DNA from: an uncultured Lachnospiraceae bacterium
Lineage (GTDB): Bacteria; Bacillota; Clostridia; Oscillospirales; CAG-272
Length of the DNA stretch: 64,000 nt
Direction of reading: 5' to 3'
Assembly (NCBI GenBank): GCA_964638675.1
Contig: CAZXAU010000012.1
Span: 1,927-65,926, forward strand
Below, one piece after another: positions 1 to 64,000 of the stretch. Below the pieces are notes generated by a model, which searched no databases, was not told where the DNA came from, and worked only from the letters and a program-made list of their open reading frames with translations. The position numbers and the translations under genes are program-made. How positions within the stretch are numbered: the first letter of the stretch is position 1; each line of letters opens with the position of its first letter.

Positions 1-442
1 AGTTCGAAACCTCTAACCCCGCCCAGCGGATACGGCTTTCAACGGCAATACGGGGAAAGACAGGATTCGTTGCGAGAGCTACCCTTAGTCCCATATTTCT
101 TATCTGCTTTACAGTTTCTGTCGCTTTCGGCTCACAGTCGCAAAAATCTTCCGCTCTCTGAAATTCCTTCTCATAAAACGCATGAAAGTGCTGTTGATCC
201 GCAAGTGCCTTTTCGCCGCAAATTTCAGCGAATTTCTGCCAGAAGGCTTCTTCATTACTTTGGGTGCCGTCATTCGTCACCATTGCGGTGATGCCATTAC
301 AAACTGCATTCATAAGCTGCCCGGCATCATATCCGTGAACTGACATGCTTTCTGTGAGAAGTTCAAAATACCCTTTTGTAAATTTTTCCTGATCCATAGG
401 AAGAAGAGTTCCATCCAGATCAAATAAAACTGCTTTTATCAT
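1..442 (-). CDS. HAD-superfamily hydrolase (partial; C-terminal part lies beyond the window edge)
   Basis: Absent from the ORF track because it is open at the window edge. Hand reverse-translation from ATG (442..440) gives MIKAVLFDLDGTLLPMDQEKFTKGYFELL...LATNPVFPRIAVESRIRWAGLEVS. It carries DxDGT motif I of the haloacid dehalogenase family. An SD-like AAGGTGAG lies just upstream on the minus strand. Confidence 0.8.
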   Translation of the reverse strand, partial: MIKAVLFDLDGTLLPMDQEKFTKGYFELLTESMSVHGYDAGQLMNAVCNGITAMVTNDGTQSNEEAFWQKFAEICGEKALADQQHFHAFYEKEFQRAEDFCDCEPKATETVKQIRNMGLRVALATNPVFPRIAVESRIRWAGLEVSN

Positions 443-457
443 TTTCTCACCTTGCTC

Positions 458-486
458 TTGACTTTTTATAAACGGTATGTTATACT
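458..486 (+). promoter_or_regulatory. sigma-A-type promoter upstream of the TetR gene
   Basis: TTGACT (458-463), a 17-nt spacer, then TATACT (481-486), preceded by TGT (extended -10). Confidence 0.5.
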
Positions 487-610
487 TAAAAAGATATGAT
501 AGTACCATTTGCGAATATTATATCATGCATTTGTTGAAAAAACAAGTGGTCAAAATCGAATCGGTACGAATGACGAAAAAAGTACCTTTTATACAGGAGT
601 GACAACCAAA

Positions 611-1120
611 ATGGGTGGAAATGCGAAAACAACAGAATTTTTGAAAGAGTGTATTGCAGATGCACTGATCAAATTGATGAAAACAAAACCGATTGAAAAA
701 ATAAGTGTTCCTGAAATCGTGGAAACCGCATGTGTCGGAAGAACAACCTATTTCAGGAACTTTTCAAATAAAAATGAAGTGATAACTTTCAAATTGGTTC
801 GGCTTTGGGAAAGATGGGCAGAGGAACATAACTTAGACGAACGCAGGAGATATACGATCAATAATGCGCATACCTTTTTTGATTTTAATTACAGTATCCG
901 GGAATTGCTTAGCTTGATCTACGAAAAAAATTTGCAATCCACGGTTTATGATGCCTTTTACAGCATCATGGTTGCACAGTGCGGTGCAAATGCGATTGAG
1001 TGCTATAAAAGCCGGTTTTACAGCTACGGACTTTTTGGGTTGCTCGATGAATGGATCAAACGAGGTTTTTATGAATCTCCCGAAGAAATGGCGAAAATAA
1101 TAATAGAGTTATCAGAATAG
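611..1120 (+). CDS. TetR/AcrR-family transcriptional regulator
   Basis: The N-terminal HTH pattern (ISVPEIVETACVGRTTYFRNFSNKNEV) is typical of TetR_N. I prefer ATG at 611 (MGGNAKTTEF...) over the track's upstream start at 509. Confidence 0.8.
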   Translation: MGGNAKTTEFLKECIADALIKLMKTKPIEKISVPEIVETACVGRTTYFRNFSNKNEVITFKLVRLWERWAEEHNLDERRRYTINNAHTFFDFNYSIRELLSLIYEKNLQSTVYDAFYSIMVAQCGANAIECYKSRFYSYGLFGLLDEWIKRGFYESPEEMAKIIIELSE

Positions 1121-1522
1121 ATATATGTATTTTGGAATGATATACTATAAATATAGTAGACTATCTCCTATAATTCTGATATAACAGAAAACAGTTAATA
1201 AGCGCTCCGAATGTCGGACGGGATGGGATTTATAACAATAAAGCAACTATGAATGAAATTATTAAAAACATTTTTTCGACCGTAACAATAGATCGTATTA
1301 TCAAGCCGATCTACAATTTTAAAGCAAGCGAAAATGCAAATAATAAACGGCGTTGAGCATATCATAGAAAAATTTTTTTGAAAAAACAGAAAACAACAAA
1401 GTGATATGATCTGTAAGAGCAGACATTTGAATTAACAGAACTCATTTACTTTTTCCATATCTTTTTAAGTTTCATATCTATTGTAATACTACAGAATCTT
1501 TTTGAATTTTCTTGTTTGTGTA

Positions 1523-1551
1523 TTGACAAAGGCATAAATTTATGATACACT
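1523..1551 (+). promoter_or_regulatory. sigma-A-type promoter driving the leader ORF and methyltransferase
   Basis: TTGACA (1523-1528), a 17-nt spacer ending in TGA (extended -10), then TACACT (1546-1551). Confidence 0.5.
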
Positions 1552-1580
1552 GTTCCAAATTTTCTGAAAGGAGTACGGCA

Positions 1581-1688
1581 ATGACAGTTAATATCTTTGC
1601 TCTTAATATTGCTATCACTATGCACGATGATGATACTCGTTATTGGTATTCGTCGGGCTTGTGTTGTCGTACCCAAATTTCAGTATAG
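1581..1688 (+). CDS. 35-aa leader-type small ORF (MTVNIFALNIAITMHDDDTRYWYSSGLCCRTQISV)
   Basis: ATG at 1581 is preceded by GAAAGGAG at a suitable distance. It sits between a promoter and an intrinsic terminator just upstream of the methyltransferase. It is too short for the ORF track and was found by hand translation. Confidence 0.35.
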   Translation: MTVNIFALNIAITMHDDDTRYWYSSGLCCRTQISV

Positions 1689-1723
1689 TCTTTTGTTGGA
1701 TTATAAGATATTAGGATAATGAC

Positions 1724-1763
1724 GGTGCAGGTCGAAGGAGTTTCGATTTGCACTGTTTTTTTA
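1724..1763 (+). terminator. rho-independent terminator/attenuator in the methyltransferase 5' leader
   Basis: The hairpin is GGTGCAGGTCGAA (1724-1736) / TTCGATTTGCAC (1742-1753) with G:U pairs, followed by TGTTTTTTTA. It lies 19 nt before the SD GGAGGT of the methyltransferase. Confidence 0.6.
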
Positions 1764-1781
1764 TTTCTTGGAGGTAGAATC

Positions 1782-2570
1782 ATGGAAAGAATGGAAGCAC
1801 TCACAAACTATTACACCACACACAATGAAGATGCTCGTCTGACTCCCAAGCGTGGTATGGTCGAGTTTTTGACCACGATCCATTATGTAGAGAAGTATCT
1901 GAAACCCGGTATGCGTATCCTTGAGATCGGTGCCGGCACAGGTAGATATTCACACTATTTCGCACAGAATGGGTATAATGTAGATGCAGTGGAGCTCATG
2001 GATTGCAATATTGATGTCTTCAAGGCAAATACGAAGGCCGGAGAAACCGTTACGGTTCAGCAAGGCGATGCTGTAAACCTTCAGAATATTGCTACTGACC
2101 GTTATGACATCACGCTCCTTCTTGGACCTATGTATCACCTGTATACCGATGAGGATAAGCTTGCCGCTATGAGTGAGGCAATTCGTGTAACCAAGAAAGG
2201 CGGTATTGTATTTGCGGCATATTGCAATAACGATACTACAGTATACCACTATGGCTTTCTTCGCAGTGGTTTTAAAGGAGGAGAGCACAATGATCTGATC
2301 GACTATGAAACATTCAAGCTCAGTTCGACACCGAAAGAAGTGTTTGCACTTTACAGGCAGGAGGATGTCAACGAGTTGATGAGCCACTTCAACACCGAAA
2401 GACTGCACTATGTAGGAACCGATATGTTGACACGCTTTATTGGCAACGCAGTTGATGAAATGGATGAGAAAACTTTCGGGATGTATATGAAGTATCATCT
2501 TTGCATCTGTGAGCGCAAAGATATGGTTGGCGCAACTGCGCATATGTTGGATATTTTCAGAAAGGAATAG
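1782..2570 (+). CDS. class I SAM-dependent methyltransferase
   Basis: The SAM-binding motif I is ILEIGAGTGRYS and the fold is Rossmann-like. ATG at 1782 follows SD GGAGGT (1771-1776). The track start at 1719 would place the terminator hairpin inside the gene. Confidence 0.85.
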   Translation: MERMEALTNYYTTHNEDARLTPKRGMVEFLTTIHYVEKYLKPGMRILEIGAGTGRYSHYFAQNGYNVDAVELMDCNIDVFKANTKAGETVTVQQGDAVNLQNIATDRYDITLLLGPMYHLYTDEDKLAAMSEAIRVTKKGGIVFAAYCNNDTTVYHYGFLRSGFKGGEHNDLIDYETFKLSSTPKEVFALYRQEDVNELMSHFNTERLHYVGTDMLTRFIGNAVDEMDEKTFGMYMKYHLCICERKDMVGATAHMLDIFRKE

Positions 2571-2624
2571 AACAATAAGTGTATCAATTGAATTTACGAT
2601 TTCCTCGGGAGTACCAAACAGTAA

Positions 2625-2664
2625 AAATCCGAACCCTAAGCTAATAGGCAAAGGGTTCGGATTT
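2625..2664. terminator. bidirectional hairpin terminator between convergent genes
   Basis: A 13-bp stem AAATCCGAACCCT / AGGGTTCGGATTT, flanked by an A-run on the left and a T-rich tract on the right. Confidence 0.6.
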
Positions 2665-2675
2665 GTCATATATTT

Positions 2676-2879
2676 TCAAAGCAATTCATTTATGCGTTTT
2701 ACGCAAATCTTATAACGTTCTTCCCGTGTAAAAGAATTATCTGAATCGGATAAGGCACGATGGCACCATTTCGGTGTATGTTTGACAAAGAATATAATAT
2801 CCGCCATCAAAAGTTCGTCTGTACAGACCTCTTTTGCCCACGTATAAAGAGCGATTGTTGCATATGTTTCTTTCACCAT
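2676..2879 (-). CDS. hypothetical small protein (67 aa)
   Basis: This is an ORF only and I recognise no motif. Its placement between a terminator and the EamA gene makes it plausible but unproven. Confidence 0.3.
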   Translation of the reverse strand: MVKETYATIALYTWAKEVCTDELLMADIIFFVKHTPKWCHRALSDSDNSFTREERYKICVKRINELL

Positions 2880-2907
2880 ATCTTTTCATATTGAAAAAAC
2901 GTCTTTT

Positions 2908-3825
2908 TTATGTGTCACTTCGTGATCTCCTGCTCTTTTTTCCGGAAAACAGCGGTTTATCGCTTGCACAAGCCCAGGCACCGATTGCCATCAGTGCAAG
3001 ACCGATAAAATATGTGTACGTCGGCACACCTGCGAAAATAATCAGCGAGAGCAATGTCCCGATGAACGGTGCAATAGCATAATATGCACTTGTTCTTGCC
3101 GCTCCGAGTATACGCTGTGCATACACATAAAAGAAAATACTCAGACCGTAAGCAACAAGCCCGACGCCGAGAACGGCAAATACACTCCAAAGTGCTGTAA
3201 TGCGCTCACCGATAACAAGTCCGATGATGACCGATCCGAGACCGGAAAATACGCCTTTCAGCAGTACAATTTGCATAGGGTCTTTTGATGAAATTTTCCT
3301 TGTGCAGTTGTTTTCAAAGCCCCAGCACAGACCTGCAAGCAGAATGAACAGTGAGCCATAAGAGAATTGCAGACTTGTAATATCTTCAAAAGACAGTACC
3401 GCACAGGACAGTGTTACGAATGCTATACCGAGCCAGAGACGGGAGCTGATCTTTTCTTTGAAAACCATTAAGGCTATGATTGCTGTTGCGACGATCTCAA
3501 AATTATTGAGCAACGAAGCGTTTGCCGCAGTGGTGGATCGTAGGCCGATCAGCAGACAGATCGGTGCAGCAATGTCGAGCAGGATCATTGCAACAGTGTA
3601 TGGAAGCTCGTTTTTTGTGAGCCGTGTTTCCGGTTCAGTTGTTTTTCGTATTCGCCGTATAAAAGCAATAGCTATCATTCCAACGCCGGCGCCTATGTAT
3701 AAGAAACCCGCCATCAGGGTTGACGGCATATAGTTAAGTAATATATTTGAAAACGGGGAATTGATTGCGTATAATGCCGCCGCAACAATGGCGAAAGCTA
3801 TGCCCTTTCGTGTATTTGTATTCAT
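2908..3825 (-). CDS. EamA/DMT-family permease
   Basis: About 10 predicted TM helices in two EamA-like halves. SD AGGAGG lies upstream of ATG 3825. Confidence 0.85.
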   Translation of the reverse strand: MNTNTRKGIAFAIVAAALYAINSPFSNILLNYMPSTLMAGFLYIGAGVGMIAIAFIRRIRKTTEPETRLTKNELPYTVAMILLDIAAPICLLIGLRSTTAANASLLNNFEIVATAIIALMVFKEKISSRLWLGIAFVTLSCAVLSFEDITSLQFSYGSLFILLAGLCWGFENNCTRKISSKDPMQIVLLKGVFSGLGSVIIGLVIGERITALWSVFAVLGVGLVAYGLSIFFYVYAQRILGAARTSAYYAIAPFIGTLLSLIIFAGVPTYTYFIGLALMAIGAWACASDKPLFSGKKSRRSRSDT

Positions 3826-4264
3826 TCAGCCTCCTTGACTAATCAGAGAATTTTCCGTATATTTTCTGTATAATATTATATTTGACAATATAATACCATG
3901 CTCATTATTATACTCATAGCTAACACCAGATGCAATAACCAAATGAAAATAAATGTGTGATACTGAACATTTTCGCAAAATCGTACGGGAGAATTGTATG
4001 AACAGGCGCCGGCAGAAAAAGTCTCATTCAGTTGTTTAAAGAGAAGCAGACGTATTGAGTGAACCCGCTCCTGAAGCCTATCCATTCTGTCTATGTCTCC
4101 GTTAACGGGCTTCGGGGGTCATTTGTTTCAATATATTTATAAATATTTATAAATTATTTTCATTATTTTTTCACTTTTTTGGCCATATATATTTACAACG
4201 CAGAATTTTCTAAAAGAAATTTGAATTTTTTTTGAATTTTTTTATTTTTTCTGGAAATAAATTC

Positions 4265-4293
4265 TTGACATTTTGACGTTTTTGTGTTAAAAT
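4265..4293 (+). promoter_or_regulatory. sigma-A-type promoter of the pilus operon
   Basis: TTGACA (4265-4270), a 17-nt spacer, then TAAAAT (4288-4293) with an upstream TGT (extended -10). It is preceded by an A/T-rich UP-like tract containing T8, T7 and T6 runs (4226-4250). Confidence 0.5.
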
Positions 4294-4428
4294 AACAAAC
4301 CCGTATTATAAATGTTTTTTGAAGTCTTATCGATAGATATCGATGAAAGTACGCCCTTTGGTTGCAACGCCTTGGCAAATAGTTGCAAAAGGTTGCTTTG
4401 AAAATGCGGAAGGGGGAGGTATACGATC

Positions 4429-4833
4429 ATGACCGATAAGGAATTTAAAAGACTCAGTAAATCCGATCTGCTTGACATTATTTTTGAACTGCAAAAGAAT
4501 GAAAAGGAACTGCGGGACAGAAATGAGGAGCTTGAACAAAAGCTTGCGTCAAAGGAATTGAAAATAGAAAATGCCGGCTCGATTGCCGAAGCTGCGCTGG
4601 CTGTAAACGGCTTTTTTGAAGCTGCACAGGCGGCGGCAGATCAGTATGCTGCACAGGCAGCACAGCTGATTGAGCGTGCCGAAAAGGATGCGCAGGTCAT
4701 CATTGCCGATGCACTTATAAAGGCAGAGCAGATCATACAGGAAGCAAAGGCAGAAAGCCGATGCGCTTATGCTGATAAAGACAGAGCAAATCATGCAAGA
4801 GGCAAAGGCAGGAAAAAGAAAAGCAAGCGATGA
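4429..4833 (+). CDS. coiled-coil protein, first gene of the pilus operon (134 aa)
   Basis: SD GGGGGAGG lies upstream. The sequence is heptad-rich (ELQKNEKELRDRNEELEQKLASKELKIENAGSIAEAALAVNGFFEAAQAAADQY). The C-terminal K/R tail arises from an out-of-frame duplicated segment (see findings). Confidence 0.6.
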   Translation: MTDKEFKRLSKSDLLDIIFELQKNEKELRDRNEELEQKLASKELKIENAGSIAEAALAVNGFFEAAQAAADQYAAQAAQLIERAEKDAQVIIADALIKAEQIIQEAKAESRCAYADKDRANHARGKGRKKKSKR

Positions 4834-4926
4834 TCTTGCATATAAAGAAACCGTTTCGAAGATCTTTAAAATAAAGAAGATCTCACAGATTAAAATCGGA
4901 ATTTACCCACCGAGAGGAGGCAGCTT

Positions 4927-5520
4927 ATGCAACAGCATGACAGAAAAAACAAGACCGTTGAGATTCCCTCCATGGAGCAGGTTGCGCAAGCGAGAAAAAA
5001 CATCAGATACAAAAGGCGCTACCAGGCGGTATTGCGCAGTACGGTGGGAATTCTGACCGTTGTTGCAGCACTTGCTGTTCTCGTTGTTACATTGGTAATG
5101 CCCATTTTGCAGATTTCGGGTATCTCAATGTCCCCCACGTTGCAGGACGGACAGATCGTATTATCTGTGAAAAGCACCGATCTGCACACAGGGGATCTTG
5201 TGGCATTTTATCAGGGCAACAAGCTGCTCATCAAAAGATGCATCGCAGGTCCTGCGGACTGGGTGAATATTACCGAAGACGGTACGGTTTATGTAAACGA
5301 AAAGCCGCTTGATGAGCCGTATGTTTCAGAAAAGTCTTTGGGAAAGTGCGATATAGAGTTTCCGTATCAGGTTCCTGCTGACAGGTGGTTTGTTTTAGGT
5401 GACAACAGAGAAGAATCGATAGATTCGCGAAGCACGACGGTCGGATGCGTTACAAGCGATCAGATCGTAGGCAAAGTGGTTTTCAGAATATGGCCGATTC
5501 ACGATTTCGGCACCCTCTGA
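4927..5520 (+). CDS. signal peptidase I (S26)
   Basis: S26 boxes are present: GISMSPTL (catalytic Ser), LIKRCIAGPAD (catalytic Lys) and GDNREESIDSR. There is an N-terminal TM anchor, and SD GAGAGGAGG lies upstream. Confidence 0.9.
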   Translation: MQQHDRKNKTVEIPSMEQVAQARKNIRYKRRYQAVLRSTVGILTVVAALAVLVVTLVMPILQISGISMSPTLQDGQIVLSVKSTDLHTGDLVAFYQGNKLLIKRCIAGPADWVNITEDGTVYVNEKPLDEPYVSEKSLGKCDIEFPYQVPADRWFVLGDNREESIDSRSTTVGCVTSDQIVGKVVFRIWPIHDFGTL

Positions 5521-5637
5521 GGGTGCTCGTGTCGTATGCGGCGAATAGAATGTCAATTGTTTTTTAAGATCATATGATGATAGAGTATCTCACGAAAGGA
5601 GGCAGTTGAAATATCAAATTTAATAGATCAGACAGCA

Positions 5638-8600
5638 ATGTGTAAGCTGAAGCACAAGAAACGCAAGCGACGTCAAATTATTTTGTCAGTGTTGGCGTCC
5701 ATAGTTGTTTTTTCAACGGTTTATGCTTTGATCCTTCCGGCAATTACCTTTACAAGTGGGTTTACTGTAAACGGCTCCAACGCCCAAAGCGATTATACCT
5801 GGAGCAATGATGCGATTGCAATGTCTGTGACTTTAAGCGGAAATGCGAAAAGTAAGGGAATAATTCAAAAGAATACAGATCCGGTTTTAGATGTAGAGTT
5901 AAATGGGGAAGCCTATACCGAATGGCTTGAAAAGTATGCGGAAAGTGCTGATATACAGCCTCTCCTTGTGTTTAAGCTGCATTTAAATGTGGGCGATACC
6001 GAGCTTGACATCAGTGGTTGCACCGCTGAAATTGATCTTAAGGTGAACAGCTCCTTCATCAGTGCAGCAACACCGATGGCAGTCAGTGCAGACAGCACAA
6101 CGGTCGAAGCCAGTCAACCCGACATTTTAGCTGTGATCGACAGTTCACTGGGGGAGGTTGCCTCCACGGAGCTTTTTGAAAACGATAGTCCTGTCCTGCT
6201 GTTTACGGTAAACGCCGGCGAACCCACCGCTTTGGCACTTGAGTCCAACCCGATGTTTACAATTCAGCACTATTTATGGTTTGCACAGATCGTTACAGAC
6301 CTTGATGAGAACTCAAACGAAACTAAGCTTCCGTTTATCAATGCAAGTTACGGAAAACCGCGAGAGTTTCCTTCGAATCACAGTCAGCCGAGTCTTTATC
6401 TGCAAAATTCAACCGTTCAGAAAACTTTCAACGTTTATCTGACGCCGACTGCAAACGGCAAGGTTTTAAAAACCAAAGAAGTACTCACAAGAATTTTTAA
6501 TGATGAAGTAACTACCTATAGGTTAAATCCTCAGATCTCTTATATGGACCGTTTGTTTAACGGTTCCGTAGATTACAACCACAACTATACACTTAAGGAG
6601 GTCTGGGTCTATACGCCCGGTCAGGGTTCATCTAAAACTGCAGATGAGTTGACAGATGATGACTTCAAAAAGTACGATGTTCCGAAAGACGGTACCCGAC
6701 ACCTGCCCGAGCGCATCCGGTTTACAAACAACCCCGCAAACAAACATATTAATGGGACCGGGTATACCGAAGCATATCCTTACGATTATACCATTCTGAT
6801 ACAGCATGGAGCGGTTGTCCGTCTGGTGTTTGATGCCACTGAATCCGACAATGTTGAGCGGGATGTCAACTTCTTTGATTACGACATTACCGATGGGCAT
6901 ATTTACACCGGATATGATTCCTCTACCGGTAAACCTACCGGTCAAACAGCAACAAGCAATCAGACAAACACGAGCATTTGGTATGCTTACACCGACAGAC
7001 AAGGAATTAACAGCGATAAAAATTACAGCGGAAGCGGACAGAAGTACGCTTTCGGAAACGCAAATACAAAAACAGGACTTCAGTATTCACGCTTGTTGAT
7101 CAACGGCGTCAACAGCTATTTCAACAAATATAACCAAAATAGCAAAGATGACGGCGGTGGTTTGATTTGCTATCAAGGTTGTGCCTTCGGTTTGGTCACG
7201 GGAATCAATCCGATCACTGAAGAGAATTCCCTGCCTACACCGATGTGGCATGAGGGGATCGTTGCGCCCGATCTTTTCGGTACTTCTGAAGCCACCGGCA
7301 AAACAGCCTTTACAAACGGAGAGTATTCTCTAGGATTTAACCGTGTGGGCGGAACGTACACCCTCAGTTATGTAAGTGCCAATAAAACAAACGCTGACCA
7401 AACAAAATATTCGGAAAAGGTTACCGGAGATCTCTTTAAGTTTGTGAATAACACGCAGTATCCGTATATCAATTCCAACGAATTCTGGCCCATGGACAGC
7501 GCTCCGACATATGGGGCAGACGGTCATGATCTGAAGTTCGGTGATAATGCATTGAAAGATCAGCGGCAGTGTGTGGGTGCTGTTGTTGATGGAGATAGAG
7601 TTAAATTTTTTCCTCTTGCAGACAAATCCGCCGACCACAACGCCTATTTCGGCATGTCATTCAGTTTAAACTTCACAGTTGAACCGGGATATTGTGCTCC
7701 GCTTGCATATTGGTTCTACGGAGACGATGACATGTGGGTTTTCCTTGAAAAGCTGGATGCAGACGGAAACTCCACAGGCGATGCAAAACTGATTGCAGAC
7801 ATCGGCGGTGTTCACTCTTCGGTGGGCGAGTATGTCAATCTTTGGGATTATATTGAACCGATACCGTATAAAGACGAAAACGGAAACGAAAATACTGCAA
7901 GCTCCTACCGTCTGACTGTATTCTATACTGAACGCGGTGCATCCGGATCTTGCTGCTATATGCGCTTCGTCGTGCCGCTTGACAGTAACACCACCCCTCC
8001 TCCGGAGAGGGATGACGAACTTGTTTTTGAGAAGATCGTGCTTGGTGAAGACGGAGATCCTCTTCCTTACGATGAAAACAGTCAGGAGTTCACCTTCCGT
8101 TTGACTCTGGTAACTGCAGACGGCGTATCCTATGAAGACATTTACGATTATGCCGTCTACAGAACCGATGTCACCCCGAATCACAGAGCCCCCGATGCAA
8201 TCCCCGTAAGAAGCGGTACGATCGGAACCAAGATTGCCGAATCGGGCGAATACGAGTTTACACTGCGAAACGGTGAATACATTGTTGTCACAGGTCTTCC
8301 TGATGATACGCACTACACGATCAACGAAGCTGCAACAGGAAACTATGTGACTCAATATCAAAAAGGAAATCACTATCATGTAGGCGATGAGCAAGTCAAT
8401 ATTCTTGATGGACCGATCCGCTACAATCATGAGGTGGGCAACCCATACAGAATTAACGCCGAAGACTATAACCTGGTGCGCTTCATAAACGGTCTTGCAC
8501 TCAAGACAGAGGTCGATCCGAGAGACGGAGAAGGCGTACAGATCGGTCAGAATATCTTATATGATATTGAATGGGGAAATGACCGGAATACGGTAGCGGA

Positions 8601-9507
8601 CGTAACGATCACCGACCCGCTCGATGAGGGCGTGGACTTTGTCGGCGCAGCATTCAAAGACCGCGAAGGAAACATTCTCGGCGAGTGGTGGTACGGAACT
8701 GGCGACGGATATACAAATGACCTGGGAAGTATTAATTACGACCCTGTCACCCGGACGGTGACGTGGACATGGAAGCATCAGGAATCGGAAGCTACCGGAG
8801 TTGTTTCTTTGCAAGTGCGCGTCAACGAAAAGGCGCTTGCGGCTGAAACGCAGCCGGGTAAATTCGGCACGACATCTCCGAGGGTTGAAAATCAGGCGAC
8901 GATCAGGGTCGGCAACGATCATGTTATCAAAACCGACATTGTTGAAAATCCCGTTTGGATGCCGATAAAAACCGAACTTACTCCGGGACAGGGCAAGGCA
9001 GTGCTTCCTGGCAAGGAGATCACCTACACCATTACATGGCGAAATTATCTGATCCACAGTGCGGCGGTTGCCGTGCGAGATCCACTTGATCACCGTGTAG
9101 ATTATGTAGCAGGCAGCGCTAAAGCTTATTACCGTACCGAGATCGACGGAATGGTCATAGATACAGAGATCCCGAACACTGCAATCAATTATGATTCTGA
9201 CGGGCATACGGTTTACTGGGATCTGGGCGTGCAGCCTTCGGACGCCGAGGGCTATGTGATCTTTACAGTAAAGGTAAAGGAAAATGCCGCACCCGAAGAT
9301 ATCATCTGGAACTGGGGCTATGTTCAGGTCGGAAACAAGCCTGAGATAGAAACAAACCATATTGATAATCCGATCATCGGCTACGAGTTGCCTCAGACGG
9401 GCGGTATTGGATCGATCGTATTTTACATCAGCGGTGCAGGAATCATGTCCGTGTCTTTGATTGCCGGATATATTCTGTGGCGCAAAAGACGCCGTGAGGA
9501 AACATGA
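5638..9507 (+). CDS. LPXTG-anchored pilus tip adhesin with fibro-slime/PA14-like domain and isopeptide-type fimbrial domains (1289 aa)
   Basis: There is an N-terminal signal peptide. The fibro-slime signature is YWFYGDDDMWVFLEKL...LIADIGGVHSS (about 7710-7815). C-terminal repeats resemble TITDPLDEGVDFVG and VAVRDPLDHRVDYVAG. The LPQTG signal (9388-9402) is followed by a hydrophobic helix and RKRRRE. Confidence 0.85.
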   Translation: MCKLKHKKRKRRQIILSVLASIVVFSTVYALILPAITFTSGFTVNGSNAQSDYTWSNDAIAMSVTLSGNAKSKGIIQKNTDPVLDVELNGEAYTEWLEKYAESADIQPLLVFKLHLNVGDTELDISGCTAEIDLKVNSSFISAATPMAVSADSTTVEASQPDILAVIDSSLGEVASTELFENDSPVLLFTVNAGEPTALALESNPMFTIQHYLWFAQIVTDLDENSNETKLPFINASYGKPREFPSNHSQPSLYLQNSTVQKTFNVYLTPTANGKVLKTKEVLTRIFNDEVTTYRLNPQISYMDRLFNGSVDYNHNYTLKEVWVYTPGQGSSKTADELTDDDFKKYDVPKDGTRHLPERIRFTNNPANKHINGTGYTEAYPYDYTILIQHGAVVRLVFDATESDNVERDVNFFDYDITDGHIYTGYDSSTGKPTGQTATSNQTNTSIWYAYTDRQGINSDKNYSGSGQKYAFGNANTKTGLQYSRLLINGVNSYFNKYNQNSKDDGGGLICYQGCAFGLVTGINPITEENSLPTPMWHEGIVAPDLFGTSEATGKTAFTNGEYSLGFNRVGGTYTLSYVSANKTNADQTKYSEKVTGDLFKFVNNTQYPYINSNEFWPMDSAPTYGADGHDLKFGDNALKDQRQCVGAVVDGDRVKFFPLADKSADHNAYFGMSFSLNFTVEPGYCAPLAYWFYGDDDMWVFLEKLDADGNSTGDAKLIADIGGVHSSVGEYVNLWDYIEPIPYKDENGNENTASSYRLTVFYTERGASGSCCYMRFVVPLDSNTTPPPERDDELVFEKIVLGEDGDPLPYDENSQEFTFRLTLVTADGVSYEDIYDYAVYRTDVTPNHRAPDAIPVRSGTIGTKIAESGEYEFTLRNGEYIVVTGLPDDTHYTINEAATGNYVTQYQKGNHYHVGDEQVNILDGPIRYNHEVGNPYRINAEDYNLVRFINGLALKTEVDPRDGEGVQIGQNILYDIEWGNDRNTVADVTITDPLDEGVDFVGAAFKDREGNILGEWWYGTGDGYTNDLGSINYDPVTRTVTWTWKHQESEATGVVSLQVRVNEKALAAETQPGKFGTTSPRVENQATIRVGNDHVIKTDIVENPVWMPIKTELTPGQGKAVLPGKEITYTITWRNYLIHSAAVAVRDPLDHRVDYVAGSAKAYYRTEIDGMVIDTEIPNTAINYDSDGHTVYWDLGVQPSDAEGYVIFTVKVKENAAPEDIIWNWGYVQVGNKPEIETNHIDNPIIGYELPQTGGIGSIVFYISGAGIMSVSLIAGYILWRKRRREET

Positions 9508-9571
9508 CCGTTTATGCGGCAGATCAATTATCAGTCAAAAAAAAAAATAAATAAACGAAAGGTAAAAAACA

Positions 9572-11080
9572 ATGAAAAACTTCAAAAGAATCACATCTCT
9601 GGTCCTTGCACTTGTCATGCTGGTTACGATGTCGCTCTCGATGGCGATCGGCGTCAGCGCAGACGAGGAAAAAGGAAGCATTACAATCGACAATGCCGTA
9701 GATGGCGAAACCTACAAGATCTATCGGATCTTGGTTCTGGAGAGCTACAGTGGCACGCATTATGCCTACACAGTGGCTGAAGCATGGGCGGACTTCTTTG
9801 CAGAAGGCGCTCCCGGTGCTGACTATGTTGATATTGAGAACGGCTATGTAACATGGAAAAGCGGTACACCGGAAGAACAAGCCCTTGCTGCACGTGAATT
9901 TGCTGCCAAAGCAATTGAATGGGCTACAGAAAATTCTATTGCGGCAACCCAAGAAGGCACTGCCAATGACGGTAAGGTGGAGTTTGCAGAACTGGATCTT
10001 GGTTATTACCTTGTAAGCTCATCTCTCGGTACGCTTTGCTCGCTCGATACCACACATCCTGATGCAACAATTTATGAAAAGAACTCTACCTCCACATTCG
10101 ACAAGGGAATCGAGATAGGCGATGAGACCGTTGATTATGCTTCTTATGACATTGGCTCTACGGTAAATTTCAAATTAGAGGCTGTAGTTGCGGCGAAGGA
10201 TGGACACGGAGCTGACTATGCCGGTGTTGTGAAGAATTTTATGATCGTGGATACGATGGATCAAGGACTTACATACACAAAAGGTACCTTGAAGGTATAT
10301 CTGGATGGAACAGAGCTTCCCGCAACCGTTACTGCTGAAGATGGTTCAGTGACTACAAACTACACACTGGCCGAGGAAGATCACGGATTTACTGTTGATT
10401 TCACCGATGGTACTATCACAAATCATGTTACTGTTACTGTAAAATATGATGCTGTACTCAATGGCTCTGCTGAGCTTGGCTCAGTGGGCAACACCAACAC
10501 TGCTACACTTACTTACGGTGAAAATCAGGAAGAAACTTCAACATCAAAGGTATTCTCTACAAAGATTAAAATCTTTAAGTATGACGCAGAAGATGAGACC
10601 AAAGGACTTCCCGGTGCTGTCTTCGTTCTTAAAAATGCAGACGGAAAATACTACAAGGCTGAGACCGTCGATGTTATCGACGAAGAATCCGGAGAAAAAA
10701 CCGGAGAGACTTTGACCAAGGTTACTTGGGTTGAAACCGAAGCAGAAGCAACCAAGGTTAAAACAGACAGCAATGGTGACGCAGAATTTGTGGGCATCAA
10801 AGCAGGTACTTACTCTCTTGAGGAGATCGAGGCTCCTACAGGATATAACAAGCTTCCCAATCCTGTTGAGGTTACTATTGCAGAGCCCGATAAGGATGAA
10901 GATGGAAATGTGACTTTTGCCGAGTCTGTTCTCAGTAAAATCGAAAACAAATCCGGCGTGATCCTTCCTTCCACTGGTGGCATCGGCACCACTCTGTTTA
11001 TCGTATTTGGTTCTCTCGTTGCAGTGGGTGCAGCAATTCTGCTTGTCACACGCCGCCGTATGAGCCTTATGGCTGATTAA
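9572..11080 (+). CDS. major pilin (SpaA/Cna-B-type, LPSTG)
   Basis: It has a signal peptide, a pilin-motif-like IYEKN lysine, a Cna-B-like segment KGLPGAVFVLKNADGKYY, and the E-box YSLEEIEAPTGY. LPSTG (10964-10978) is followed by a TM helix and RRR. Confidence 0.85.
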   Translation: MKNFKRITSLVLALVMLVTMSLSMAIGVSADEEKGSITIDNAVDGETYKIYRILVLESYSGTHYAYTVAEAWADFFAEGAPGADYVDIENGYVTWKSGTPEEQALAAREFAAKAIEWATENSIAATQEGTANDGKVEFAELDLGYYLVSSSLGTLCSLDTTHPDATIYEKNSTSTFDKGIEIGDETVDYASYDIGSTVNFKLEAVVAAKDGHGADYAGVVKNFMIVDTMDQGLTYTKGTLKVYLDGTELPATVTAEDGSVTTNYTLAEEDHGFTVDFTDGTITNHVTVTVKYDAVLNGSAELGSVGNTNTATLTYGENQEETSTSKVFSTKIKIFKYDAEDETKGLPGAVFVLKNADGKYYKAETVDVIDEESGEKTGETLTKVTWVETEAEATKVKTDSNGDAEFVGIKAGTYSLEEIEAPTGYNKLPNPVEVTIAEPDKDEDGNVTFAESVLSKIENKSGVILPSTGGIGTTLFIVFGSLVAVGAAILLVTRRRMSLMAD

Positions 11081-11164
11081 CCGATCTGAAAAAGAAACAG
11101 ACAGCAACAACCAAGGCAGGCGGAACCGCCGTCTGCCTTGATTTCAGCGAAAGGAGCTTAGTGT

Positions 11165-12037
11165 ATGAAAAGGCGTCTGCCTACAATTATACTGCTTTCC
11201 ACCTTTCTTGTGGGGCTGTCTGTTTTGCTCTATCCTGCAATCAGTGACTTCATCAATCAAAAGAATCAGTCAAAAGCGATCGATAATTACAACGAGCTTG
11301 TTTCTATAATGACCGATGAAGAAAAAGAGCAGTATTTTGCAAAAGCCGAAGAGTACAACAAACAGCTCTATGAAACGCCCGGCAGTTTTTACATGCCGGA
11401 TAAGGTAGAGGGCTATGAAAAGCTGCTCAATGCTACGGAAAATGGGATCATGGGCTATCTGAGCATTGACAAGATCCGAGTAGAGCTGCCAATCTATCAC
11501 GGAACGTCAGACAGCGTTCTGAACATTGCCTCAGGGCATCTGAAAGGCTCAGCCCTGCCTGTGGGCGGGAAAAACACCCACTGTATTATTTCTGCACATA
11601 GGGGACTTCCAGGTGCAAAGCTTTTTACCGATCTTGACATGCTGGAAGAGGGCGATGTATTCACGATCACCGTGCTTGACCGGCTGATCACCTATGAAGT
11701 AGACCAGATCCGCACGATCCTGCCTTCCGATGAAGGAGAGCTTCTGACCGTTGCAGGCGAGGACTACTGTACGCTTCTGACCTGCACACCATACGGAATA
11801 AACACACACCGTCTTTTGGTGCGGGGAAAGCGCATTGAAAATATCAAAGAAAAAACAATCGTACATGTGACGGCGGATGCCTATCAGATCGAAACGATCA
11901 TTGCCGCCCCTGCTGTTGCCGCCCCTATATTGCTTGTCCTTTTGATAAAACTAATGCTTCCACAGAAAAAAAGCAAAAAAATAATTTATTCTGATCTTAT
12001 GAAGGGAGGAAGCTCCAATGAAAAAAATGAAAATTAA
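11165..12037 (+). CDS. srtC: class C (pilin-polymerising) sortase
   Basis: It carries the catalytic His (IISAHRG), the TLLTC Cys motif, the Arg in HRLLVRG, and the C-terminal TM helix typical of class C. Confidence 0.9.
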   Translation: MKRRLPTIILLSTFLVGLSVLLYPAISDFINQKNQSKAIDNYNELVSIMTDEEKEQYFAKAEEYNKQLYETPGSFYMPDKVEGYEKLLNATENGIMGYLSIDKIRVELPIYHGTSDSVLNIASGHLKGSALPVGGKNTHCIISAHRGLPGAKLFTDLDMLEEGDVFTITVLDRLITYEVDQIRTILPSDEGELLTVAGEDYCTLLTCTPYGINTHRLLVRGKRIENIKEKTIVHVTADAYQIETIIAAPAVAAPILLVLLIKLMLPQKKSKKIIYSDLMKGGSSNEKNEN

Positions 12038-12950
12038 AGCCGCATCGATATTTCTTGTATGCCTGACTGTGTTTTTGGGATGCGCTTTTTACACTGCTTT
12101 TGCAGATGCGCCCGATTCTTCTGCACGGACATCTCTTTCGATACATTATGTCTGTGAGGGCGCAGATATAGGCGGAGTTACCGCTTCTCTTTACCGTGTG
12201 GCTGAATTTGACAGTAAGGGAGCATTTAAAGCCTGCGGAGATTTTGCTGAATACCCCATTAGTTTCAACGGGATCACAACTACAACTCAATGGGATGCTT
12301 TGGCGCAAACCCTGGCATCGTATATTGCGGCAGATAGGTTACAGCCTGTGCAGAACGCTGTAAGCGATGCGCAGGGAATTGCACACTTTGACGGAAATCC
12401 TGTGGGGATGTATCTTGTTCTCAGCAGCCGATTGGTTGATGAAAACGGAAAAACAATTACATTCTTACCGGCGCTTCTCTCTCTTCCGGGGCAGGATGAA
12501 AACGGCAGTTGGATATATGATGTTTTGGTTTGCCCAAAATACGAAGTGTTTTCACCGGGGCATAAGGAAATTGATTTTCGAGTACTCAAGCATTGGAAAA
12601 ACGACAATGCAGAAACCCGCCCTGACAGTGTGGAGGTTGCCATCCTGAAAGACGGGATCACTGTTACAAAACAGACACTTTCCGCCGAAAATAATTGGTC
12701 ATATGAATGGTCTGCGGAAGATGACGGCAGTCAGTGGAGCGTGGTTGAAATTACCGAATGCCCGGGTTATACCGTCACTATGGAGAGAAATCAGAACCAA
12801 TTTATTATTACCAACCAAGGCAAAGATCCTCCACCGCCGCCTGTGACCGGTGAACGCAGTGATAAAACCTTATTTATTATGATGATGTCTGCGACAGGAC
12901 TTGTGCTGATGTTGATCGGCATCCGACATCAGAAACGGCGCAAAGTTTGA
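12018..12950 (+). CDS. minor/basal pilin with Cna-B domain and non-canonical PPVTG sorting signal
   Basis: It has a signal peptide and a Cna-B-like VLKHWKNDNAETRPDSVEVAILKDG. The C-terminus is PPPPPVTGE (PPVTG at 12837-12851), then a hydrophobic helix and RHQKRRKV. Confidence 0.75.
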   Translation: MKKMKIKAASIFLVCLTVFLGCAFYTAFADAPDSSARTSLSIHYVCEGADIGGVTASLYRVAEFDSKGAFKACGDFAEYPISFNGITTTTQWDALAQTLASYIAADRLQPVQNAVSDAQGIAHFDGNPVGMYLVLSSRLVDENGKTITFLPALLSLPGQDENGSWIYDVLVCPKYEVFSPGHKEIDFRVLKHWKNDNAETRPDSVEVAILKDGITVTKQTLSAENNWSYEWSAEDDGSQWSVVEITECPGYTVTMERNQNQFIITNQGKDPPPPPVTGERSDKTLFIMMMSATGLVLMLIGIRHQKRRKV

Positions 12951-13099
12951 AAAATGAATTTTTCAGACGGTGTTTTGTGGCTTTCGCCACCGAGAGCGGA
13001 GCCGATTCCCCTCGGATCGGCGGCGATTTTACGGTGCAAAACCAGCCTCAATTCCACAAGAAAGGAAGCTTTCGCACTGCGAAAGCCGTGGTCATAAGT

Positions 13100-13678
13100 A
13101 TGAAAGCTTCATTTAAGAAAAATTTCGGAACTATTTGTATAGCTCTTGGAATCCTTCTTGTCTGTGCTTCGGTTTTCATCCTGATTTCAGACATGGTGGC
13201 TAGACATTTGGGGCAGAAAAAGGCTCAGGATGCGGTCAAGCAACTCGAATCAATGTTGCCGCCCCTGTGTTCGGGCGTTGGTCATGACGGTACAAATCCT
13301 GAGGACGGTATGGCGGTTCTTGAGATCGGAGGAGTGGATTATGTAGGTATCCTCTGCGTCCCGACACTGGGAATAAAGCTTCCTGTATCGGGTGGGCGCA
13401 CTGCTTCATCCGAAGCGATTGTTTACTGCATCTCCGGCAACGCTCCCTCAGGTTCACTGATGCTGGGCGGTAGCGGAGATGAATTCAAAAAGTTAGAGGA
13501 TCTTGACATCGGCGAGAGAATAAGCTTCACCGATGTGCGCGGCAATGTGTGGGAATATCGGCTTTCACACAGCACTTTCAAAAATACAATGCCAGGTAAA
13601 CCGTCTGAGGATGTTGAATTGACAATTCTGATCGAAGACAAAAATCGCTGCTTTGTGATAGATTGCGTTTTTGACTGA
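13100..13678 (+). CDS. sortase-fold protein lacking the catalytic His/Cys (putative pseudo-sortase)
   Basis: It has an N-terminal TM anchor. By-eye alignment to the neighbouring SrtC pairs ILCVPTLGIKLPVSGG with YLSIDKIRVELPIYHG. It also pairs LMLGGSGDEF..LDIGERISFTD with IISAHRGLPG..LEEGDVFTIT (His position is Gly/Ser). Finally it pairs LTILIEDKNRCFVIDC with TLLTCTPYGINTHRLLVRG (Cys position is Glu/Asp). I prefer ATG at 13100 to the track start at 12947. Confidence 0.6.
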   Translation: MKASFKKNFGTICIALGILLVCASVFILISDMVARHLGQKKAQDAVKQLESMLPPLCSGVGHDGTNPEDGMAVLEIGGVDYVGILCVPTLGIKLPVSGGRTASSEAIVYCISGNAPSGSLMLGGSGDEFKKLEDLDIGERISFTDVRGNVWEYRLSHSTFKNTMPGKPSEDVELTILIEDKNRCFVIDCVFD

Positions 13679-13704
13679 ACGCTTCCTGAAAATATATAAT
13701 AAGA

Positions 13705-13747
13705 ACGACCGAAGACGGGTAAAACCCGATTTCGGTCGTGTTTTTTA
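13705..13747 (+). terminator. rho-independent terminator ending the pilus operon
   Basis: ACGACCGAA...TTCGGTCGT stem with an inner CGGG/CCCG pairing, followed by GTTTTTT. Confidence 0.75.
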
Positions 13748-13983
13748 CAGAAAGTTATGACTTTTTGCAGCATTTATACCAGGATATAGTCTGCAACTTA
13801 TGGCTTAATATGTGTTCATTGTGGTACTTACCTTAGATTTATTTATGTAGACTAATTAATAGTTACATGATATTATATCTTTGGGAATCAAAGCTATGCT
13901 ATACCGCTTAACAACAAACACTTCGTGGATTTATTTTTGAAATCTGATACAATATAATCATAAAAGCATTTTTTAATACTTTT

Positions 13984-14650
13984 TTGGATGACAAATTTGT
14001 TTCTATCGGCTCTACCATCAAGCGTCTGCACCGTGAGAGGGATATCACGCTGGAACAGCTTGCTGAATATCTTGGAATTACCTCGTGCATAATTTCACAG
14101 TGGGAGTGTGACCGAAGCGCATCCAACATTACACGGCTTCCCGCGCTCTGCTATATTTTTGATGTTTCTTCCGATGTGTTGCTTGGAATTGATATTGAAA
14201 AAAGAAGCTATCCATAATTATCTGGACAAAGCCAGTTATGAATAGCTTTGGGAAAGATTTGAAAACATTGTGGAGATTCTACGTGAAGTCATTCGCAAAT
14301 TTCCAAAGTCATATGAAATTATGCAGCAGCTTGCCAACGAAATTGTCTGTGTTTATTCCAGTAAAGGAATCAATGAATATGATGAGGTGTATGAGCTTTG
14401 TAGTCGAATCATTGCAGAATATACCGCCAGTACTACACGATACAAAGCAATTGACACACTCCGCCTTGCATACGGATATGCCGAAAAAAAGGACGAAATG
14501 TTAAAGCTTGCAGAAGAGAAAAAATGCCGAAGTTTTATTTTTCATATGAAAACTTTATGCCTTCATTCTCACATCATTGGCAGATATATAACACCTTAGC
14601 GAATGTTAAGGTTCCGAACCTGCTGCTTCAGCCCTCAAACGGACGGATGC
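13984..14650 (+). pseudogene. decayed XRE-family HTH regulator with helical (TPR-like) C-domain
   Basis: The HTH is ITLEQLAEYLGITSCIISQWE. The reading frame then switches at an A6 run (14198-14203), hits an in-frame TAG (14243-14245), and switches again at the A-run near 14518-14524. The pieces appear in three frames of the ORF track (13984, 14270, 14524). Confidence 0.7.
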
Positions 14651-15233
14651 GGAGAGTCGCACCGACCGATTTACAAATTTCACGGCATTTTTCCTGCTCT
14701 TCGGTTGATGTGACGATATCTACCACGGTCATAACGACGTTCGGTACATAGGTTACGCAGTCCTTTGTGAATTCCAGCATTGCGTCATATGAATCAATTC
14801 CGAATTTCGGGCGTACCGTTTTGAAATATTCATTCTTATCCGAGAAGTTAAGACTTACCGACACTGTATCTATAATCCCCGTAAGCTTATGAGCTGTTTT
14901 TTCTCTGTGAATCAGATCCGAAAGCCCGTTGGTGTTAATTCGGATTTTGATATCGCTTTTTGATTTGATATATCGGGCAACCTGCAAAAGTTCATCAAGA
15001 CGCTCTGTAGGTTCGCCGTATCCACAGAAGACAACTTCATTATAGTCATCTAAATTTCTGCTGTCAATACTGTCGCATATCTCTTTGAGTGTAGGTTCTC
15101 TCTCAAGCCAGAGGGAGTCGGAGCCGTAAACTCCGTCGCCATTATGTCTCAGGCAAAAGGTACATGCGCATGGACAGCGGTTTGTCATGTTTACATAAAG
15201 ACCCTTATTTACTGGGTATGTAATAGTCATCAT
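14628..15233 (-). CDS. radical SAM protein (small, TatD-associated-type family)
   Basis: The CX3CX2C cluster motif is present in NRCPCACTFC, and the protein is about 200 aa. Confidence 0.8.
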   Translation of the reverse strand: MMTITYPVNKGLYVNMTNRCPCACTFCLRHNGDGVYGSDSLWLEREPTLKEICDSIDSRNLDDYNEVVFCGYGEPTERLDELLQVARYIKSKSDIKIRINTNGLSDLIHREKTAHKLTGIIDTVSVSLNFSDKNEYFKTVRPKFGIDSYDAMLEFTKDCVTYVPNVVMTVVDIVTSTEEQEKCREICKSVGATLRIRPFEG

Positions 15234-15249
15234 TGGTATTTTCCTCCGT

Positions 15250-15753
15250 TTAATAATTTAATAGTTGTTCTTTTACGTTTAATTTATCAAATGTTGTGCC
15301 GAGCAGAATAAATAAGGCAGAGCTGAGAAGTGATTGCGTGATATATCCGGGAATGCCCAAAAGCGGTGCGGCAAAATTTCCGGTTATAAGAGATTCATAA
15401 ATATAATATCCGGTCGAACAAAGTATGCCTGCAGGAATAAGAGCAAGAATATTTTTTGCTGTGATTATTTTTTTCGACCGTCTGCCAAAGAAGAGTACGG
15501 TGAGAGCCTTTATTATTAAAGATGCAGGTGCCCATATCGTGTAACCCGTGAGAATATCGGCAAGTACCGCCCCTATTACAGCTGTAAATAGTGCATACGG
15601 CAGCGGAATCATACATGCGGAAATATAAATTATACCGTCTCCCACATGGGTATATCCCGTATGACTCGGTATGTGAAAATATCCCGTAAGAAAAAACACC
15701 ACTGCTGTCAGAACACCCGACATGCAAATAAGCTTTATTTTCTTGTTTTTCAT
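15250..15753 (-). CDS. ECF-transporter substrate-specific (S) component, possibly vitamin B6-related
   Basis: A 167-aa polytopic membrane protein of typical ECF-S size. It lies immediately downstream of pdxK on the same strand. The substrate assignment is inferred from context only. Confidence 0.6.
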   Translation of the reverse strand: MKNKKIKLICMSGVLTAVVFFLTGYFHIPSHTGYTHVGDGIIYISACMIPLPYALFTAVIGAVLADILTGYTIWAPASLIIKALTVLFFGRRSKKIITAKNILALIPAGILCSTGYYIYESLITGNFAAPLLGIPGYITQSLLSSALFILLGTTFDKLNVKEQLLNY

Positions 15754-15779
15754 AATATCATTACATCATTTCTTATGAT

Positions 15780-16607
15780 TCACAACAATGTTAAAAATTC
15801 CTCAAAACAAATGCCGTCCGTTTTTGGAATGTTAAGTTCTGCCGTACGGCGCAAAACCTTGGCGACAAAAGTTGCGGCGTGGCTTACCGAAGAAGTAAAG
15901 TCCATTCCGTTTACGGCATCTGCGGCAATTATCGATGAGAAAACATCTCCTGTTCCGGAACGGCACTCTCCCACCTTGTGCTCTGTTATCTTTACTGGAG
16001 GCTTTCCTTTTTCGTAAACAAAATTTTTAAAACTGTCTTTGCATTCGATACCTGAAATAACAATTTTCTCAGGTCCCATATTGCTGAGTTTTTCGCATAT
16101 TGTCTCAAGAAAGCAGTCATCGTTTTTTTCTATGTAAGCCGTCTTTGTCAGGATACATGCCTCAGTGAGATTGGGAGTTAAAATATCTGAATAAGGAACA
16201 AGCTCTCTCATTTGTTCAGCAAGACATGGAGAATATGTCGGATAAAGTCTGCCGTAATCTCCCATGACAGGATCAATAACGGTAACCGTACCGTCCTTCT
16301 TGAATTTCTTTAAGAATCCTTTCACGATTTCAATCTGTTTCTGCGAGCCGAGAAAGCCTGTAAGAATTCCCGAAAAATGCAGATCGAGCTTTTCCCATTC
16401 GTTTATATAAGCATTCATATGCTCGGTAAAGTCTGTATAATAAAAGCTTTCAAAGCCTGTGTGATTTGAAAATATTGATGTCGGTAACGGACAGCACTGA
16501 ATCTTCATGGCAGATATTATAGGAAGCGATACTGAAACAGAGCATCTTCCGAATCCGCAAAAATCATTTATTACGGCAATTTTTCTCTGATTATTATGAG
16601 ACATCAA
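15780..16607 (-). CDS. pdxK: pyridoxal/pyridoxamine kinase
   Basis: The N-terminus IAVINDFCGFGRCSVSVSLPIISAMKIQCCPLPTSIFSNHTGF is characteristic of the PdxK/PdxY ribokinase-fold family. Confidence 0.85.
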   Translation of the reverse strand: MMSHNNQRKIAVINDFCGFGRCSVSVSLPIISAMKIQCCPLPTSIFSNHTGFESFYYTDFTEHMNAYINEWEKLDLHFSGILTGFLGSQKQIEIVKGFLKKFKKDGTVTVIDPVMGDYGRLYPTYSPCLAEQMRELVPYSDILTPNLTEACILTKTAYIEKNDDCFLETICEKLSNMGPEKIVISGIECKDSFKNFVYEKGKPPVKITEHKVGECRSGTGDVFSSIIAADAVNGMDFTSSVSHAATFVAKVLRRTAELNIPKTDGICFEEFLTLL

Positions 16608-16700
16608 ATTTTGTTCTCCTCTCTTGGCTTTTTCAAAAAGAGTATATAATAAATGTGGTCATATATAAATAGTCAGAATAGTAGAATTTTATATAACCAG

Positions 16701-16890
16701 ATGAAATGTTTTATTCAAAAAACTGATAATATTCCGTTGTATATTCAGCTTTACAGGCAAGTAAGAGATGATATTATGAAGTGAATATACCCACAAAGGC
16801 ATCAAAGAATATGACTGGTGTTTGAATTTTATAATCGAATCCTTTTGGAATATAGGTTTACGATCAAATACCTGTCTTTTATAATGCATA
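16701..16890 (+). pseudogene. remnant of a GntR/MocR-type regulator N-terminus
   Basis: Hand translation from ATG 16701 gives MKCFIQKTDNIPLYIQLYRQVRDDIMK*. The PLYxQLYxxxRxxI motif is typical of GntR/MocR wHTH N-termini. Downstream frames retain ...GEYTHKGIK... fragments but are broken. The 66-aa minus-strand ORF in the track is its shadow. Confidence 0.4.
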
Positions 16891-17021
16891 ATGGATGAAA
16901 TTCGGTTTATAATAATAGCATATAAAATACAAAGGTATTCCGTAGATTCCGAACTCTGTTATGATGTTATTTATTGTAACGGTATATCTCGGATGTGCAG
17001 GAATAAAAAAGGAATTACAGT

Positions 17022-18023
17022 TTGAAAATCGCATTCTTTGATATGAAGGAATATGATAAGGAAAGCTTTGAAAAATATGACGGAAAGAACGGTCTGACAT
17101 TTGTTTTTTATGAAGCAAAGCTCTGCCGTGAAACGGTGTCGCTTGCAAAATACTGCGATGCCGTTTGCGTTTTTGTAAATGACGATCTGTCACACGATGT
17201 AATAGACGAGCTGTATGCACTCGGTGTACGGCTGATCGCTCTGCGTTGTGCCGGCTTCAACAATGTTGATCTGCAAGCGGCGGAGGGGAAGCTCACGGTG
17301 GTGCGTGTGCCTGCCTATTCACCGTATGCTGTTGCCGAGCATGCAATGGCACTGCTGCTTTGCATCATAAGACGAATACACAAGGCGTATATCAGAACAA
17401 AAGATTTCAATTTCAGTCTGCAGGGTCTCACGGGGTTCGATCTTCACGGTAAGACAGTCGGAGTTGTCGGAACCGGCAGGATCGGTAGAGTCTTTATCGA
17501 TATATGCAAGGGTTTCGGAATGAATATTATGGCATATGATAAGTACCCTACGGTGATATCGGGGGTTTGGAATGTCGGTCTGTATGAGCTGTTTGCAAAT
17601 TCGGATATCATTTCTCTGCACTGCCCGCTGAATGACGAAACACGGCATTTAATAAATAAGGACAGTATTGAGCTCATGAAAAAGGGAGTAGTAATAATAA
17701 ACACATCAAGAGGCGGACTGATCGACGCTGAAGCTCTTCTTGATGGAATCAAGGAGAGAAAAATAGGTGCGGCATGCCTTGATGTTTATGAGGAAGAGTC
17801 GGATCTGTTCTATTCCGACCGATCGGGACACATTCTCGGCGATGATGTCCTTGCAAGACTGCTTTCGATGCCGAATGTAATTGTAACCTCGCATCAGGCT
17901 TTTTTAACGCATGAAGCTCTTACGAATATCGCCAAAACAACGGTTGAAAGCCTTTTAGCCTTCAAAAACGGTGAAGATCCGAAGAATGTTATTTCGCTTT
18001 CTGAATTGCAGATGAAAATATAA
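17022..18023 (+). CDS. ldhA: D-lactate dehydrogenase (D-2-hydroxyacid dehydrogenase)
   Basis: From memory it is collinear with E. coli LdhA (AVCVFVNDD, ALRCAGFNNVDL, VVRVPAYSPYAVAEHA, GTGRIGRVF, HCPL, TSRG). It uses a TTG start. Confidence 0.85.
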   Translation: MKIAFFDMKEYDKESFEKYDGKNGLTFVFYEAKLCRETVSLAKYCDAVCVFVNDDLSHDVIDELYALGVRLIALRCAGFNNVDLQAAEGKLTVVRVPAYSPYAVAEHAMALLLCIIRRIHKAYIRTKDFNFSLQGLTGFDLHGKTVGVVGTGRIGRVFIDICKGFGMNIMAYDKYPTVISGVWNVGLYELFANSDIISLHCPLNDETRHLINKDSIELMKKGVVIINTSRGGLIDAEALLDGIKERKIGAACLDVYEEESDLFYSDRSGHILGDDVLARLLSMPNVIVTSHQAFLTHEALTNIAKTTVESLLAFKNGEDPKNVISLSELQMKI

Positions 18024-18074
18024 TTATAAAAACACAGCTATCGGTATTAAAATTGATGCCGACAGCTGTGTTTT

Positions 18075-18767
18075 TTATAATAATTTGAATAGATCGGATA
18101 TCCTGACGAGCGAGGTGCCGAAATTTATTTTTTTTTCTGTGCAGACAGACGCTGAATATCCCTGTATACAATTTACATGTGAAAAATAATATGCTTTTTC
18201 GTCAATTGAAAGACTGCCATCACTAAATGGAACGCAAAATGATGAGAGTGCACGTGAAAGTCCGTCACCGGTCAGTTTTATGAAGCTTTCTTTTTTTGTC
18301 CATATACGGTAAAATTCTGTTTTCTGTATTTCAGGATCGCCGATGCTTTCAAGGTATTGCGATTCTGCGTAATTAAAAAATCTTTTTGCAACATCCGACT
18401 TGTATGCAGAGATTTTTTCGATATCACAACCGATTTTACAGTCACCGATCACGCACATGGCATAATCTCCCGAGTGAGAAATGTTGAAATAGATTTCTTC
18501 TTTTTCTTTTAATGTTTTATTGAGTCTGAGAATCGGCTTGCCGTTTTTTTCGCAGGATATTATAACTTCGTCGGGGGATATACTATATTTGATCTTAAGT
18601 GCATATAAAAGCAAAACTGAGGCGGACAGCGAGAGCCTTTTGTTCTTATCGAATTTGAGTGAGTCGATATGTTTGCGTCTTTTATCCGATACCAGAGAAT
18701 ATGCCCTGTTATAATAAACTCCGTACAGCTCACGGCAATCGGCAAATAAAATCAGTGCTTCCGGCAT
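18075..18767 (-). CDS. Sfp-type 4'-phosphopantetheinyl transferase
   Basis: Motifs FNISHSGDYAMCV, GCDIEKI and WTKKESFIKLTGDGL are present. Confidence 0.85.
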   Translation of the reverse strand: MPEALILFADCRELYGVYYNRAYSLVSDKRRKHIDSLKFDKNKRLSLSASVLLLYALKIKYSISPDEVIISCEKNGKPILRLNKTLKEKEEIYFNISHSGDYAMCVIGDCKIGCDIEKISAYKSDVAKRFFNYAESQYLESIGDPEIQKTEFYRIWTKKESFIKLTGDGLSRALSSFCVPFSDGSLSIDEKAYYFSHVNCIQGYSASVCTEKKINFGTSLVRISDLFKLL

Positions 18768-18825
18768 AAAATTATCTCCTGTATTTTTGCGGCGTAATTA
18801 TTTACGCCGGTCTCATTGTGAGTGA

Positions 18826-18854
18826 ATTCTATCACATAATCGATCTTTTGTCAA
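18826..18854 (-). promoter_or_regulatory. sigma-A-type promoter of the PPTase gene
   Basis: On the minus strand: TTGACA (18854-18849), a 17-nt spacer, then TAGAAT (18831-18826). Confidence 0.45.
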
Positions 18855-19012
18855 TATTCACTTCGTGAACGAAGACCTGCGGCTGATCGCTTTACAATCC
18901 GAAAACAAAATACGCAAAGAAATACCGGGTAAAGGGATCACCTATTACACGGTATTTCTATAACTATGCCGAAACACCTTTTACAGACTAAAAGGTTCGG
19001 ATATGTCAGCTG

Positions 19013-19089
19013 TGGCCTACCCGACAGGATTCGAACCTGCGACCTACAGAGTCGGAGTCTGTCGCTCTATCCAGCTGGGCTACGGGTAG
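19013..19089 (-). tRNA. tRNA-Arg (anticodon CCG), CCA encoded
   Basis: I hand-folded a 77-nt cloverleaf. It has a 7-bp acceptor stem (CTACCCG/CGGGTAG), a D arm GCCC..GAGC, and an anticodon stem ACAGA/TCTGT with loop CTCCGAC. The T arm is GCAGG-TTCGAAT-CCTGT, with discriminator G followed by CCA. Confidence 0.85.
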
Positions 19090-19109
19090 TTATTTTCTCA
19101 GTAAGATAT

Positions 19110-19137
19110 ATTATACACATTTTAAGCGATTTGTCAA
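19110..19137 (-). promoter_or_regulatory. sigma-A-type promoter of the tRNA-Arg gene
   Basis: On the minus strand: TTGACA (19137-19132), a 16-nt spacer, then TATAAT (19115-19110), about 20 nt upstream of the tRNA 5' end. Confidence 0.5.
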
Positions 19138-19269
19138 CCGTATGACAAGAAAAAGTAATAAATTCCGATTAAAAGATTTAAACAATTTTTTATTTTTTCT
19201 GCAGCATTTAAATTTTAAGTTTTAAATCCGTAAGGAAATGTCGTAAAATGTAAAGATAATACATGCCGA

Positions 19270-19327
19270 TAAAAACATAAAAAACGGAACCGTGCCGGTT
19301 GCCCAATGTGGGGGGCGGCTCGGTTCC
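19270..19327 (-). terminator. rho-independent terminator downstream of spoVFB
   Basis: A long imperfect hairpin GGAACCG...CGGTTCC with inner GCC/GGC and GCCC/GGGC pairs. On the minus strand it is followed by a T-run (plus strand AAAAACATAAAAAACG). Confidence 0.6.
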
Positions 19328-19377
19328 TGGCTTTATTACTGTCCTGTTTTTTATTTTTCCGTGTATTTGTTTCATCC

Positions 19378-19950
19378 TTATGTTGTCGCCGACTTAAAAA
19401 GCGGAAACAACTGTTTGCCCTTTGAAGCCGCTGTGATCGCATCCGGAATAAGCGAAAAATCGGCAACGAGAGAAAAAGGCTTATTTATTGCATCGTCTTC
19501 AAGCATCGGAACGAAGTATATATTCTTTTTGCAAAACATTTCTGCGATATTCGAGAAATTACCCGACAGTCCGTCATTGCTTGAAAAAGCTATAACGAGC
19601 GGTCTGCCCTCTCTCAGGCATGCCTTTGCGGCAAGAGTTACGGGTGTATCGTAAATTCCGCAGTTAAGCTTTGCAAGTGTGTTTCCTGTGGTCGGTGCGA
19701 TCACCATGACATCGGGCTTCATTACAGGTCCTATCGGTTCGGCATCGATTATTGTGCTTATCATTTTTCTGCGGCAGATCTTTTCAATCGTGTTGACATG
19801 ATTTGCCCCTTTTCCGAATCTCGTATCGGAAGAGCAGAAGAAAGTACTGCATACGGGGATGATCTCATTTCCGATTGCCGCTTTTTCAAGAAGCGGATAG
19901 ATCTTTGACATTGTACAGAAGGATGAGGTGAATCCCCAACATATCTTCAT
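19378..19950 (-). CDS. spoVFB: dipicolinate synthase subunit B
   Basis: A flavoprotein-like sequence (VMVIAPTTGNTLAKLNCGIYDTPV). Its ATG at 19950 overlaps the spoVFA stop (ATGA). Confidence 0.85.
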   Translation of the reverse strand: MKICWGFTSSFCTMSKIYPLLEKAAIGNEIIPVCSTFFCSSDTRFGKGANHVNTIEKICRRKMISTIIDAEPIGPVMKPDVMVIAPTTGNTLAKLNCGIYDTPVTLAAKACLREGRPLVIAFSSNDGLSGNFSNIAEMFCKKNIYFVPMLEDDAINKPFSLVADFSLIPDAITAASKGKQLFPLFKSATT

Positions 19951-20753
19951 ATCTTTTTCCTTTCCGAAATCAGGCGGACTATTGCTCTGCCGAGTGCTCT
20001 GCCCGAGCTTTCGGGGGCATATTTCGACGGCAGTGCAGGACATACCGTACATTCGCCGCCATAGAGTCTGTATTTATCATGGTCGAATCCGTATGGCTTT
20101 GAAGCAAGCTCAAAAAAGTATTTTCCCGTAAGGGATATATCCGGCTTTTCGGGGAAAATCATATGCGGAACGGTGTTAATGATAATTTCCGAGGTTTTTA
20201 TCGCAGTTTGAATTTCGCATAGCTCAAATGTGCGGCAGGAAAGCGACCTTGCCTCTTCAAGAGCTTCTTTTTTTCTTGCACAGACTGCTATATTCGCACC
20301 AAAAGACTTTAAAAGAGGTATCAAGCCTTTTACGAGCATTCCGTACCCTGTCAGAAGTATATTGCTTCCGTTTATGCAGAAGGGAACTGCTTCAATGATC
20401 TTGGATAGTGCACCCTCACAGCTTGCAATATTATTTATACAGCGAAAGAATTCATCGCTCGAATAATCGATACATTCCCGATCTGACAGTGCTGAGAAAA
20501 AATCGGTATCCGAATAGCAAAATATACAGCCATCGTCTTTCAGCGATGAAAAAATATTTTTTATTAATTCATCTGATGCATCAAGAATTCTTTTTGCCGC
20601 CGGTGGAAGAATAAGAAAGTCAGCCCTTTTTTCAATCCTGTCATTCAGTGAATCATTGATAAAAAATGGGCGATAACCTGCTTTTTCAAGCTCTTTTGCG
20701 GCGTATTTCATACGCATATCTCCGCTTATAAGTGCAATATCTGTATCCGTCAT
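19947..20753 (-). CDS. spoVFA: dipicolinate synthase subunit A
   Basis: It has a Rossmann-like NILLTGYGMLVKG. ATG at 20753 follows SD AAAGGA. A possible sigma-K-type -10 (CATACAATA) lies upstream; this is tentative. Confidence 0.85.
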   Translation of the reverse strand: MTDTDIALISGDMRMKYAAKELEKAGYRPFFINDSLNDRIEKRADFLILPPAAKRILDASDELIKNIFSSLKDDGCIFCYSDTDFFSALSDRECIDYSSDEFFRCINNIASCEGALSKIIEAVPFCINGSNILLTGYGMLVKGLIPLLKSFGANIAVCARKKEALEEARSLSCRTFELCEIQTAIKTSEIIINTVPHMIFPEKPDISLTGKYFFELASKPYGFDHDKYRLYGGECTVCPALPSKYAPESSGRALGRAIVRLISERKKI

Positions 20754-20963
20754 ATTTCGGTCGTCCTTTCTTTTGTTTGTTCGGGGAAGAATTTTATTTC
20801 CCTTTTTTATTGTATGACGAAATAGTTTTTTTGCCATAGCCACAGGCTATTGACAATCTGTTTTTTTTGATGTAATATATTTAAAGATAGCAGAATATAA
20901 AATAAAATTTTGAAAAATGACTTATCCATAAATACGAAAAAATCTAACTTAGGAGGAGAACAT

Positions 20964-21422
20964 ATGAGCGAGGATATGAGCAGTGCCGATAAATTCAGAA
21001 AATCAATCAAAGAAAACGGTTTTGTTGCCTTTTCGAGCTCGGGTATGAGTATGTATCCCTTCCTCAAAAGCAGAAGGGATGTTTCGGTAGTTGTTAAGAT
21101 AACCGAAAAGCCAAAAAAATACGATGTTATCCTGTATGAGGATGAGTTTCACCGTCTTGTTCTTCACCGCATCATAAAATCGCAAGACACAAGGGCGTAT
21201 ATACGAGGGGACAATTGTAAAAGCGGTGAATGGGTGGATGAGAGCAATTATATAGGCATTCTTTCGGAATTCACGAGAAAGGGAAAAGACGGCAAGGTGT
21301 CGGATATCCGTTTTGCTGTATATTCGAGAATTGCTGTTTTTCTTCATCCTTTAGTAAAACTCAGAATATCACTTTCCGAGTGGTCATATAAAACATACCG
21401 CAAACTTTTCGGAAAGAAATAG
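20964..21422 (+). CDS. S24/S26-family peptidase-like protein
   Basis: The Ser box is SSGMSMYPFL, followed by VLHRII and IRGDN, resembling the LexA/signal-peptidase fold. SD AGGAGG lies before ATG 20964. Confidence 0.6.
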   Translation: MSEDMSSADKFRKSIKENGFVAFSSSGMSMYPFLKSRRDVSVVVKITEKPKKYDVILYEDEFHRLVLHRIIKSQDTRAYIRGDNCKSGEWVDESNYIGILSEFTRKGKDGKVSDIRFAVYSRIAVFLHPLVKLRISLSEWSYKTYRKLFGKK

Positions 21423-21467
21423 AATAACAGCATTTCTTTCTTCGTGTTTTATGACATTTTGCAAGAG

Positions 21468-22394
21468 CTATGCGGCAGAAACCTTCAGCGTTTCGTCAAT
21501 TGCTTCGGAAATAAGATGTGACAGCTCACGTGAAGCTATGTCACATTCTTTGAGTGAAACAAAAAAGTTTTTTCCGTCATTGAGCACCTCACGCAACGAT
21601 TCGGGGATATTATCACCGCATCCGGCCTTTTCAAGGGCATCGTATACGAGCGTAGACGAATCCACAACACAAGGAACACCTATTGCGATGACGGGGACGC
21701 CGAGATAATCCATTCCCAAAGCCTTTCTCGAATTGTTGACGCCTGAGCCGGGAGAAATTCCGCTGTCACAAAGCTGAACTGTACGCATCAGTCTGTCTGG
21801 TGAGCGTGATGCGAGCGAATCTATTGCAATGACGATGTCGGGTTTCACAAGCTCGCAGATCTTTTTTACGCTTTCGGCACTTTCAATTCCGGTTTCTCCG
21901 TACACTCCGGGAACCAATGCTGAAATTTCGGGCTTGCCGAGCTTTTCAAAGTAGCTTGACTCTCCGTTTTTGATATGTCTTGTTACACTGATCTCGCCTA
22001 CAGAATCGGGTCCTACTCTGTCGCTTGTCATATTCCTGTTGCCTAATCCGACGATCAGGTAGCTGTACTCACCGATCGGCTTTCCGCCGCCACTCGCTCC
22101 TATCAGCTCTTCGAGTGCCGATGATATTTCTCTTTTTACATTATTGTATTCATCCTCGCCCATCAGCCATGGCTTGCCGAATCCGATCGTAATATATTTA
22201 CCGATCGGCTTTCCGAGAATATTTTTTCCGTTTTCGTTTGTCACTTCAAGCTTGGATACGGTTACTCCTTGCTCGCGCCTTTCGCTGAATGATATTCCGT
22301 CAATATTTTCTGATTTTTCGCCGACCCGTGCACGGCATTCGGAGGCGAGGTCTGTACGTATATAGTCATTCTTCATCATTTTAATATTTTTCAT
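21468..22394 (-). CDS. gpr: germination protease (GPR endopeptidase)
   Basis: It has the N-terminal RTDLASE motif with length and pattern typical of GPR. The sporulation gene context supports the call. Confidence 0.9.
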   Translation of the reverse strand: MKNIKMMKNDYIRTDLASECRARVGEKSENIDGISFSERREQGVTVSKLEVTNENGKNILGKPIGKYITIGFGKPWLMGEDEYNNVKREISSALEELIGASGGGKPIGEYSYLIVGLGNRNMTSDRVGPDSVGEISVTRHIKNGESSYFEKLGKPEISALVPGVYGETGIESAESVKKICELVKPDIVIAIDSLASRSPDRLMRTVQLCDSGISPGSGVNNSRKALGMDYLGVPVIAIGVPCVVDSSTLVYDALEKAGCGDNIPESLREVLNDGKNFFVSLKECDIASRELSHLISEAIDETLKVSAA

Positions 22395-22557
22395 CCTTTC
22401 AGGTTATTATTAAAGATGTTTGACCTGACAGCATTTTTTTATTCATTTTTACCGGCTTAAATTCTATCGATTAAAGTCATTTTGCATAAAAATATCATTT
22501 AAAATTTGTGCAAGGAAACAAAAAATCAAATTATTTGTTTACTCAACGTTTTTTCAC

Positions 22558-22586
22558 TTGAAACTGCGGAAAATTAATGATATAAT
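22558..22586 (+). promoter_or_regulatory. sigma-A-type promoter of the peptide-binding protein gene
   Basis: TTGAAA (22558-22563), a 17-nt spacer, then TATAAT (22581-22586). Confidence 0.5.
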
Positions 22587-22649
22587 ACTACATATATATA
22601 AAGGAAATTGTCGTCAGAATATGACAGATGATTAGGGAGGTTGATCCTA

Positions 22650-24464
22650 ATGAAGTCCACAAGAAAAATAATCAGATTTTCGGCGCTTGTACTTTGCATT
22701 GTAATGGCAATGTCAGTGCTTTCGTCATGTAGCTGGTATAAGGAAATTGATAAAGCTTATACCGGTACAACTCTTTACGCAAGTCTCGGAGATATGCCTA
22801 CAACTTTTGATCCTATGTATGCCTATCTCAATGATAACGGTGTACAACTGCTTTCGCTTATCTATGAGGGACTTTTCAAGTATGACGCAAACGGTAAGGT
22901 TGTGAATGCAATGTGCGATTCATACAAATGGATCAAAAGAGATGCAAAGAGCGGAGAATATGTTGCTGAATTCACGATAAAAGAAAGTGCCTGGAGTGAT
23001 ACTGTTTCTGTAACAGCAAAGGATTTTGTCTTTGCATGGCAGAGAATACTCAATCCCGGTAACACAAGTGAAGCTTGTTCGCTTCTTTATGATATAAAGA
23101 ATGCAAGGGAAATAAGAACAGGAGACAAGGTCGTATATGAGCTTGGTGCTTACGCTGCAAGCGATAATGTTCTTCAGATTTCTTTTGCGAGAGAGGTAAA
23201 TCTTGACGAATTTATCGAAAACCTTGCAAGTCCGGCACTTGTACCGTTGCGTGAGGATATAGTTGATAAGGTAACCGACTGGTCGTCATGTGCGGCTATC
23301 CTCGTTTCAAACGGTCCGTTCTACCTCAAGACTTTCAAGCTGAATGATATGGTGAGATTTGAACGTAACCGTTATTACCTTCGTGACAATGAAGTTGATG
23401 ACATGGATAAGTATGTAACTCCTTACCGTATTGTTCTGTATATCGGAAGAGATTACGAACCGGAAGAAGGAGAGGAGAAGACATTTGATAACGTATACGA
23501 GCTGAACAGATATCTCTACAATGAGGGAATCGTCAAGTATTACGCAAATGTCGGAAACGATTATAAAGAAGAATACAGCTCTTTTGCCAAAGTTTCTTCA
23601 ATGAGTACACACACCTATGTATTCAATGAAAACAATCCGTTGTTTGCAAATTCGGAAGTAAGAAGAGCACTTTCGCTTGCAATTGACAGGCAGGAGCTTG
23701 TGAAAAGTGCAACTACTGCCGCTACGCCCGCAAAGGGAATAGTGCCGGACGGCGTGTATGAGCTTACTTACGGCAAAAAAGCTGCTTCATTCCGCAGTGC
23801 CGCAGGCGATTTGATTTCGTCAACTGCCAATATAGAAGAGGCAAAGAAAATTCTGAAGGAACAGGGCGTCACATCAGGCAGTTTCTCGATTACTGTAAGA
23901 GAGCTTGATGAAACAGCCGTCAAGACAGCCGAATACGTCAAGAAGGTATGGGAATCTCTCGGGTTCAGTGTTTCGATAAATAAAGAATCGGCAAGAACTT
24001 ATGATAACAAAGAACAGGGATATGAAGGTCTTGTAAGCGACAACTTCCTGAAATGCTATAGTACAGGAAAATTTGATGTCATAGCTATAGATGTTCAGCA
24101 GATCACCAACAATGCTTTTTCGGCTCTTGCTCCCTATGCAACAGGCTTCTGCGGAACCGGAATCGACCTTTCCCAGCCGATAGACGACACCATCAAGGTA
24201 AAGCATATAAGCGGATATTCTTCTGACGAATATGACGAACTTATTGAGAAGGCATTTGCTGAGACAGACAGCACCAAAAAGGCAGAACTTCTGCACAAGG
24301 CAGAAGAGCTTCTTATGAAGGATATGCCCGTAATGCCGCTTTATGTGAACGGTTCGCTCAGAAGTGTTTCGTCTGATATCAGCGGATATAAAGACGGGTA
24401 TATGGGAGTTGTTAATTTCACAAAAATGAAGGATAAAACATTTGTTTACGAACCGGCAGAATAA
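22650..24464 (+). CDS. ABC transporter substrate-binding lipoprotein (family 5, peptide/oligopeptide type)
   Basis: It has a lipobox LSSC after the signal peptide and the size and pattern of SBP_bac_5. ATG at 22650 follows SD AGGGAGG. Confidence 0.85.
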   Translation: MKSTRKIIRFSALVLCIVMAMSVLSSCSWYKEIDKAYTGTTLYASLGDMPTTFDPMYAYLNDNGVQLLSLIYEGLFKYDANGKVVNAMCDSYKWIKRDAKSGEYVAEFTIKESAWSDTVSVTAKDFVFAWQRILNPGNTSEACSLLYDIKNAREIRTGDKVVYELGAYAASDNVLQISFAREVNLDEFIENLASPALVPLREDIVDKVTDWSSCAAILVSNGPFYLKTFKLNDMVRFERNRYYLRDNEVDDMDKYVTPYRIVLYIGRDYEPEEGEEKTFDNVYELNRYLYNEGIVKYYANVGNDYKEEYSSFAKVSSMSTHTYVFNENNPLFANSEVRRALSLAIDRQELVKSATTAATPAKGIVPDGVYELTYGKKAASFRSAAGDLISSTANIEEAKKILKEQGVTSGSFSITVRELDETAVKTAEYVKKVWESLGFSVSINKESARTYDNKEQGYEGLVSDNFLKCYSTGKFDVIAIDVQQITNNAFSALAPYATGFCGTGIDLSQPIDDTIKVKHISGYSSDEYDELIEKAFAETDSTKKAELLHKAEELLMKDMPVMPLYVNGSLRSVSSDISGYKDGYMGVVNFTKMKDKTFVYEPAE

Positions 24465-24624
24465 TACCCGGGGTAAACAATAGAATATCTTATTAAGGGT
24501 TGTCGTGAAGACGGCAACCCTCGTTTGACTTTATAAGTTACATGACTTTTTATTTACTGAATAAATGCGTTATATCATTTGAAAATGATAATGAAAAGCA
24601 AACGACGAAAGGAACCTGAAAGAT

Positions 24625-25164
24625 ATGCAGGAGCTCAGAAACAAAGAAGATATAAAGGTATTCATACTTTATTTACTTGACAACATAGGGATGCCGCTGA
24701 ATCTTACAAGAATCAACGACATTGCAATGCAGGATGATTTTGTAAGAGGAATTGATTTTATGGAGTGCTTTATGGAGCTTGTTGACAACGGAAGCATATC
24801 TATGGACACTTCTTCGGAAGAACCGCTTTACAGTATTACTCACAAAGGTTCGGAAGCTTCGAGAACGCTAAAGGATAATCTTTCGGGATATGTGAGAGCA
24901 AGGTCGGTTAAAAGTGCATTGAAATATCTCTCTTTTGAGAAAAAAGGTGCAAGTATTGAAAGCCGTGTGGAAAATATCGGCGATAAAAAATTGCTTGTCG
25001 GAAAGATAACCGAAAAAGGCTCGGAAGTATTTTCATTTTCTTTTGCACTCGAAAACGATTATCATCTTCAGCTTATGAAATATAATTTTGAAGAGGATCC
25101 CGAGAGAGTATACAAGGCGTTTATGGCAATACTTATGGGTGATTCAAAGTCGTTCGGGATTTAA
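24625..25164 (+). CDS. DUF4364-like protein
   Basis: The N-terminus IKVFILYLLDNIGMPL is reminiscent of the DUF4364 family. No function is known. Confidence 0.5.
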   Translation: MQELRNKEDIKVFILYLLDNIGMPLNLTRINDIAMQDDFVRGIDFMECFMELVDNGSISMDTSSEEPLYSITHKGSEASRTLKDNLSGYVRARSVKSALKYLSFEKKGASIESRVENIGDKKLLVGKITEKGSEVFSFSFALENDYHLQLMKYNFEEDPERVYKAFMAILMGDSKSFGI

Positions 25165-25348
25165 AAAAACGAATGGTATAACGGTATAGGTAAAGAATAC
25201 GATATTGCCTTGCGGCTTTTTTGCCGTTTTGAGCGTTGTACACAAGCGGCATCGGAATTCAAACTAAAGTTTATTATGATAAATTATTTTAATTTATTGT
25301 TTTTTTAGATGTTTTTTTCAAAATGCTAAAATAATTGTTAAATTACTA

Positions 25349-25377
25349 TTGACAAATTGTTGAATTGTTGATATAAT
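25349..25377 (+). promoter_or_regulatory. consensus sigma-A promoter upstream of the sigma-factor gene
   Basis: TTGACA (25349-25354), a 17-nt spacer, then TATAAT (25372-25377). Confidence 0.55.
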
Positions 25378-25393
25378 GAGTTAACCTAAATCA

Positions 25394-25975
25394 GTGACCG
25401 AAGAAAATGTCATATTTTTTGTAATGGCAGAGGAAAAAAACGTGCATAAGAACGAAAATTCGGAAAGCAATCTCGAAGATCTTATCAGATCGTCCGCACA
25501 GGATGACGGTGAGTCGTTTTCTGAGCTATGTGCGATGTATGACAAAATGCTACAAAAGGCGGTAGCCACGCATTCAGTGAATATGGATATGCCGAAGGAA
25601 GATCTTTTTCAGGAGGCAATGTTGGCGTTCTACCGTGCTGCAAAGAGTTATAATATAGGTTCGGCGGTGTCCTTTGGATACTATGCACGCAAATGCGTGA
25701 ATAATGCACTTATCTCGCTAAGACGAAAAGAAAAGAGTGCAAAAAGAAAAAAAGTAAAGAGTACTGCCGATGTTTTGCATATGCCTACTCATTCTGTTAA
25801 TGTGTCGTTGGATGAGTGTGCAAAAGTGCTGACGGAATACGAATTCGTGGTGTTCAAGCTTTATGTGATGGGTAAAAGTTATGATGATATTGCTACGACT
25901 GTCGGAACAAACCGAAAGTCGGTGGGCAACGCAATTTACAGAGCCAAAGTTAAAGTACATAAATCCTATGAATAG
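25394..25975 (+). CDS. sigma-70-family RNA polymerase sigma factor
   Basis: Region 2-like QEAMLAFYRAAKSY and a region 4 HTH (YDDIATTVGTNRKSVGNAIYRAK) are present. The start is uncertain (GTG 25394 or ATG 25424) and neither has a clear SD. Confidence 0.7.
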   Translation: MTEENVIFFVMAEEKNVHKNENSESNLEDLIRSSAQDDGESFSELCAMYDKMLQKAVATHSVNMDMPKEDLFQEAMLAFYRAAKSYNIGSAVSFGYYARKCVNNALISLRRKEKSAKRKKVKSTADVLHMPTHSVNVSLDECAKVLTEYEFVVFKLYVMGKSYDDIATTVGTNRKSVGNAIYRAKVKVHKSYE

Positions 25976-26113
25976 ATGAAATAATCAAATATAATTCAGG
26001 GATAGCTTCGTCCGGGTGGTTCAAACAGCAGAGCATTGCTGAAATAACGGCAAAAATGACGGTGCAAATCCGTTCTTGGACAATATCAATAAATCGCAAA
26101 GCGAGGAAAAAAC

Positions 26114-26392
26114 ATGTATCAGGACATCACATTAAAGTGCAGAGACTGCGGAAATGATTTCGTTTTCACAGCAGGCGAACAGGAATTCTATGCACAAAAG
26201 GGGTTTGAAAATCAACCTCAGAGATGCAAAGAATGTCGCATTTCGAGAAAAAACGCAGTAAAGAGTGAGAAGGAATTCTTTACGGCGATCTGCTCCGAAT
26301 GCGGTAATGAAGCAAAGATCCCTTTCCGTCCTTCAACTGACAGACCTGTATATTGCAGTGCTTGTTTCAGTGCAAGAAAAGGACAGCAGTAA
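26114..26392 (+). CDS. zinc-ribbon protein (two CxxC pairs, twice)
   Basis: CRDCGNDFVFTAGEQEFYAQKGFENQPQRCKECR plus a second copy CSECG...CSAC. SD GAGGAAAA lies upstream. Confidence 0.7.
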   Translation: MYQDITLKCRDCGNDFVFTAGEQEFYAQKGFENQPQRCKECRISRKNAVKSEKEFFTAICSECGNEAKIPFRPSTDRPVYCSACFSARKGQQ

Positions 26393-26670
26393 TCCCGGCA
26401 ATTCATTCAATTGTAACTCTTTTGTTAACCGAGCTTTGAATGTTTAATGACTTCACCTGAAACCATCTGGTTTCTGCTGTAGGAAAAGGACTTGCAAAGA
26501 TCATCTAAGGCTGTTTTATCGGTGAGTCATTGCTTTTTTTGATGGGTCTGATAATTCTGAGAATAACGCCTCTGCAAAACAGATTTCAGTTGGGTAGAAA
26601 GCTTCTGAATGCGAATTCAGACAATAACTGAATAAAAACGAGAGCTTGGAAGCTTTTTGAAAGCAGAAAG

Positions 26671-26702
26671 CGGCGTGACATCAAACGATCACGCCGTTTT
26701 TT
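26671..26702 (+). terminator. rho-independent terminator
   Basis: CGGCGTGA / TCACGCCG 8-bp stem with a 10-nt loop, followed by TTTTTT. Confidence 0.7.
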
Positions 26703-26963
26703 GCTTTTAAAAATATATTGCCCGTCATTTCACGCTGTCATTGTTTATTCTGATCTTAATATCGGCGTATATATCAATATGGAACACATTATAGCTGAAA
26801 GTCATGATATGTCGATCGATTTTCGGTTCCGGGCTTTGAATTGCAAAATGACGGCAATTGAAATGGTGAACGACCGTATGTGAAGCAAATTATTGATTAA
26901 AACGTTTTGTATATAATAACAAGAAATAATCGAAATAAACTCTGATGAATAGAAAAAAAGTTG

Positions 26964-26992
26964 TTGATTTTTTGCAATAAATATGATACAAT
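26964..26992 (+). promoter_or_regulatory. sigma-A-type promoter of the polysaccharide cluster
   Basis: TTGATT (26964-26969), a 17-nt spacer ending in TGA (extended -10), then TACAAT (26987-26992). Confidence 0.45.
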
Positions 26993-27044
26993 TAACTTGT
27001 GTTATTATTTGAAAAATACTTGTATGATGATGAGGTTCAATATT

Positions 27045-27911
27045 ATGAAAAGAATATTGATAGCCGGAAAAAACAGCTATGTCGGGGACAATCTCTCCGA
27101 TTTGCTGACTGAGAACGGCAATGTTGTGAATGTCCTTGATATGATAGGCGATTCGTGGCGTAAAGCCGACTTTGGCGGATATGATGCTGTTGTAGCAGTT
27201 TTCGGCATAGTTCACCGAAAAAAAGGCAGTATACCTACAGATGTCTATTTTAAAATAAACAGCGAGCTGACATTTGAGCTTGCCAAATACGCAAAAAAAG
27301 CAGGAATAAAACAATTTGTGTTTTTCAGCTCAATGAGCGTCTACGGTCCGAGCGAAATGGTGATAACTCATGATACCCGTCCTTGCCCTAAGGATGATTA
27401 CGGCGCAAGCAAGCTCAAAGCTGAGGAGCTGTTGCTGACACTCGAGGATGAAACCTTCAAGGTTGCAATAGTGCGCCCCCCTATGGTCTACGGAAACGGT
27501 TGCAAGGGGAATTATAATGTAATAGCAAAATTTGTGAAGAAATTCCCTGTCTTTCCAAACTACAGCAATGTAAGAAGCCTTATATATATAGGCAATGTGT
27601 GTGAATTTATTAAAAATCTGATCGACGGGGAGAAAAACGGCATTTACCTGCCGCAGGATGCAACCCTCACATCCACGGTTGCTTTGGGTGAGGAGATATT
27701 GCGTGCCAACGGCAAGAAGATGAGAAAGACGAAGCTATTCAATCCTTTTATAACACTTGCAAAAAAAATGGGAATAAATTTTATCCGGAAATCATTCGGA
27801 ACCTATTATTATGACACCGATTCAGATTTTGAGCATGTGGGAAAATACAGCTTTGGACAGGCAATAGCACTTTCCGAGGGAGCCGTAGAAACAGTAAAGG
27901 AAAACAAATGA
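27045..27911 (+). CDS. NAD-dependent epimerase/dehydratase (SDR)
   Basis: The N-terminal Rossmann motif is ILIAGKNSYVG and the YxxxK is in YGASKLKAE. ATG at 27045 is preferred to the track start. Confidence 0.8.
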   Translation: MKRILIAGKNSYVGDNLSDLLTENGNVVNVLDMIGDSWRKADFGGYDAVVAVFGIVHRKKGSIPTDVYFKINSELTFELAKYAKKAGIKQFVFFSSMSVYGPSEMVITHDTRPCPKDDYGASKLKAEELLLTLEDETFKVAIVRPPMVYGNGCKGNYNVIAKFVKKFPVFPNYSNVRSLIYIGNVCEFIKNLIDGEKNGIYLPQDATLTSTVALGEEILRANGKKMRKTKLFNPFITLAKKMGINFIRKSFGTYYYDTDSDFEHVGKYSFGQAIALSEGAVETVKENK

Positions 27912-29146
27912 AAAAAGACAAAGATATATTGCTGATGTGTCAGTTTTTCTATCCCGAATATGTTTCATCAGCCACACTGCCGTATGATACGGCAAAAAGG
28001 CTTTCGGAAGACGGATATAAAGTCGGTGCCCTTTGCGGATATCCGAAAGAATATACATCCGAAAAAGATCTTCCGATGAAAGAGATCAAGGACGGAATTG
28101 AAATAAAGCGGCTGAAATATCTTCAGATGAAAAGAGTAGGGAAGCTCGGCAAGCTTGTCAATTATTTTTCATTTGCACTGTCTGTGTTTTTTAATCTTCA
28201 CACGGCGAAAAGATATAAGGCAGTGATGGTCTACTCCAATCCTCCGCTTTTGCCCTTTTTTGCGGCCATGGCAAAAAAACTGTACGGTTGCAGACTGATC
28301 TTCGTATCATACGATGTATATCCCGAAATTGCAATGGCAGGAGGATATACGGGAAACGGTGGAATCATTGCAAAAGGACTTTCATTTGTCAACAAAAAGA
28401 CCTTTAAAAATGCCGACAAGGTGATCGCTGTTTCGTCGGATATGGCAGAATTCCTGCGGAAGAATCGGAAGATCGCACCTGAAAAGGTCACAAGTGTGCC
28501 GAATTGGTATGAAGATGAGAAAATAGTCTCTTCTCCTGCACCCGTGCTGAAGGAAAAACTTTTTTCCTGCGATGCCGATGATTTTATTGTTTCATATTTC
28601 GGGAATCTCGGCGAGTGTCAGGATGAAAAAATACTTATCGATGTTATAGACAGACTGAAGGATGAGAAAAAGATCAAGTTTGTTTTTGCAGGACACGGTA
28701 CAAAAATTGAAAAGCTAAAGGAGACGGTAAAGCTCAACTCATATGAAAATGTGAGGGTCCTTCCGTTTTTGCATGGGGATGATTATAAAAATGCATTGGT
28801 ACTTACAGATGTATTTACTGTTACCCTTATTGACGGTCTGTGCGGACTTTGTTCTCCGTCAAAGGCTTGCTGTTGCATGATGACGGGCAGACCTGTAATT
28901 GCCGTAATGGACAAAAACAGCGAGATAGGTTCGGATGTTGAGCACTCGGGGGCAGGAAGGTGCTTTGCAAACAGCGAGGGAGAGGAAGTTGCCGATTTTA
29001 TTAAAATGCTTTCGCAAGATCGGTCTCTTTGCGAAAAAATGGGCGAAAGTTCAAGAAAGCTCTTTCTGGCGAAGTATGAGAAAAACATTTGTCTTGATAA
29101 ATACCCGGATATTATAAAGCAGATCATCGGTGACCCACAAAAATAG
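27908..29146 (+). CDS. GT4-family glycosyltransferase (WbuB-like)
   Basis: It has the size of a GT-B fold and the N-terminus ILLMCQFFYPEYVSSATLPYDTAKRLSEDGYKV, typical of WbuB-like enzymes. It overlaps the upstream gene by 4 nt. Confidence 0.75.
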   Translation: MKKDKDILLMCQFFYPEYVSSATLPYDTAKRLSEDGYKVGALCGYPKEYTSEKDLPMKEIKDGIEIKRLKYLQMKRVGKLGKLVNYFSFALSVFFNLHTAKRYKAVMVYSNPPLLPFFAAMAKKLYGCRLIFVSYDVYPEIAMAGGYTGNGGIIAKGLSFVNKKTFKNADKVIAVSSDMAEFLRKNRKIAPEKVTSVPNWYEDEKIVSSPAPVLKEKLFSCDADDFIVSYFGNLGECQDEKILIDVIDRLKDEKKIKFVFAGHGTKIEKLKETVKLNSYENVRVLPFLHGDDYKNALVLTDVFTVTLIDGLCGLCSPSKACCCMMTGRPVIAVMDKNSEIGSDVEHSGAGRCFANSEGEEVADFIKMLSQDRSLCEKMGESSRKLFLAKYEKNICLDKYPDIIKQIIGDPQK

Positions 29147-29222
29147 ATCATATCAGCATTATGTTATGCAACTGAAAAAATGAAAGGTGTATATAATTGT
29201 ATACAGTCAGGTATATGTGAAA

Positions 29223-30425
29223 ATGAAAATTCTTGTTACGGGAGCAAACGGCTTTGTCGGAAAAAATCTTTGTGAGGCACTGAAAAATATAAGGGATGGA
29301 AAAGACAGAACACATCCTGACATCAGAATAGACGATATATTCATGTATGATATAAATTCAAGTGCGGACGAATTCGAGGATTACTGTAAAAATGCTGACT
29401 TTGTTTTCAATTTCGCCGGAATCAATCGTCCTGAAATAAGCGATGATTTTTCTAAAGGAAACAGAGATTTTGTTTCATATCTTATCGGGACGCTCGAAAA
29501 ATACAACAACACCTGCCCTGTTATGCTTTCTTCTTCCATTCAGGCAACGCTTATAGGAAGATATAACGGAGAGTACGGAAGAAGCAAAAAAGCAGGTGAG
29601 GATATACTTTTTGAATACTCGGAAAGAACCGGTGCAAAGATTCTTGTTTACCGTTTTACAAATGTTTTCGGTAAATGGTGCAGACCGAACTACAATTCGG
29701 CAGTTGCCACGTTTTGTTATAACAAGGCAAACGATCTTCCCGTACACGTCACTGATCCTTCGATAGAGCTTGAGCTCCTTTATATCGACGATCTCGTGAG
29801 TGAGATGCTTTGTGCACTCGAGGGCAGGGAACACCGTTGCGATTTTGACGGCGTGAGTGCCGTTTTTAAAGAGGACGGAAAATACTGTGCTCCCACTGTC
29901 ACGCATAAGGTGACTCTCGGAAAAATAGTTTCGACACTCGACAGCTTTTGTGCACAGCCTAAAACACTTGTAATGCCCGAGATACCTATGGGAAGCTTTG
30001 AGAAAAAGCTTTATTCTACATATCTTTCATACCTGCCAAAGGAAAAGATCACTGTAGATCTGAATATGCATTGCGATGCAAGAGGAAGTTTCACCGAGCT
30101 CATGCGTACCGAAAAATGCGGTCAGTTCAGCGTCAACATTTCAAAGCCGGGCATAAAAAAAGGAGAACACTGGCATAATTCAAAATGGGAGATATTTATC
30201 GTTGTTTCGGGGCACGGACTTATCAGACAGAGAAAAATTGACAGCGATGAGATCATAGACTTTGAGGTAACCGGAAAAGAGCTGAAGGCGGTTCAGATCA
30301 TTCCGGGGTATACACACAGCATTATAAATCTTTCGGACAGCGAAGACCTTGTCACTATCATGTGGGCAAATGAACAGTTTGATGATAAAAAGCCAGAAAC
30401 TTATGCTCTTGAGGTAGAGCAGTAA
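29223..30425 (+). CDS. CapF/WbjC-like bifunctional sugar-nucleotide reductase/epimerase (SDR + cupin)
   Basis: The N-terminus MKILVTGANGFVGKNL is a Rossmann fold. The C-terminus is cupin-like: GEHWHNSKWEIFIVVSGHGLI. Confidence 0.7.
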   Translation: MKILVTGANGFVGKNLCEALKNIRDGKDRTHPDIRIDDIFMYDINSSADEFEDYCKNADFVFNFAGINRPEISDDFSKGNRDFVSYLIGTLEKYNNTCPVMLSSSIQATLIGRYNGEYGRSKKAGEDILFEYSERTGAKILVYRFTNVFGKWCRPNYNSAVATFCYNKANDLPVHVTDPSIELELLYIDDLVSEMLCALEGREHRCDFDGVSAVFKEDGKYCAPTVTHKVTLGKIVSTLDSFCAQPKTLVMPEIPMGSFEKKLYSTYLSYLPKEKITVDLNMHCDARGSFTELMRTEKCGQFSVNISKPGIKKGEHWHNSKWEIFIVVSGHGLIRQRKIDSDEIIDFEVTGKELKAVQIIPGYTHSIINLSDSEDLVTIMWANEQFDDKKPETYALEVEQ

Positions 30426-30559
30426 AATTCGGTCAAAAGAGATAAGACGATTGCAGAACAGATCCGGAGAGCGGGTGATCTTCCGGAATTCACAGTTCCG
30501 GGCAGATCATCAAAATTACAACACGATCTGAAAAATATATTATATAACGGAGAAAAAAG

Positions 30560-31867
30560 ATGTTTGCAGGGTATATTGCACTTCTATTTTGCATTTTGAT
30601 AATAAACAGAATACTTTTCGGATTGCGGATAATGCCGACCGACATCTTTTCGATCGTATGGTGCGTGTTTGCAGGAACGGCAAGTATAGGTGCATACGGA
30701 AACTATACGACTACCTTTGAAACCAATCTTATGGTCATGGTGACAATAGTGACATTTGACCTTATTTTCACGCTTATATATTCATTCAAGAACAGAGCAG
30801 GCGACCGGATATATATGGATGATATGAAAAGCGGAAGCGAGAAAGAATTCTTCGAGAGTACCGTAATCAATCATCCGATCATAGTACTTGTTAATGTTGT
30901 ATGCTGGGCTTTTTGTTTCCCGCTTCTTCGCAGAACGATCCCAATTCTGTTTTCTGAAGGCTTTGAGGCACTCAGACGTTATGTGTTTAATTTTGAAGAC
31001 GCCGCAATAATGTCTACCAATACAGAGCTTGTGATAGTGTGGATAATTCAGCCTGCATTTGTTGCCACGATGGCTATTGCTGCCGCTGCAGTTATTTTTA
31101 AATTCAAGGGAAGATTTTTGCTTCTTGGAATGGCGGTTGCAGATGTCGGTATATCTACCCTCATATTTGCAGGAAGGGGAATGATAGTCAAACTTATCTC
31201 GCTTTTTGTCATGTCTATCATTATTGCATCGGGAAAGCGAATATTCAAGGTTCTGATCAGAAATAAATGGCTTGTTTTGCTTCTGGTCATAGGAGTTGTA
31301 GTTGTAATTTCGATTACAGCCGAGCGTTCGTTCCTCGGTTATACTATTATGCAGAATCTTTACACATATATGGCAGGACCGTTTATATACCTGCAGCGAG
31401 TGCTTGAAGAATATCCGCTCTATTCGACAGATATGCTTTGGGGAACTGCGACATTCGGTTGCTTTTTTTCGGCTATCGGCATAGTCGGAAAGATCTTCTT
31501 CAAAACTGATTTTAACGCACCGGAGTATACAATACCGCTTGTTACGGCTAACTATCTCGATATCAGTGAATCAGGATCAATGAATTCAATGACAACAATG
31601 ATATATCCATTCCTCAGGGACTTCGGATATCCCGGGCTTTTCATCGGCCCCATGATATATGCGGTGTTTGCCGCTCTGATGATGCGTAATTTTGAAAAGC
31701 AGCGAAGTTTCAGAACCTTCTGCCTTATGGCTTATGTTATGCACACGCTTGCCTTCTCTGTGCAGAATCTTGTTTTTCTCAAGTTTGAGTCGCTGTCAAT
31801 AATAGTTTTTATAATAGTTTTTACGACCGGAATAAGGATCAAAAACGGAAAACTTATAGTTTCCTGA
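30560..31867 (+). CDS. polytopic membrane protein, probable oligosaccharide repeat-unit polymerase (Wzy-like)
   Basis: A 435-aa protein with more than 10 hydrophobic segments, located between glycosyltransferase genes. The assignment rests on context and topology only. Confidence 0.55.
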   Translation: MFAGYIALLFCILIINRILFGLRIMPTDIFSIVWCVFAGTASIGAYGNYTTTFETNLMVMVTIVTFDLIFTLIYSFKNRAGDRIYMDDMKSGSEKEFFESTVINHPIIVLVNVVCWAFCFPLLRRTIPILFSEGFEALRRYVFNFEDAAIMSTNTELVIVWIIQPAFVATMAIAAAAVIFKFKGRFLLLGMAVADVGISTLIFAGRGMIVKLISLFVMSIIIASGKRIFKVLIRNKWLVLLLVIGVVVVISITAERSFLGYTIMQNLYTYMAGPFIYLQRVLEEYPLYSTDMLWGTATFGCFFSAIGIVGKIFFKTDFNAPEYTIPLVTANYLDISESGSMNSMTTMIYPFLRDFGYPGLFIGPMIYAVFAALMMRNFEKQRSFRTFCLMAYVMHTLAFSVQNLVFLKFESLSIIVFIIVFTTGIRIKNGKLIVS

Positions 31868-31901
31868 TTTTATCACATTAAAATATTTATGAGGTTTATA
31901 T

Positions 31902-32870
31902 ATGTCCGATATTAAAGTAAGCATCACATCACTTGCATACAATCAGGAAAAATATGTTGCCAAAGCAATAGAAAGCTTCCTTGCACAGAAAACAACATTT
32001 GATTTTGAGATACTGATAAATGATGACTGTTCTACAGACGGTACTACCGAGATAATCAGGGAGTATGAGAGAAAGTATCCCGGAAAGGTCATAGGGGTGT
32101 ACCACGACGAGAATCAGTATTCAAAAGGAATAAAACCGGGAGTGGCACTTCGCCGTATGGCAAAAGGTGAGTATATCGCATTTTGCGAGTGTGATGATTT
32201 CATGACAGATGAGTACAAGCTTCAGAAGCAATTCGATTATATGGAAGCCCATCCCGAATGCTCGATCTGTACACATGCCGTCACTACGGTCGATTCTTAC
32301 GGAAACCCCACACCGAAGCTGACACGGCAGAATGTCGGCGACAGGGACTATGATGCCGGTGAGGTTATAGCACTCGGCGATAATAATTTTCCTACATCAT
32401 CAATGATGATCAGAAAAAAATTTGACAGCGAATACCCCGAATTCTATTATAAATGTCCTGTAGGGGATTATCCGATGCAGGTATATATGACAATGTGCGG
32501 ATATCTGCACTATATTGATGAATTTATGTCATGTTACCGTCTCAACGCCGATTCTTCATGGACGAACAGAATACAGTCAAGCGATAAGAAGCTTGTTGCA
32601 CACTATGAAAAACTTATAGAATCGCTTGTATCAATGGATGAATATTCAAAAGGAAAATATTCATTACAGATAAGTGGGCAGATAAACAAATATAATTTGC
32701 TGATCGGTCTGATAAAGCATGATATTAAAAGGATCTATTCATCAAGCAAAAAAGCGGATATGAACGGACTGCCGAAATCGGTCAGAATCGGAAGATATAT
32801 TCCGAGTGCATATTATGTTTTCAGAAAGCTGAGAACTGTAAAGAGAAATAAAAAGTATAAGGGAAAATAA
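31902..32870 (+). CDS. GT2-family glycosyltransferase
   Basis: The N-terminus VSITSLAYNQEKYVAKAIESFLAQ and the DDCSTDGT and CECDD (DxD-like) motifs are present. Confidence 0.85.
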   Translation: MSDIKVSITSLAYNQEKYVAKAIESFLAQKTTFDFEILINDDCSTDGTTEIIREYERKYPGKVIGVYHDENQYSKGIKPGVALRRMAKGEYIAFCECDDFMTDEYKLQKQFDYMEAHPECSICTHAVTTVDSYGNPTPKLTRQNVGDRDYDAGEVIALGDNNFPTSSMMIRKKFDSEYPEFYYKCPVGDYPMQVYMTMCGYLHYIDEFMSCYRLNADSSWTNRIQSSDKKLVAHYEKLIESLVSMDEYSKGKYSLQISGQINKYNLLIGLIKHDIKRIYSSSKKADMNGLPKSVRIGRYIPSAYYVFRKLRTVKRNKKYKGK

Positions 32871-33090
32871 TATAACAGCATACAACTATTTTTTCGTTAA
32901 TACTTATATCATCAGTGTGGGGGAGGTACCCTACGTGACGTGTACGGTTTATAGTGAAGAGCTAAAAGTTAAAAGATAAGTACACCCATACCCCTTCCTA
33001 TACTAAAATTTTTGAGGGGAAGGTGAAATTTTCTACAGAAAGCTCCCCCGAGTAAAAAACAAAAGCTAACTACATTGAAAGGTGAAGCAT

Positions 33091-34419
33091 ATGGATAAGT
33101 TGTCAAGAAAAATACCGTTCAGCCTGGAAGCGGAGCAGGCTGTTCTCGGTTCTATATTGCTCGACCCAGCGAAATTTGATCTTATTGCTGAGAATGGACT
33201 TTCTGTTTCGGAATTTTATCTTGAAGAGCACAGGGAGATTTTTGCGGCAATGCAGAAGCTGTATCTGTCTAGCCGCAACATTGATCTTGTCACACTTATA
33301 GACAATATAGTTGCCGAGGGAACATTTGATAAAGAGCGTTCAATTGCATACATAAAGACTATTACAGATATAGTCCCTTCCGCTTCAAACATACTTGATT
33401 ATATTAAGATAGTCAAGGACAAGTGGCTCAAACGCAGGATAATCGAGGTTTGCGAAGAATCCTGCGATATGGCATACACCGACGGCAATGAGGGAAAAGA
33501 GCTGCTTGATGCTGTTTCGGGAAGTATTTATTCGCTTGCAGACAATGTAGTCAAGCACGATTTCAAGCATATCAGAGAAGTAATAATCGATACATATGCA
33601 GAGATAAGAAATTCGGGTTCGGATGACCCGTCAAAGCACGGACTGTCAACAGGCTTTTCGGTGGTAGATGACGTGCTTGTCGGAATGAGTCCGGGCGACC
33701 TTGTTCTTGTAGGAGCACGCCCGGGTATGGGTAAAACGGCGTTTGCAATAAATATGTCGGTCAATGCCGCAAGGAGCAGCGGCAAGGCGGTCTGCATTTT
33801 TTCACTTGAAATGTCGGCGGTTCAGCTCGCACTCCGTATGCTCTCGAGCGAGGCGATGATAAATAGCAAGACACTGCGTTCGGGAAAACTGCAACCCGAG
33901 GAATGGAATAAACTTGCCGAAGCATCGGGATATCTTTCTGAATGCAATATTTTTATAGACGACACCCCCGGAATCGGAGTTGCGGCAATGCGTGCAAAGC
34001 TCCGCAGAATTAAAAATCTGGGACTGATAGTTGTCGATTACCTTGGACTTATGCAATCGGACAAGAGAAATGAAAACAGGGTAAACGAGGTAGCTGATAT
34101 TTCGAGAAACTTGAAGCTTCTCGCAAAAGAGCTCGGCGTGCCGATAATATGCTGTGCACAGCTTTCAAGAGGTCCTGAGGGAAGAGAAAACAAAAAGCCT
34201 ATGCTTTCAGACCTGCGTGATTCCGGAGCTATCGAGCAGGATGCCGATGTTGTAATGTTCATCTACCGTGAGGAATACTATAAAGAAGACAGCCAAAAAC
34301 AGAATGAGGCGGAGATAATAATTGCAAAGAACAGACACGGTTCTGTTTCAAATGTCAAGCTCGGATGGTTCGGAGAGTTTACTAAATTTTCAACACTTTC
34401 CAACCGAGAGGATAACTGA
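33091..34419 (+). CDS. dnaB: replicative DNA helicase
   Basis: It has PFSLEAEQAVLGSILLD, Walker A GARPGMGKTAF, SLEMS, and RDSGAIEQDADVV. Confidence 0.95.
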   Translation: MDKLSRKIPFSLEAEQAVLGSILLDPAKFDLIAENGLSVSEFYLEEHREIFAAMQKLYLSSRNIDLVTLIDNIVAEGTFDKERSIAYIKTITDIVPSASNILDYIKIVKDKWLKRRIIEVCEESCDMAYTDGNEGKELLDAVSGSIYSLADNVVKHDFKHIREVIIDTYAEIRNSGSDDPSKHGLSTGFSVVDDVLVGMSPGDLVLVGARPGMGKTAFAINMSVNAARSSGKAVCIFSLEMSAVQLALRMLSSEAMINSKTLRSGKLQPEEWNKLAEASGYLSECNIFIDDTPGIGVAAMRAKLRRIKNLGLIVVDYLGLMQSDKRNENRVNEVADISRNLKLLAKELGVPIICCAQLSRGPEGRENKKPMLSDLRDSGAIEQDADVVMFIYREEYYKEDSQKQNEAEIIIAKNRHGSVSNVKLGWFGEFTKFSTLSNREDN

Positions 34420-34425
34420 TTGGTT

Positions 34426-35835
34426 ATGACACAAGCAGAAATAAAATTCAACGATATAATTCACTCAAAAAAAATGCTCGACGGTGCCAAAGGTGTGCTG
34501 GTCGGATTCTCGGGCGGCGCAGATTCTTCGGCACTGCTTGATATGCTGAATAGAGAGTGCGGAAAAAGGGGAATATCTCTTACAGCGGTCCATGTCAACC
34601 ATATGATAAGAGGACAGGAGGCTGAACGGGATGAAGAATTCTGCAAAGAGCTTTGCGGAGAAAAGGGAATACGATTTATTTCGATAAAAAGGGATATCCC
34701 GGCTATTGCTAAGGAAAGAAAGCAGGGACTTGAGGAATGTGCCCGGAGCATCCGGTATGAAGCATTTGAATCGATCTGCAAAGAATACGGAATCGATCTT
34801 ATTGCCACGGCACACAATGCCGATGATAATCTCGAAACCCTGATATTCAATATTGTGCGCGGATGCGGAAGCAGTGGGATGTCGGCTATTTCTCCTGTGA
34901 GAGGGAATATAATACGTCCGCTTATTTCCTGCACGAAAAAAGAAATAATTGAGTATTGCAGTCAAAAGGGAATATCATACGTAACCGACAGCACAAATTC
35001 CGACACGGAATATACGAGAAATTTTATAAGACATCTTGTCCTGCCTCAACTCAGACAGATAAACTGCCATGCTGAGGAAAATGCCTTTTCGGCTTGTGAA
35101 AAAATGCGTGAGATCAACGAATTTCTCGACCATACAGCAGGTATGCAGAATGGAGTTTTTCTTCCGGAATTGCACCAGGCTCTGATCAAGCGGATGTTTG
35201 CGAACGAATATGCCGAGTATGCGAAAAATAGCGACAGTGCAGTGCTCAGCGAGAAAAATTATGACGATTTTGTATCACTTGTTAAGAGCGAAAAGATCAA
35301 TTCGTTTTTGTCTCTTCCCGGAAAGATAAGAGTCTGCATAGACAACGATCACCGTGCGGTGTTTGATAAAGATGAAAGAAAAAAAGACAGGCAGAGCGGT
35401 GCACAATGTGATGGTAAACGGTTTTATCTGAAAAAGGGAATCAATTTGATAGATGAGCTCGACTGTGTGGCGGTTCTTTCGGATCACGGAGAAGATATTA
35501 CATATAAGGACCAAAATATTTACAATTTATCTATAAAACAAACGCTATATTTTGATACAATAACACAAGTTGAACGATTATATATCCGTGCGAGAATACC
35601 GGGTGACGAATACAGGTACGGCGGTATGACAAGAAAGATCAAAAAACTGCTCACACCACTCCATCTTACAGGCGATGAAAAGGCAAGCTATCCGGTTGTT
35701 TGCGACGAAAACGGAATATTATATCTTCCCGGTTTTCGTCAGCGTGAGAGCGTAAACGGAATGAAATCACAAATCAAATTATCAATACAAATATTCATGT
35801 TCAGAAAGAAAGCTTTTGGAGGCGAAAATGACTGA
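34426..35835 (+). CDS. tilS: tRNA(Ile)-lysidine synthetase
   Basis: It has the PP-loop GFSGGADSS and sits in the canonical tilS-hpt-ftsH order. The start is ATG 34426 or TTG 34420. Confidence 0.9.
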   Translation: MTQAEIKFNDIIHSKKMLDGAKGVLVGFSGGADSSALLDMLNRECGKRGISLTAVHVNHMIRGQEAERDEEFCKELCGEKGIRFISIKRDIPAIAKERKQGLEECARSIRYEAFESICKEYGIDLIATAHNADDNLETLIFNIVRGCGSSGMSAISPVRGNIIRPLISCTKKEIIEYCSQKGISYVTDSTNSDTEYTRNFIRHLVLPQLRQINCHAEENAFSACEKMREINEFLDHTAGMQNGVFLPELHQALIKRMFANEYAEYAKNSDSAVLSEKNYDDFVSLVKSEKINSFLSLPGKIRVCIDNDHRAVFDKDERKKDRQSGAQCDGKRFYLKKGINLIDELDCVAVLSDHGEDITYKDQNIYNLSIKQTLYFDTITQVERLYIRARIPGDEYRYGGMTRKIKKLLTPLHLTGDEKASYPVVCDENGILYLPGFRQRESVNGMKSQIKLSIQIFMFRKKAFGGEND

Positions 35836-36406
35836 AGAGTTTTACAATATGCGGGCAAAGGATATCGGAAGAGTCCTTGTCAGTGAAAAAGAAATCGAGC
35901 AGATAATTATACGGCTCGCTAAAGAGATCGACAATGATGTTGAAGGAAGCGAGAAAAAGCTTCTTCTCATTTGTGTACTTAAGGGAAGTATGATCTTTAC
36001 AGCGGATCTGATGAGAAAGATAAAAACTCCGCTTGAACTCGACTTTATAAAGGCATCTTCTTATGGAAGCGGTACTGTAAGCAGCGGGCAGCTGAAAATA
36101 TCACTTGAATGTTCGGATCATGATTGGAAAAACACAAATGTTCTGATCGTTGAGGATATAGTGGACAGCGGAAACACGCTCAGCAGACTTGTCAGATTCT
36201 TCAGAAATAAGGGTGCGGAATATGTAAAGACCTGCACTCTGCTTGATAAACCCGAGCGTCGTGAGGTCGATTTCGATCCCGATTTCGTAGGAGCAAGAGT
36301 TCCGAACGAATTTGTTGTCGGTTACGGACTTGATGCCGCTGAAAGTTATAGGGAATTGCCCTTTGTAGGCGTATTGAAAGACGAAATCATCCAAAAATAT
36401 ATATAA
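35828..36406 (+). CDS. hpt: hypoxanthine phosphoribosyltransferase
   Basis: It has the PRPP-binding VLIVEDIVDSGNTL. SD GGAGG precedes ATG 35828. Confidence 0.9.
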   Translation: MTEEFYNMRAKDIGRVLVSEKEIEQIIIRLAKEIDNDVEGSEKKLLLICVLKGSMIFTADLMRKIKTPLELDFIKASSYGSGTVSSGQLKISLECSDHDWKNTNVLIVEDIVDSGNTLSRLVRFFRNKGAEYVKTCTLLDKPERREVDFDPDFVGARVPNEFVVGYGLDAAESYRELPFVGVLKDEIIQKYI

Positions 36407-36432
36407 TCAGATTATTAATTTACGGAGGAAGA

Positions 36433-38505
36433 ATGGAAAGTAAACGCGGAAAGAGGTTAATGTACGCCGTATTTCTGATCGCATTGGTTGTCACTGTAAT
36501 AACGATTGTGAATCTTGCGACTCCCAAGGATCCGACACTTGCGGATGTACTGAAACTTTTCAATGACGGTGAGGTCGCAGAATGTAAATACAATGTTGAA
36601 ACTCTCAAGCTCACTGTTGTCGATAAAAACAAAAAAGAATATGTTGTTCAGATGCCTTCATCCGAGTTTTTCAGAGTTGAAATTTACGACTCATATCTCA
36701 AGGAAAACACGGAGATAAAATACGATACAACTATTTCGTCAAATTCGGGAGCATGGTTGCCGTATATTGGTATGCTAATTGCGGTGGCAATAGTAGTAGG
36801 GCTGTTCATTTTTATGATGAAGCAGACCTCAAAGGGACCGGGTGCAACAAAATCCTTCGGAAAGTCAAAGACAAGGCTTGCCGAGGATATGAAGAATAAG
36901 GTCTATTTCAAGGACGTTGCAGGATGCGATGAGGAGAAAGCAGAGCTCGAAGAGATCGTTGATTATCTGCGTGATCCCAAGAGGTTCAGTGAACTCGGTG
37001 CAAAGATTCCTCACGGTGTGCTTCTCGTAGGCCCTCCCGGAACAGGTAAAACTCTTCTTGCAAAGGCTGTTGCAGGCGAAGCGGGAGTTCCGTTCTATTC
37101 ACTCTCAGGTTCGGATTTTGTCGAGCTGTATGTCGGTGTAGGTGCTTCAAGAGTCAGAGACCTTTTTGAAACTGCAAGAAAAAATCCTGCATCAATAATT
37201 TTTATCGATGAGATCGATGCTGTCGGCCGCCACAGAGGAACAGGAATCGGCGGAGGACACGATGAGCGTGAACAGACCCTCAACCAGTTGCTTGTTGAGA
37301 TGGACGGATTCTCGGGAACCGAGGGAACGATAGTTATTGCCGCAACAAACCGTCCTGACATTCTTGACCCGGCACTTCTCAGACCGGGAAGATTCGACAG
37401 ACAAGTTACAGTTGGTTATCCCGACATTAAAGGAAGAGAAGAGATACTCAAGGTCCACACAAGGAAAAAGCCGCTTGAACAATCGGTTGATCTTCATAAG
37501 ATCGCCCAGCTCACTGTCGGAATGACTGGAGCAGAGCTTGCCAATATTCTGAACGAAGCGGCACTTCTTGCCGCAAGAAAAGGTAAGGCGCTCATAGGAA
37601 TGAATGATATCGAGGAAGCGACGCTTAAGGTAATGGGCGGCACTCCGAAGAAATCATACCATATAAGACAGGAAGAAAAGCTCAAGACCGCATTCCATGA
37701 AGCAGGTCACGCAATACTCGATCATTTTCTTCCGACGCAGGATCCGGTTCGTTTTATTACAGTCGTTCCGTCCAATAAGGGGGCGCTTGGATATACGCTT
37801 TCACATCCCCTGGAGGATAAATTCAGCGTATACAGACAGGAGCTTATTGAGCGTATAGCCGCCCTGCTCGGAGGCAGGGTTGCTGAGATCCTTATTTACA
37901 AGGATTACTCAGGCGGTGCTTCAAGCGACATTCAGAGAGCAACTCAGATCGCAAGAAAAATGGTCACCGAGCTTGGAATGTCAGATCTCGGACCTATCCA
38001 TTTTGGCGGTTCGCATTCGAGCGATGAAGTTTTCCTTGGACGTGATTTTTCGTCAAGTCCCGATTATTCTGATTCAACTGCGGCTAAGATCGATGAAGAA
38101 GTCAAGAAACTGATCGATAGCGGATATGCTATAGCGGAAAAGGTTCTGACCGAAAAAATGGATAAACTTAAGTTTGTTGCCGCTTTCCTTGTGAAATACG
38201 AAACGATGGACGGAGAACAGTTCGCAAGGGCAATGGAGGAAGATGATCCGACACTTGAGGAGATCAACGCCATTGCAGATGAAAAACGCAGAATAAGCGA
38301 TGAAGAAAACGAACACAAGCGTGAGCTTGATGAAAAGGAACGTGCTGAAAGAGAGAAATTCCTGCGTGAGCATAATGCAGATTATGACGAAGAGAATGTC
38401 AATGAACGCAATGATGCTCAAGATGGCAAGGATGACGCTCAAAACGATGAGGACGTTCAGAGCGGGTATGATGCATCTGATACTGAAAATACAGATGATG
38501 ATTAA
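36433..38505 (+). CDS. ftsH: ATP-dependent zinc metalloprotease FtsH
   Basis: It has Walker A GPPGTGKT, the AAA SRH region, and the HEAGH zinc site. The C-terminal tail is acidic. Confidence 0.95.
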
Positions 38506-38582
38506 AAAGAATAAGCTTCGGGTTTATCGAAATTTATACGATTCAATTCGTCAGAGGATAGCTATCCTCTGAATGAATAACA

Positions 38583-38613
38583 AAGGGTACTGTCAGATAG
38601 GCAGTACCCTTTT
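38583..38613. terminator. bidirectional terminator between ftsH and the prophage-like element
   Basis: A 10-bp stem AAGGGTACTG / CAGTACCCTT with T-rich flanks on both strands. It is preceded by a perfect 22-bp palindrome TCAGAGGATAGCTATCCTCTGA (38551-38572). Confidence 0.6.
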
Positions 38614-38644
38614 CAGATGGAATATTAATATACGCCGTTAAAGA

Positions 38645-39553
38645 TCAATCGGTAAACAGCATTGATATTTTTGTCCAGTCATTCTGCGACATATATTTTT
38701 TGAGTGATTCTACATATTTTTTTCTTGAAGACGCCGATAAAAAGTTTGAATTGTCACCCGTGAGTGCATTGAGTGCGGCTTTATAGGCGGCTGAAGAAAT
38801 ATCATCAAGTTCATCTTTCTTTCCTGTGTAATTATCGAGCAGGATCTTTGAAAGATTTTCATCACGTTCATTCCGGGCGCTCAGAAGCTGTTCGGAATAG
38901 CTTTTCAGTGCGGAGCTCTCGGAGCTTGAACGCTTTTTTTCCAAATCGGAACGACCTGTACTATAGGCGTCCTCAAGTTCTCCTAGCGAATTTCTTTTCT
39001 TGTCGTTTGCATTTATTATAGCCGACTGACTGACGCCGAGCGAGGAAAGTCCTCGGGATTCGAGATATTCGGGAAGATATTTCATAAGTTTCATATATTC
39101 ATACTCCACTTCACGTTCATTTGCTTTACGCTTCTTTTCGAGTTCGCTGAGTTTTTCGGAGTATTCACTTTGAGCAGATTCCTTTGCTGAATTAAGGTAT
39201 TCATTAAGGGCTTTGACTGTCGAGTTATACTTGCCGTTTACGCTTTCTTCACGGAGCTCATTTATAAGCTTTGTGTATTCGTCGAGTGTTGCCGATGAAG
39301 TACTGCTACTACCGTTACTACCGGTATCAGATGTGGCAGATGAATTATTTTTCTGCTCTTTTTTCAGTTCATCTTTAAGCTTTCCGTTTTCGGCAGTCAG
39401 CTCGTCTTTGAGCTTGATGTATTCGGAAAGTCCGCCGTCTTTCGTGCTCACATATTTCTCAATAGGATAGTATGAGACACCGATTGATGAAAGTAATTTT
39501 TCAAGACTCGGAAATTCGGCAGAGCTTTTTGCCATTGAGCTGTTTTTTATCAT
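38645..39553 (-). CDS. coiled-coil, Ser-rich protein of unknown function (last gene of the late operon)
   Basis: A 302-aa protein with no TM segment, a low-complexity stretch SSATSDTGSNGSSSTSSA, and long heptad-like stretches. I recognise no catalytic motif. Confidence 0.5.
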   Translation of the reverse strand: MIKNSSMAKSSAEFPSLEKLLSSIGVSYYPIEKYVSTKDGGLSEYIKLKDELTAENGKLKDELKKEQKNNSSATSDTGSNGSSSTSSATLDEYTKLINELREESVNGKYNSTVKALNEYLNSAKESAQSEYSEKLSELEKKRKANEREVEYEYMKLMKYLPEYLESRGLSSLGVSQSAIINANDKKRNSLGELEDAYSTGRSDLEKKRSSSESSALKSYSEQLLSARNERDENLSKILLDNYTGKKDELDDISSAAYKAALNALTGDNSNFLSASSRKKYVESLKKYMSQNDWTKISMLFTD

Positions 39554-39719
39554 TTATATCTCCATTCCGCCGCCCTGTGGCGGCACAAACAGTTATGAAA
39601 TTCTCCTGCGTTTCCGAAGGAAAGTTTTCTTCGGAAACAAAAATGGCAGATCCCATTTTTAAGGAGAATTTGTGCGTGAAACAGATGTGCGTTGGCATCG
39701 TATGAACCCATCTTTCACG

Positions 39720-40589
39720 CTAGACCTCACTTTCAATAGTAACCGATCCACCTTCTTCAAGCGAGTTTACAAATTGCTGTAAAAGGTCGATTTTTTTTAT
39801 GATGCCTGTTCGGTATTCATCGGTTATGTAGTTATATGCACTGTACATTTTTATTGTACCGGTTATCAGAAATACTGCTATCTGAAGGCATGTCCAGATA
39901 AGGGCGGCATAGCTGAAGCTGTCGAGCAAGCGTACACCGTAATATCCGAAAACGGCACTGCTGATGATCTTCATAAGTACCTGTTTTTTCGACATCTGTT
40001 TTTCATATTCAAATTTGTTTCTTCCAAAGTCGAAAGGATCATCGTTTTTTCTCCCATTACAGGTTAAATCGCATCCGAAAAGGGTGGAGACCTTTATACC
40101 GACTGCTTTTTCATATGCTTTTGCTCTCTTTTTTTCAATTCCGTACAGCTTTTTTCCTGATGATGAATTGTAAAGCGGTTTATACGGCAGGGCATTTCCG
40201 TGTGAATCGAAACAGCTTGAATATCCGAGTCCGACGCTTGAAAGTATCCGTGTACGCTGTTTTTTCAGGTTTTCGAGATTCATTTTGTCGCACCAGGCGT
40301 CGAGCTTATCTATGTGGGGCGAAATTTTCAATATCCATTCTTCATGGAGAAGAAGAGTTCTTTTCATCCGCTCTTCTTTTTCGGCATTTCTCATTCCCTG
40401 AAGCTCGAAGATCTTATTCATACAAAAACCGAAGATAAAAGCAATGGTTCCGTCGGCGATTATTTTATACAGGCTTTTTCCTGTTTTGTCAATGGTGATA
40501 AATGAGCTGAGGAGATAGATGCACGAAATTGTGAAGGCAACGAGATATCCGAAATTATTCCGGAATCCTTCTTTGAATTTATCATTCAT
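39720..40589 (-). CDS. membrane protein (2 N-terminal + 2 C-terminal TM helices around a soluble ~170-aa domain)
   Basis: The hydrophobic segments are YLVAFTISCIYLLSSFI, GTIAFIFGFCMNKIF, LMKIISSAVFGYYGV and ALIWTCLQIAVFLITG. Its ATG overlaps the upstream stop (TAATG). Confidence 0.5.
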   Translation of the reverse strand: MNDKFKEGFRNNFGYLVAFTISCIYLLSSFITIDKTGKSLYKIIADGTIAFIFGFCMNKIFELQGMRNAEKEERMKRTLLLHEEWILKISPHIDKLDAWCDKMNLENLKKQRTRILSSVGLGYSSCFDSHGNALPYKPLYNSSSGKKLYGIEKKRAKAYEKAVGIKVSTLFGCDLTCNGRKNDDPFDFGRNKFEYEKQMSKKQVLMKIISSAVFGYYGVRLLDSFSYAALIWTCLQIAVFLITGTIKMYSAYNYITDEYRTGIIKKIDLLQQFVNSLEEGGSVTIESEV

Positions 40590-41014
40590 TATATTCTGCC
40601 GCTCCCCTCATACCCCGAATGGATCAGCTTTTCTGCCACATAATCCGAAACGCTATCATTTCTTATTTTTTCACGCAGGGAATTGACCTTGTGAGAAACA
40701 AGTATCAGGTTGAAGAATTCACCGAGAAGTGCCATTCCTGACAAAAGACAAAGATCATGTATCAGCGGTGCAAGAAGATAAGAAAGTATAAAGATCAGGG
40801 CAAAGCAACCTATGAGTTTTGGAATTTTAAATGATTCAAAAGCTTTCAGAACAAAAAAGAACAATGCCGTAATAAGACCGAATGTCAGCTTTATCCCGTT
40901 GTTTGTATTTCCGAAATAGATATTACGGCGTAAAATAAGTGTCAGTATCAGCGGAATTACGGACAGCAGAAAGCCGAAAATTTCATAAATTATCAGTTTG
41001 GTTCTGTCCTTCAT
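40589..41014 (-). CDS. 4-TM small membrane protein (holin-like size, unassigned)
   Basis: Four hydrophobic helices. SD GGGGGAG is spaced correctly for ATG 41014 (MKDRTKL...). It overlaps the 3' end of the upstream gene. Confidence 0.5.
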   Translation of the reverse strand: MKDRTKLIIYEIFGFLLSVIPLILTLILRRNIYFGNTNNGIKLTFGLITALFFFVLKAFESFKIPKLIGCFALIFILSYLLAPLIHDLCLLSGMALLGEFFNLILVSHKVNSLREKIRNDSVSDYVAEKLIHSGYEGSGRI

Positions 41015-41582
41015 TTTTTTCATCTCCCCCTTTATTTACGTTGTTTGATATTTCGGCAATCCGTTTGGCGTAGCCTTTACTCACGAGCTCGTCACTGTTA
41101 CAGAATGCAATTTCAAGCATACGCCGCACCGTTTTTTGTTCCTGTTCACATTTAAGGCTCATTTGCTCGACTTTTTTTATGCACTCATCTATCTTTTTCT
41201 GGCTTTCAGCATAGTTGAAGGTCGATTGTCTGACATCGTTTGTTGCACTTCCGAAACATTCTGAGGCGTTTTTCACCTTATTGATAACAGGCAAAACACT
41301 GATGTAAAGTGCACCAAGTGCCGAAATTACTGCGACAACGCTTGGAATTATGTTGTTTTTAATATAATCGATTATTTCGCTGTAACCTCCGCTTATGCCC
41401 TCGCCGTTCTTATCTTCCGATGTATCGGGAACACCGATCTGCATACCGACACTCTCGCCGGGATCGTCCTTGTCAAGTGATTCTGCCTGAGTGAAAAAGT
41501 GTGATGTGAATATGGCGTATATCATTACGGACATTATTGCAAGTGACAATACCCGAAAAGCTATTGATCGTATTATTCTCAT
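40983..41582 (-). CDS. bitopic/2-TM membrane protein with acidic linker and C-terminal coiled coil
   Basis: It starts at ATG 41582 after SD GAAAGGA. TM1 is FRVLSLAIMSVMIYAIF and TM2 is IIPSVVAVISALGALYISVLPVI. Confidence 0.5.
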   Translation of the reverse strand: MRIIRSIAFRVLSLAIMSVMIYAIFTSHFFTQAESLDKDDPGESVGMQIGVPDTSEDKNGEGISGGYSEIIDYIKNNIIPSVVAVISALGALYISVLPVINKVKNASECFGSATNDVRQSTFNYAESQKKIDECIKKVEQMSLKCEQEQKTVRRMLEIAFCNSDELVSKGYAKRIAEISNNVNKGGDEKNEGQNQTDNL

Positions 41583-41601
41583 ATTTTGTCCTTTCTGAAT
41601 A

Positions 41602-41859
41602 TTATGAATTTGTATTGTTTTCAAGTGCACTTATCCTGTTTTCAAAATCAGCTCTTGTTTGTTCGCATTCGGATATAAGAATTTCGATTATGGATAACAG
41701 TGATGAATTCTCATCAAGCATCGGTGCTGTCAGGGCATATTTGATGTCGAATGCCTTAAGCCCTGCAGCACTTGGCGAATCGGGAAGAGCCAGGGCAGAT
41801 TTTTTTCTGATCGTCTCTTTTGTTTCGGGGGAAACCGTCGAAAATGCTTTGGTTGACAT
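41602..41859 (-). CDS. hypothetical 85-aa protein
   Basis: An ORF with SD AAGGAGG upstream and a C-terminal amphipathic or coiled segment. No family is recognised. Confidence 0.45.
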   Translation of the reverse strand: MSTKAFSTVSPETKETIRKKSALALPDSPSAAGLKAFDIKYALTAPMLDENSSLLSIIEILISECEQTRADFENRISALENNTNS

Positions 41860-41870
41860 TTTAACCTCCT

Positions 41871-44516
41871 TTAATTGATTCCTGTATTATTTTTATTGAT
41901 CTTATATTTCACCGTCAGGGAATTGACGGTGCAGTCATATTCGTCTTCGGAAGAAAGTCGGAATCTGATGAAATTAAAATTACGTTCGTTTACATTCACC
42001 GAAAATGAGGATGAAAAGCCTGTTTCAAATGTTAGGTCGTTGAATGATATGTCATCGAGATCTATAGACGATATTCCTTTTGACGCAAATGAAGTGCGAT
42101 TGTTTTTTCTTGTTTCGTAACCGAATTTTATCCGACCGGTGCTGTTGCTTTCGGCATACAGTGTCATTTTCAGCAGGGTTTTGCTTTTTTCATTTGAGCC
42201 AAGATCGGTCACGGGTGTCACCCAACAGCTCTTTACAGGATCATATTGACAGAAGATTCCGGTCAGTATATCGCTTGGGAAATATGCACCGCAGAGATTG
42301 AGCGGATTTCCGTTGATGCTTTCCTTTATCATGAAGCTGTTGCCGGTTACCTTTGTCAGATACATATCCTTTCCGCAAAGGGGAATTATCAGCGGGAAAT
42401 ATCTTGACGGGTATACCCCTTCCGGTATGCTGTCAACATAGCTGCCGTCTTTATTCTTCAGCTTGAATACCGATCTGCCCCTGTCTATATCGGATATATA
42501 ATAGGGCGTGTCGGGGCTCAGACCTCCTATCGATACCATTCCACTTCCAACATAAACCTCTTTTCCTTCCCAAATGCATGAAAAGCTCATGCCATCTGAC
42601 ACGTTCATTCCTGCGATATCAACATAGTGGAAGATATTCGAGCCGTCAACGTCACTTTCGGGATTCATACTTACGCTTCCGTCCTGATTAGGATTGCTAT
42701 CAGGCTGTACATAAACATTCACAACTTCTGCATAAATACTGCAATCATCCAACCTTACGGTATCGTTTTCTCTCAGCGGAAAGCGTTGGTTATAAACAAA
42801 GTAGCCTTTGTCTACATTCGGAGTTATATCGCCTTCGGTGATCTCATACAGCGTTTTATCTGTGAAATCATCATCGAAAATGCAGATCTTACCTTTTTCT
42901 GTTCCGAATGCAAGCATACTTCCGATCTTTCCCCATACTCTTGCGGATATATTGGTAAAGTGCCACCATTCGTATGAGAAGCTTCCGTTTGGCGATTCTT
43001 CAGGGATAAATTTGCTGTCAGATGGTGCGACATAACAGTCATCTCCGATCGACAGGTACAAGCTGCCGTTGTGAACCGTCGCCACTGCATCGGTGAGTTT
43101 TTTATTGTTCCTGAACACATTTCTTATCGTGCATGACCGTTCTTTTGCATATCTCGTATCGGTATATATATTTCCCGATCTTTCCAGACCGAAGATTCCG
43201 TTTTCGGACAAAAATACATTATCTCCGCAGAAATTCAGAGCACAGTGCTGTGACAGTGCAGACTCACCGGTATTTCCTGCCTTTACAGAAAATACAGTTG
43301 TTGTAGTTTTTTCATCCTGAGAGTAGCTTTCTTCTCCCGTACGGTAGAATACACAAGCTTCATTTGCACGGTTTTTAAGGATAGCAAGAGTCCCGTCCGA
43401 AAGGGGAAGATAGCAGACAACACTTGAACTGTCGTTACCGAATGCTGTAGCATTTACATCCGGAAAATATGTGGGATCTGAGTATTCCGAATAGAAATCA
43501 ATGTTTGGATATAAGGGATTTCCTGAAACAAACAGTCTGTCAGGCTTTCCTCCCGGACCGTACATGACAGCTATATTTGTCTGGGTAATGCGTTCGGAGG
43601 TATCCTCAAAATCAGGACAATATATCACTTCAATATTCGGAGAGTGACCCGGCGGAGTTGTCGGAACCGAAAATGAAATTTCGCCCTTGTTCCTGTCGAC
43701 CGTTCCGCAGGAGTTGGAATCGTATTCGGGATAATCAATAGCTGTTCCGTTTTTACGGGTATAGTACAGGCGATCTTTGAAATAAGAACCGCTCTCGGCA
43801 GTATATTCCTTAATTGTCTCATAACCCTCAGATCCTTCGAGCAAGCTCATATTTATCCTGACTTTTGAGCCGTTTGCGATCCTGTCACTGTCGAGTTTCC
43901 ATTTTTTGTTTGTTTCCGGACAGCCTATAAGCAAATTTCTCACATAAGGCGACAGCATATTTACATTTTCAAAAAAAGAAACATTCTCAGTTGTAACCGA
44001 ACTGTTTTCTATATTTGTTGTTGTTATCGGGATGTATGTATCGCTGTTATTGTAGACCCGTCTGAGCTCATAATCAAAGCTGTCGGAAAATTTACCATAG
44101 ACGAGATAATCTCCGCAACCCACGATGTAAAGCTTGTCTTTGACATAAAAAGCCATCGATTTTGAATCGCAAATACGTGATCTGTCGATATTAACACCGT
44201 AATTCAGTTCCTCGGGTTTGGTTATATACTTGTCTTTGATCTGCGATATGTAGAATTTATTACCGCAATGGATCACTATTACATCTTTGCCGTTCTGTCT
44301 GTAATTGAATATGCCGTTAATTTTTCCGTCAAGAGTTGCAAGCTCCCGATATCCGTTTCTCTTATGCATGATTTTTCCGATGCCGATGAAGTTTTCTGCC
44401 GCACTTGCACGTGAGGGAGAAATGTGTCCGTCGTCATGAGAGAGATCTATCCCCTTGAATGTATCGAGAGTATAATTGTATCTGTCTTTCAGTTTGATCG
44501 TGCTATCGTATCCCAT
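41871..44516 (-). CDS. large tail/baseplate-like structural protein (882 aa)
   Basis: ATG at 44516 follows SD AAAGGAGG, 13 nt after the stop of the giant gene. The sequence is beta-rich and repeat-like. The role is assigned by position only. Confidence 0.55.
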   Translation of the reverse strand: MGYDSTIKLKDRYNYTLDTFKGIDLSHDDGHISPSRASAAENFIGIGKIMHKRNGYRELATLDGKINGIFNYRQNGKDVIVIHCGNKFYISQIKDKYITKPEELNYGVNIDRSRICDSKSMAFYVKDKLYIVGCGDYLVYGKFSDSFDYELRRVYNNSDTYIPITTTNIENSSVTTENVSFFENVNMLSPYVRNLLIGCPETNKKWKLDSDRIANGSKVRINMSLLEGSEGYETIKEYTAESGSYFKDRLYYTRKNGTAIDYPEYDSNSCGTVDRNKGEISFSVPTTPPGHSPNIEVIYCPDFEDTSERITQTNIAVMYGPGGKPDRLFVSGNPLYPNIDFYSEYSDPTYFPDVNATAFGNDSSSVVCYLPLSDGTLAILKNRANEACVFYRTGEESYSQDEKTTTTVFSVKAGNTGESALSQHCALNFCGDNVFLSENGIFGLERSGNIYTDTRYAKERSCTIRNVFRNNKKLTDAVATVHNGSLYLSIGDDCYVAPSDSKFIPEESPNGSFSYEWWHFTNISARVWGKIGSMLAFGTEKGKICIFDDDFTDKTLYEITEGDITPNVDKGYFVYNQRFPLRENDTVRLDDCSIYAEVVNVYVQPDSNPNQDGSVSMNPESDVDGSNIFHYVDIAGMNVSDGMSFSCIWEGKEVYVGSGMVSIGGLSPDTPYYISDIDRGRSVFKLKNKDGSYVDSIPEGVYPSRYFPLIIPLCGKDMYLTKVTGNSFMIKESINGNPLNLCGAYFPSDILTGIFCQYDPVKSCWVTPVTDLGSNEKSKTLLKMTLYAESNSTGRIKFGYETRKNNRTSFASKGISSIDLDDISFNDLTFETGFSSSFSVNVNERNFNFIRFRLSSEDEYDCTVNSLTVKYKINKNNTGIN

Positions 44517-44529
44517 TGTTTGCCTCCTT

Positions 44530-47500
44530 TCATTCGCTTTCCACCTCGATATAAGTATAGACATTGGGATCAGGCATTCTCAGTGTCGATTTATATGTAT
44601 TCAGTATTGAATGGTCTTCGCTGTAGGGAACTGCAAAGACACAGTCTGTGCGGCGGTTGTCGAGACAAACATCGTAATCAATATAGGGGGGGACTTTTCC
44701 TTTGAATTCAACCCTTTTTAATTTTGAGGTACCGAAGAATACATATGTACTGAGCTTTTCTATTCCGCTTCCTAATACAACCGATTCAATACCGATATTC
44801 TTAAAGGTTGTCACAAGTTTTCCGGTAACGCTGTCGGGTATTGTGCAATCGATAAGGTTACAATCGATGAAGGCTGAATCAAGAAGCGTTTTTACACTGT
44901 CCGGTATTCTGACATGCTTTATCGTATATATATATCCGAAAACCAAGCTGCCAATTTGAATAACCGGCAAACCGTTATGAGTTGATGGTATATTGATCGT
45001 TTCGCATACTCCTCCCGAAAGACCATTGCCGTGTGCAACGCTCCCGTCTCCTATCATGTATGATACGACCGTTCCGTCAAAACCTTCCTGATTTTCACGT
45101 TTTCCCGATATATCAAGTCCTGTATAGACAAGATATTGACAGGGTTCATATGCCGAGACCTCAATTTTGATATTATCACTGACATTCGGTATATATATCT
45201 TTCCGATTTCTTCATTTGTATATGTGTCATAGGTTATCTGCTCTTTACCCATTTTTATGAGGTAGTTGGTTATCATTTTACCTTCTTGAGGGATGATATT
45301 TGCAGAAAATGAGCCGGAGTATTCAATATATTCGGGTAGGTTATCGATTGAACACCCTACGCCTATGAAAGTCACGCTCGGATTGATATGTTCGTAAACC
45401 ACCGTGATCTCGGGGTAACGCTCCGATATTTCGTCAAGCTCCAAGAGTGATACTGAGGGAAGGTGTATTATTCCCTTAACGGTTGCCGAATACATCCGAT
45501 CGAGTGCCGTCCGAAGGCTATACAGCTCGCTTTCATGCTCAAGGCAGAAATCAAAATTGACCCATCTTACAACCGACCCATCGGGCATGCTTTTGATGAT
45601 ATACGGAACATCAATTGTATTTCCCGGAATATTCTCAATGTTTATTGCTGTGAGATTTTCGACACCGTAAAGAGTGCATTCGGTAAGATATGGCTGATTT
45701 CTTATTGTCAGAGACGTGATACTTGCCGGCAGATTCAGCTTTTTGAGAATTCCGCCGTTTGGGAGAGCAAGCGACGTAATTCTTGTATTGTCAAAATAGG
45801 CATTTTCTATATTTGTACATCCCGACAGATCGACAGGTCTGCGAAGATTCAGACAGTTGCGTGCATCGATCGTCTGAAGCATTCTGAGATTTCCGATTGT
45901 CAGATCGGTGAGATTGGGATTTGAGTAATCCTGAGAAGGGTCGCCTACCTTGAGAGTGCGTAGATTTCTTGCCATATGGCAGTCGAGCAGACCCACCTTT
46001 AAGCCTGACAGATCACCGATATCCTTCAGCTGAGATGCCGAATATATGATTATTTCGGTATCATTTACATTTGAGAGCGGATTTTGCAGAGTATATGAAT
46101 TATCTTTAAAGCCTCTCGTGCTGACAGTATACGAACCGTACTTGACACATGGGTAAATGTCGGCGTACGGTGTTACGGTGATGTCGGCTTTTGCATAACC
46201 TCGCATCTGTATATAATCGGAGAGAGCGTCACCCGCATGGTATTTGCTGTCGATATAGCGGAAACGGTTATACAGCCACCATTTTCTCTGCTGTTCCTTT
46301 GAGCCCTGAAGCATAGGAAGATATGTAGCATCATTGTTCAGGATCAGCGGAAGAATACATTTTGAATATGAGTCCTCATTGAATATTGCTGCACTCCATT
46401 TTTCCTGATGCTCTTCAAAACGCTTCTCTGTTTCATCATAACTGATGATCGATGAGGTCCTGAGCGACTTATACATTTCCGCAATTTCATCGCTGAATGC
46501 ATCACGGAGATTGCACCAGAAAACCGAATCCTGACCGTTATATACATCGGCACCCGAAAAAGTATCTCTGTCTTCGAGAGAATAACCGAATACAAGAGAA
46601 CCTTCATTGTTTATTCCGATGGCGGTATCCATATCATACGGTATCCAGAACCATCTGTTACCCCCGTCGCCTTCCACGCGGCTTTTATAGTATGTTGGGA
46701 ATGCATTTTTTGCCCTTGAGTCAACGAGCAGAAAAAGCTCGGTGAAAAGGTAATAGTAGATAGATGAGTCAATGCTGAAATGATCGGATAACTCATTTTT
46801 GAATTTAGCGAGACGGTATTCGGGAGTGTCGTGTGTATAAGTGACACCGCCGTATGTCACGGATTTTGAGAGTTTAATTCCGGTTGCCGCTTCACGGTTG
46901 GTTGAGACTACCCATGAAACCATCTCGTGAAGCTTTGTTTTATCGCTGTTACCGTCGGGGTATCTTCCCTCAAAATCCTTGAGCCAGCTGTCTCCTTCAA
47001 AATTATCCGATTTGAAAAGAACCCTGTCAGAGGTGTTGTTAAGTATTTCCCAGCTTTCATCTCCCTGTTCAAATCCGAACAGCTCCTCACTTCCTTTATC
47101 GTTGTTGAAATTCATTTTTGCGTAGAAGCTGCTTTCGTTTCCGTCATTGTGAAAAGCCACTATCGGAAATCCGTCGATCCCGACACGCACACGGCTGTCT
47201 GCCTTTTGCGGTGGCACTTTGAAGGGCTGTGCGTCGTTATACAGCCTTACAAGCTCAACGTTGTTCGCTCCCTCTGAAGATGCAACATCTGCCTTGAAGG
47301 TGAAGGCATCGACCGGGATCGAACCGTCACGGATAGAATACATGTTGCTTGTGCTGTCATCACTTGTAAATCCGTTTTTGAATTTTATCTTGAAGTTTTT
47401 ACGGAAGTAGAACTGAGAGGATGTACCCTGAACATTTATTTCCGTACCCTTCGATCTAAATGATCTGCTTTTGCTGAACGGATCGGTGAATTCAATGTCA

Positions 47501-49959
47501 GCACTTTTCTTGTCGCCTTTGTATTCGGGAAGCTTTGGCGTATCTATTATCATATATGGGAGCTTATCAGGCAGTTTTGAAATATCGAGTAAACCGTAAT
47601 CGTCATAATTGTCATTGTGTGAAAACACTCTTTTGCGTTCGCTTCCGTTTTGAATGTCGGCTATATAATTGTTCAGCATCTGCCGTCTTGTGAGATCGTT
47701 GTCATATACCCTGATGCAGTATATATCTGTCGTCGCACTGTTTGAACCAATGGTTATTCCGACAGGTGACAGCTGACGGAAATCGTCCGCACCGTCACCG
47801 ACAGGATACCTTTGTGCCGAGCAAATGACGCCGTTCATGTACATGAGTATAAGATGGGTTCCTGATTGCTTTTCGATTACAAACGATACACGGATATGTT
47901 CTTCTTCCTTGAATCGTGATTGTATATTGCATTGCTGTGAATAGAGCGAAGCAAGTGATGGTGTGATAACTATCCCACGTCCGTTTGCATAACAGGAAAT
48001 TATCTCAGTTTCATAATCGGACACCTCGCTTGTTGAAAATTCAAATTCTATTGTTTTGCCGCTCTGCTTGAAATCGCTTCCGAAGAGCATATACGGAATG
48101 AAAACCCTTGCATTTCCGGTCAGACGGATAAAACTGTTCCCAAGCATGTCATTATGCCAACCGTCAGATACAAAATTGAAGTTATTGAGCTCGGCAGTGA
48201 TCTGGTTGCTCTGATCTGCCCATACATCTCTTGCACTTTCCGAATTGCTTCTTCCTGCCGCTGTTAGAAAGAGAGACAGATCGGCGCTGACCGCTACGGA
48301 GCTTATACTTGTCGGACTGATACTGACATTGAATGATCTGTAGCTGTTGCCCGAAGATATCTCAAGCGTGTATTCGCCGGTATCCTCGGGAATGAACACC
48401 CAGGATTGTTCTTCCCGGTCTACATTAAGTGTCTGCAGAGCATCTCCGTTTACAGACAATGTGACAGGCGAATTGAGCTGACCGGGCGTATATACCCTGT
48501 ATGGGATAACGAATGATATATATTGCTCCTGGATGAGCTGTCTGAAATCGCTTGCGATTATCGGGGCTGTGTTACCCTCAACCGATATTGAAAGATCATA
48601 ATAGAGCTCATTAGATCTTACCGTTTCGCCGTCAATCTCGCATGTAAAATATACAAGGAGCGAATGGTTGCCGTGTGACAGCCCTGTGATCGGGTGAGTG
48701 ATCTGTTCGCCCGAAAATGATACATCGGTGGTTTCGACCCTGTCGTCAATAACAAAATATACTTTTTTCATTCCCTTGAAGGTCGGAATGAATGTATAAT
48801 TCAAAGACGGACCTATATAGGTCTGTTTTCCGTCAAAACTTGATTCAAGCTTTACCTGAACGAGCGTGACTGAGTAGATAAGGAAGTCGGAAGAGCCGTA
48901 TATATCACTCAGCGTGACCTTGACGGAATTGCTTCCCGATTTCAGATACTGCGACACCTCAAATTCGACAACACCTTGATGAACATTTTTGATAAGGACA
49001 TCCTCGGAATTTATATTCAGCACCATAGTTCCCGGTCCTGTCTCGCTCTTACTTTTGACAGACGACCAGTTGAATGAAAAAGAGACGGGACTGCCTGTCG
49101 GTGCTGTTATACTGCTTTTTCCTTCATATTTAAGTGTAAAATGCGATGAAGAATTTCCGCCGCTTCCAAACTGTCCGACGCCGAGATCAAACGGTCCTGC
49201 AATTTTCAGTCCGCCCGATGTGAGATACCACATGTTTTCATTCTCGTCATAAAACATGTTGTCTGCCTTTGAATCCAGCTGTTTTTGAATTTCGCTCTGC
49301 ATTTTATTTGCTTCATCATTTGATATTCCGTTTTGCTCACTGATCGGCGTTCCTGAGCTGTCATATTTAGTCATGGTATATTCTGTCCGACCGATATCCT
49401 GCACATAAATGCTGTCGATCGCTGTCGGAAGGGAATTGTTTTTTGCTTCGATTGACGATATGGCATCGTAATACCTGTTCATTGACAGTGAAGCTATCGA
49501 AGATTCATCGTAGAGTGTGATATCTCCTACAACAAAATATGGTATAAGCGAGAGTATACCCTCTGGAAGATCGGGGATATAGCTGTCATCATAGCTTCCG
49601 AATCTCTCAAGCTCGGGGGCATATATCAGGATGTAGGACAGTGTAGAAGAATTCATACTCATCGCTATTCTGCCGTCACCGTCATATGAATAGTCGCATT
49701 TGTATCTGCTGTCACGGCAGTTCATATATACCGCTTCTACAGAAAACATTCCTTCGATTTTTACAAATGCGAGCTGATTGTCAATTTTGCATTCGCTGAG
49801 TCCTATGTATCTGCTTTTTGTGCCTGCAAGCTTTCTCGCTTCAATATCGGAAATACAACGGTCTATGCTTCCCGCAATTGCCTGACCTACCGAAGCATCG
49901 GGCATGTCACTGATCCCGGATATCAGCTTTATCTGCTCTTTTATCTCTTTGAGTGTCAT
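44530..49959 (-). CDS. giant virion protein: adaptor-like N-domain + Ig-like repeats + LamG + CotH kinase-like domain + LRR + BspA-type LRR (1810 aa)
   Basis: ATG at 49959. The LamG-like region is at about nt 47650-48220 (IEFEFSTSE...LILMYMNGV...IYCIRVYDNDLT). CotH-like motifs lie at about nt 46240-47560: INVQGTSSQFYFRKNFKIKF, VRVGIDGFPIVAFH, and LLVDSRAKNAFPTYY...NRWFWIPYDMDTAIG. LRRs lie at about 45580-46060 (NLTDLTIGNLRMLQTIDARNCLNL..). BspA/LRR_5-like repeats lie at about 44650-45040 (IPDSVKTLLDSAFIDC..IPDSV..). Confidence 0.7.
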   Translation of the reverse strand: MTLKEIKEQIKLISGISDMPDASVGQAIAGSIDRCISDIEARKLAGTKSRYIGLSECKIDNQLAFVKIEGMFSVEAVYMNCRDSRYKCDYSYDGDGRIAMSMNSSTLSYILIYAPELERFGSYDDSYIPDLPEGILSLIPYFVVGDITLYDESSIASLSMNRYYDAISSIEAKNNSLPTAIDSIYVQDIGRTEYTMTKYDSSGTPISEQNGISNDEANKMQSEIQKQLDSKADNMFYDENENMWYLTSGGLKIAGPFDLGVGQFGSGGNSSSHFTLKYEGKSSITAPTGSPVSFSFNWSSVKSKSETGPGTMVLNINSEDVLIKNVHQGVVEFEVSQYLKSGSNSVKVTLSDIYGSSDFLIYSVTLVQVKLESSFDGKQTYIGPSLNYTFIPTFKGMKKVYFVIDDRVETTDVSFSGEQITHPITGLSHGNHSLLVYFTCEIDGETVRSNELYYDLSISVEGNTAPIIASDFRQLIQEQYISFVIPYRVYTPGQLNSPVTLSVNGDALQTLNVDREEQSWVFIPEDTGEYTLEISSGNSYRSFNVSISPTSISSVAVSADLSLFLTAAGRSNSESARDVWADQSNQITAELNNFNFVSDGWHNDMLGNSFIRLTGNARVFIPYMLFGSDFKQSGKTIEFEFSTSEVSDYETEIISCYANGRGIVITPSLASLYSQQCNIQSRFKEEEHIRVSFVIEKQSGTHLILMYMNGVICSAQRYPVGDGADDFRQLSPVGITIGSNSATTDIYCIRVYDNDLTRRQMLNNYIADIQNGSERKRVFSHNDNYDDYGLLDISKLPDKLPYMIIDTPKLPEYKGDKKSADIEFTDPFSKSRSFRSKGTEINVQGTSSQFYFRKNFKIKFKNGFTSDDSTSNMYSIRDGSIPVDAFTFKADVASSEGANNVELVRLYNDAQPFKVPPQKADSRVRVGIDGFPIVAFHNDGNESSFYAKMNFNNDKGSEELFGFEQGDESWEILNNTSDRVLFKSDNFEGDSWLKDFEGRYPDGNSDKTKLHEMVSWVVSTNREAATGIKLSKSVTYGGVTYTHDTPEYRLAKFKNELSDHFSIDSSIYYYLFTELFLLVDSRAKNAFPTYYKSRVEGDGGNRWFWIPYDMDTAIGINNEGSLVFGYSLEDRDTFSGADVYNGQDSVFWCNLRDAFSDEIAEMYKSLRTSSIISYDETEKRFEEHQEKWSAAIFNEDSYSKCILPLILNNDATYLPMLQGSKEQQRKWWLYNRFRYIDSKYHAGDALSDYIQMRGYAKADITVTPYADIYPCVKYGSYTVSTRGFKDNSYTLQNPLSNVNDTEIIIYSASQLKDIGDLSGLKVGLLDCHMARNLRTLKVGDPSQDYSNPNLTDLTIGNLRMLQTIDARNCLNLRRPVDLSGCTNIENAYFDNTRITSLALPNGGILKKLNLPASITSLTIRNQPYLTECTLYGVENLTAINIENIPGNTIDVPYIIKSMPDGSVVRWVNFDFCLEHESELYSLRTALDRMYSATVKGIIHLPSVSLLELDEISERYPEITVVYEHINPSVTFIGVGCSIDNLPEYIEYSGSFSANIIPQEGKMITNYLIKMGKEQITYDTYTNEEIGKIYIPNVSDNIKIEVSAYEPCQYLVYTGLDISGKRENQEGFDGTVVSYMIGDGSVAHGNGLSGGVCETINIPSTHNGLPVIQIGSLVFGYIYTIKHVRIPDSVKTLLDSAFIDCNLIDCTIPDSVTGKLVTTFKNIGIESVVLGSGIEKLSTYVFFGTSKLKRVEFKGKVPPYIDYDVCLDNRRTDCVFAVPYSEDHSILNTYKSTLRMPDPNVYTYIEVESE

Positions 49960-49972
49960 TACCAACCTTCTT

Positions 49973-50560
49973 TCATATACAGGAAAACTTCTTTGAAACG
50001 CTTGTGAATCTTCCTTCATTGGGGGTCAAACGTGAGATCATGAGCTCATATCGGTTTTTGAGATAGCTTGCGAGAGACGGCTCATCGTACAGTAATAATT
50101 CTCCTGCTGTAAAATAGGGAATCAGTGAGCAGATACTGTCGGGAAGAGGAAGAACACTGTCGGCAGAGGTTCCCGTGTCGGGCACTGTAAGCTTCGGATA
50201 ATAAGATATGCGTATATCGCCGCCGTTTTTGTCACAGATGATCGTATGCGAATCTTCAAAGTAATAATCGACCTTATTTCCGTAATCGCTCTCGCTTGCC
50301 GATGTGATTTCGGCAATTCCAGAGTTTTTTCCGATATTATCGGTATTAAAAGACATTTTGCTTCCGATTTTAGTGCACTGAGACTCCTTTACCGTCACAC
50401 AGGAAAGCGGAATGATATTCCTCATCTCAATATCAGCAAATGCACGTGAGATGCTTCCGTTCAACATGGATAAGTAATCCGAAAAGCAGGGATCGCTTTT
50501 ATTCGATGCATCAACGCCTGCAAGACGTAACGATTCATCAATTAACTGTCCGTATGTCAT
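49973..50560 (-). CDS. head-tail adaptor/connector-like protein (195 aa)
   Basis: It is the first gene after the capsid gene. Its N-terminus is gp6-connector-like in style (MTYGQLIDESLRLAGVD). It is a paralog of the N-terminal ~190 aa of the giant protein. Confidence 0.5.
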   Translation of the reverse strand: MTYGQLIDESLRLAGVDASNKSDPCFSDYLSMLNGSISRAFADIEMRNIIPLSCVTVKESQCTKIGSKMSFNTDNIGKNSGIAEITSASESDYGNKVDYYFEDSHTIICDKNGGDIRISYYPKLTVPDTGTSADSVLPLPDSICSLIPYFTAGELLLYDEPSLASYLKNRYELMISRLTPNEGRFTSVSKKFSCI

Positions 50561-50747
50561 CTTTTTTCTCCTTTCTTGATCCGTTTTTCAGTCGATTGAA
50601 AGTATCGGATCAGAAAATATTTTATGATAATGGGTAATGGGGAGAGGGGATTTTTTACTATGAAAATATTTTTTCACAAAATTGGAGTTTGTTCCTCATA
50701 TCGGTCAATAAAAAATTTTCTCCCCCTTTGACTCCATTTTTCGTGAA

Positions 50748-50784
50748 GCCGCAGAAATGTCTTTTGAAAATGACATTCTGCGGC
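50748..50784 (-). terminator. strong hairpin (partial terminator/processing signal) just downstream of the capsid gene
   Basis: GCCGCAGAAATGTC / GACATTCTGCGGC, about 13 bp with one bulge. It lies 20 nt after the capsid stop on the minus strand, and only a weak U-tract follows. Confidence 0.4.
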
Positions 50785-50803
50785 ATTTGGTGTCTGCGTT
50801 TAA

Positions 50804-51667
50804 TTATGAATACTTTACATTGATATTTATTATTTCTTTAGGTCTGACAACCTTTGCGTCATACAGGACAAATCCCTTGACAGCGTCTGCGAATTTCTTT
50901 TCGGGACGGTATGCTTCGGTATGAACGAGAGGGTTCGCAAATGCAACAGCACGCTGTGTTCTGATCATGATATTGTCGATCGCACCGCTGCTTGTTGTGT
51001 GGACGTTGTTTGACATTTTGACAATGACATTTCCGTACATCCCCACTCTCCCGTTTTTAAGTATTTCGCTGTTGCCGGTATCTTTTGCTGTGTATTCACG
51101 GCGGAAGATCGTATAGAATCTCGGAGACACAGTTACAACAATAGTCGATTTCGGGTTGACATCATTCTCATAAAGTTTCTGTATCGCCTCGTCAAGAACA
51201 TAAAGAACATTCTTTTCGCCCTCACCGGCGCTTCCGCTCACGACCTTGGGTACGGTGGTATAAAGCTTGGTGACAGAACTGTCGACTGCGAAAGATGCGA
51301 CATATTTATCCATTTCATTTGCAAGACCCTCACTTGTTTCGGCGTTGAGGGCATCGAGAATTCCACCCTGTGCCTGTGCCTTATCGATATCTCCTATCAT
51401 ATAGTTGAAATACTTTATCTGATTTATCTGCATGAGGATCGAGGTGTCTTCAATCTCCTCGGGACCTGTGATATCGCCAGATGATGATGCTATGGCGAGC
51501 GAGCGTATGGTCGGCTTTCCGACACCGAGAATTCTTACGCTTTCTCCTTTGTTTTTGACATCGCCCTCATATTTTCTGTTGCAGTCCTCGGTGAATACGC
51601 AAAGACGCTCATTTTCACGGATGATTCCAGCACTCCATACTGTGGGTTTAAAATTTGTGTATGCCAT
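50804..51667 (-). CDS. major capsid protein (P22-coat-like family)
   Basis: The N-terminus MAYTNFKPTVWSAGIIRENERLCVFTEDCNRKYEGDVKNKGESVRI matches the pattern I associate with P22-coat-like capsid proteins of Firmicute phages. It lies after the scaffold gene. Confidence 0.7.
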   Translation of the reverse strand: MAYTNFKPTVWSAGIIRENERLCVFTEDCNRKYEGDVKNKGESVRILGVGKPTIRSLAIASSSGDITGPEEIEDTSILMQINQIKYFNYMIGDIDKAQAQGGILDALNAETSEGLANEMDKYVASFAVDSSVTKLYTTVPKVVSGSAGEGEKNVLYVLDEAIQKLYENDVNPKSTIVVTVSPRFYTIFRREYTAKDTGNSEILKNGRVGMYGNVIVKMSNNVHTTSSGAIDNIMIRTQRAVAFANPLVHTEAYRPEKKFADAVKGFVLYDAKVVRPKEIININVKYS

Positions 51668-51696
51668 ATTTCCTCCTTAAAATATCTGTACTTAAT

Positions 51697-52560
51697 TCAG
51701 TAGTGCCATTTTTTCATACTTTCTCTTATCAAGTCATAATTGCGGAGTACTTCTTCCTGATTCATCGCATCAACCTGTTCGGGTGTAAAGAAGGAATTGC
51801 CGATATTTTCCGACGACGTCAGAGAACCCGGCGTTGCCCTCATATTCGCATAGCTCTGTGCGGCGATTTTTTTCGCCTTTTCATTGAACATTTGCGTCAG
51901 GGAGAGATAGTCAGAATAGATCTCGGCAAGCGGAAAGCTTCCGATCTTACCCTTTGCAAAGCTTACGAAGCTCTCGTCTTTTGCGAGTGCTTCGATATCG
52001 GCATCGGGGTATTGCTGAAAGAAATTCTCGGCATCATCCCGATAGAATCTGCTTTTTTCCTCTTCCTGCTCCATTCTTCTTATCGCTTCCTTGCGAAACG
52101 AGAGAAAATCCCTGAGCGGTTCTTTTCCGTCTTCACGGAATTTCTTCATCGTGAGAAATTCATCGACATCTGCTGAGTCCTTCATTTCTTCTCCCGTAAA
52201 GGGATTGATTCCGCCGAGTGCTTCAATGACTGCATTTTCACGGGCGCTTTTCAGTTCAGACTGTCTTTTTTCCTCCCTGCGGCGTCTTGCGAATTCAGAA
52301 TTCAGCTCGCTTGATTGAATATGTTTTCGGTTATCATTTTCTTTTTGTACCGTTTTGTATTCACTCTCTTCGATACCGCCCTGCGATTGACCGTGTGAAT
52401 TATCAAATTTATCCGAAATGTCCGCAATTTCCGGTTTTTCCTCACCCGAAAATGAGATGTTGCCGTTTTCAAATACGGATGTTGCACCGACTGCAGCGTT
52501 ATTGCCCGAGCTTGGGGCACTGTCGGCGTTTGTTTGCGCTGCGAATTTTTCGTATTCCAT
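51697..52560 (-). CDS. scaffolding protein
   Basis: A charged, helical 287-aa protein between the portal and capsid genes. Confidence 0.55.
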   Translation of the reverse strand: MEYEKFAAQTNADSAPSSGNNAAVGATSVFENGNISFSGEEKPEIADISDKFDNSHGQSQGGIEESEYKTVQKENDNRKHIQSSELNSEFARRRREEKRQSELKSARENAVIEALGGINPFTGEEMKDSADVDEFLTMKKFREDGKEPLRDFLSFRKEAIRRMEQEEEKSRFYRDDAENFFQQYPDADIEALAKDESFVSFAKGKIGSFPLAEIYSDYLSLTQMFNEKAKKIAAQSYANMRATPGSLTSSENIGNSFFTPEQVDAMNQEEVLRNYDLIRESMKKWHY

Positions 52561-52579
52561 TTATATTTCCTTTCGTAAA

Positions 52580-54373
52580 TTATCCGACTGTATAAATATC
52601 TGCAAGCAATTTTTTAAGCTTTTTGTTTTCTTCTATGATATTTGAGATCCGGTCAATTGTATCAGAGTTTTCAGACAGCTTTTCAAGTGAATCGTTCAGC
52701 TCTTCACGAAGCTTACTGTTTTCCTCTTTTAACAGCGTAAGCTCGCTCTGCTTTTCTTCTTCAATGCACCGGATAAGCTCGCTTTTGTCTGAAAGTGCAT
52801 TGTCGGGATATGCTTTTATAAAGCTCTCTATCGATATGAGCCCTTTTGAAAGAAGTGATTCAAGTGCCGAAATATCACCTGCCGCACTTGAGCTTGTTCC
52901 CGATGTAACCTCAACAATTACATTGATATCCGCATATTTATAGCTGTCTGAGGAAAATTCGCCTTTATATGTTTTAGCTGTTCTCCCGTCTCCTGAAGTC
53001 TTTTTATATGTGAATTCATGTCTGTAATAGTAAAATCTGAAAAACTGTGCCAGTACTCGTCCCTGCTTTTCCTTGACAAATCTGAAAGCATTTTTCAGAT
53101 CTTCTATAGGTCTTTGTGCCTGTGACTGAAGCTGTGCTATTGCCGCTCCCGACATATTCGCACCTATCGATTCACCGGTCATGACTTCAGTTGCTCCTGT
53201 TACCGTTCTTGTAAGGCTGGTGATTGCCTCTACAAGTTGCAAAGGCTGGAGCTGCATCGGTGTTTCTGAAAGCTTGCGTATGCCGCTGCCGGTCTTTGTC
53301 CAGTCGACAAGGATCTGACCGGGTTCATTTGATATGACCTGTCCACGCAGTGCATCGGGAAGAACTATATACTTGCCCCATGCTGTCTCCTGTGCGGATA
53401 GGAGCATCATTCCGAGATTGAAATTTATTGCTTTTTGATTCGGGATCAGACCTTCAACTTCTCCGATTCCGTATATCGATTTTTCACGGTGTTCATAATT
53501 TCCCGCAACTATCGGATAGAGCGTGCACCCGACAGCTCCGGGTGTGTCAGACAGCATCGGGTCGTCGGGAAGGGATAGTGCCGCTTCATCCTCACTGAAT
53601 GGGCTATTGCCTTCAAAGCGTTTTAAATTTGGGGTTATCGGGAATGCGGCGTTGATCGTGACATTCTTTGTCGCCTTTTCGCAGTAAACTGTTCCGTTAT
53701 TCCGGAAATACCTTGTCAGAACGGTGCAAAGTCCCGAGCCGTTTTGTTCTTTTGTGAAATTTCCCCCCTTATCTTCATCGGGAACGATCTGCTCCGGGTC
53801 GACGCCGGGATCGCATTTCGCACGCAGTGAGGCGACTTCCTCACGTGATGCAATGATTATCCATTTTTGCTTTTGTTCATCACACTCACGAGGATTGGAA
53901 AAAAATATGTTAAGCGGATCGATCAGCTCACAGCGAAGAGCACCGCAGGGATAGCCTTTCATTCCTTTCGCTTCGCTGTCCCAATAATAGTGATAGAAAT
54001 AGGAGCCCTTTATTGCCGCATCGGATATTGCCTTTCTGTCAAGATCGCTTTGCCCGATCTCTTTGCCTATGTAATCGGCAAATGAATTGAATTTTTCTAT
54101 ATCGACATGAGGGTCATCCGATTTATATACGATTCTCAGAGGTGTTGACAGGATCGCGGATTTCTTATTCCGACAGATCATTTTGATTATATTCACGACA
54201 GGCCGGGGCATATTTTTGGTGCGTTCGGTCACCTCGGGCCACTGTCTGCCTTCATAAAAATTTATGTATGTCGGGATGTTTTCGGAAATTCCGACTGCCG
54301 ATTGATATGCAAGTGCATTACGGTAATCCTCCCACATTTTCAATGCACAGGATTCGTTTTTATTCAATATCAT
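52580..54373 (-). CDS. portal protein
   Basis: A 597-aa protein with the N-terminal motif NFYEGRQWPE...MPRPVVNIIK, typical of portal families. It follows the terminase gene. Confidence 0.8.
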   Translation of the reverse strand: MILNKNESCALKMWEDYRNALAYQSAVGISENIPTYINFYEGRQWPEVTERTKNMPRPVVNIIKMICRNKKSAILSTPLRIVYKSDDPHVDIEKFNSFADYIGKEIGQSDLDRKAISDAAIKGSYFYHYYWDSEAKGMKGYPCGALRCELIDPLNIFFSNPRECDEQKQKWIIIASREEVASLRAKCDPGVDPEQIVPDEDKGGNFTKEQNGSGLCTVLTRYFRNNGTVYCEKATKNVTINAAFPITPNLKRFEGNSPFSEDEAALSLPDDPMLSDTPGAVGCTLYPIVAGNYEHREKSIYGIGEVEGLIPNQKAINFNLGMMLLSAQETAWGKYIVLPDALRGQVISNEPGQILVDWTKTGSGIRKLSETPMQLQPLQLVEAITSLTRTVTGATEVMTGESIGANMSGAAIAQLQSQAQRPIEDLKNAFRFVKEKQGRVLAQFFRFYYYRHEFTYKKTSGDGRTAKTYKGEFSSDSYKYADINVIVEVTSGTSSSAAGDISALESLLSKGLISIESFIKAYPDNALSDKSELIRCIEEEKQSELTLLKEENSKLREELNDSLEKLSENSDTIDRISNIIEENKKLKKLLADIYTVG

Positions 54374-54573
54374 CTGCCTCCGTTCTTTTCGTCAAAGGTC
54401 GTTTTTTTCTTTCCGTTGAGCCATTCGTCGATTATTTCAGAATTGTCTTCAAGCTTTAAAGATTCGCCGTATATTCTCTTTTTATCTGTCAGATTGAGAA
54501 GATAATCGACAAGATCTTCAAGATGTTCGATCCGTCTTACTGTCTCGAGATATTCTTTTTTGCGAATAAACAT
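54370..54573 (-). CDS. hypothetical 67-aa protein
   Basis: An ORF between the terminase and portal genes, with a 4-nt overlap with the portal start. Confidence 0.4.
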   Translation of the reverse strand: MFIRKKEYLETVRRIEHLEDLVDYLLNLTDKKRIYGESLKLEDNSEIIDEWLNGKKKTTFDEKNGGR

Positions 54574-54615
54574 TTTTCTCCTTTCATTCTCGGTGGGTGT
54601 CTTGTTTTATTCGGG

Positions 54616-56451
54616 CTACCATTTGATATAATTTACCGATGGTCTGCCTATTTTAAAATTGTCGGAAATAAAGCTGTCCTGTGGCATTTCAGGGGAATTA
54701 AGCGATTGCAGTTGTTGTTTTGAACAAAAATGTGCAATGGCAAGTGCCATGACCAGATCGTCGTGACAGCCTTTCATTGCTTCGGTGCTCCCATTTTCCT
54801 TTCGTATGAATGTCAGCATTTCGCGAAGTGTCGGCCTGTCACATTCGAGTGTCGGATCGCACCGCATTGCTGATACAAGCTCTCCGATGATTATCGGTTT
54901 TGTTCGTCTTGTTGTTTCAAAGCCTGTCACTGTCTGAATTTCGTCGACACTTTTGTCAAGTCTTTCCCGTCTGTACAGATTTGTATATCCGTATTTTTGC
55001 TCTATTACCCTGAGCGGTTCACGACTGTAGTTGGTTTCGATTGCAATAAGTGCATTGTTATAGTATTTTGCAAGACAGAGCATCTGCTCGGCGTATATAT
55101 CCTCATCGATTCTCTGAACATGCAGTGTGGCAACAGTCCTTTTATTTCGGTTATCTATGACCTTTCCGGTATAGTAATCGTCACCGGCACCCGATGTATC
55201 GCCTCCGAGTACATAGGGTGCGACTCTCAGTATGTTGCCCAATGAATCGTATTCGGTATACGGCTTTTCATGCAATGTAATGTAACCATCCGATTTTTCT
55301 GCAAAGTGTATATTCTCAAGCGAATATGACATATCGCATATCTGTCCGCACTCATATACCGGGCTGACCTTTCTGTCGTATTCAAATATACCCCTGATGT
55401 TATTTTCTTCATTAAGCGATAGAAGCCTGTTTTCTATCTGTTCTTTGTCAAAAATACAGTTACCAGACGATATGAATGCCTCTTCAGGCGTTACCGGATA
55501 TTCCTGACGTATAAGCCGTTTGTCGAGATATGACGAGTATTTCCGGCAGTACCATGCGATCTGTTCACGGTCAAGCCCTTTATTCTCGAGGAGCTTTATC
55601 CGTTCGCTCAGCCATTCGTCGTTTGTCTCAAGGTATTCGTATTCACTGCAGCGGTATTCATCGCTTCTCCACCATTCATAAAAGAGGTTTACACATGCAC
55701 CAGAATCCCAAAGGTCTTTACTCTCCCCGAAGCCGTTTGCGGTGCTCTCATAAATTCTGACAGCGTTTTCGGTCATTGCTTCGCCGATTCCTGCCTGAAG
55801 ATCGGAAAGCGAGCAGTCATAGAATGCCACCTCTGAAAAGTGAACAAAGCTCAGTGTGCGTGACCTTCCGACATTGTCGCTCGCCGTGGCAACACGCCAT
55901 GAGGAATTCAGTTTTTCAAAAAAAAGCTCCTTTGCTGAATTGTATTTCTCTTTAGGGCGAAGAATATCGGGCAGTCTTGAATATACCATTCTTGCCTTAT
56001 CATTGAATATCGACAGTGTATTGTCTCCTCTGTCGGCAAGTGTAAATCCCGAAAAATTTTTCTGGACTATTGCATAGGCAAGCTGCATTGCGGTTATGAG
56101 TGTTGTAAATCCCTGTTGACGTCCTTTAAGTATGAAGAATGGCTTTGAAGTCCCGAAGCGCTCGAATTTTTCGATAAAATCCTGTTGTACTTCATTGAGA
56201 AAGAATGGAACCGTTCGCTTTTTCTTGTCAACAATTGTAAATGTCGCCTCGATGAGAAGATAGGGTTTGAGCTGTATTTCATTCCGCAATTCTTTGTTTG
56301 AGAGTATTTCCCTTGCGGCGGCGGTGGTGAGCAGGGTGTCATATTCTCCGTCATGTCTCTCCTGCCACCGGTCTTTTCTTTTTTTGACTATTTCGCAAAG
56401 TGTCACGTTATTACAGATCCTCAAACTTTTTGACACTTGTTTCAAGCTCAC
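54616..56451 (-). CDS. terL: terminase large subunit
   Basis: A 611-aa protein with an ATPase region KGRQQGFTTL and a C-terminal nuclease-like half. The start is ambiguous: GTG 56451 (overlapping the upstream ORF) or GTG 56406 (after a GAGGA SD). Confidence 0.85.
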   Translation of the reverse strand: MSLKQVSKSLRICNNVTLCEIVKKRKDRWQERHDGEYDTLLTTAAAREILSNKELRNEIQLKPYLLIEATFTIVDKKKRTVPFFLNEVQQDFIEKFERFGTSKPFFILKGRQQGFTTLITAMQLAYAIVQKNFSGFTLADRGDNTLSIFNDKARMVYSRLPDILRPKEKYNSAKELFFEKLNSSWRVATASDNVGRSRTLSFVHFSEVAFYDCSLSDLQAGIGEAMTENAVRIYESTANGFGESKDLWDSGACVNLFYEWWRSDEYRCSEYEYLETNDEWLSERIKLLENKGLDREQIAWYCRKYSSYLDKRLIRQEYPVTPEEAFISSGNCIFDKEQIENRLLSLNEENNIRGIFEYDRKVSPVYECGQICDMSYSLENIHFAEKSDGYITLHEKPYTEYDSLGNILRVAPYVLGGDTSGAGDDYYTGKVIDNRNKRTVATLHVQRIDEDIYAEQMLCLAKYYNNALIAIETNYSREPLRVIEQKYGYTNLYRRERLDKSVDEIQTVTGFETTRRTKPIIIGELVSAMRCDPTLECDRPTLREMLTFIRKENGSTEAMKGCHDDLVMALAIAHFCSKQQLQSLNSPEMPQDSFISDNFKIGRPSVNYIKW

Positions 56452-56773
56452 CGCCGATATTCAATGTTGTTCTGCCTTCGGCAAGTGCTGCCTTATCGTA
56501 GACCGATGATATCACCGAACTGAGCTTGCCCATATCATCGATTTTAAGAACGGCGAGATTTTTAGCGATCGTACGCCGCTGTTCGTCGGTCAGCTCATCA
56601 TGGGGAAGTGATGAGATCTCCTCTATTATCATATCGATCGCATCCTCGTTTTCGGCAGCTCTTTTAAGACGTTTTTTCAGCAGAGTCTGAGAAAGCGATA
56701 ATATATCCCATGAATTTTTGATGAATGCCGAGCGCTTTGTTTCTGATATCAGATTTTTGTCACTTTTTTTCAT
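56411..56773 (-). CDS. putative terminase small subunit (by position only)
   Basis: A 120-aa helical protein immediately upstream of terL. I recognise no diagnostic motif. Confidence 0.35.
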   Translation of the reverse strand: MKKSDKNLISETKRSAFIKNSWDILSLSQTLLKKRLKRAAENEDAIDMIIEEISSLPHDELTDEQRRTIAKNLAVLKIDDMGKLSSVISSVYDKAALAEGRTTLNIGGELETSVKKFEDL

Positions 56774-56959
56774 AAATTGTTTTGAACCGATACCGCACTC
56801 TCAGTACCGTACGGTATTGTCTGAAGTCCTCCTTTCTTTATTTTCATCAATCCGGTCAAGTTGATGTTGCCGACATTTTTATTCTTTTCATAACATTGAT
56901 TCAATAAGTCATGATTTCAGCCTTCAGCGATAATTGTCATACTCCCACAAAAATGTGTT

Positions 56960-57436
56960 TTAACACTGCCGATATCCATCATTGATTCCTGGATAAGCCT
57001 TTGCCCTGTCTATTGATTTCAGTATACCGGCAATTTTACCTATAATTATATAGGTTCTTTTCTGTATGCCTTCTTTTGTGTAACCTATCTCCTTACCAAG
57101 TTTTTTGTATGGCGTTTTGTTTATATATCCGTCAAGAATGATTATTCTGTCAAGCGGATCGAGAGTTGCAATAAGCGGATAATATTTTTCCTTGAGTATC
57201 AGCGTGCGTGATATGATCTGCCTGAATTCTTCACAGCAGTCATACGGTCCGGCGATGTTGCTGTTTTCGTAAGATTCGTTTTTTTCAAAAGTTTCAGGAA
57301 CGGCATATTCATTTGAAATCTTGTGCTCGCATTCATATTTTTCTATGCATTTGGTAAGTGAATTCAAATCACGTTCGAGCAAACGAAGCTCCTTAAGCTC
57401 CTCCCTGACAGTATAGAAGTATTCATCTTTTTCCAT
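56960..57436 (-). CDS. phage late-gene activator candidate (sigma-70 region-4-like HTH)
   Basis: The C-terminus LDPLDRIIILDGYINKTPYKKLGKEIGYTKEGIQKRTYIIIGKIA resembles the region 4 HTH of sigma or ArpU/DUF1492-type regulators. ATG at 57436 follows SD GGGAGGG. Confidence 0.5.
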   Translation of the reverse strand: MEKDEYFYTVREELKELRLLERDLNSLTKCIEKYECEHKISNEYAVPETFEKNESYENSNIAGPYDCCEEFRQIISRTLILKEKYYPLIATLDPLDRIIILDGYINKTPYKKLGKEIGYTKEGIQKRTYIIIGKIAGILKSIDRAKAYPGINDGYRQC

Positions 57437-57438
57437 TA

Positions 57439-57534
57439 TCAATCCCTCCCGGCTCCCCGGAAAAGTGCAATTGTCATAAAGAAAAAGATAACCCCGATGA
57501 CAGTGAAAAAGAAGAAAGTAAAAGACGACATCAT
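57439..57534 (-). CDS. 31-aa hydrophobic mini-protein (MMSSFTFFFFTVIGVIFFFMTIALFRGAGRD)
   Basis: Found by hand translation. Its ATG overlaps the cro-like stop (ATGA). Its last codons contain the SD of the next gene. It has a single predicted TM helix. Confidence 0.35.
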   Translation of the reverse strand: MMSSFTFFFFTVIGVIFFFMTIALFRGAGRD

Positions 57535-57737
57535 TGTATCACCGCCGTGCTTTCGAGAAGATAATCCATACTCATTCCGGGGAACACTCCGGATATCTTC
57601 CTGATTTCCGAGAGTGTGAATTCACTCTTACCGCTGAGCTTGTTGGCTGCCGTCCTTTCACTGATACCGAGCATTTTTGCGAAGTCTTTCTTTTTCATCC
57701 CCCGTCTAGCGAGTTCTGCATTCAAGTTTGGAAACAT
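57531..57737 (-). CDS. Cro-like XRE-family HTH protein
   Basis: A 68-aa protein with the HTH KKKDFAKMLGISERTAANKLSG, divergent from the cI-like gene. Confidence 0.75.
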   Translation of the reverse strand: MFPNLNAELARRGMKKKDFAKMLGISERTAANKLSGKSEFTLSEIRKISGVFPGMSMDYLLESTAVIQ

Positions 57738-57784
57738 ATGATTTTAACCTCCTGTATTTTACCCCACAGGGTATTTGCATATAT

Positions 57785-57813
57785 ATTATATACCCTGTAT
57801 CGTATTTTGTCAA
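57785..57813 (-). promoter_or_regulatory. consensus lytic (cro-side) promoter
   Basis: On the minus strand: TTGACA (57813-57808), a 17-nt spacer, then TATAAT (57790-57785). Confidence 0.6.
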
Positions 57814-57844
57814 TAGGCTTTTACGATTTGGGGTAAATTATCTA

Positions 57845-57873
57845 TTGACAAAAAGTGTAAAGCAGTGTATAAT
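57845..57873 (+). promoter_or_regulatory. consensus repressor-side promoter
   Basis: TTGACA (57845-57850), a 17-nt spacer, then TATAAT (57868-57873). Confidence 0.6.
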
Positions 57874-57902
57874 CGTTTGAGATGATTTTGGAGAGTGAAA
57901 AA

Positions 57903-58325
57903 ATGTTTCTTGATAATCTTGAGCAGCTGATGAAAGAAAGAAAATGGAACAAGAGGACGCTTGCAAGAGAGAGCGGAGTGCCGTACACAACGATTGACGG
58001 CTTCTATAAAAAAGGAAGCGACAATACAAAGCTTTCTACTTTGCTCAAAATTGCATCGGCACTTGATGTTTCTATTGATCGGCTTGTCGGCGGAGAAGAT
58101 TTTTCAGTCAGTGAGAAAGAGAAAAAAATTATTTGTGCATACAGGAATAATCCCGAGATGCAGGGCGCTGTTGATAAATTGCTTGGTGTCAGAGAATCTA
58201 CAAAAGTCGTGGTCTATAGGGCGGCGTATTCTGAGGACAGACATCCGGATGGTTTTGAGGAGCTTACTGTTGATGAGTATGAAAAACTCAAGAGAGCACC
58301 GGATACGGACGACGACCTCATGTAA
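57903..58325 (+). CDS. cI-like XRE-family repressor
   Basis: The HTH is WNKRTLARESGVPYTTIDGFYKK. ATG at 57903 follows SD GGAGAG. Confidence 0.8.
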   Translation: MFLDNLEQLMKERKWNKRTLARESGVPYTTIDGFYKKGSDNTKLSTLLKIASALDVSIDRLVGGEDFSVSEKEKKIICAYRNNPEMQGAVDKLLGVRESTKVVVYRAAYSEDRHPDGFEELTVDEYEKLKRAPDTDDDLM

Positions 58326-58343
58326 TACCAAAAATATGCATTT

Positions 58344-58931
58344 TTGAAGAGTGCCTACGGAAAATACAAGAACATCAGAGACGGTGCATGGCAGTGTCTT
58401 TGTGATAATAATATTTCGTCACTGCCCGTTGATGTTTTGAAAATCGCAAGAGAATCTGACATTAAAGTTATAAAAAACAGCAATATTCATGCGTTGCGAA
58501 AGGGAGAAATAGGGCTTTCCTTTTTTGACGGAAAAGATTGGTTTATAGTCTATGATGACAGTGACTCTATCGAAAGGGCGAGATTTACTATAGCCCATGA
58601 GATGGGGCATATTTTTCTGGGACACTGTCTTGACTATGCAAATGAAAGAACTGCGAGAAGAGTAACATTTGAGGGAAGGCAGGAAAGCGAAAAAGAAGCA
58701 GATATGTTTGCCGCACGGCTGTTGTGTCCGGCATGTGTTCTTTGGGGACTTAATGTACATACGCCGGAGGAGATAGCAAAATACTGCAAAGTTTCAGCAC
58801 GTGCTTCCAAGGCTCGTGCCTCACGAATGAACGTATTGTATAAAAGAGGAAAATTTCTTCAGTCGCCGCTCGAAAGAGAGGTTTTCACAAGGTTCAAGGG
58901 ATATATTGACAGTATGCTTGATAAGAAATAA
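58344..58931 (+). CDS. ImmA/IrrE-family metallopeptidase (anti-repressor protease)
   Basis: The HEXXH site is in FTIAHEMGHIFLGH, and the gene lies directly downstream of the repressor. It has an apparent TTG start. Confidence 0.8.
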   Translation: MKSAYGKYKNIRDGAWQCLCDNNISSLPVDVLKIARESDIKVIKNSNIHALRKGEIGLSFFDGKDWFIVYDDSDSIERARFTIAHEMGHIFLGHCLDYANERTARRVTFEGRQESEKEADMFAARLLCPACVLWGLNVHTPEEIAKYCKVSARASKARASRMNVLYKRGKFLQSPLEREVFTRFKGYIDSMLDKK

Positions 58932-59108
58932 TGGTAATATGATCACTCAAATAAATCGTCTTGATTGAGCCTGATATATTTTCAATATCAGGCGCTCGCA
59001 CTCAAAGGTGGTGTCCGATTCTTAAACAAGTTTTTTATTTTTTATGCAAAAATACCAAAAATGAATAGTTTCATTTTAATGAGTCAAATAAAGTTATCGG
59101 CAATCCGC

Positions 59109-59215
59109 TTGTGCAAAACTTTGTGCAAAACGCAAATAACTTTGCACAAAGGTCTATTTTCAGGCAATTAAATGAAAATAAACATATGTTTTATGTGCAA
59201 AACCCTGTGCATAAT
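59109..59215. repeat. cluster of TGTGCAAAAC-type repeats (iteron / degenerate DnaA-box-like)
   Basis: Two direct copies of TTGTGCAAAAC lie at 59109-59119 and 59121-59131. An inverted copy TTTGCACAAA lies at 59141-59150. ATGTGCAAAAC is at 59193-59203 and CTGTGCATAAT at 59205-59215. One further copy, CTGTGCAAAAC, is at 61401-61411. Confidence 0.55.
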
Positions 59216-59335
59216 GTGTGTTATTATACATAGATAGAAAATCTTAATTAATAAATGTTACAAAAATGAATATATTCTGACAATATATCGCGCAGTCATT
59301 TACTGACGGTCAATCTGAAAAAATCGGAGAAAAAA

Positions 59336-60355
59336 ATGAAAATAACAGTAAATTACGGAGAAGGCGTTCTTTCGCTTCCTCTCGGAGTTATGGAAAAAAT
59401 AGAAAATATAGGCGAAAACGAGCTCAAGCTTCTTATGTACATCTGTCGTGAATCTGCCAAAGAGAACAAATATGAGGCAGAAAAGGCGGCTGTGGAACTC
59501 GGAATTTCCCCTGTTGAAGCAGAGTCGGCAATTGCCTTTCTTCGCGGTGCAGGGCTTGTCAAGGTGTCCGGTGCGAAAAAAGGTGACAAGTCAGGAGCTA
59601 AAAGCGACAATAGTTTTTCAACGCCTATGGATTCAAAAAAGGTCTCACGTGAGGTCAGACTTATCAGTGATACGCCGCCGCAGTATTCTGGGGCTGAGCT
59701 TGACGCATTTGTTCATTCAAACGATGTGATAGCCCGTCTCGTGAAGGAGGCTGAAAGCGAAAAAATGTTCGGAAAGCCTCTCACTCACGCAGATCTGAAT
59801 AAGCTTGTCAGTCTTGTAGACTATTTTTCGCTCGATGAAGCATACGTCCTTCAGCTTCTTTCGATCTCAAAGGATAAGGAGCGACCGATGAGCTATGCAT
59901 TCAAGGTCGGAGCTGATTTTTATTCGAGAGGTATACTGACATTTGATCTGCTTCTTGAAGAGCTTGCAAAGCTTGAGGAGAGAAACGGATTTGAGAAAAG
60001 GATGAGAAATCTTTTCGGAATAGAAAAGCGTTCGCTGACATCAAAAGAAAAGAAATTTTTTGAAGCATGGCAGACTTACGATCTTCCGCTCGTCGAGTAT
60101 GCTTATGAAATGACGGTTGACTCGACCGGATCTCCCAGCATGCCGTATATGAACAAGATCCTCACATCCTTAGCTGAAAAGAAGATAAGAAGTGTAGATG
60201 ATGCCAAACGTGAACAGGAGAGATTCAGACAGCAAAACAAAGCCACAGACGGCAGTTTTGATGAAAAGGACTTTTTTGCGATAGCACTTGAGGGAAGCTA
60301 CAAGAAAGAGGAAAACAGTAAGAGAGAAAACAAGAAGGGAAGTAACGACTCATGA
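59336..60355 (+). CDS. DnaD/DnaB(Bsu)-domain replication initiation protein
   Basis: It has an N-terminal winged-helix-like region and two C-terminal DnaB_2-like repeats (LNKLVSLVDYFSLDEAYVLQLL.., FFEAWQTYDLPLVEYAYEMTV..YMNKILTSL). Confidence 0.7.
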   Translation: MKITVNYGEGVLSLPLGVMEKIENIGENELKLLMYICRESAKENKYEAEKAAVELGISPVEAESAIAFLRGAGLVKVSGAKKGDKSGAKSDNSFSTPMDSKKVSREVRLISDTPPQYSGAELDAFVHSNDVIARLVKEAESEKMFGKPLTHADLNKLVSLVDYFSLDEAYVLQLLSISKDKERPMSYAFKVGADFYSRGILTFDLLLEELAKLEERNGFEKRMRNLFGIEKRSLTSKEKKFFEAWQTYDLPLVEYAYEMTVDSTGSPSMPYMNKILTSLAEKKIRSVDDAKREQERFRQQNKATDGSFDEKDFFAIALEGSYKKEENSKRENKKGSNDS

Positions 60356-61332
60356 AATTCAGTCAGGGGACGACTGCATCGATAAGGGCACTCTTTGAAA
60401 ATCGGCAAAGAGCGGCAAATGAAGGTGCCGAAAAAAGAAAAAAAGAGTTGCATGAAAAGATAAGCGGCGTAAAAGATATTGATGAAAGACTTGAGAAAAC
60501 AGGAATTCTTATTCTTGATGAGATAGCCAAGGGACATGACGGCATTGATGGAAGAATTGCAAGAATCAGAGCGGAAAATGAATTGCTGATCAATCGCAGA
60601 AACGCACTGCTGAAAATGAACGGATATCCCGATGACTATTCCGAACCGAGATATCATTGCAAGATCTGCTCGGACAGCGGATATTCAAACGGATATCAGT
60701 GTGTCTGTTTCAAGGCAGAGCTTGCAAGATTGGAGCTCGAGCGTTCAGGACTTGGAGTGCTTGCTTCAAAGCAGTCGTTCGATAACTACGATATAGGTTT
60801 ATTTGATGAAAAATACCGTGAGAGGGCAAGAAGAAATAAGGAAATATGCAGCTCTTATGCCGACAGCTTTTCAAAAAAATCTGACAATCTTCTTTTTATG
60901 GGTTCTACAGGTCTCGGCAAAACGCATATGTCCACTTCAATAGCCGTGAAGGTCATAGAAAAGGGATATTCTGTGGTTTATGTTTCGTCGCAGACAATGA
61001 TATCCGATTTTGCATCGCTCAGATACGGAATGGGTAATGCCGAGGAGGACGAGAAAACAGAAAAATATTTTGATTGCGATCTTTTGATAATTGACGATCT
61101 CGGTACAGAATTGCAGACACAGTTTTCGGTATCTGTAATATATAATGTTATCAACTCACGTCTGTGTAACGATATGCCTATGATAATCAGTACCAATCTT
61201 ACACCGCAGGAGCTTAAAAAAATGTACGCCGAGCGTATTACAAGCCGGCTTTTCGGAAATTTTTCTCCGCTTCTGTTTGAAGGCAGGGATAACCGTATGG
61301 TAATCAAAGAAAAGAAACTGATGAATCAGTGA
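60352..61332 (+). CDS. DnaC/DnaI-like helicase-loader ATPase
   Basis: It has a Cys-rich N-domain (CKICSDSG..CVC), Walker A GSTGLGKTH and Walker B LLIIDDLG. It overlaps the upstream gene by 4 nt. Confidence 0.85.
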   Translation: MKFSQGTTASIRALFENRQRAANEGAEKRKKELHEKISGVKDIDERLEKTGILILDEIAKGHDGIDGRIARIRAENELLINRRNALLKMNGYPDDYSEPRYHCKICSDSGYSNGYQCVCFKAELARLELERSGLGVLASKQSFDNYDIGLFDEKYRERARRNKEICSSYADSFSKKSDNLLFMGSTGLGKTHMSTSIAVKVIEKGYSVVYVSSQTMISDFASLRYGMGNAEEDEKTEKYFDCDLLIIDDLGTELQTQFSVSVIYNVINSRLCNDMPMIISTNLTPQELKKMYAERITSRLFGNFSPLLFEGRDNRMVIKEKKLMNQ

Positions 61333-61417
61333 TAGATAGGAATTTTAAAACGATCAAGAGAATTTATGCCAGTCAGGGGATCATATATCACTGACAAATA
61401 CTGTGCAAAACCAACAA

Positions 61418-61457
61418 TAAAATCGGAGATACAGATTTTCTGCTCCGATTTTTTTAT
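61418..61457 (+). terminator. rho-independent terminator
   Basis: AAAATCGGAG...CTCCGATTTT stem with an inner CAGA/TCTG pairing, followed by a T7 run. Confidence 0.65.
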
Positions 61458-61591
61458 TTATATTGAACAAATTGTCACTTTGAAATAATATGCTATGTAT
61501 TTGAGAAAATGATGAAAAATGACGATTGCAGTCAATTTTGATAAAATATTCTGTATATTACATGAGTATTTAGATATTTTTATTAAAACTC

Positions 61592-61620
61592 TTGACATGA
61601 AAAAGAAAAGGTGGTATAAT
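61592..61620 (+). promoter_or_regulatory. consensus sigma-A promoter of the GH97 gene
   Basis: TTGACA (61592-61597), a 17-nt spacer, then TATAAT (61615-61620). SD GAGGAGG precedes ATG 61652. Confidence 0.6.
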
Positions 61621-61651
61621 TTTGTAAATAAAAAATGAGGAGGTTTTTCTT

Positions 61652-64000
61652 ATGAAGAAAACCGTTTCTTTCGTGTTGGCTTTATTGCTTATTCTTCCTT
61701 GTTTCTCGGTATTTCCTTTTCTTGCCGTTAGTGCAGAAGAAAAAGTACAGCCATCGGTATATCTTAGCGATATGACCCCCGCAAGCTATACTGTTGGAGA
61801 ATCAACACTTTGCAATGACTCAAACCTCGAAGGTGTAACAATGAGCCTTAATAATGCAGGAAATCGCATAACCTTCAGCAAGGGTGTATGCGTACATGCG
61901 ATTGCTGAGGTGAACTATGACATTTCCGATCTCGAAGCTATCGGCTTTTCGGCAATTGTCGGAATGGATGACGGTACATACGGATACAAATCGTATGCCG
62001 GAGCAGATTTCGCAGTATACGCTGACGGAACTCTGCTTGTCCAGAGCCCTACACTTAAACTCGAGAGTGCGGCATATGTAATCAATGTCGACATTCCAAA
62101 GGGAACAAAAACCCTCACCATTAAAAACGGACACGGTAATGACGGCTCGACATGGTCGGAACACTGTGTGTGGGGAGATGCTAAGATTCTTACAGACCCG
62201 AGCGTTGAAGGCGAAATAAATACTCTTACGGTATCTGCACCGAGCGTACTTCTGGGAATCGGCGACAGTTCACAGATAACGTCAAAGGTCGTTTCGGTCA
62301 ACGGAGTCATTGTCGATAATTCCAAGATTCAATGGGAATATACATCATCTGACAGCAGTGTTGCAACCGTTTCAAAAGACGGCGTTGTCAGCGCTGTGAG
62401 CGGCGGAAGTGCGGTTATTACTGTAAAGGCTACAAAGTCGGGTAAGACACTTACACAAAGCCTGAAATTTGAGTGCATTTCGGAGAATTCCGAATCCGCC
62501 TTTCTTTTGGTTTCTCCCGACGGAACACTTCAGATTCTTTTCAAGAACACAAACAGCGGATTGACATATTCGGTATACAAGAATTCAACAGTTGTTGTCG
62601 AGGAATCGACTGTAGGACACAAGACAACAACGGTAGATTTCACAAAAGGATTGACCTTTACAGGCAAATCAAGCCTTGAATATGTAAACGATACATACAA
62701 GAACTATTCGGGTGACAGAGATTACGGACATGATGAATACAACACTCAGAGCTTTAAATTCTCTGTCGGTGAATATTATTATACAGTAACACTTCGTGCA
62801 TATCAGGACGGATACGCACTTCGCTCGTCGATCTCAAGAGTTGACGGACAAAACGGTGGGCTTACGGTTACAGACGATAAAACTTCGGTCAGATTCCCGA
62901 GCGGAACATACCTTTGGGGTTCTCAGCTTGAAGACCGTGAGCTTCTCAGAGGAAACTCATATGAAACCGGCTTCCCGAAAATTTCGATAAGCTCGGCGCA
63001 GGGAAAGAATATATTGAAGGCCCCTATTGCCGAAGTTGCAGACGGACTGTTCGTTCTTATAAGCGAGGCTGATATTTATAGCTATCATTACATCGGTTCG
63101 ATTTTCAGAGGAATCGGCAACAACACACTTGAATATGCTCCCGGTCCTCAAAAAACAACCAGCAATGAATTTACAAGTGCAATGCTTGATGCACTTTCTC
63201 AGAGCGAACTTAATGAGCGTATTGCGGCACTCGATGTTGTCGATATCACGCTTTCTCCCGAGTTTTTCTTCCCGTGGAGATACGGTGTTGTAGGAGATGC
63301 TGCAACGATCGTTGAGAGCGATCTTACAGACAATCTTAACCCGAGAACAGATGAGGATTTCTCTTGGGTAGAACCCGGATTCACTACATGGATGTGGCTT
63401 TCCGAAGGATTCGGCGGACAGCGAGATGAAAAAACTATCAGAGAGTATGTCGATCTTGCCGCAAGTCTCGGCTGGAAATATCTTATACTCGATGAAGGAT
63501 GGCAGCCCAATGCCCGTAACAGTGCAGACAAGGTTTATGACGGATATTTCGATTATTTCCCGGAGCTTGTCAAGTATGCCGAGAGTAAGGGCGTAGGATT
63601 TATAGCCTGGGTAAAGCTTTGCGATCTCGATACTCCCGAAGAGAGAGAAGTCCTCAGAGAATGGGCTGATATCGGAATCAAGGGAATCAAATTTGACTTT
63701 GTTGAATCCGAATCGGTTCAGGTCCTTCAGGATGTAAAGGCTATTTATGATGTATGTGCCGATGAGCACCTGCTTGTAAATGAGCACGGTGGAAATGTTC
63801 CTACGGGTGAGCGTTCGACATGGCCGAATGTCATCAACAGAGAATCTGTCAAAGGTCAGGAATACGGTGCACTCTACTGCTCCGATTCAACCGTATGGAC
63901 ATTCACAAGATCGGCAATCGGACCTACAGATATAACTCCTAAGATCGAAGCATCTGGTTCTTGCACTGCTGCTCATCAGCTTGCACTTCTCACAGTCGTA
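61652..64000 (+). CDS. secreted NPCBM + Big_2 + GH97-family glycoside hydrolase (partial; continues past the window end)
   Basis: Absent from the ORF track because it has no stop in the window. Hand translation gives 783 codons with no stop. It has a signal peptide MKKTVSFVLALLLILPCFSVFPFLAVSA. The NPCBM-like region runs YLSDMTP...GVCVHA...FSAIVGMDD...DFAVYADG...HCVWGDAKI. The Big_2-like segment is SSVATVSKDGVVSAVSGGSAVITVKA. GH97-like motifs are WMWLSEG...YLILDEGW, IKFDFVE and VNEHGGNVPTGERSTWPNVINRESVKGQEY. Confidence 0.8.
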   Translation, partial: MKKTVSFVLALLLILPCFSVFPFLAVSAEEKVQPSVYLSDMTPASYTVGESTLCNDSNLEGVTMSLNNAGNRITFSKGVCVHAIAEVNYDISDLEAIGFSAIVGMDDGTYGYKSYAGADFAVYADGTLLVQSPTLKLESAAYVINVDIPKGTKTLTIKNGHGNDGSTWSEHCVWGDAKILTDPSVEGEINTLTVSAPSVLLGIGDSSQITSKVVSVNGVIVDNSKIQWEYTSSDSSVATVSKDGVVSAVSGGSAVITVKATKSGKTLTQSLKFECISENSESAFLLVSPDGTLQILFKNTNSGLTYSVYKNSTVVVEESTVGHKTTTVDFTKGLTFTGKSSLEYVNDTYKNYSGDRDYGHDEYNTQSFKFSVGEYYYTVTLRAYQDGYALRSSISRVDGQNGGLTVTDDKTSVRFPSGTYLWGSQLEDRELLRGNSYETGFPKISISSAQGKNILKAPIAEVADGLFVLISEADIYSYHYIGSIFRGIGNNTLEYAPGPQKTTSNEFTSAMLDALSQSELNERIAALDVVDITLSPEFFFPWRYGVVGDAATIVESDLTDNLNPRTDEDFSWVEPGFTTWMWLSEGFGGQRDEKTIREYVDLAASLGWKYLILDEGWQPNARNSADKVYDGYFDYFPELVKYAESKGVGFIAWVKLCDLDTPEEREVLREWADIGIKGIKFDFVESESVQVLQDVKAIYDVCADEHLLVNEHGGNVPTGERSTWPNVINRESVKGQEYGALYCSDSTVWTFTRSAIGPTDITPKIEASGSCTAAHQLALLTVV

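Follow-up and report, generated by a model that had tools for sequence, protein, structure and literature searches.

A probable reduced, non-autonomous prophage of podovirus-like descent between ftsH and a host helicase-loader operon

Several phage-derived systems of Gram-positive and Gram-negative bacteria offer points of comparison for the locus described here. In FpGTA, a gene transfer agent of Faecalibacterium, the small terminase TerS has been reported to lack an obvious DNA-binding domain, a remark made with reference to the TerS of RcGTA, and the candidate gene cluster was found only in Faecalibacterium among the MAGs examined there (Borodovich et al. 2026, PMC12946183). In PBSX of Bacillus subtilis, an Xre-type repressor controls the sigma-like Xpf, which switches on the late operon (PMC4243946), and host DNA is packaged (PMC12946183). 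In lateral transduction by S. aureus 80alpha and Salmonella P22, as cited in PMC12946183, the terminase of the prophage packs adjacent host DNA in situ in headfuls.

The locus lies in a window of 64 kb (the whole stretch of DNA that was analysed), in which ~38,615-59,050 (~20.4 kb), flanked by ftsH and the host helicase-loader operon, forms the element. Judging from its genes, the element is probably a reduced, non-autonomous prophage derived from a ~40-kb podovirus-like family. Like FpGTA, it is a podovirus-type chromosomal cluster in related Clostridia with TerL, portal, scaffold and capsid genes and a TerS without a DNA-binding domain, and in both, replication and integration genes are absent and any lysis genes lie outside the main operon. 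Whereas FpGTA is a 10.5-kb operon, near-ubiquitous in its genus, that makes ~40-nm particles with 8.4-8.9 kb DNA (PMC12946183), the element is 20 kb long, with a capsid protein of the 40-kb-phage type and its own cI/ImmA/Cro switch, and has been seen in one strain. PBSX resembles it as a defective prophage without integration or replication functions, but is myovirus-like with a contractile tail and its own lysis genes, packages 13 kb and has no sequence relationship to it. The edges and the right-hand neighbour are as follows.

38583..38614, no strand: hairpin rich in G+C, with A/T runs on either side, located between the stops of ftsH (38505) and g302 (38645), probably a bidirectional terminator and the element's left edge
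58932..59050, no strand: right-hand junction zone, with a hairpin that follows immA; from ~59,050-59,110 the sequence is of host type
59336..61332, plus strand: host operon of a dnaD-like gene (DnaB_2 domain) and a dnaC/dnaI-like helicase-loader gene, outside the element

The element junctions are real, being 100% identical across three independent SRA assemblies, and the ftsH/g302 junction was assembled independently in two other samples. The original prediction had extended the element over 38645-61332 and named as the only replication genes the DnaD-like and DnaC/DnaI-like genes after cI-ImmA on the repressor strand; by orthology these are instead the host's own helicase-loader operon and not phage genes, so the right-hand 2.3 kb (59336-61332) is host DNA and the element ends at ~59,050. 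Along its entire length, the DnaC-like protein fits the NCBIfam equivalog NF005304 (284 bits vs a cut-off of 215). Orthologues of the two genes (51-62% identity) are co-linear in MAG contigs of Ruminococcaceae/Oscillospiraceae, surrounded by spoVA, rnf-like and murA-type genes and by no phage genes. In Avispirillum, the co-linear pair lies next to tsaD, likewise without phage genes nearby. Moreover, paired TGTGCAAAAC boxes are found upstream of the operon (59110-59215), and the same pairs occur in all orthologous loci compared. The host's replicative helicase gene is also nearby, 4 kb leftwards and within 5 kb of the element. Among the three readings first offered, that of an element inserted beside a host dnaD/dnaI-type operon is thus supported for the replication genes.

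Within the element, the ORFs and their order agree with the earlier description, and the late strand reads leftwards as follows.

56411..56773, minus strand: small-terminase homologue (TerS), N-terminal HTH domain missing
54616..56406, minus strand: large terminase TerL, 596 aa as called (phrog_2 2e-21)
54370..54573, minus strand: g67, small ORF that separates TerL from portal; its position is conserved in the family
52580..54373, minus strand: P22-like portal (PF16510 6e-12, above gathering score; phrog_156 1e-31)
51697..52560, minus strand: scaffolding protein (weak PF09306 match; conserved position; 40-51% identity to relatives)
50804..51667, minus strand: major capsid protein (phrog_267 1e-32)
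50561..50803, no strand: non-coding gap with hairpin, where relatives encode a conserved 107-123-aa protein (small head gene)
49973..50560, minus strand: g195, predicted head-to-tail adaptor, conserved position after the capsid gene
44530..50019, minus strand: g1829, 1,829 aa, adaptor-like N-terminal domain and receptor-binding-type body with CotH-like and BspA-LRR domains
41871..44516, minus strand: predicted tail nozzle, 881 aa (881-897 aa), T7 gp12 / P22 gp10 type (phrog_3287 'virion structural protein')
41602..41859, minus strand: g85, corresponds to just the N-terminal anchor domain of a tail-fibre protein that has 184-744 aa in the family
40983..41630, minus strand: g215, two-TM/coiled-coil protein, conserved in the family
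40589..41023, minus strand: g144, small multi-TM protein of holin-like size, conserved in the family
39720..40589, minus strand: g289, four-TM membrane protein, conserved in the family (alignments)
39554..39719, no strand: 166-bp gap with hairpin; the flanking genes abut in relatives
38645..39553, minus strand: g302, coiled-coil protein, shortened homologue of a protein that in relatives has 420-680 aa and stands before the giant polyvalent protein (BLASTP)

Gene maps of 60+ IMG/VR loci together with ENA/Logan contigs were used for family comparison, and the late gene order of the element is that of these relatives, whose contigs are typically 39-42 kb. By this gene order and its protein identities, the element belongs to a large, widespread uncultured family of ~40-kb podovirus-like phages of Clostridia (gut/rumen). 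TerL has 3,361 homologues, the nearest 66% identical; the major capsid protein is 61-69% identical to its counterparts in ~40-kb relatives; and TerL, portal and capsid are 50-69% identical to those of the family (UViGs 3300012983_000012 and 3300012979_000081; 'MAG TPA Caudoviricetes' TerL). Relatives share with the element a sigma-like regulator upstream of terS, the g215/g144/g289 trio and the g302 homologue, and some members carry a cI/cro switch, while a DGR is present in some members and not in the element, which has half the relatives' total length.

The original prediction was right that no tail tube or tape measure is encoded, yet to take this for a missing tail is mistaken, because the tail is of the short podovirus type, in which neither is expected, and an adaptor, a nozzle and a receptor-binding protein are present. 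The family profile of g195, which is probably a head-to-tail adaptor, weakly matches 'Head to tail adaptor Gp50' (9d83_B, E 0.0026). The N-terminus of g1829 is 35% identical to g195 and is a paralogue of the adaptor; residues 340-1200 share 48% identity with a 1,673-aa protein that follows TMP-Dit-Tal in phage NatCom_3357, and the domains have Pfam and PHROGs matches, with LRR matches in PDB. As an insertion relative to every relative seen, g1829 is assigned as a gained or swapped receptor-binding-type protein. The 881-aa protein is predicted to fold as a T7/P22-type tail nozzle, its AF2 model (32 sequences, pLDDT 79.9, pTM 0.79) matching PDB entries 9k09_U (8e-19), 8ck1_A (1e-17), T7 7ey7_s (5e-15) and P22 gp10 8eap_D (1e-9) in Foldseek.

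The T7/P22-type virion module likewise has the order portal-scaffold-capsid-adaptor-nozzle, and fibre and internal/ejection proteins come next. Its likeness to the element is seen also in the nozzle, whose fold agrees with T7 tail and P22 gp10 structures, and in the portal, which is recognised by the Pfam model P22_portal. However, sequence identity is only ~6-10% at fold level, the host of the element is Gram-positive, and in place of the 'gp16-like' giant of that module, relatives have polyvalent effector proteins, which the element has not. The coiled-coil protein g302 is probably an internal virion/ejection protein; its conservation with relatives is limited to the central block LKKYLP..GLGGLGVS, and no Pfam, PHROG or PDB match was found. 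For g289, without a match in a PDB search, a role in ejection or lysis may be suggested.

What relatives have and the element lacks are the early block for recombination and replication, the distal part of the tail fibre (by g85 alignment and gene maps), the small head gene, the HTH of TerS and the giant polyvalent protein, an ejected effector. In relatives, a 7-8 kb early block lies ahead of the sigma-like regulator and carries ERF/RecT-like, NinB, SSB, replisome organiser, DnaC-like and methylase genes; the closest relative by TerL (66%) also has it, and its absence between cro and the terminase genes of the element, noticed earlier, is confirmed. The giant protein (2,000-2,900 aa), with ART-PolyVal, PBECR3/5, LPD38 and MuF_C domains, follows the g302 homologue in every relative whose contig runs past it. 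Every ORF from ftsH to the dnaD-like gene was searched with Pfam, PHROGs and NCBIfam HMMs, and neither a tyrosine or serine recombinase, a replication gene nor a known lysin family was found, in line with the earlier statements on integrase and endolysin. Non-coding gaps reach 404 bp at most, and therefore leave no space for a decayed recombinase, replication or lysin gene. Integrase, excisionase and recognisable lysin are absent from the element, and none was found in the relatives sampled, so the missing integrase and lysin are partly a family trait and the word 'defective' rests mainly on the replication block, fibre and giant protein. The family can nevertheless lysogenise by some route, as a full-length relative sits within a 935-kb chromosomal contig (ENA NODE_5_length_935696, n=1), and this route might still operate in the element. 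Given that identity to the closest full relative is no higher than ~60-66%, the losses could also reflect divergence between lineages instead of deletion, and missing functions might sit elsewhere in the genome, beyond the 64-kb window.

That the element is a complete, unusual temperate podovirus, integrating by means of a host recombinase and replicating with the help of the neighbouring host loader, would fit a family that is integrated in a chromosome although no integrase was found in the members sampled, and an element that adjoins the dnaD/dnaC operon and lies so near the replicative helicase gene. It is nonetheless very improbable: all relatives examined, the closest included, encode a replisome organiser, DnaC-like loader, SSB and recombinase of their own, whereas in the element all four are absent, as are origin-like repeats, its 20.4 kb would half-fill a capsid built for ~40 kb, and the giant polyvalent protein is missing. 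The reading of a podovirus-like temperate phage was therefore sound on morphology and family but wrong on autonomy, because the early block of relatives is absent. Since it cannot copy or excise itself, the reduced prophage is either dead or possibly a particle-making gene transfer agent.

An inert cryptic prophage in early decay, from which deletions took the early block, fibre, giant protein and ends while the rest stayed intact for lack of time, is a possible but somewhat doubtful account. Measured against the family, the element is without at least six modules or domains, g85 resembles a fibre-gene stub, g302 is shortened, the 166-bp gap at 39554-39719 is odd and scar-like, no att repeats were found for the element, and it was seen in one strain only. 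On the other hand, neither frameshifts nor premature stops interrupt the ~18 kb of coding sequence, even in the ORFs of 1,829 and 881 codons, every deletion stops at clean gene borders, and at least one 'loss', that of the TerS HTH, is ancient and selected. The long ORFs are all intact, as had been claimed, but to argue from this against decay was too strong in view of the missing modules. The last 45-60 residues of the relatives' portal, a C-terminal helix, are missing too (alignment). Family-invariant positions are broken at 4/180 in TerL, 3/104 in the portal, 4/86 in the capsid protein and 2/32 in the nozzle, no more commonly than in equally divergent phage members, and the proteins thus show no sign of relaxed constraint.

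The immunity switch, retained together with the full late operon, comprises the following.

57903..58325, plus strand: cI-type repressor (PF13443, PF01381, PF07022)
58344..58931, plus strand: ImmA/IrrE-type M78 metallopeptidase, an anti-repressor protease (PF06114 3.5e-13; phrog_1914 9e-40)
57738..57902, no strand: switch region with two divergent promoters and nested inverted repeats
57531..57737, minus strand: Cro-type HTH protein (PF13443, PF01381)
57439..57534, minus strand: 31-aa hydrophobic mini-ORF, read from the sequence
56960..57436, minus strand: sigma-region-4-like late regulator (weak; family alignment)

The repressor is 36% identical to cI of relative L029. Both switch promoters, 57845-57873 (+) and 57813-57785 (-), score 12/12 against the sigma-70 consensus, which speaks against an inert prophage, and the nested inverted repeats TTTACCCCA/TGGGGTAAA and ACAGGGTAT/ATACCCTGT are operator-like palindromes. 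As in ImmR/ImmA modules (ICEBs1, Gram-positive phages), an HTH repressor is followed by an IrrE/ImmA metallopeptidase and faces a Cro-type gene, and repressor cleavage and the inducing signal would, by family, be alike. The mini-ORF that had been proposed to separate cro from the regulator is confirmed: it begins in overlap with the stop of cro and ends 2 nt ahead of the regulator start, so that the three genes directly adjoin, probably as a single short operon. The claim of a sigma-r4-like regulator is upheld by matches to phrog_36 (2e-6), phrog_1740 and TIGR02937, all weak, with no match in a PDB search; its place upstream of terS is typical of late activators.

From these parts we infer how induction, expression, particle formation and packaging might proceed. 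DNA damage would activate ImmA and cI would be cleaved, the cro promoter would fire and the late regulator be made directly, and capsids with short tails might then be assembled. With no means of excision or replication in the element, the only substrate left for the terminase would be the chromosome in situ, which might be packaged without sequence specificity, because TerS has no HTH; release would require lysis functions encoded at another place. Packaging resembling lateral transduction would start at terS, pass through the late genes and continue into ftsH-hpt-tilS-dnaB; unlike the element, lateral-transducing pac-type prophages, as cited in PMC12946183, later excise and replicate and have a sequence-specific TerS. 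That the element still produces particles is conceivable, at somewhat less than an even chance.

The TerS candidate proved to be a real small-terminase homologue by alignment to relatives, though without a DNA-binding domain. The N-terminal HTH is present in 13/13 relatives aligned, whose N-terminus matches an HTH fold (2jn6, 1.3e-4), and no remnant of it was found upstream of the element's terS. The short form recurs once, in P0361 (120 aa, 72% identical, pN 0.16, pS 0.81), and dN/dS below ~0.1 between the two copies points to strong purifying selection, which lends some support to a domesticated particle-producing element (GTA / PBSX-like viriform). There, a switch-controlled capsid-terminase-short-tail operon would pack chromosomal DNA without sequence preference, with lysis genes, and possibly more structural genes, at a second locus, as in FpGTA. 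Intact structural and packaging ORFs, the clean absence of replication, recombination and integration genes, the tight cro-to-regulator arrangement and a composition indistinguishable from the host (GC3 0.434 vs 0.426) agree with this, as do the FpGTA TerS, GTA-type packaging reported to be prominent in Ruminococcaceae and Oscillospiraceae (PMC12946183), and a repressor and sigma-like factor logic resembling PBSX Xre/Xpf (PMC4243946). It is still rather unlikely. The three nearest genomes seen have no orthologous element beside dnaD, by which the reading loses support; the only other short-TerS lineage member known is an 815-nt contig, with none further in IMG/VR or JGI metagenomes, which lends no support to vertical retention across a host clade. 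In addition, the locus has no lysis gene, the head is probably full-size and not reduced, given the likeness of its capsid protein to those of ~40-kb phages, and a conserved short TerS could be a plain trait of a normal phage sub-lineage.

The least probable explanation is a phage satellite (cf-PICI-like) with its own capsids that borrows its remaining functions from a same-family helper phage. The element is compact, with capsid and packaging genes, and breaks in the independent assemblies, at 39624 (two of them) and at ~53130, could be explained by a related phage present alongside it in those samples. Known satellites, however, encode an integrase as well as a primase or replication initiator and mostly do without tail genes; the element shows the opposite pattern, with no integrase or replication genes but with its own adaptor, nozzle and receptor-binding protein.

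The prophage-like element of the window, which spans about 38,615-59,050 (roughly 20.4 kb), is probably a reduced, non-autonomous prophage of a podovirus family, lying beside host loader genes. Its genes were assigned with an ORF map and three HMM libraries (Pfam, PHROGs and NCBIfam), which upheld the gene list of the original prediction. Element proteins being named by their length in amino acids, the genes are as follows:

Minus strand, leftwards from 57737: Cro-type HTH protein, 31-aa hydrophobic mini-ORF, regulator weakly resembling sigma region 4, 120-aa protein (TerS), TerL
Minus strand, after TerL: 67-aa ORF (g67), P22-type portal, scaffold, major head protein
Minus strand, next leftwards: 195-aa protein (g195), 1,829-aa protein with CotH-like and BspA-LRR domains (g1829), 881-aa 'virion structural protein' (g897)
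Minus strand, leftmost: five small proteins (85, 215, 144, 289 and 302 aa); three have multiple transmembrane segments
Plus strand: cI-type repressor and ImmA/IrrE M78 peptidase

The exact g897 product is absent from the record searched because the called start lies 16 codons downstream. The immunity switch (cI, ImmA and Cro) is present, and its two divergent promoters, set within nested palindromes, each match the sigma-70 consensus at 12/12 positions. The interval from cro to the late regulator is only 88 nt and contains the 31-aa ORF, while cro, mini-ORF and regulator abut or overlap. The largest non-coding gap in the element is 404 bp, and therefore no sizeable gene can be hidden in it.

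The virion module of the element is predicted, from a modelled nozzle fold, to be of podovirus type, in which a tail tube and tape measure are not expected. The portal matches PF16510 P22_portal with 45.2 bits (cut-off 26.1) and phrog_156 at 1e-31. For the 881-aa protein, 32 homologues went into an AF2 model (pLDDT 79.9, pTM 0.79) that matches the nozzle chains of cyanophage A4, Carin-1, T7, Kp9, SU10 and P22 gp10 with E values from 8e-19 to 1e-9, and the family profile of g195 weakly matches the solved structure 9d83_B, 'Head to tail adaptor Gp50' (E 0.0026), its size and position fitting as well. The structural order also parallels that of T7, namely portal, scaffold, capsid, putative adaptor, nozzle, fibre and internal proteins. 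No tail tube or TMP family was found in any element ORF with Pfam and PHROGs, as had been claimed from the sequence, but this absence is podovirus anatomy rather than a missing part.

Similarity to cultured phages is remote, the best TerL among 50,697 phage records being 29% identical and the best MCP 35%. IMG/VR and metagenome assemblies returned 3,361 TerL homologues (E<=1e-30). The closest of these, 66% identical, belongs to a full phage, and many contigs of this family are 39-42 kb long. With its counterparts in such genomes of about 40 kb, the capsid protein shares 61-69% identity, which suggests a full-size head. The family plan begins with a cI/cro switch in some members, followed by 7-8 kb of early genes (exonuclease, ERF/RecT-like, NinB, HNH, SSB, replisome organiser, DnaC-like loader and methylases, with anti-defence genes in some members), and then by a sigma-like regulator, small ORFs, TerS with an N-terminal HTH, and TerL. 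The portal, scaffold, capsid, a 107-123-aa protein and the g195 homologue come next, then the g897 homologue and a 184-744-aa fibre, often with a DGR (variable protein and reverse transcriptase) after it. The homologues of g215, g144 and g289 precede a 420-680-aa g302 homologue, and the plan ends with a 2,000-2,900-aa protein with ART-PolyVal, PBECR, LPD and MuF_C domains. One full-length member is located inside a 935-kb chromosomal contig (viewed +/-10 kb), and the family therefore lysogenises.

The giant multi-domain proteins of the relatives correspond to what Iyer et al. (PMC5512222) call 'polyvalent proteins', and they are presumably ejected together with the DNA. Wherever the contig of a relative continues past the g302 homologue, such a protein comes next (ART-PolyVal, PBECR3/5, LPD3/38, MuF_C, DUF3990). 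Many members carry a DGR 3' of the fibre gene, consisting of a reverse transcriptase (PF00078) and a variable protein of ~360 aa, while none is present in the window element. Anti-defence proteins (Tad2-like, Acb2/Tad1 hairpin) were found directly 5' of terS in relatives (L156 8899-9141; L157 2092-2543).

Polyvalent giants and DGRs in loci of relatives (L-numbers)
L046, 12609-20825: polyvalent giant
L060, 13182-19310: polyvalent giant
L062, 12719-20239: polyvalent giant
L157, 19487 onwards: polyvalent giant
L009, 17112-19592: DGR
L011/L046: DGR
L020, 18772-19866: DGR
L054: DGR

No integrase, excisionase or transposase was found in any ORF from 38.6 to 59.3 kb, and no lysin family in the element ORFs, with Pfam, PHROGs and NCBIfam. 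These searches bear out the earlier statement that no recombinase, early replication module or endolysin is recognisable, and the proposed HMM check of all ORFs for a hidden integrase or lysin likewise returned nothing. PDB sequence searches with the family profiles of g897, g289, g302 and the regulator gave neither of the two. Likewise, 79 non-structural proteins of seven ~40-kb relatives yielded neither a recombinase of the tyrosine or serine type nor a known lysin family (loci covered for this question: L011, L016, L020, L022, L046, L060, L062 and L065, alignment A4), and a known lysin was not found in the other relatives' proteins scanned, three giant proteins included. The left end of contig A carries cI/cro but no integrase. 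Since no recombinase or known lysin was found in the relatives sampled either, these two absences are family traits and cannot be taken as signs of decay. An rve DDE transposase in L065 was considered as a family trait and rejected, being IS-like, having transposase HTH domains and occurring in 1/79 proteins. A lysin of novel fold may be present, the single-sequence AF2 model of g289 having been unusable (pLDDT 38.6).

Loci L039 and L159 gave no resolution when examined for the ends of integrated relatives. At L039 1-2071, the terS region is immediately preceded, without intervening early genes, by a 441-aa glycoside-hydrolase-like gene and an HTH-membrane protein, which represent either host flank, in which case attP would be upstream of terS, or phage morons.

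Compared with its relatives, the window element lacks the whole early block, where the relatives carry their replication/recombination module, as well as the ORFs between regulator and TerS. The portal is without its last 45-60 residues, 243 non-coding bases stand in place of the 107-123-aa gene 3' of the capsid gene, the fibre is cut down to an 85-aa N-terminal anchor domain (g85), g302 is shortened, and the giant polyvalent protein is missing, with ftsH directly next. The 1,829-aa gene is inserted between the probable adaptor and the nozzle, and its N-terminus is a paralogue of g195. The body of g1829 is 48% identical to a protein of siphovirus NatCom_3357 placed after TMP-Dit-Tal and before holin-endolysin, and it looks, from this match, like a swapped-in receptor-binding module.

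The genes that remain show no pseudogenes or relaxed constraint by the ORF map and the invariant-site test. Family-invariant positions were broken, by leave-one-out, at 4/180 sites in TerL, 3/104 in the portal, 4/86 in the capsid and 2/32 in the nozzle, and such violations are no more frequent than in equally divergent bona fide phages. The argument that intact long ORFs speak against simple decay holds for the ORFs themselves, none of which is disrupted, but not for the modules, as the early block, the fibre, the giant protein and the 107-123-aa gene are missing relative to intact relatives. An autonomous temperate phage is very improbable; such a phage would account for the immunity switch, but integrase, replication module and lysis cassette were not found in the element. 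Of the earlier reading as a temperate podovirus, the podovirus part is sustained by the nozzle fold and P22-type portal, while its autonomy is not, the integrase and replication module not having been found. Known satellites of the cf-PICI-like type have their own integrase and replication initiator and usually take tail genes from a helper. The element, without integrase or replication gene but with its own probable adaptor, nozzle and receptor-binding protein, shows the reverse, and a phage satellite is likewise highly improbable.

The 120-aa TerS lacks the N-terminal domain of ~50 residues that is found in 13/13 aligned relatives and matches HTH folds in the PDB, and no remnant of this HTH is present 5' of the window terS. 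When 1.84 billion representatives were searched exhaustively with HMMER, a single further TerS of 120 aa without the HTH was found, 72% identical. Its contig of 815 nt runs from the C-terminal end of the regulator over a short spacer into this TerS and the start of TerL; further members of this lineage were not found in JGI metagenomes or IMG/VR. The two short copies differ with pN 0.16 and pS 0.81 (saturated), and the short form, conserved in the second copy, is therefore judged to be long established in a sub-lineage and kept by selection, as opposed to recently truncated, a reading that would apply to ordinary phages and domesticated elements alike.

Two features of the element would fit a gene transfer agent (GTA) or viriform that packages host DNA: its structural genes form a phage-like chromosomal cluster in which replication and integration functions are absent, and its TerS lacks the HTH, a form conserved under selection. 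The latter gives the GTA reading, one of those proposed earlier, a specific molecular argument. FpGTA of Faecalibacterium is a podovirus-like GTA with a TerS lacking the DNA-binding domain and with fibre and lysis genes at a second locus, and capsid-mediated packaging of host DNA is reported to be prominent in Ruminococcaceae/Oscillospiraceae, a candidate cluster having been identified only in Faecalibacterium among the genomes examined (PMC12946183). The gene set of the element is similar to that of FpGTA, its HTH-less TerS included. If the element were a GTA, in-situ packaging of the chromosome by the HTH-less terminase would begin next to the replication-gene cluster of dnaB, ftsH, dnaD and dnaC. 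However, an orthologous cluster beside dnaD is absent in three related genomes (DnaC 54-62% identical), the only lineage-mate is the context-less 815-nt contig, the nearest TerL comes from a full phage, the capsid protein looks full-size, and the locus has no lysis gene. That Clostridia of the Ruminococcaceae/Oscillospiraceae type have here a working GTA from a second podovirus lineage, independent of the first, with a ~40-kb head and a cI/ImmA-Cro-sigma switch, is rather unlikely. If it were true, it would offer a candidate for the GTA-type packaging of gut Clostridia that is still without a gene cluster.

For the favoured reading as a reduced prophage, the chances are about evenly divided between an inert remnant and a still-productive PBSX- or GTA-like element. 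In the latter, ImmA-mediated loss of cI would let the cro promoter express the late regulator directly, and capsids, terminase and short tails would then be made; as excision and replication are lacking, any packaging must start on the chromosome. This control logic resembles that of PBSX, which uses an Xre repressor and the sigma-like Xpf (PMC4243946). The reduced element keeps exactly the particle-building and particle-filling parts under an intact, predicted damage-responsive switch, which makes it a testable GTA candidate. If the prophage is dead, the annotation is corrected all the same, in that the 'phage replication genes' become a host helicase loader and the missing tail tube is explained as podovirus anatomy.

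The dnaD-like and dnaC-like genes (59336-61332) are, on the evidence of homology and gene neighbourhood, assigned to the host helicase loader and not to the phage. Along its whole length, the DnaC-like protein matches NCBIfam NF005304 (283.8 bits, curated cut-off 215), and its 6,930 homologues are of uniform length with a smooth identity gradient, many of them lying on long MAG contigs that bear the names Ruminococcaceae, Oscillospiraceae or Clostridia. As in the window, the DnaB_2-domain gene and the loader gene adjoin in the three nearest genomes with context (DnaC 54-62% identity), where the pair has spoVA, rnf-like and murA-type neighbours and no phage genes nearby; in two Avispirillum MAGs, it adjoins tsaD. 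Two pairs of TGTGCAAAAC-NN-TGTGCA(A/T)AA boxes lie at 59110-59215, 5' of the host dnaD-like gene. Paired TGTGCAAAAC boxes recur 5' of dnaD-like orthologues in three related MAG contigs (loci L151, L152, L155, L146 and L147 compared), and the Avispirillum boxes are TGTGGAAAAC/GTTTTCAACA variants. Since the boxes are common to the orthologues, host DNA begins by about 59,050-59,110. They resemble DnaA boxes, and DnaA may control the predicted helicase-loader operon. An element inserted next to the host's own loader operon, the third of the readings proposed earlier, is thus correct for the replication genes, given the full-length NF005304 match, the orthologous pair among housekeeping genes and the shared upstream boxes. 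In a related MAG (L151, about 8370-8640), the interval that separates the dnaD-like gene from a small gene contains three tandem copies of a ~97-bp unit (…GTAAGGGGCACTCGGAATGGTCGAAAAACTCCCTCGGCGGTGCGCCGATTTTTCAC…).

On its left side, the element is flanked by the replicative helicase gene, tilS, hpt and ftsH, and it splits a host replication-gene neighbourhood. This host cluster (33082-38505 and 59336-61332) comprises the replicative helicase (DnaB_C/DnaB domains), tilS, hpt, ftsH and the dnaD-like and dnaC/I-like genes. Both junctions were reproduced at 100% identity by contigs from three different SRA runs, and this recurrence in independent samples rules out an assembly chimera. Att repeats, proposed earlier as a check, were not found, with zero direct or inverted repeats >=10 bp between the junction zones. 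As for an empty site, the exact FtsH protein was not on record, a scan of genome contigs returned only the two Avispirillum MAGs, and a degenerate dnaD-box DNA pattern gave nothing in JGI metagenomes, an unreliable result because one known JGI contig should have matched. Related genomes do not keep synteny with the window around ftsH, and base composition does not discriminate between the readings. Logan assemblies of different SRA runs stop at the same points, 39624 (g289-g302 gap) and 53129-53137 (inside the portal gene), which could stem from a related phage present alongside the element or from polymorphism of the segment at 39.6-53.1 kb.

Elsewhere in the window, a lone tRNA-Arg(CCG) is present at 19013-19089 (minus strand), and the ORFs scanned near it include no integrase. 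A sortase-dependent pilus locus at 5638-12950, with a 1,289-aa tip-like protein, an LPXTG backbone pilin, a sortase and a Cna_B protein, indicates a Gram-positive envelope of the host, and a germination protease (Peptidase_A25) at 21468-22394 (minus strand) indicates that the host is spore-forming. A large uncultured family with ~40-kb genomes and >3,000 TerL homologues is thereby anchored to a Gram-positive, spore-forming host.
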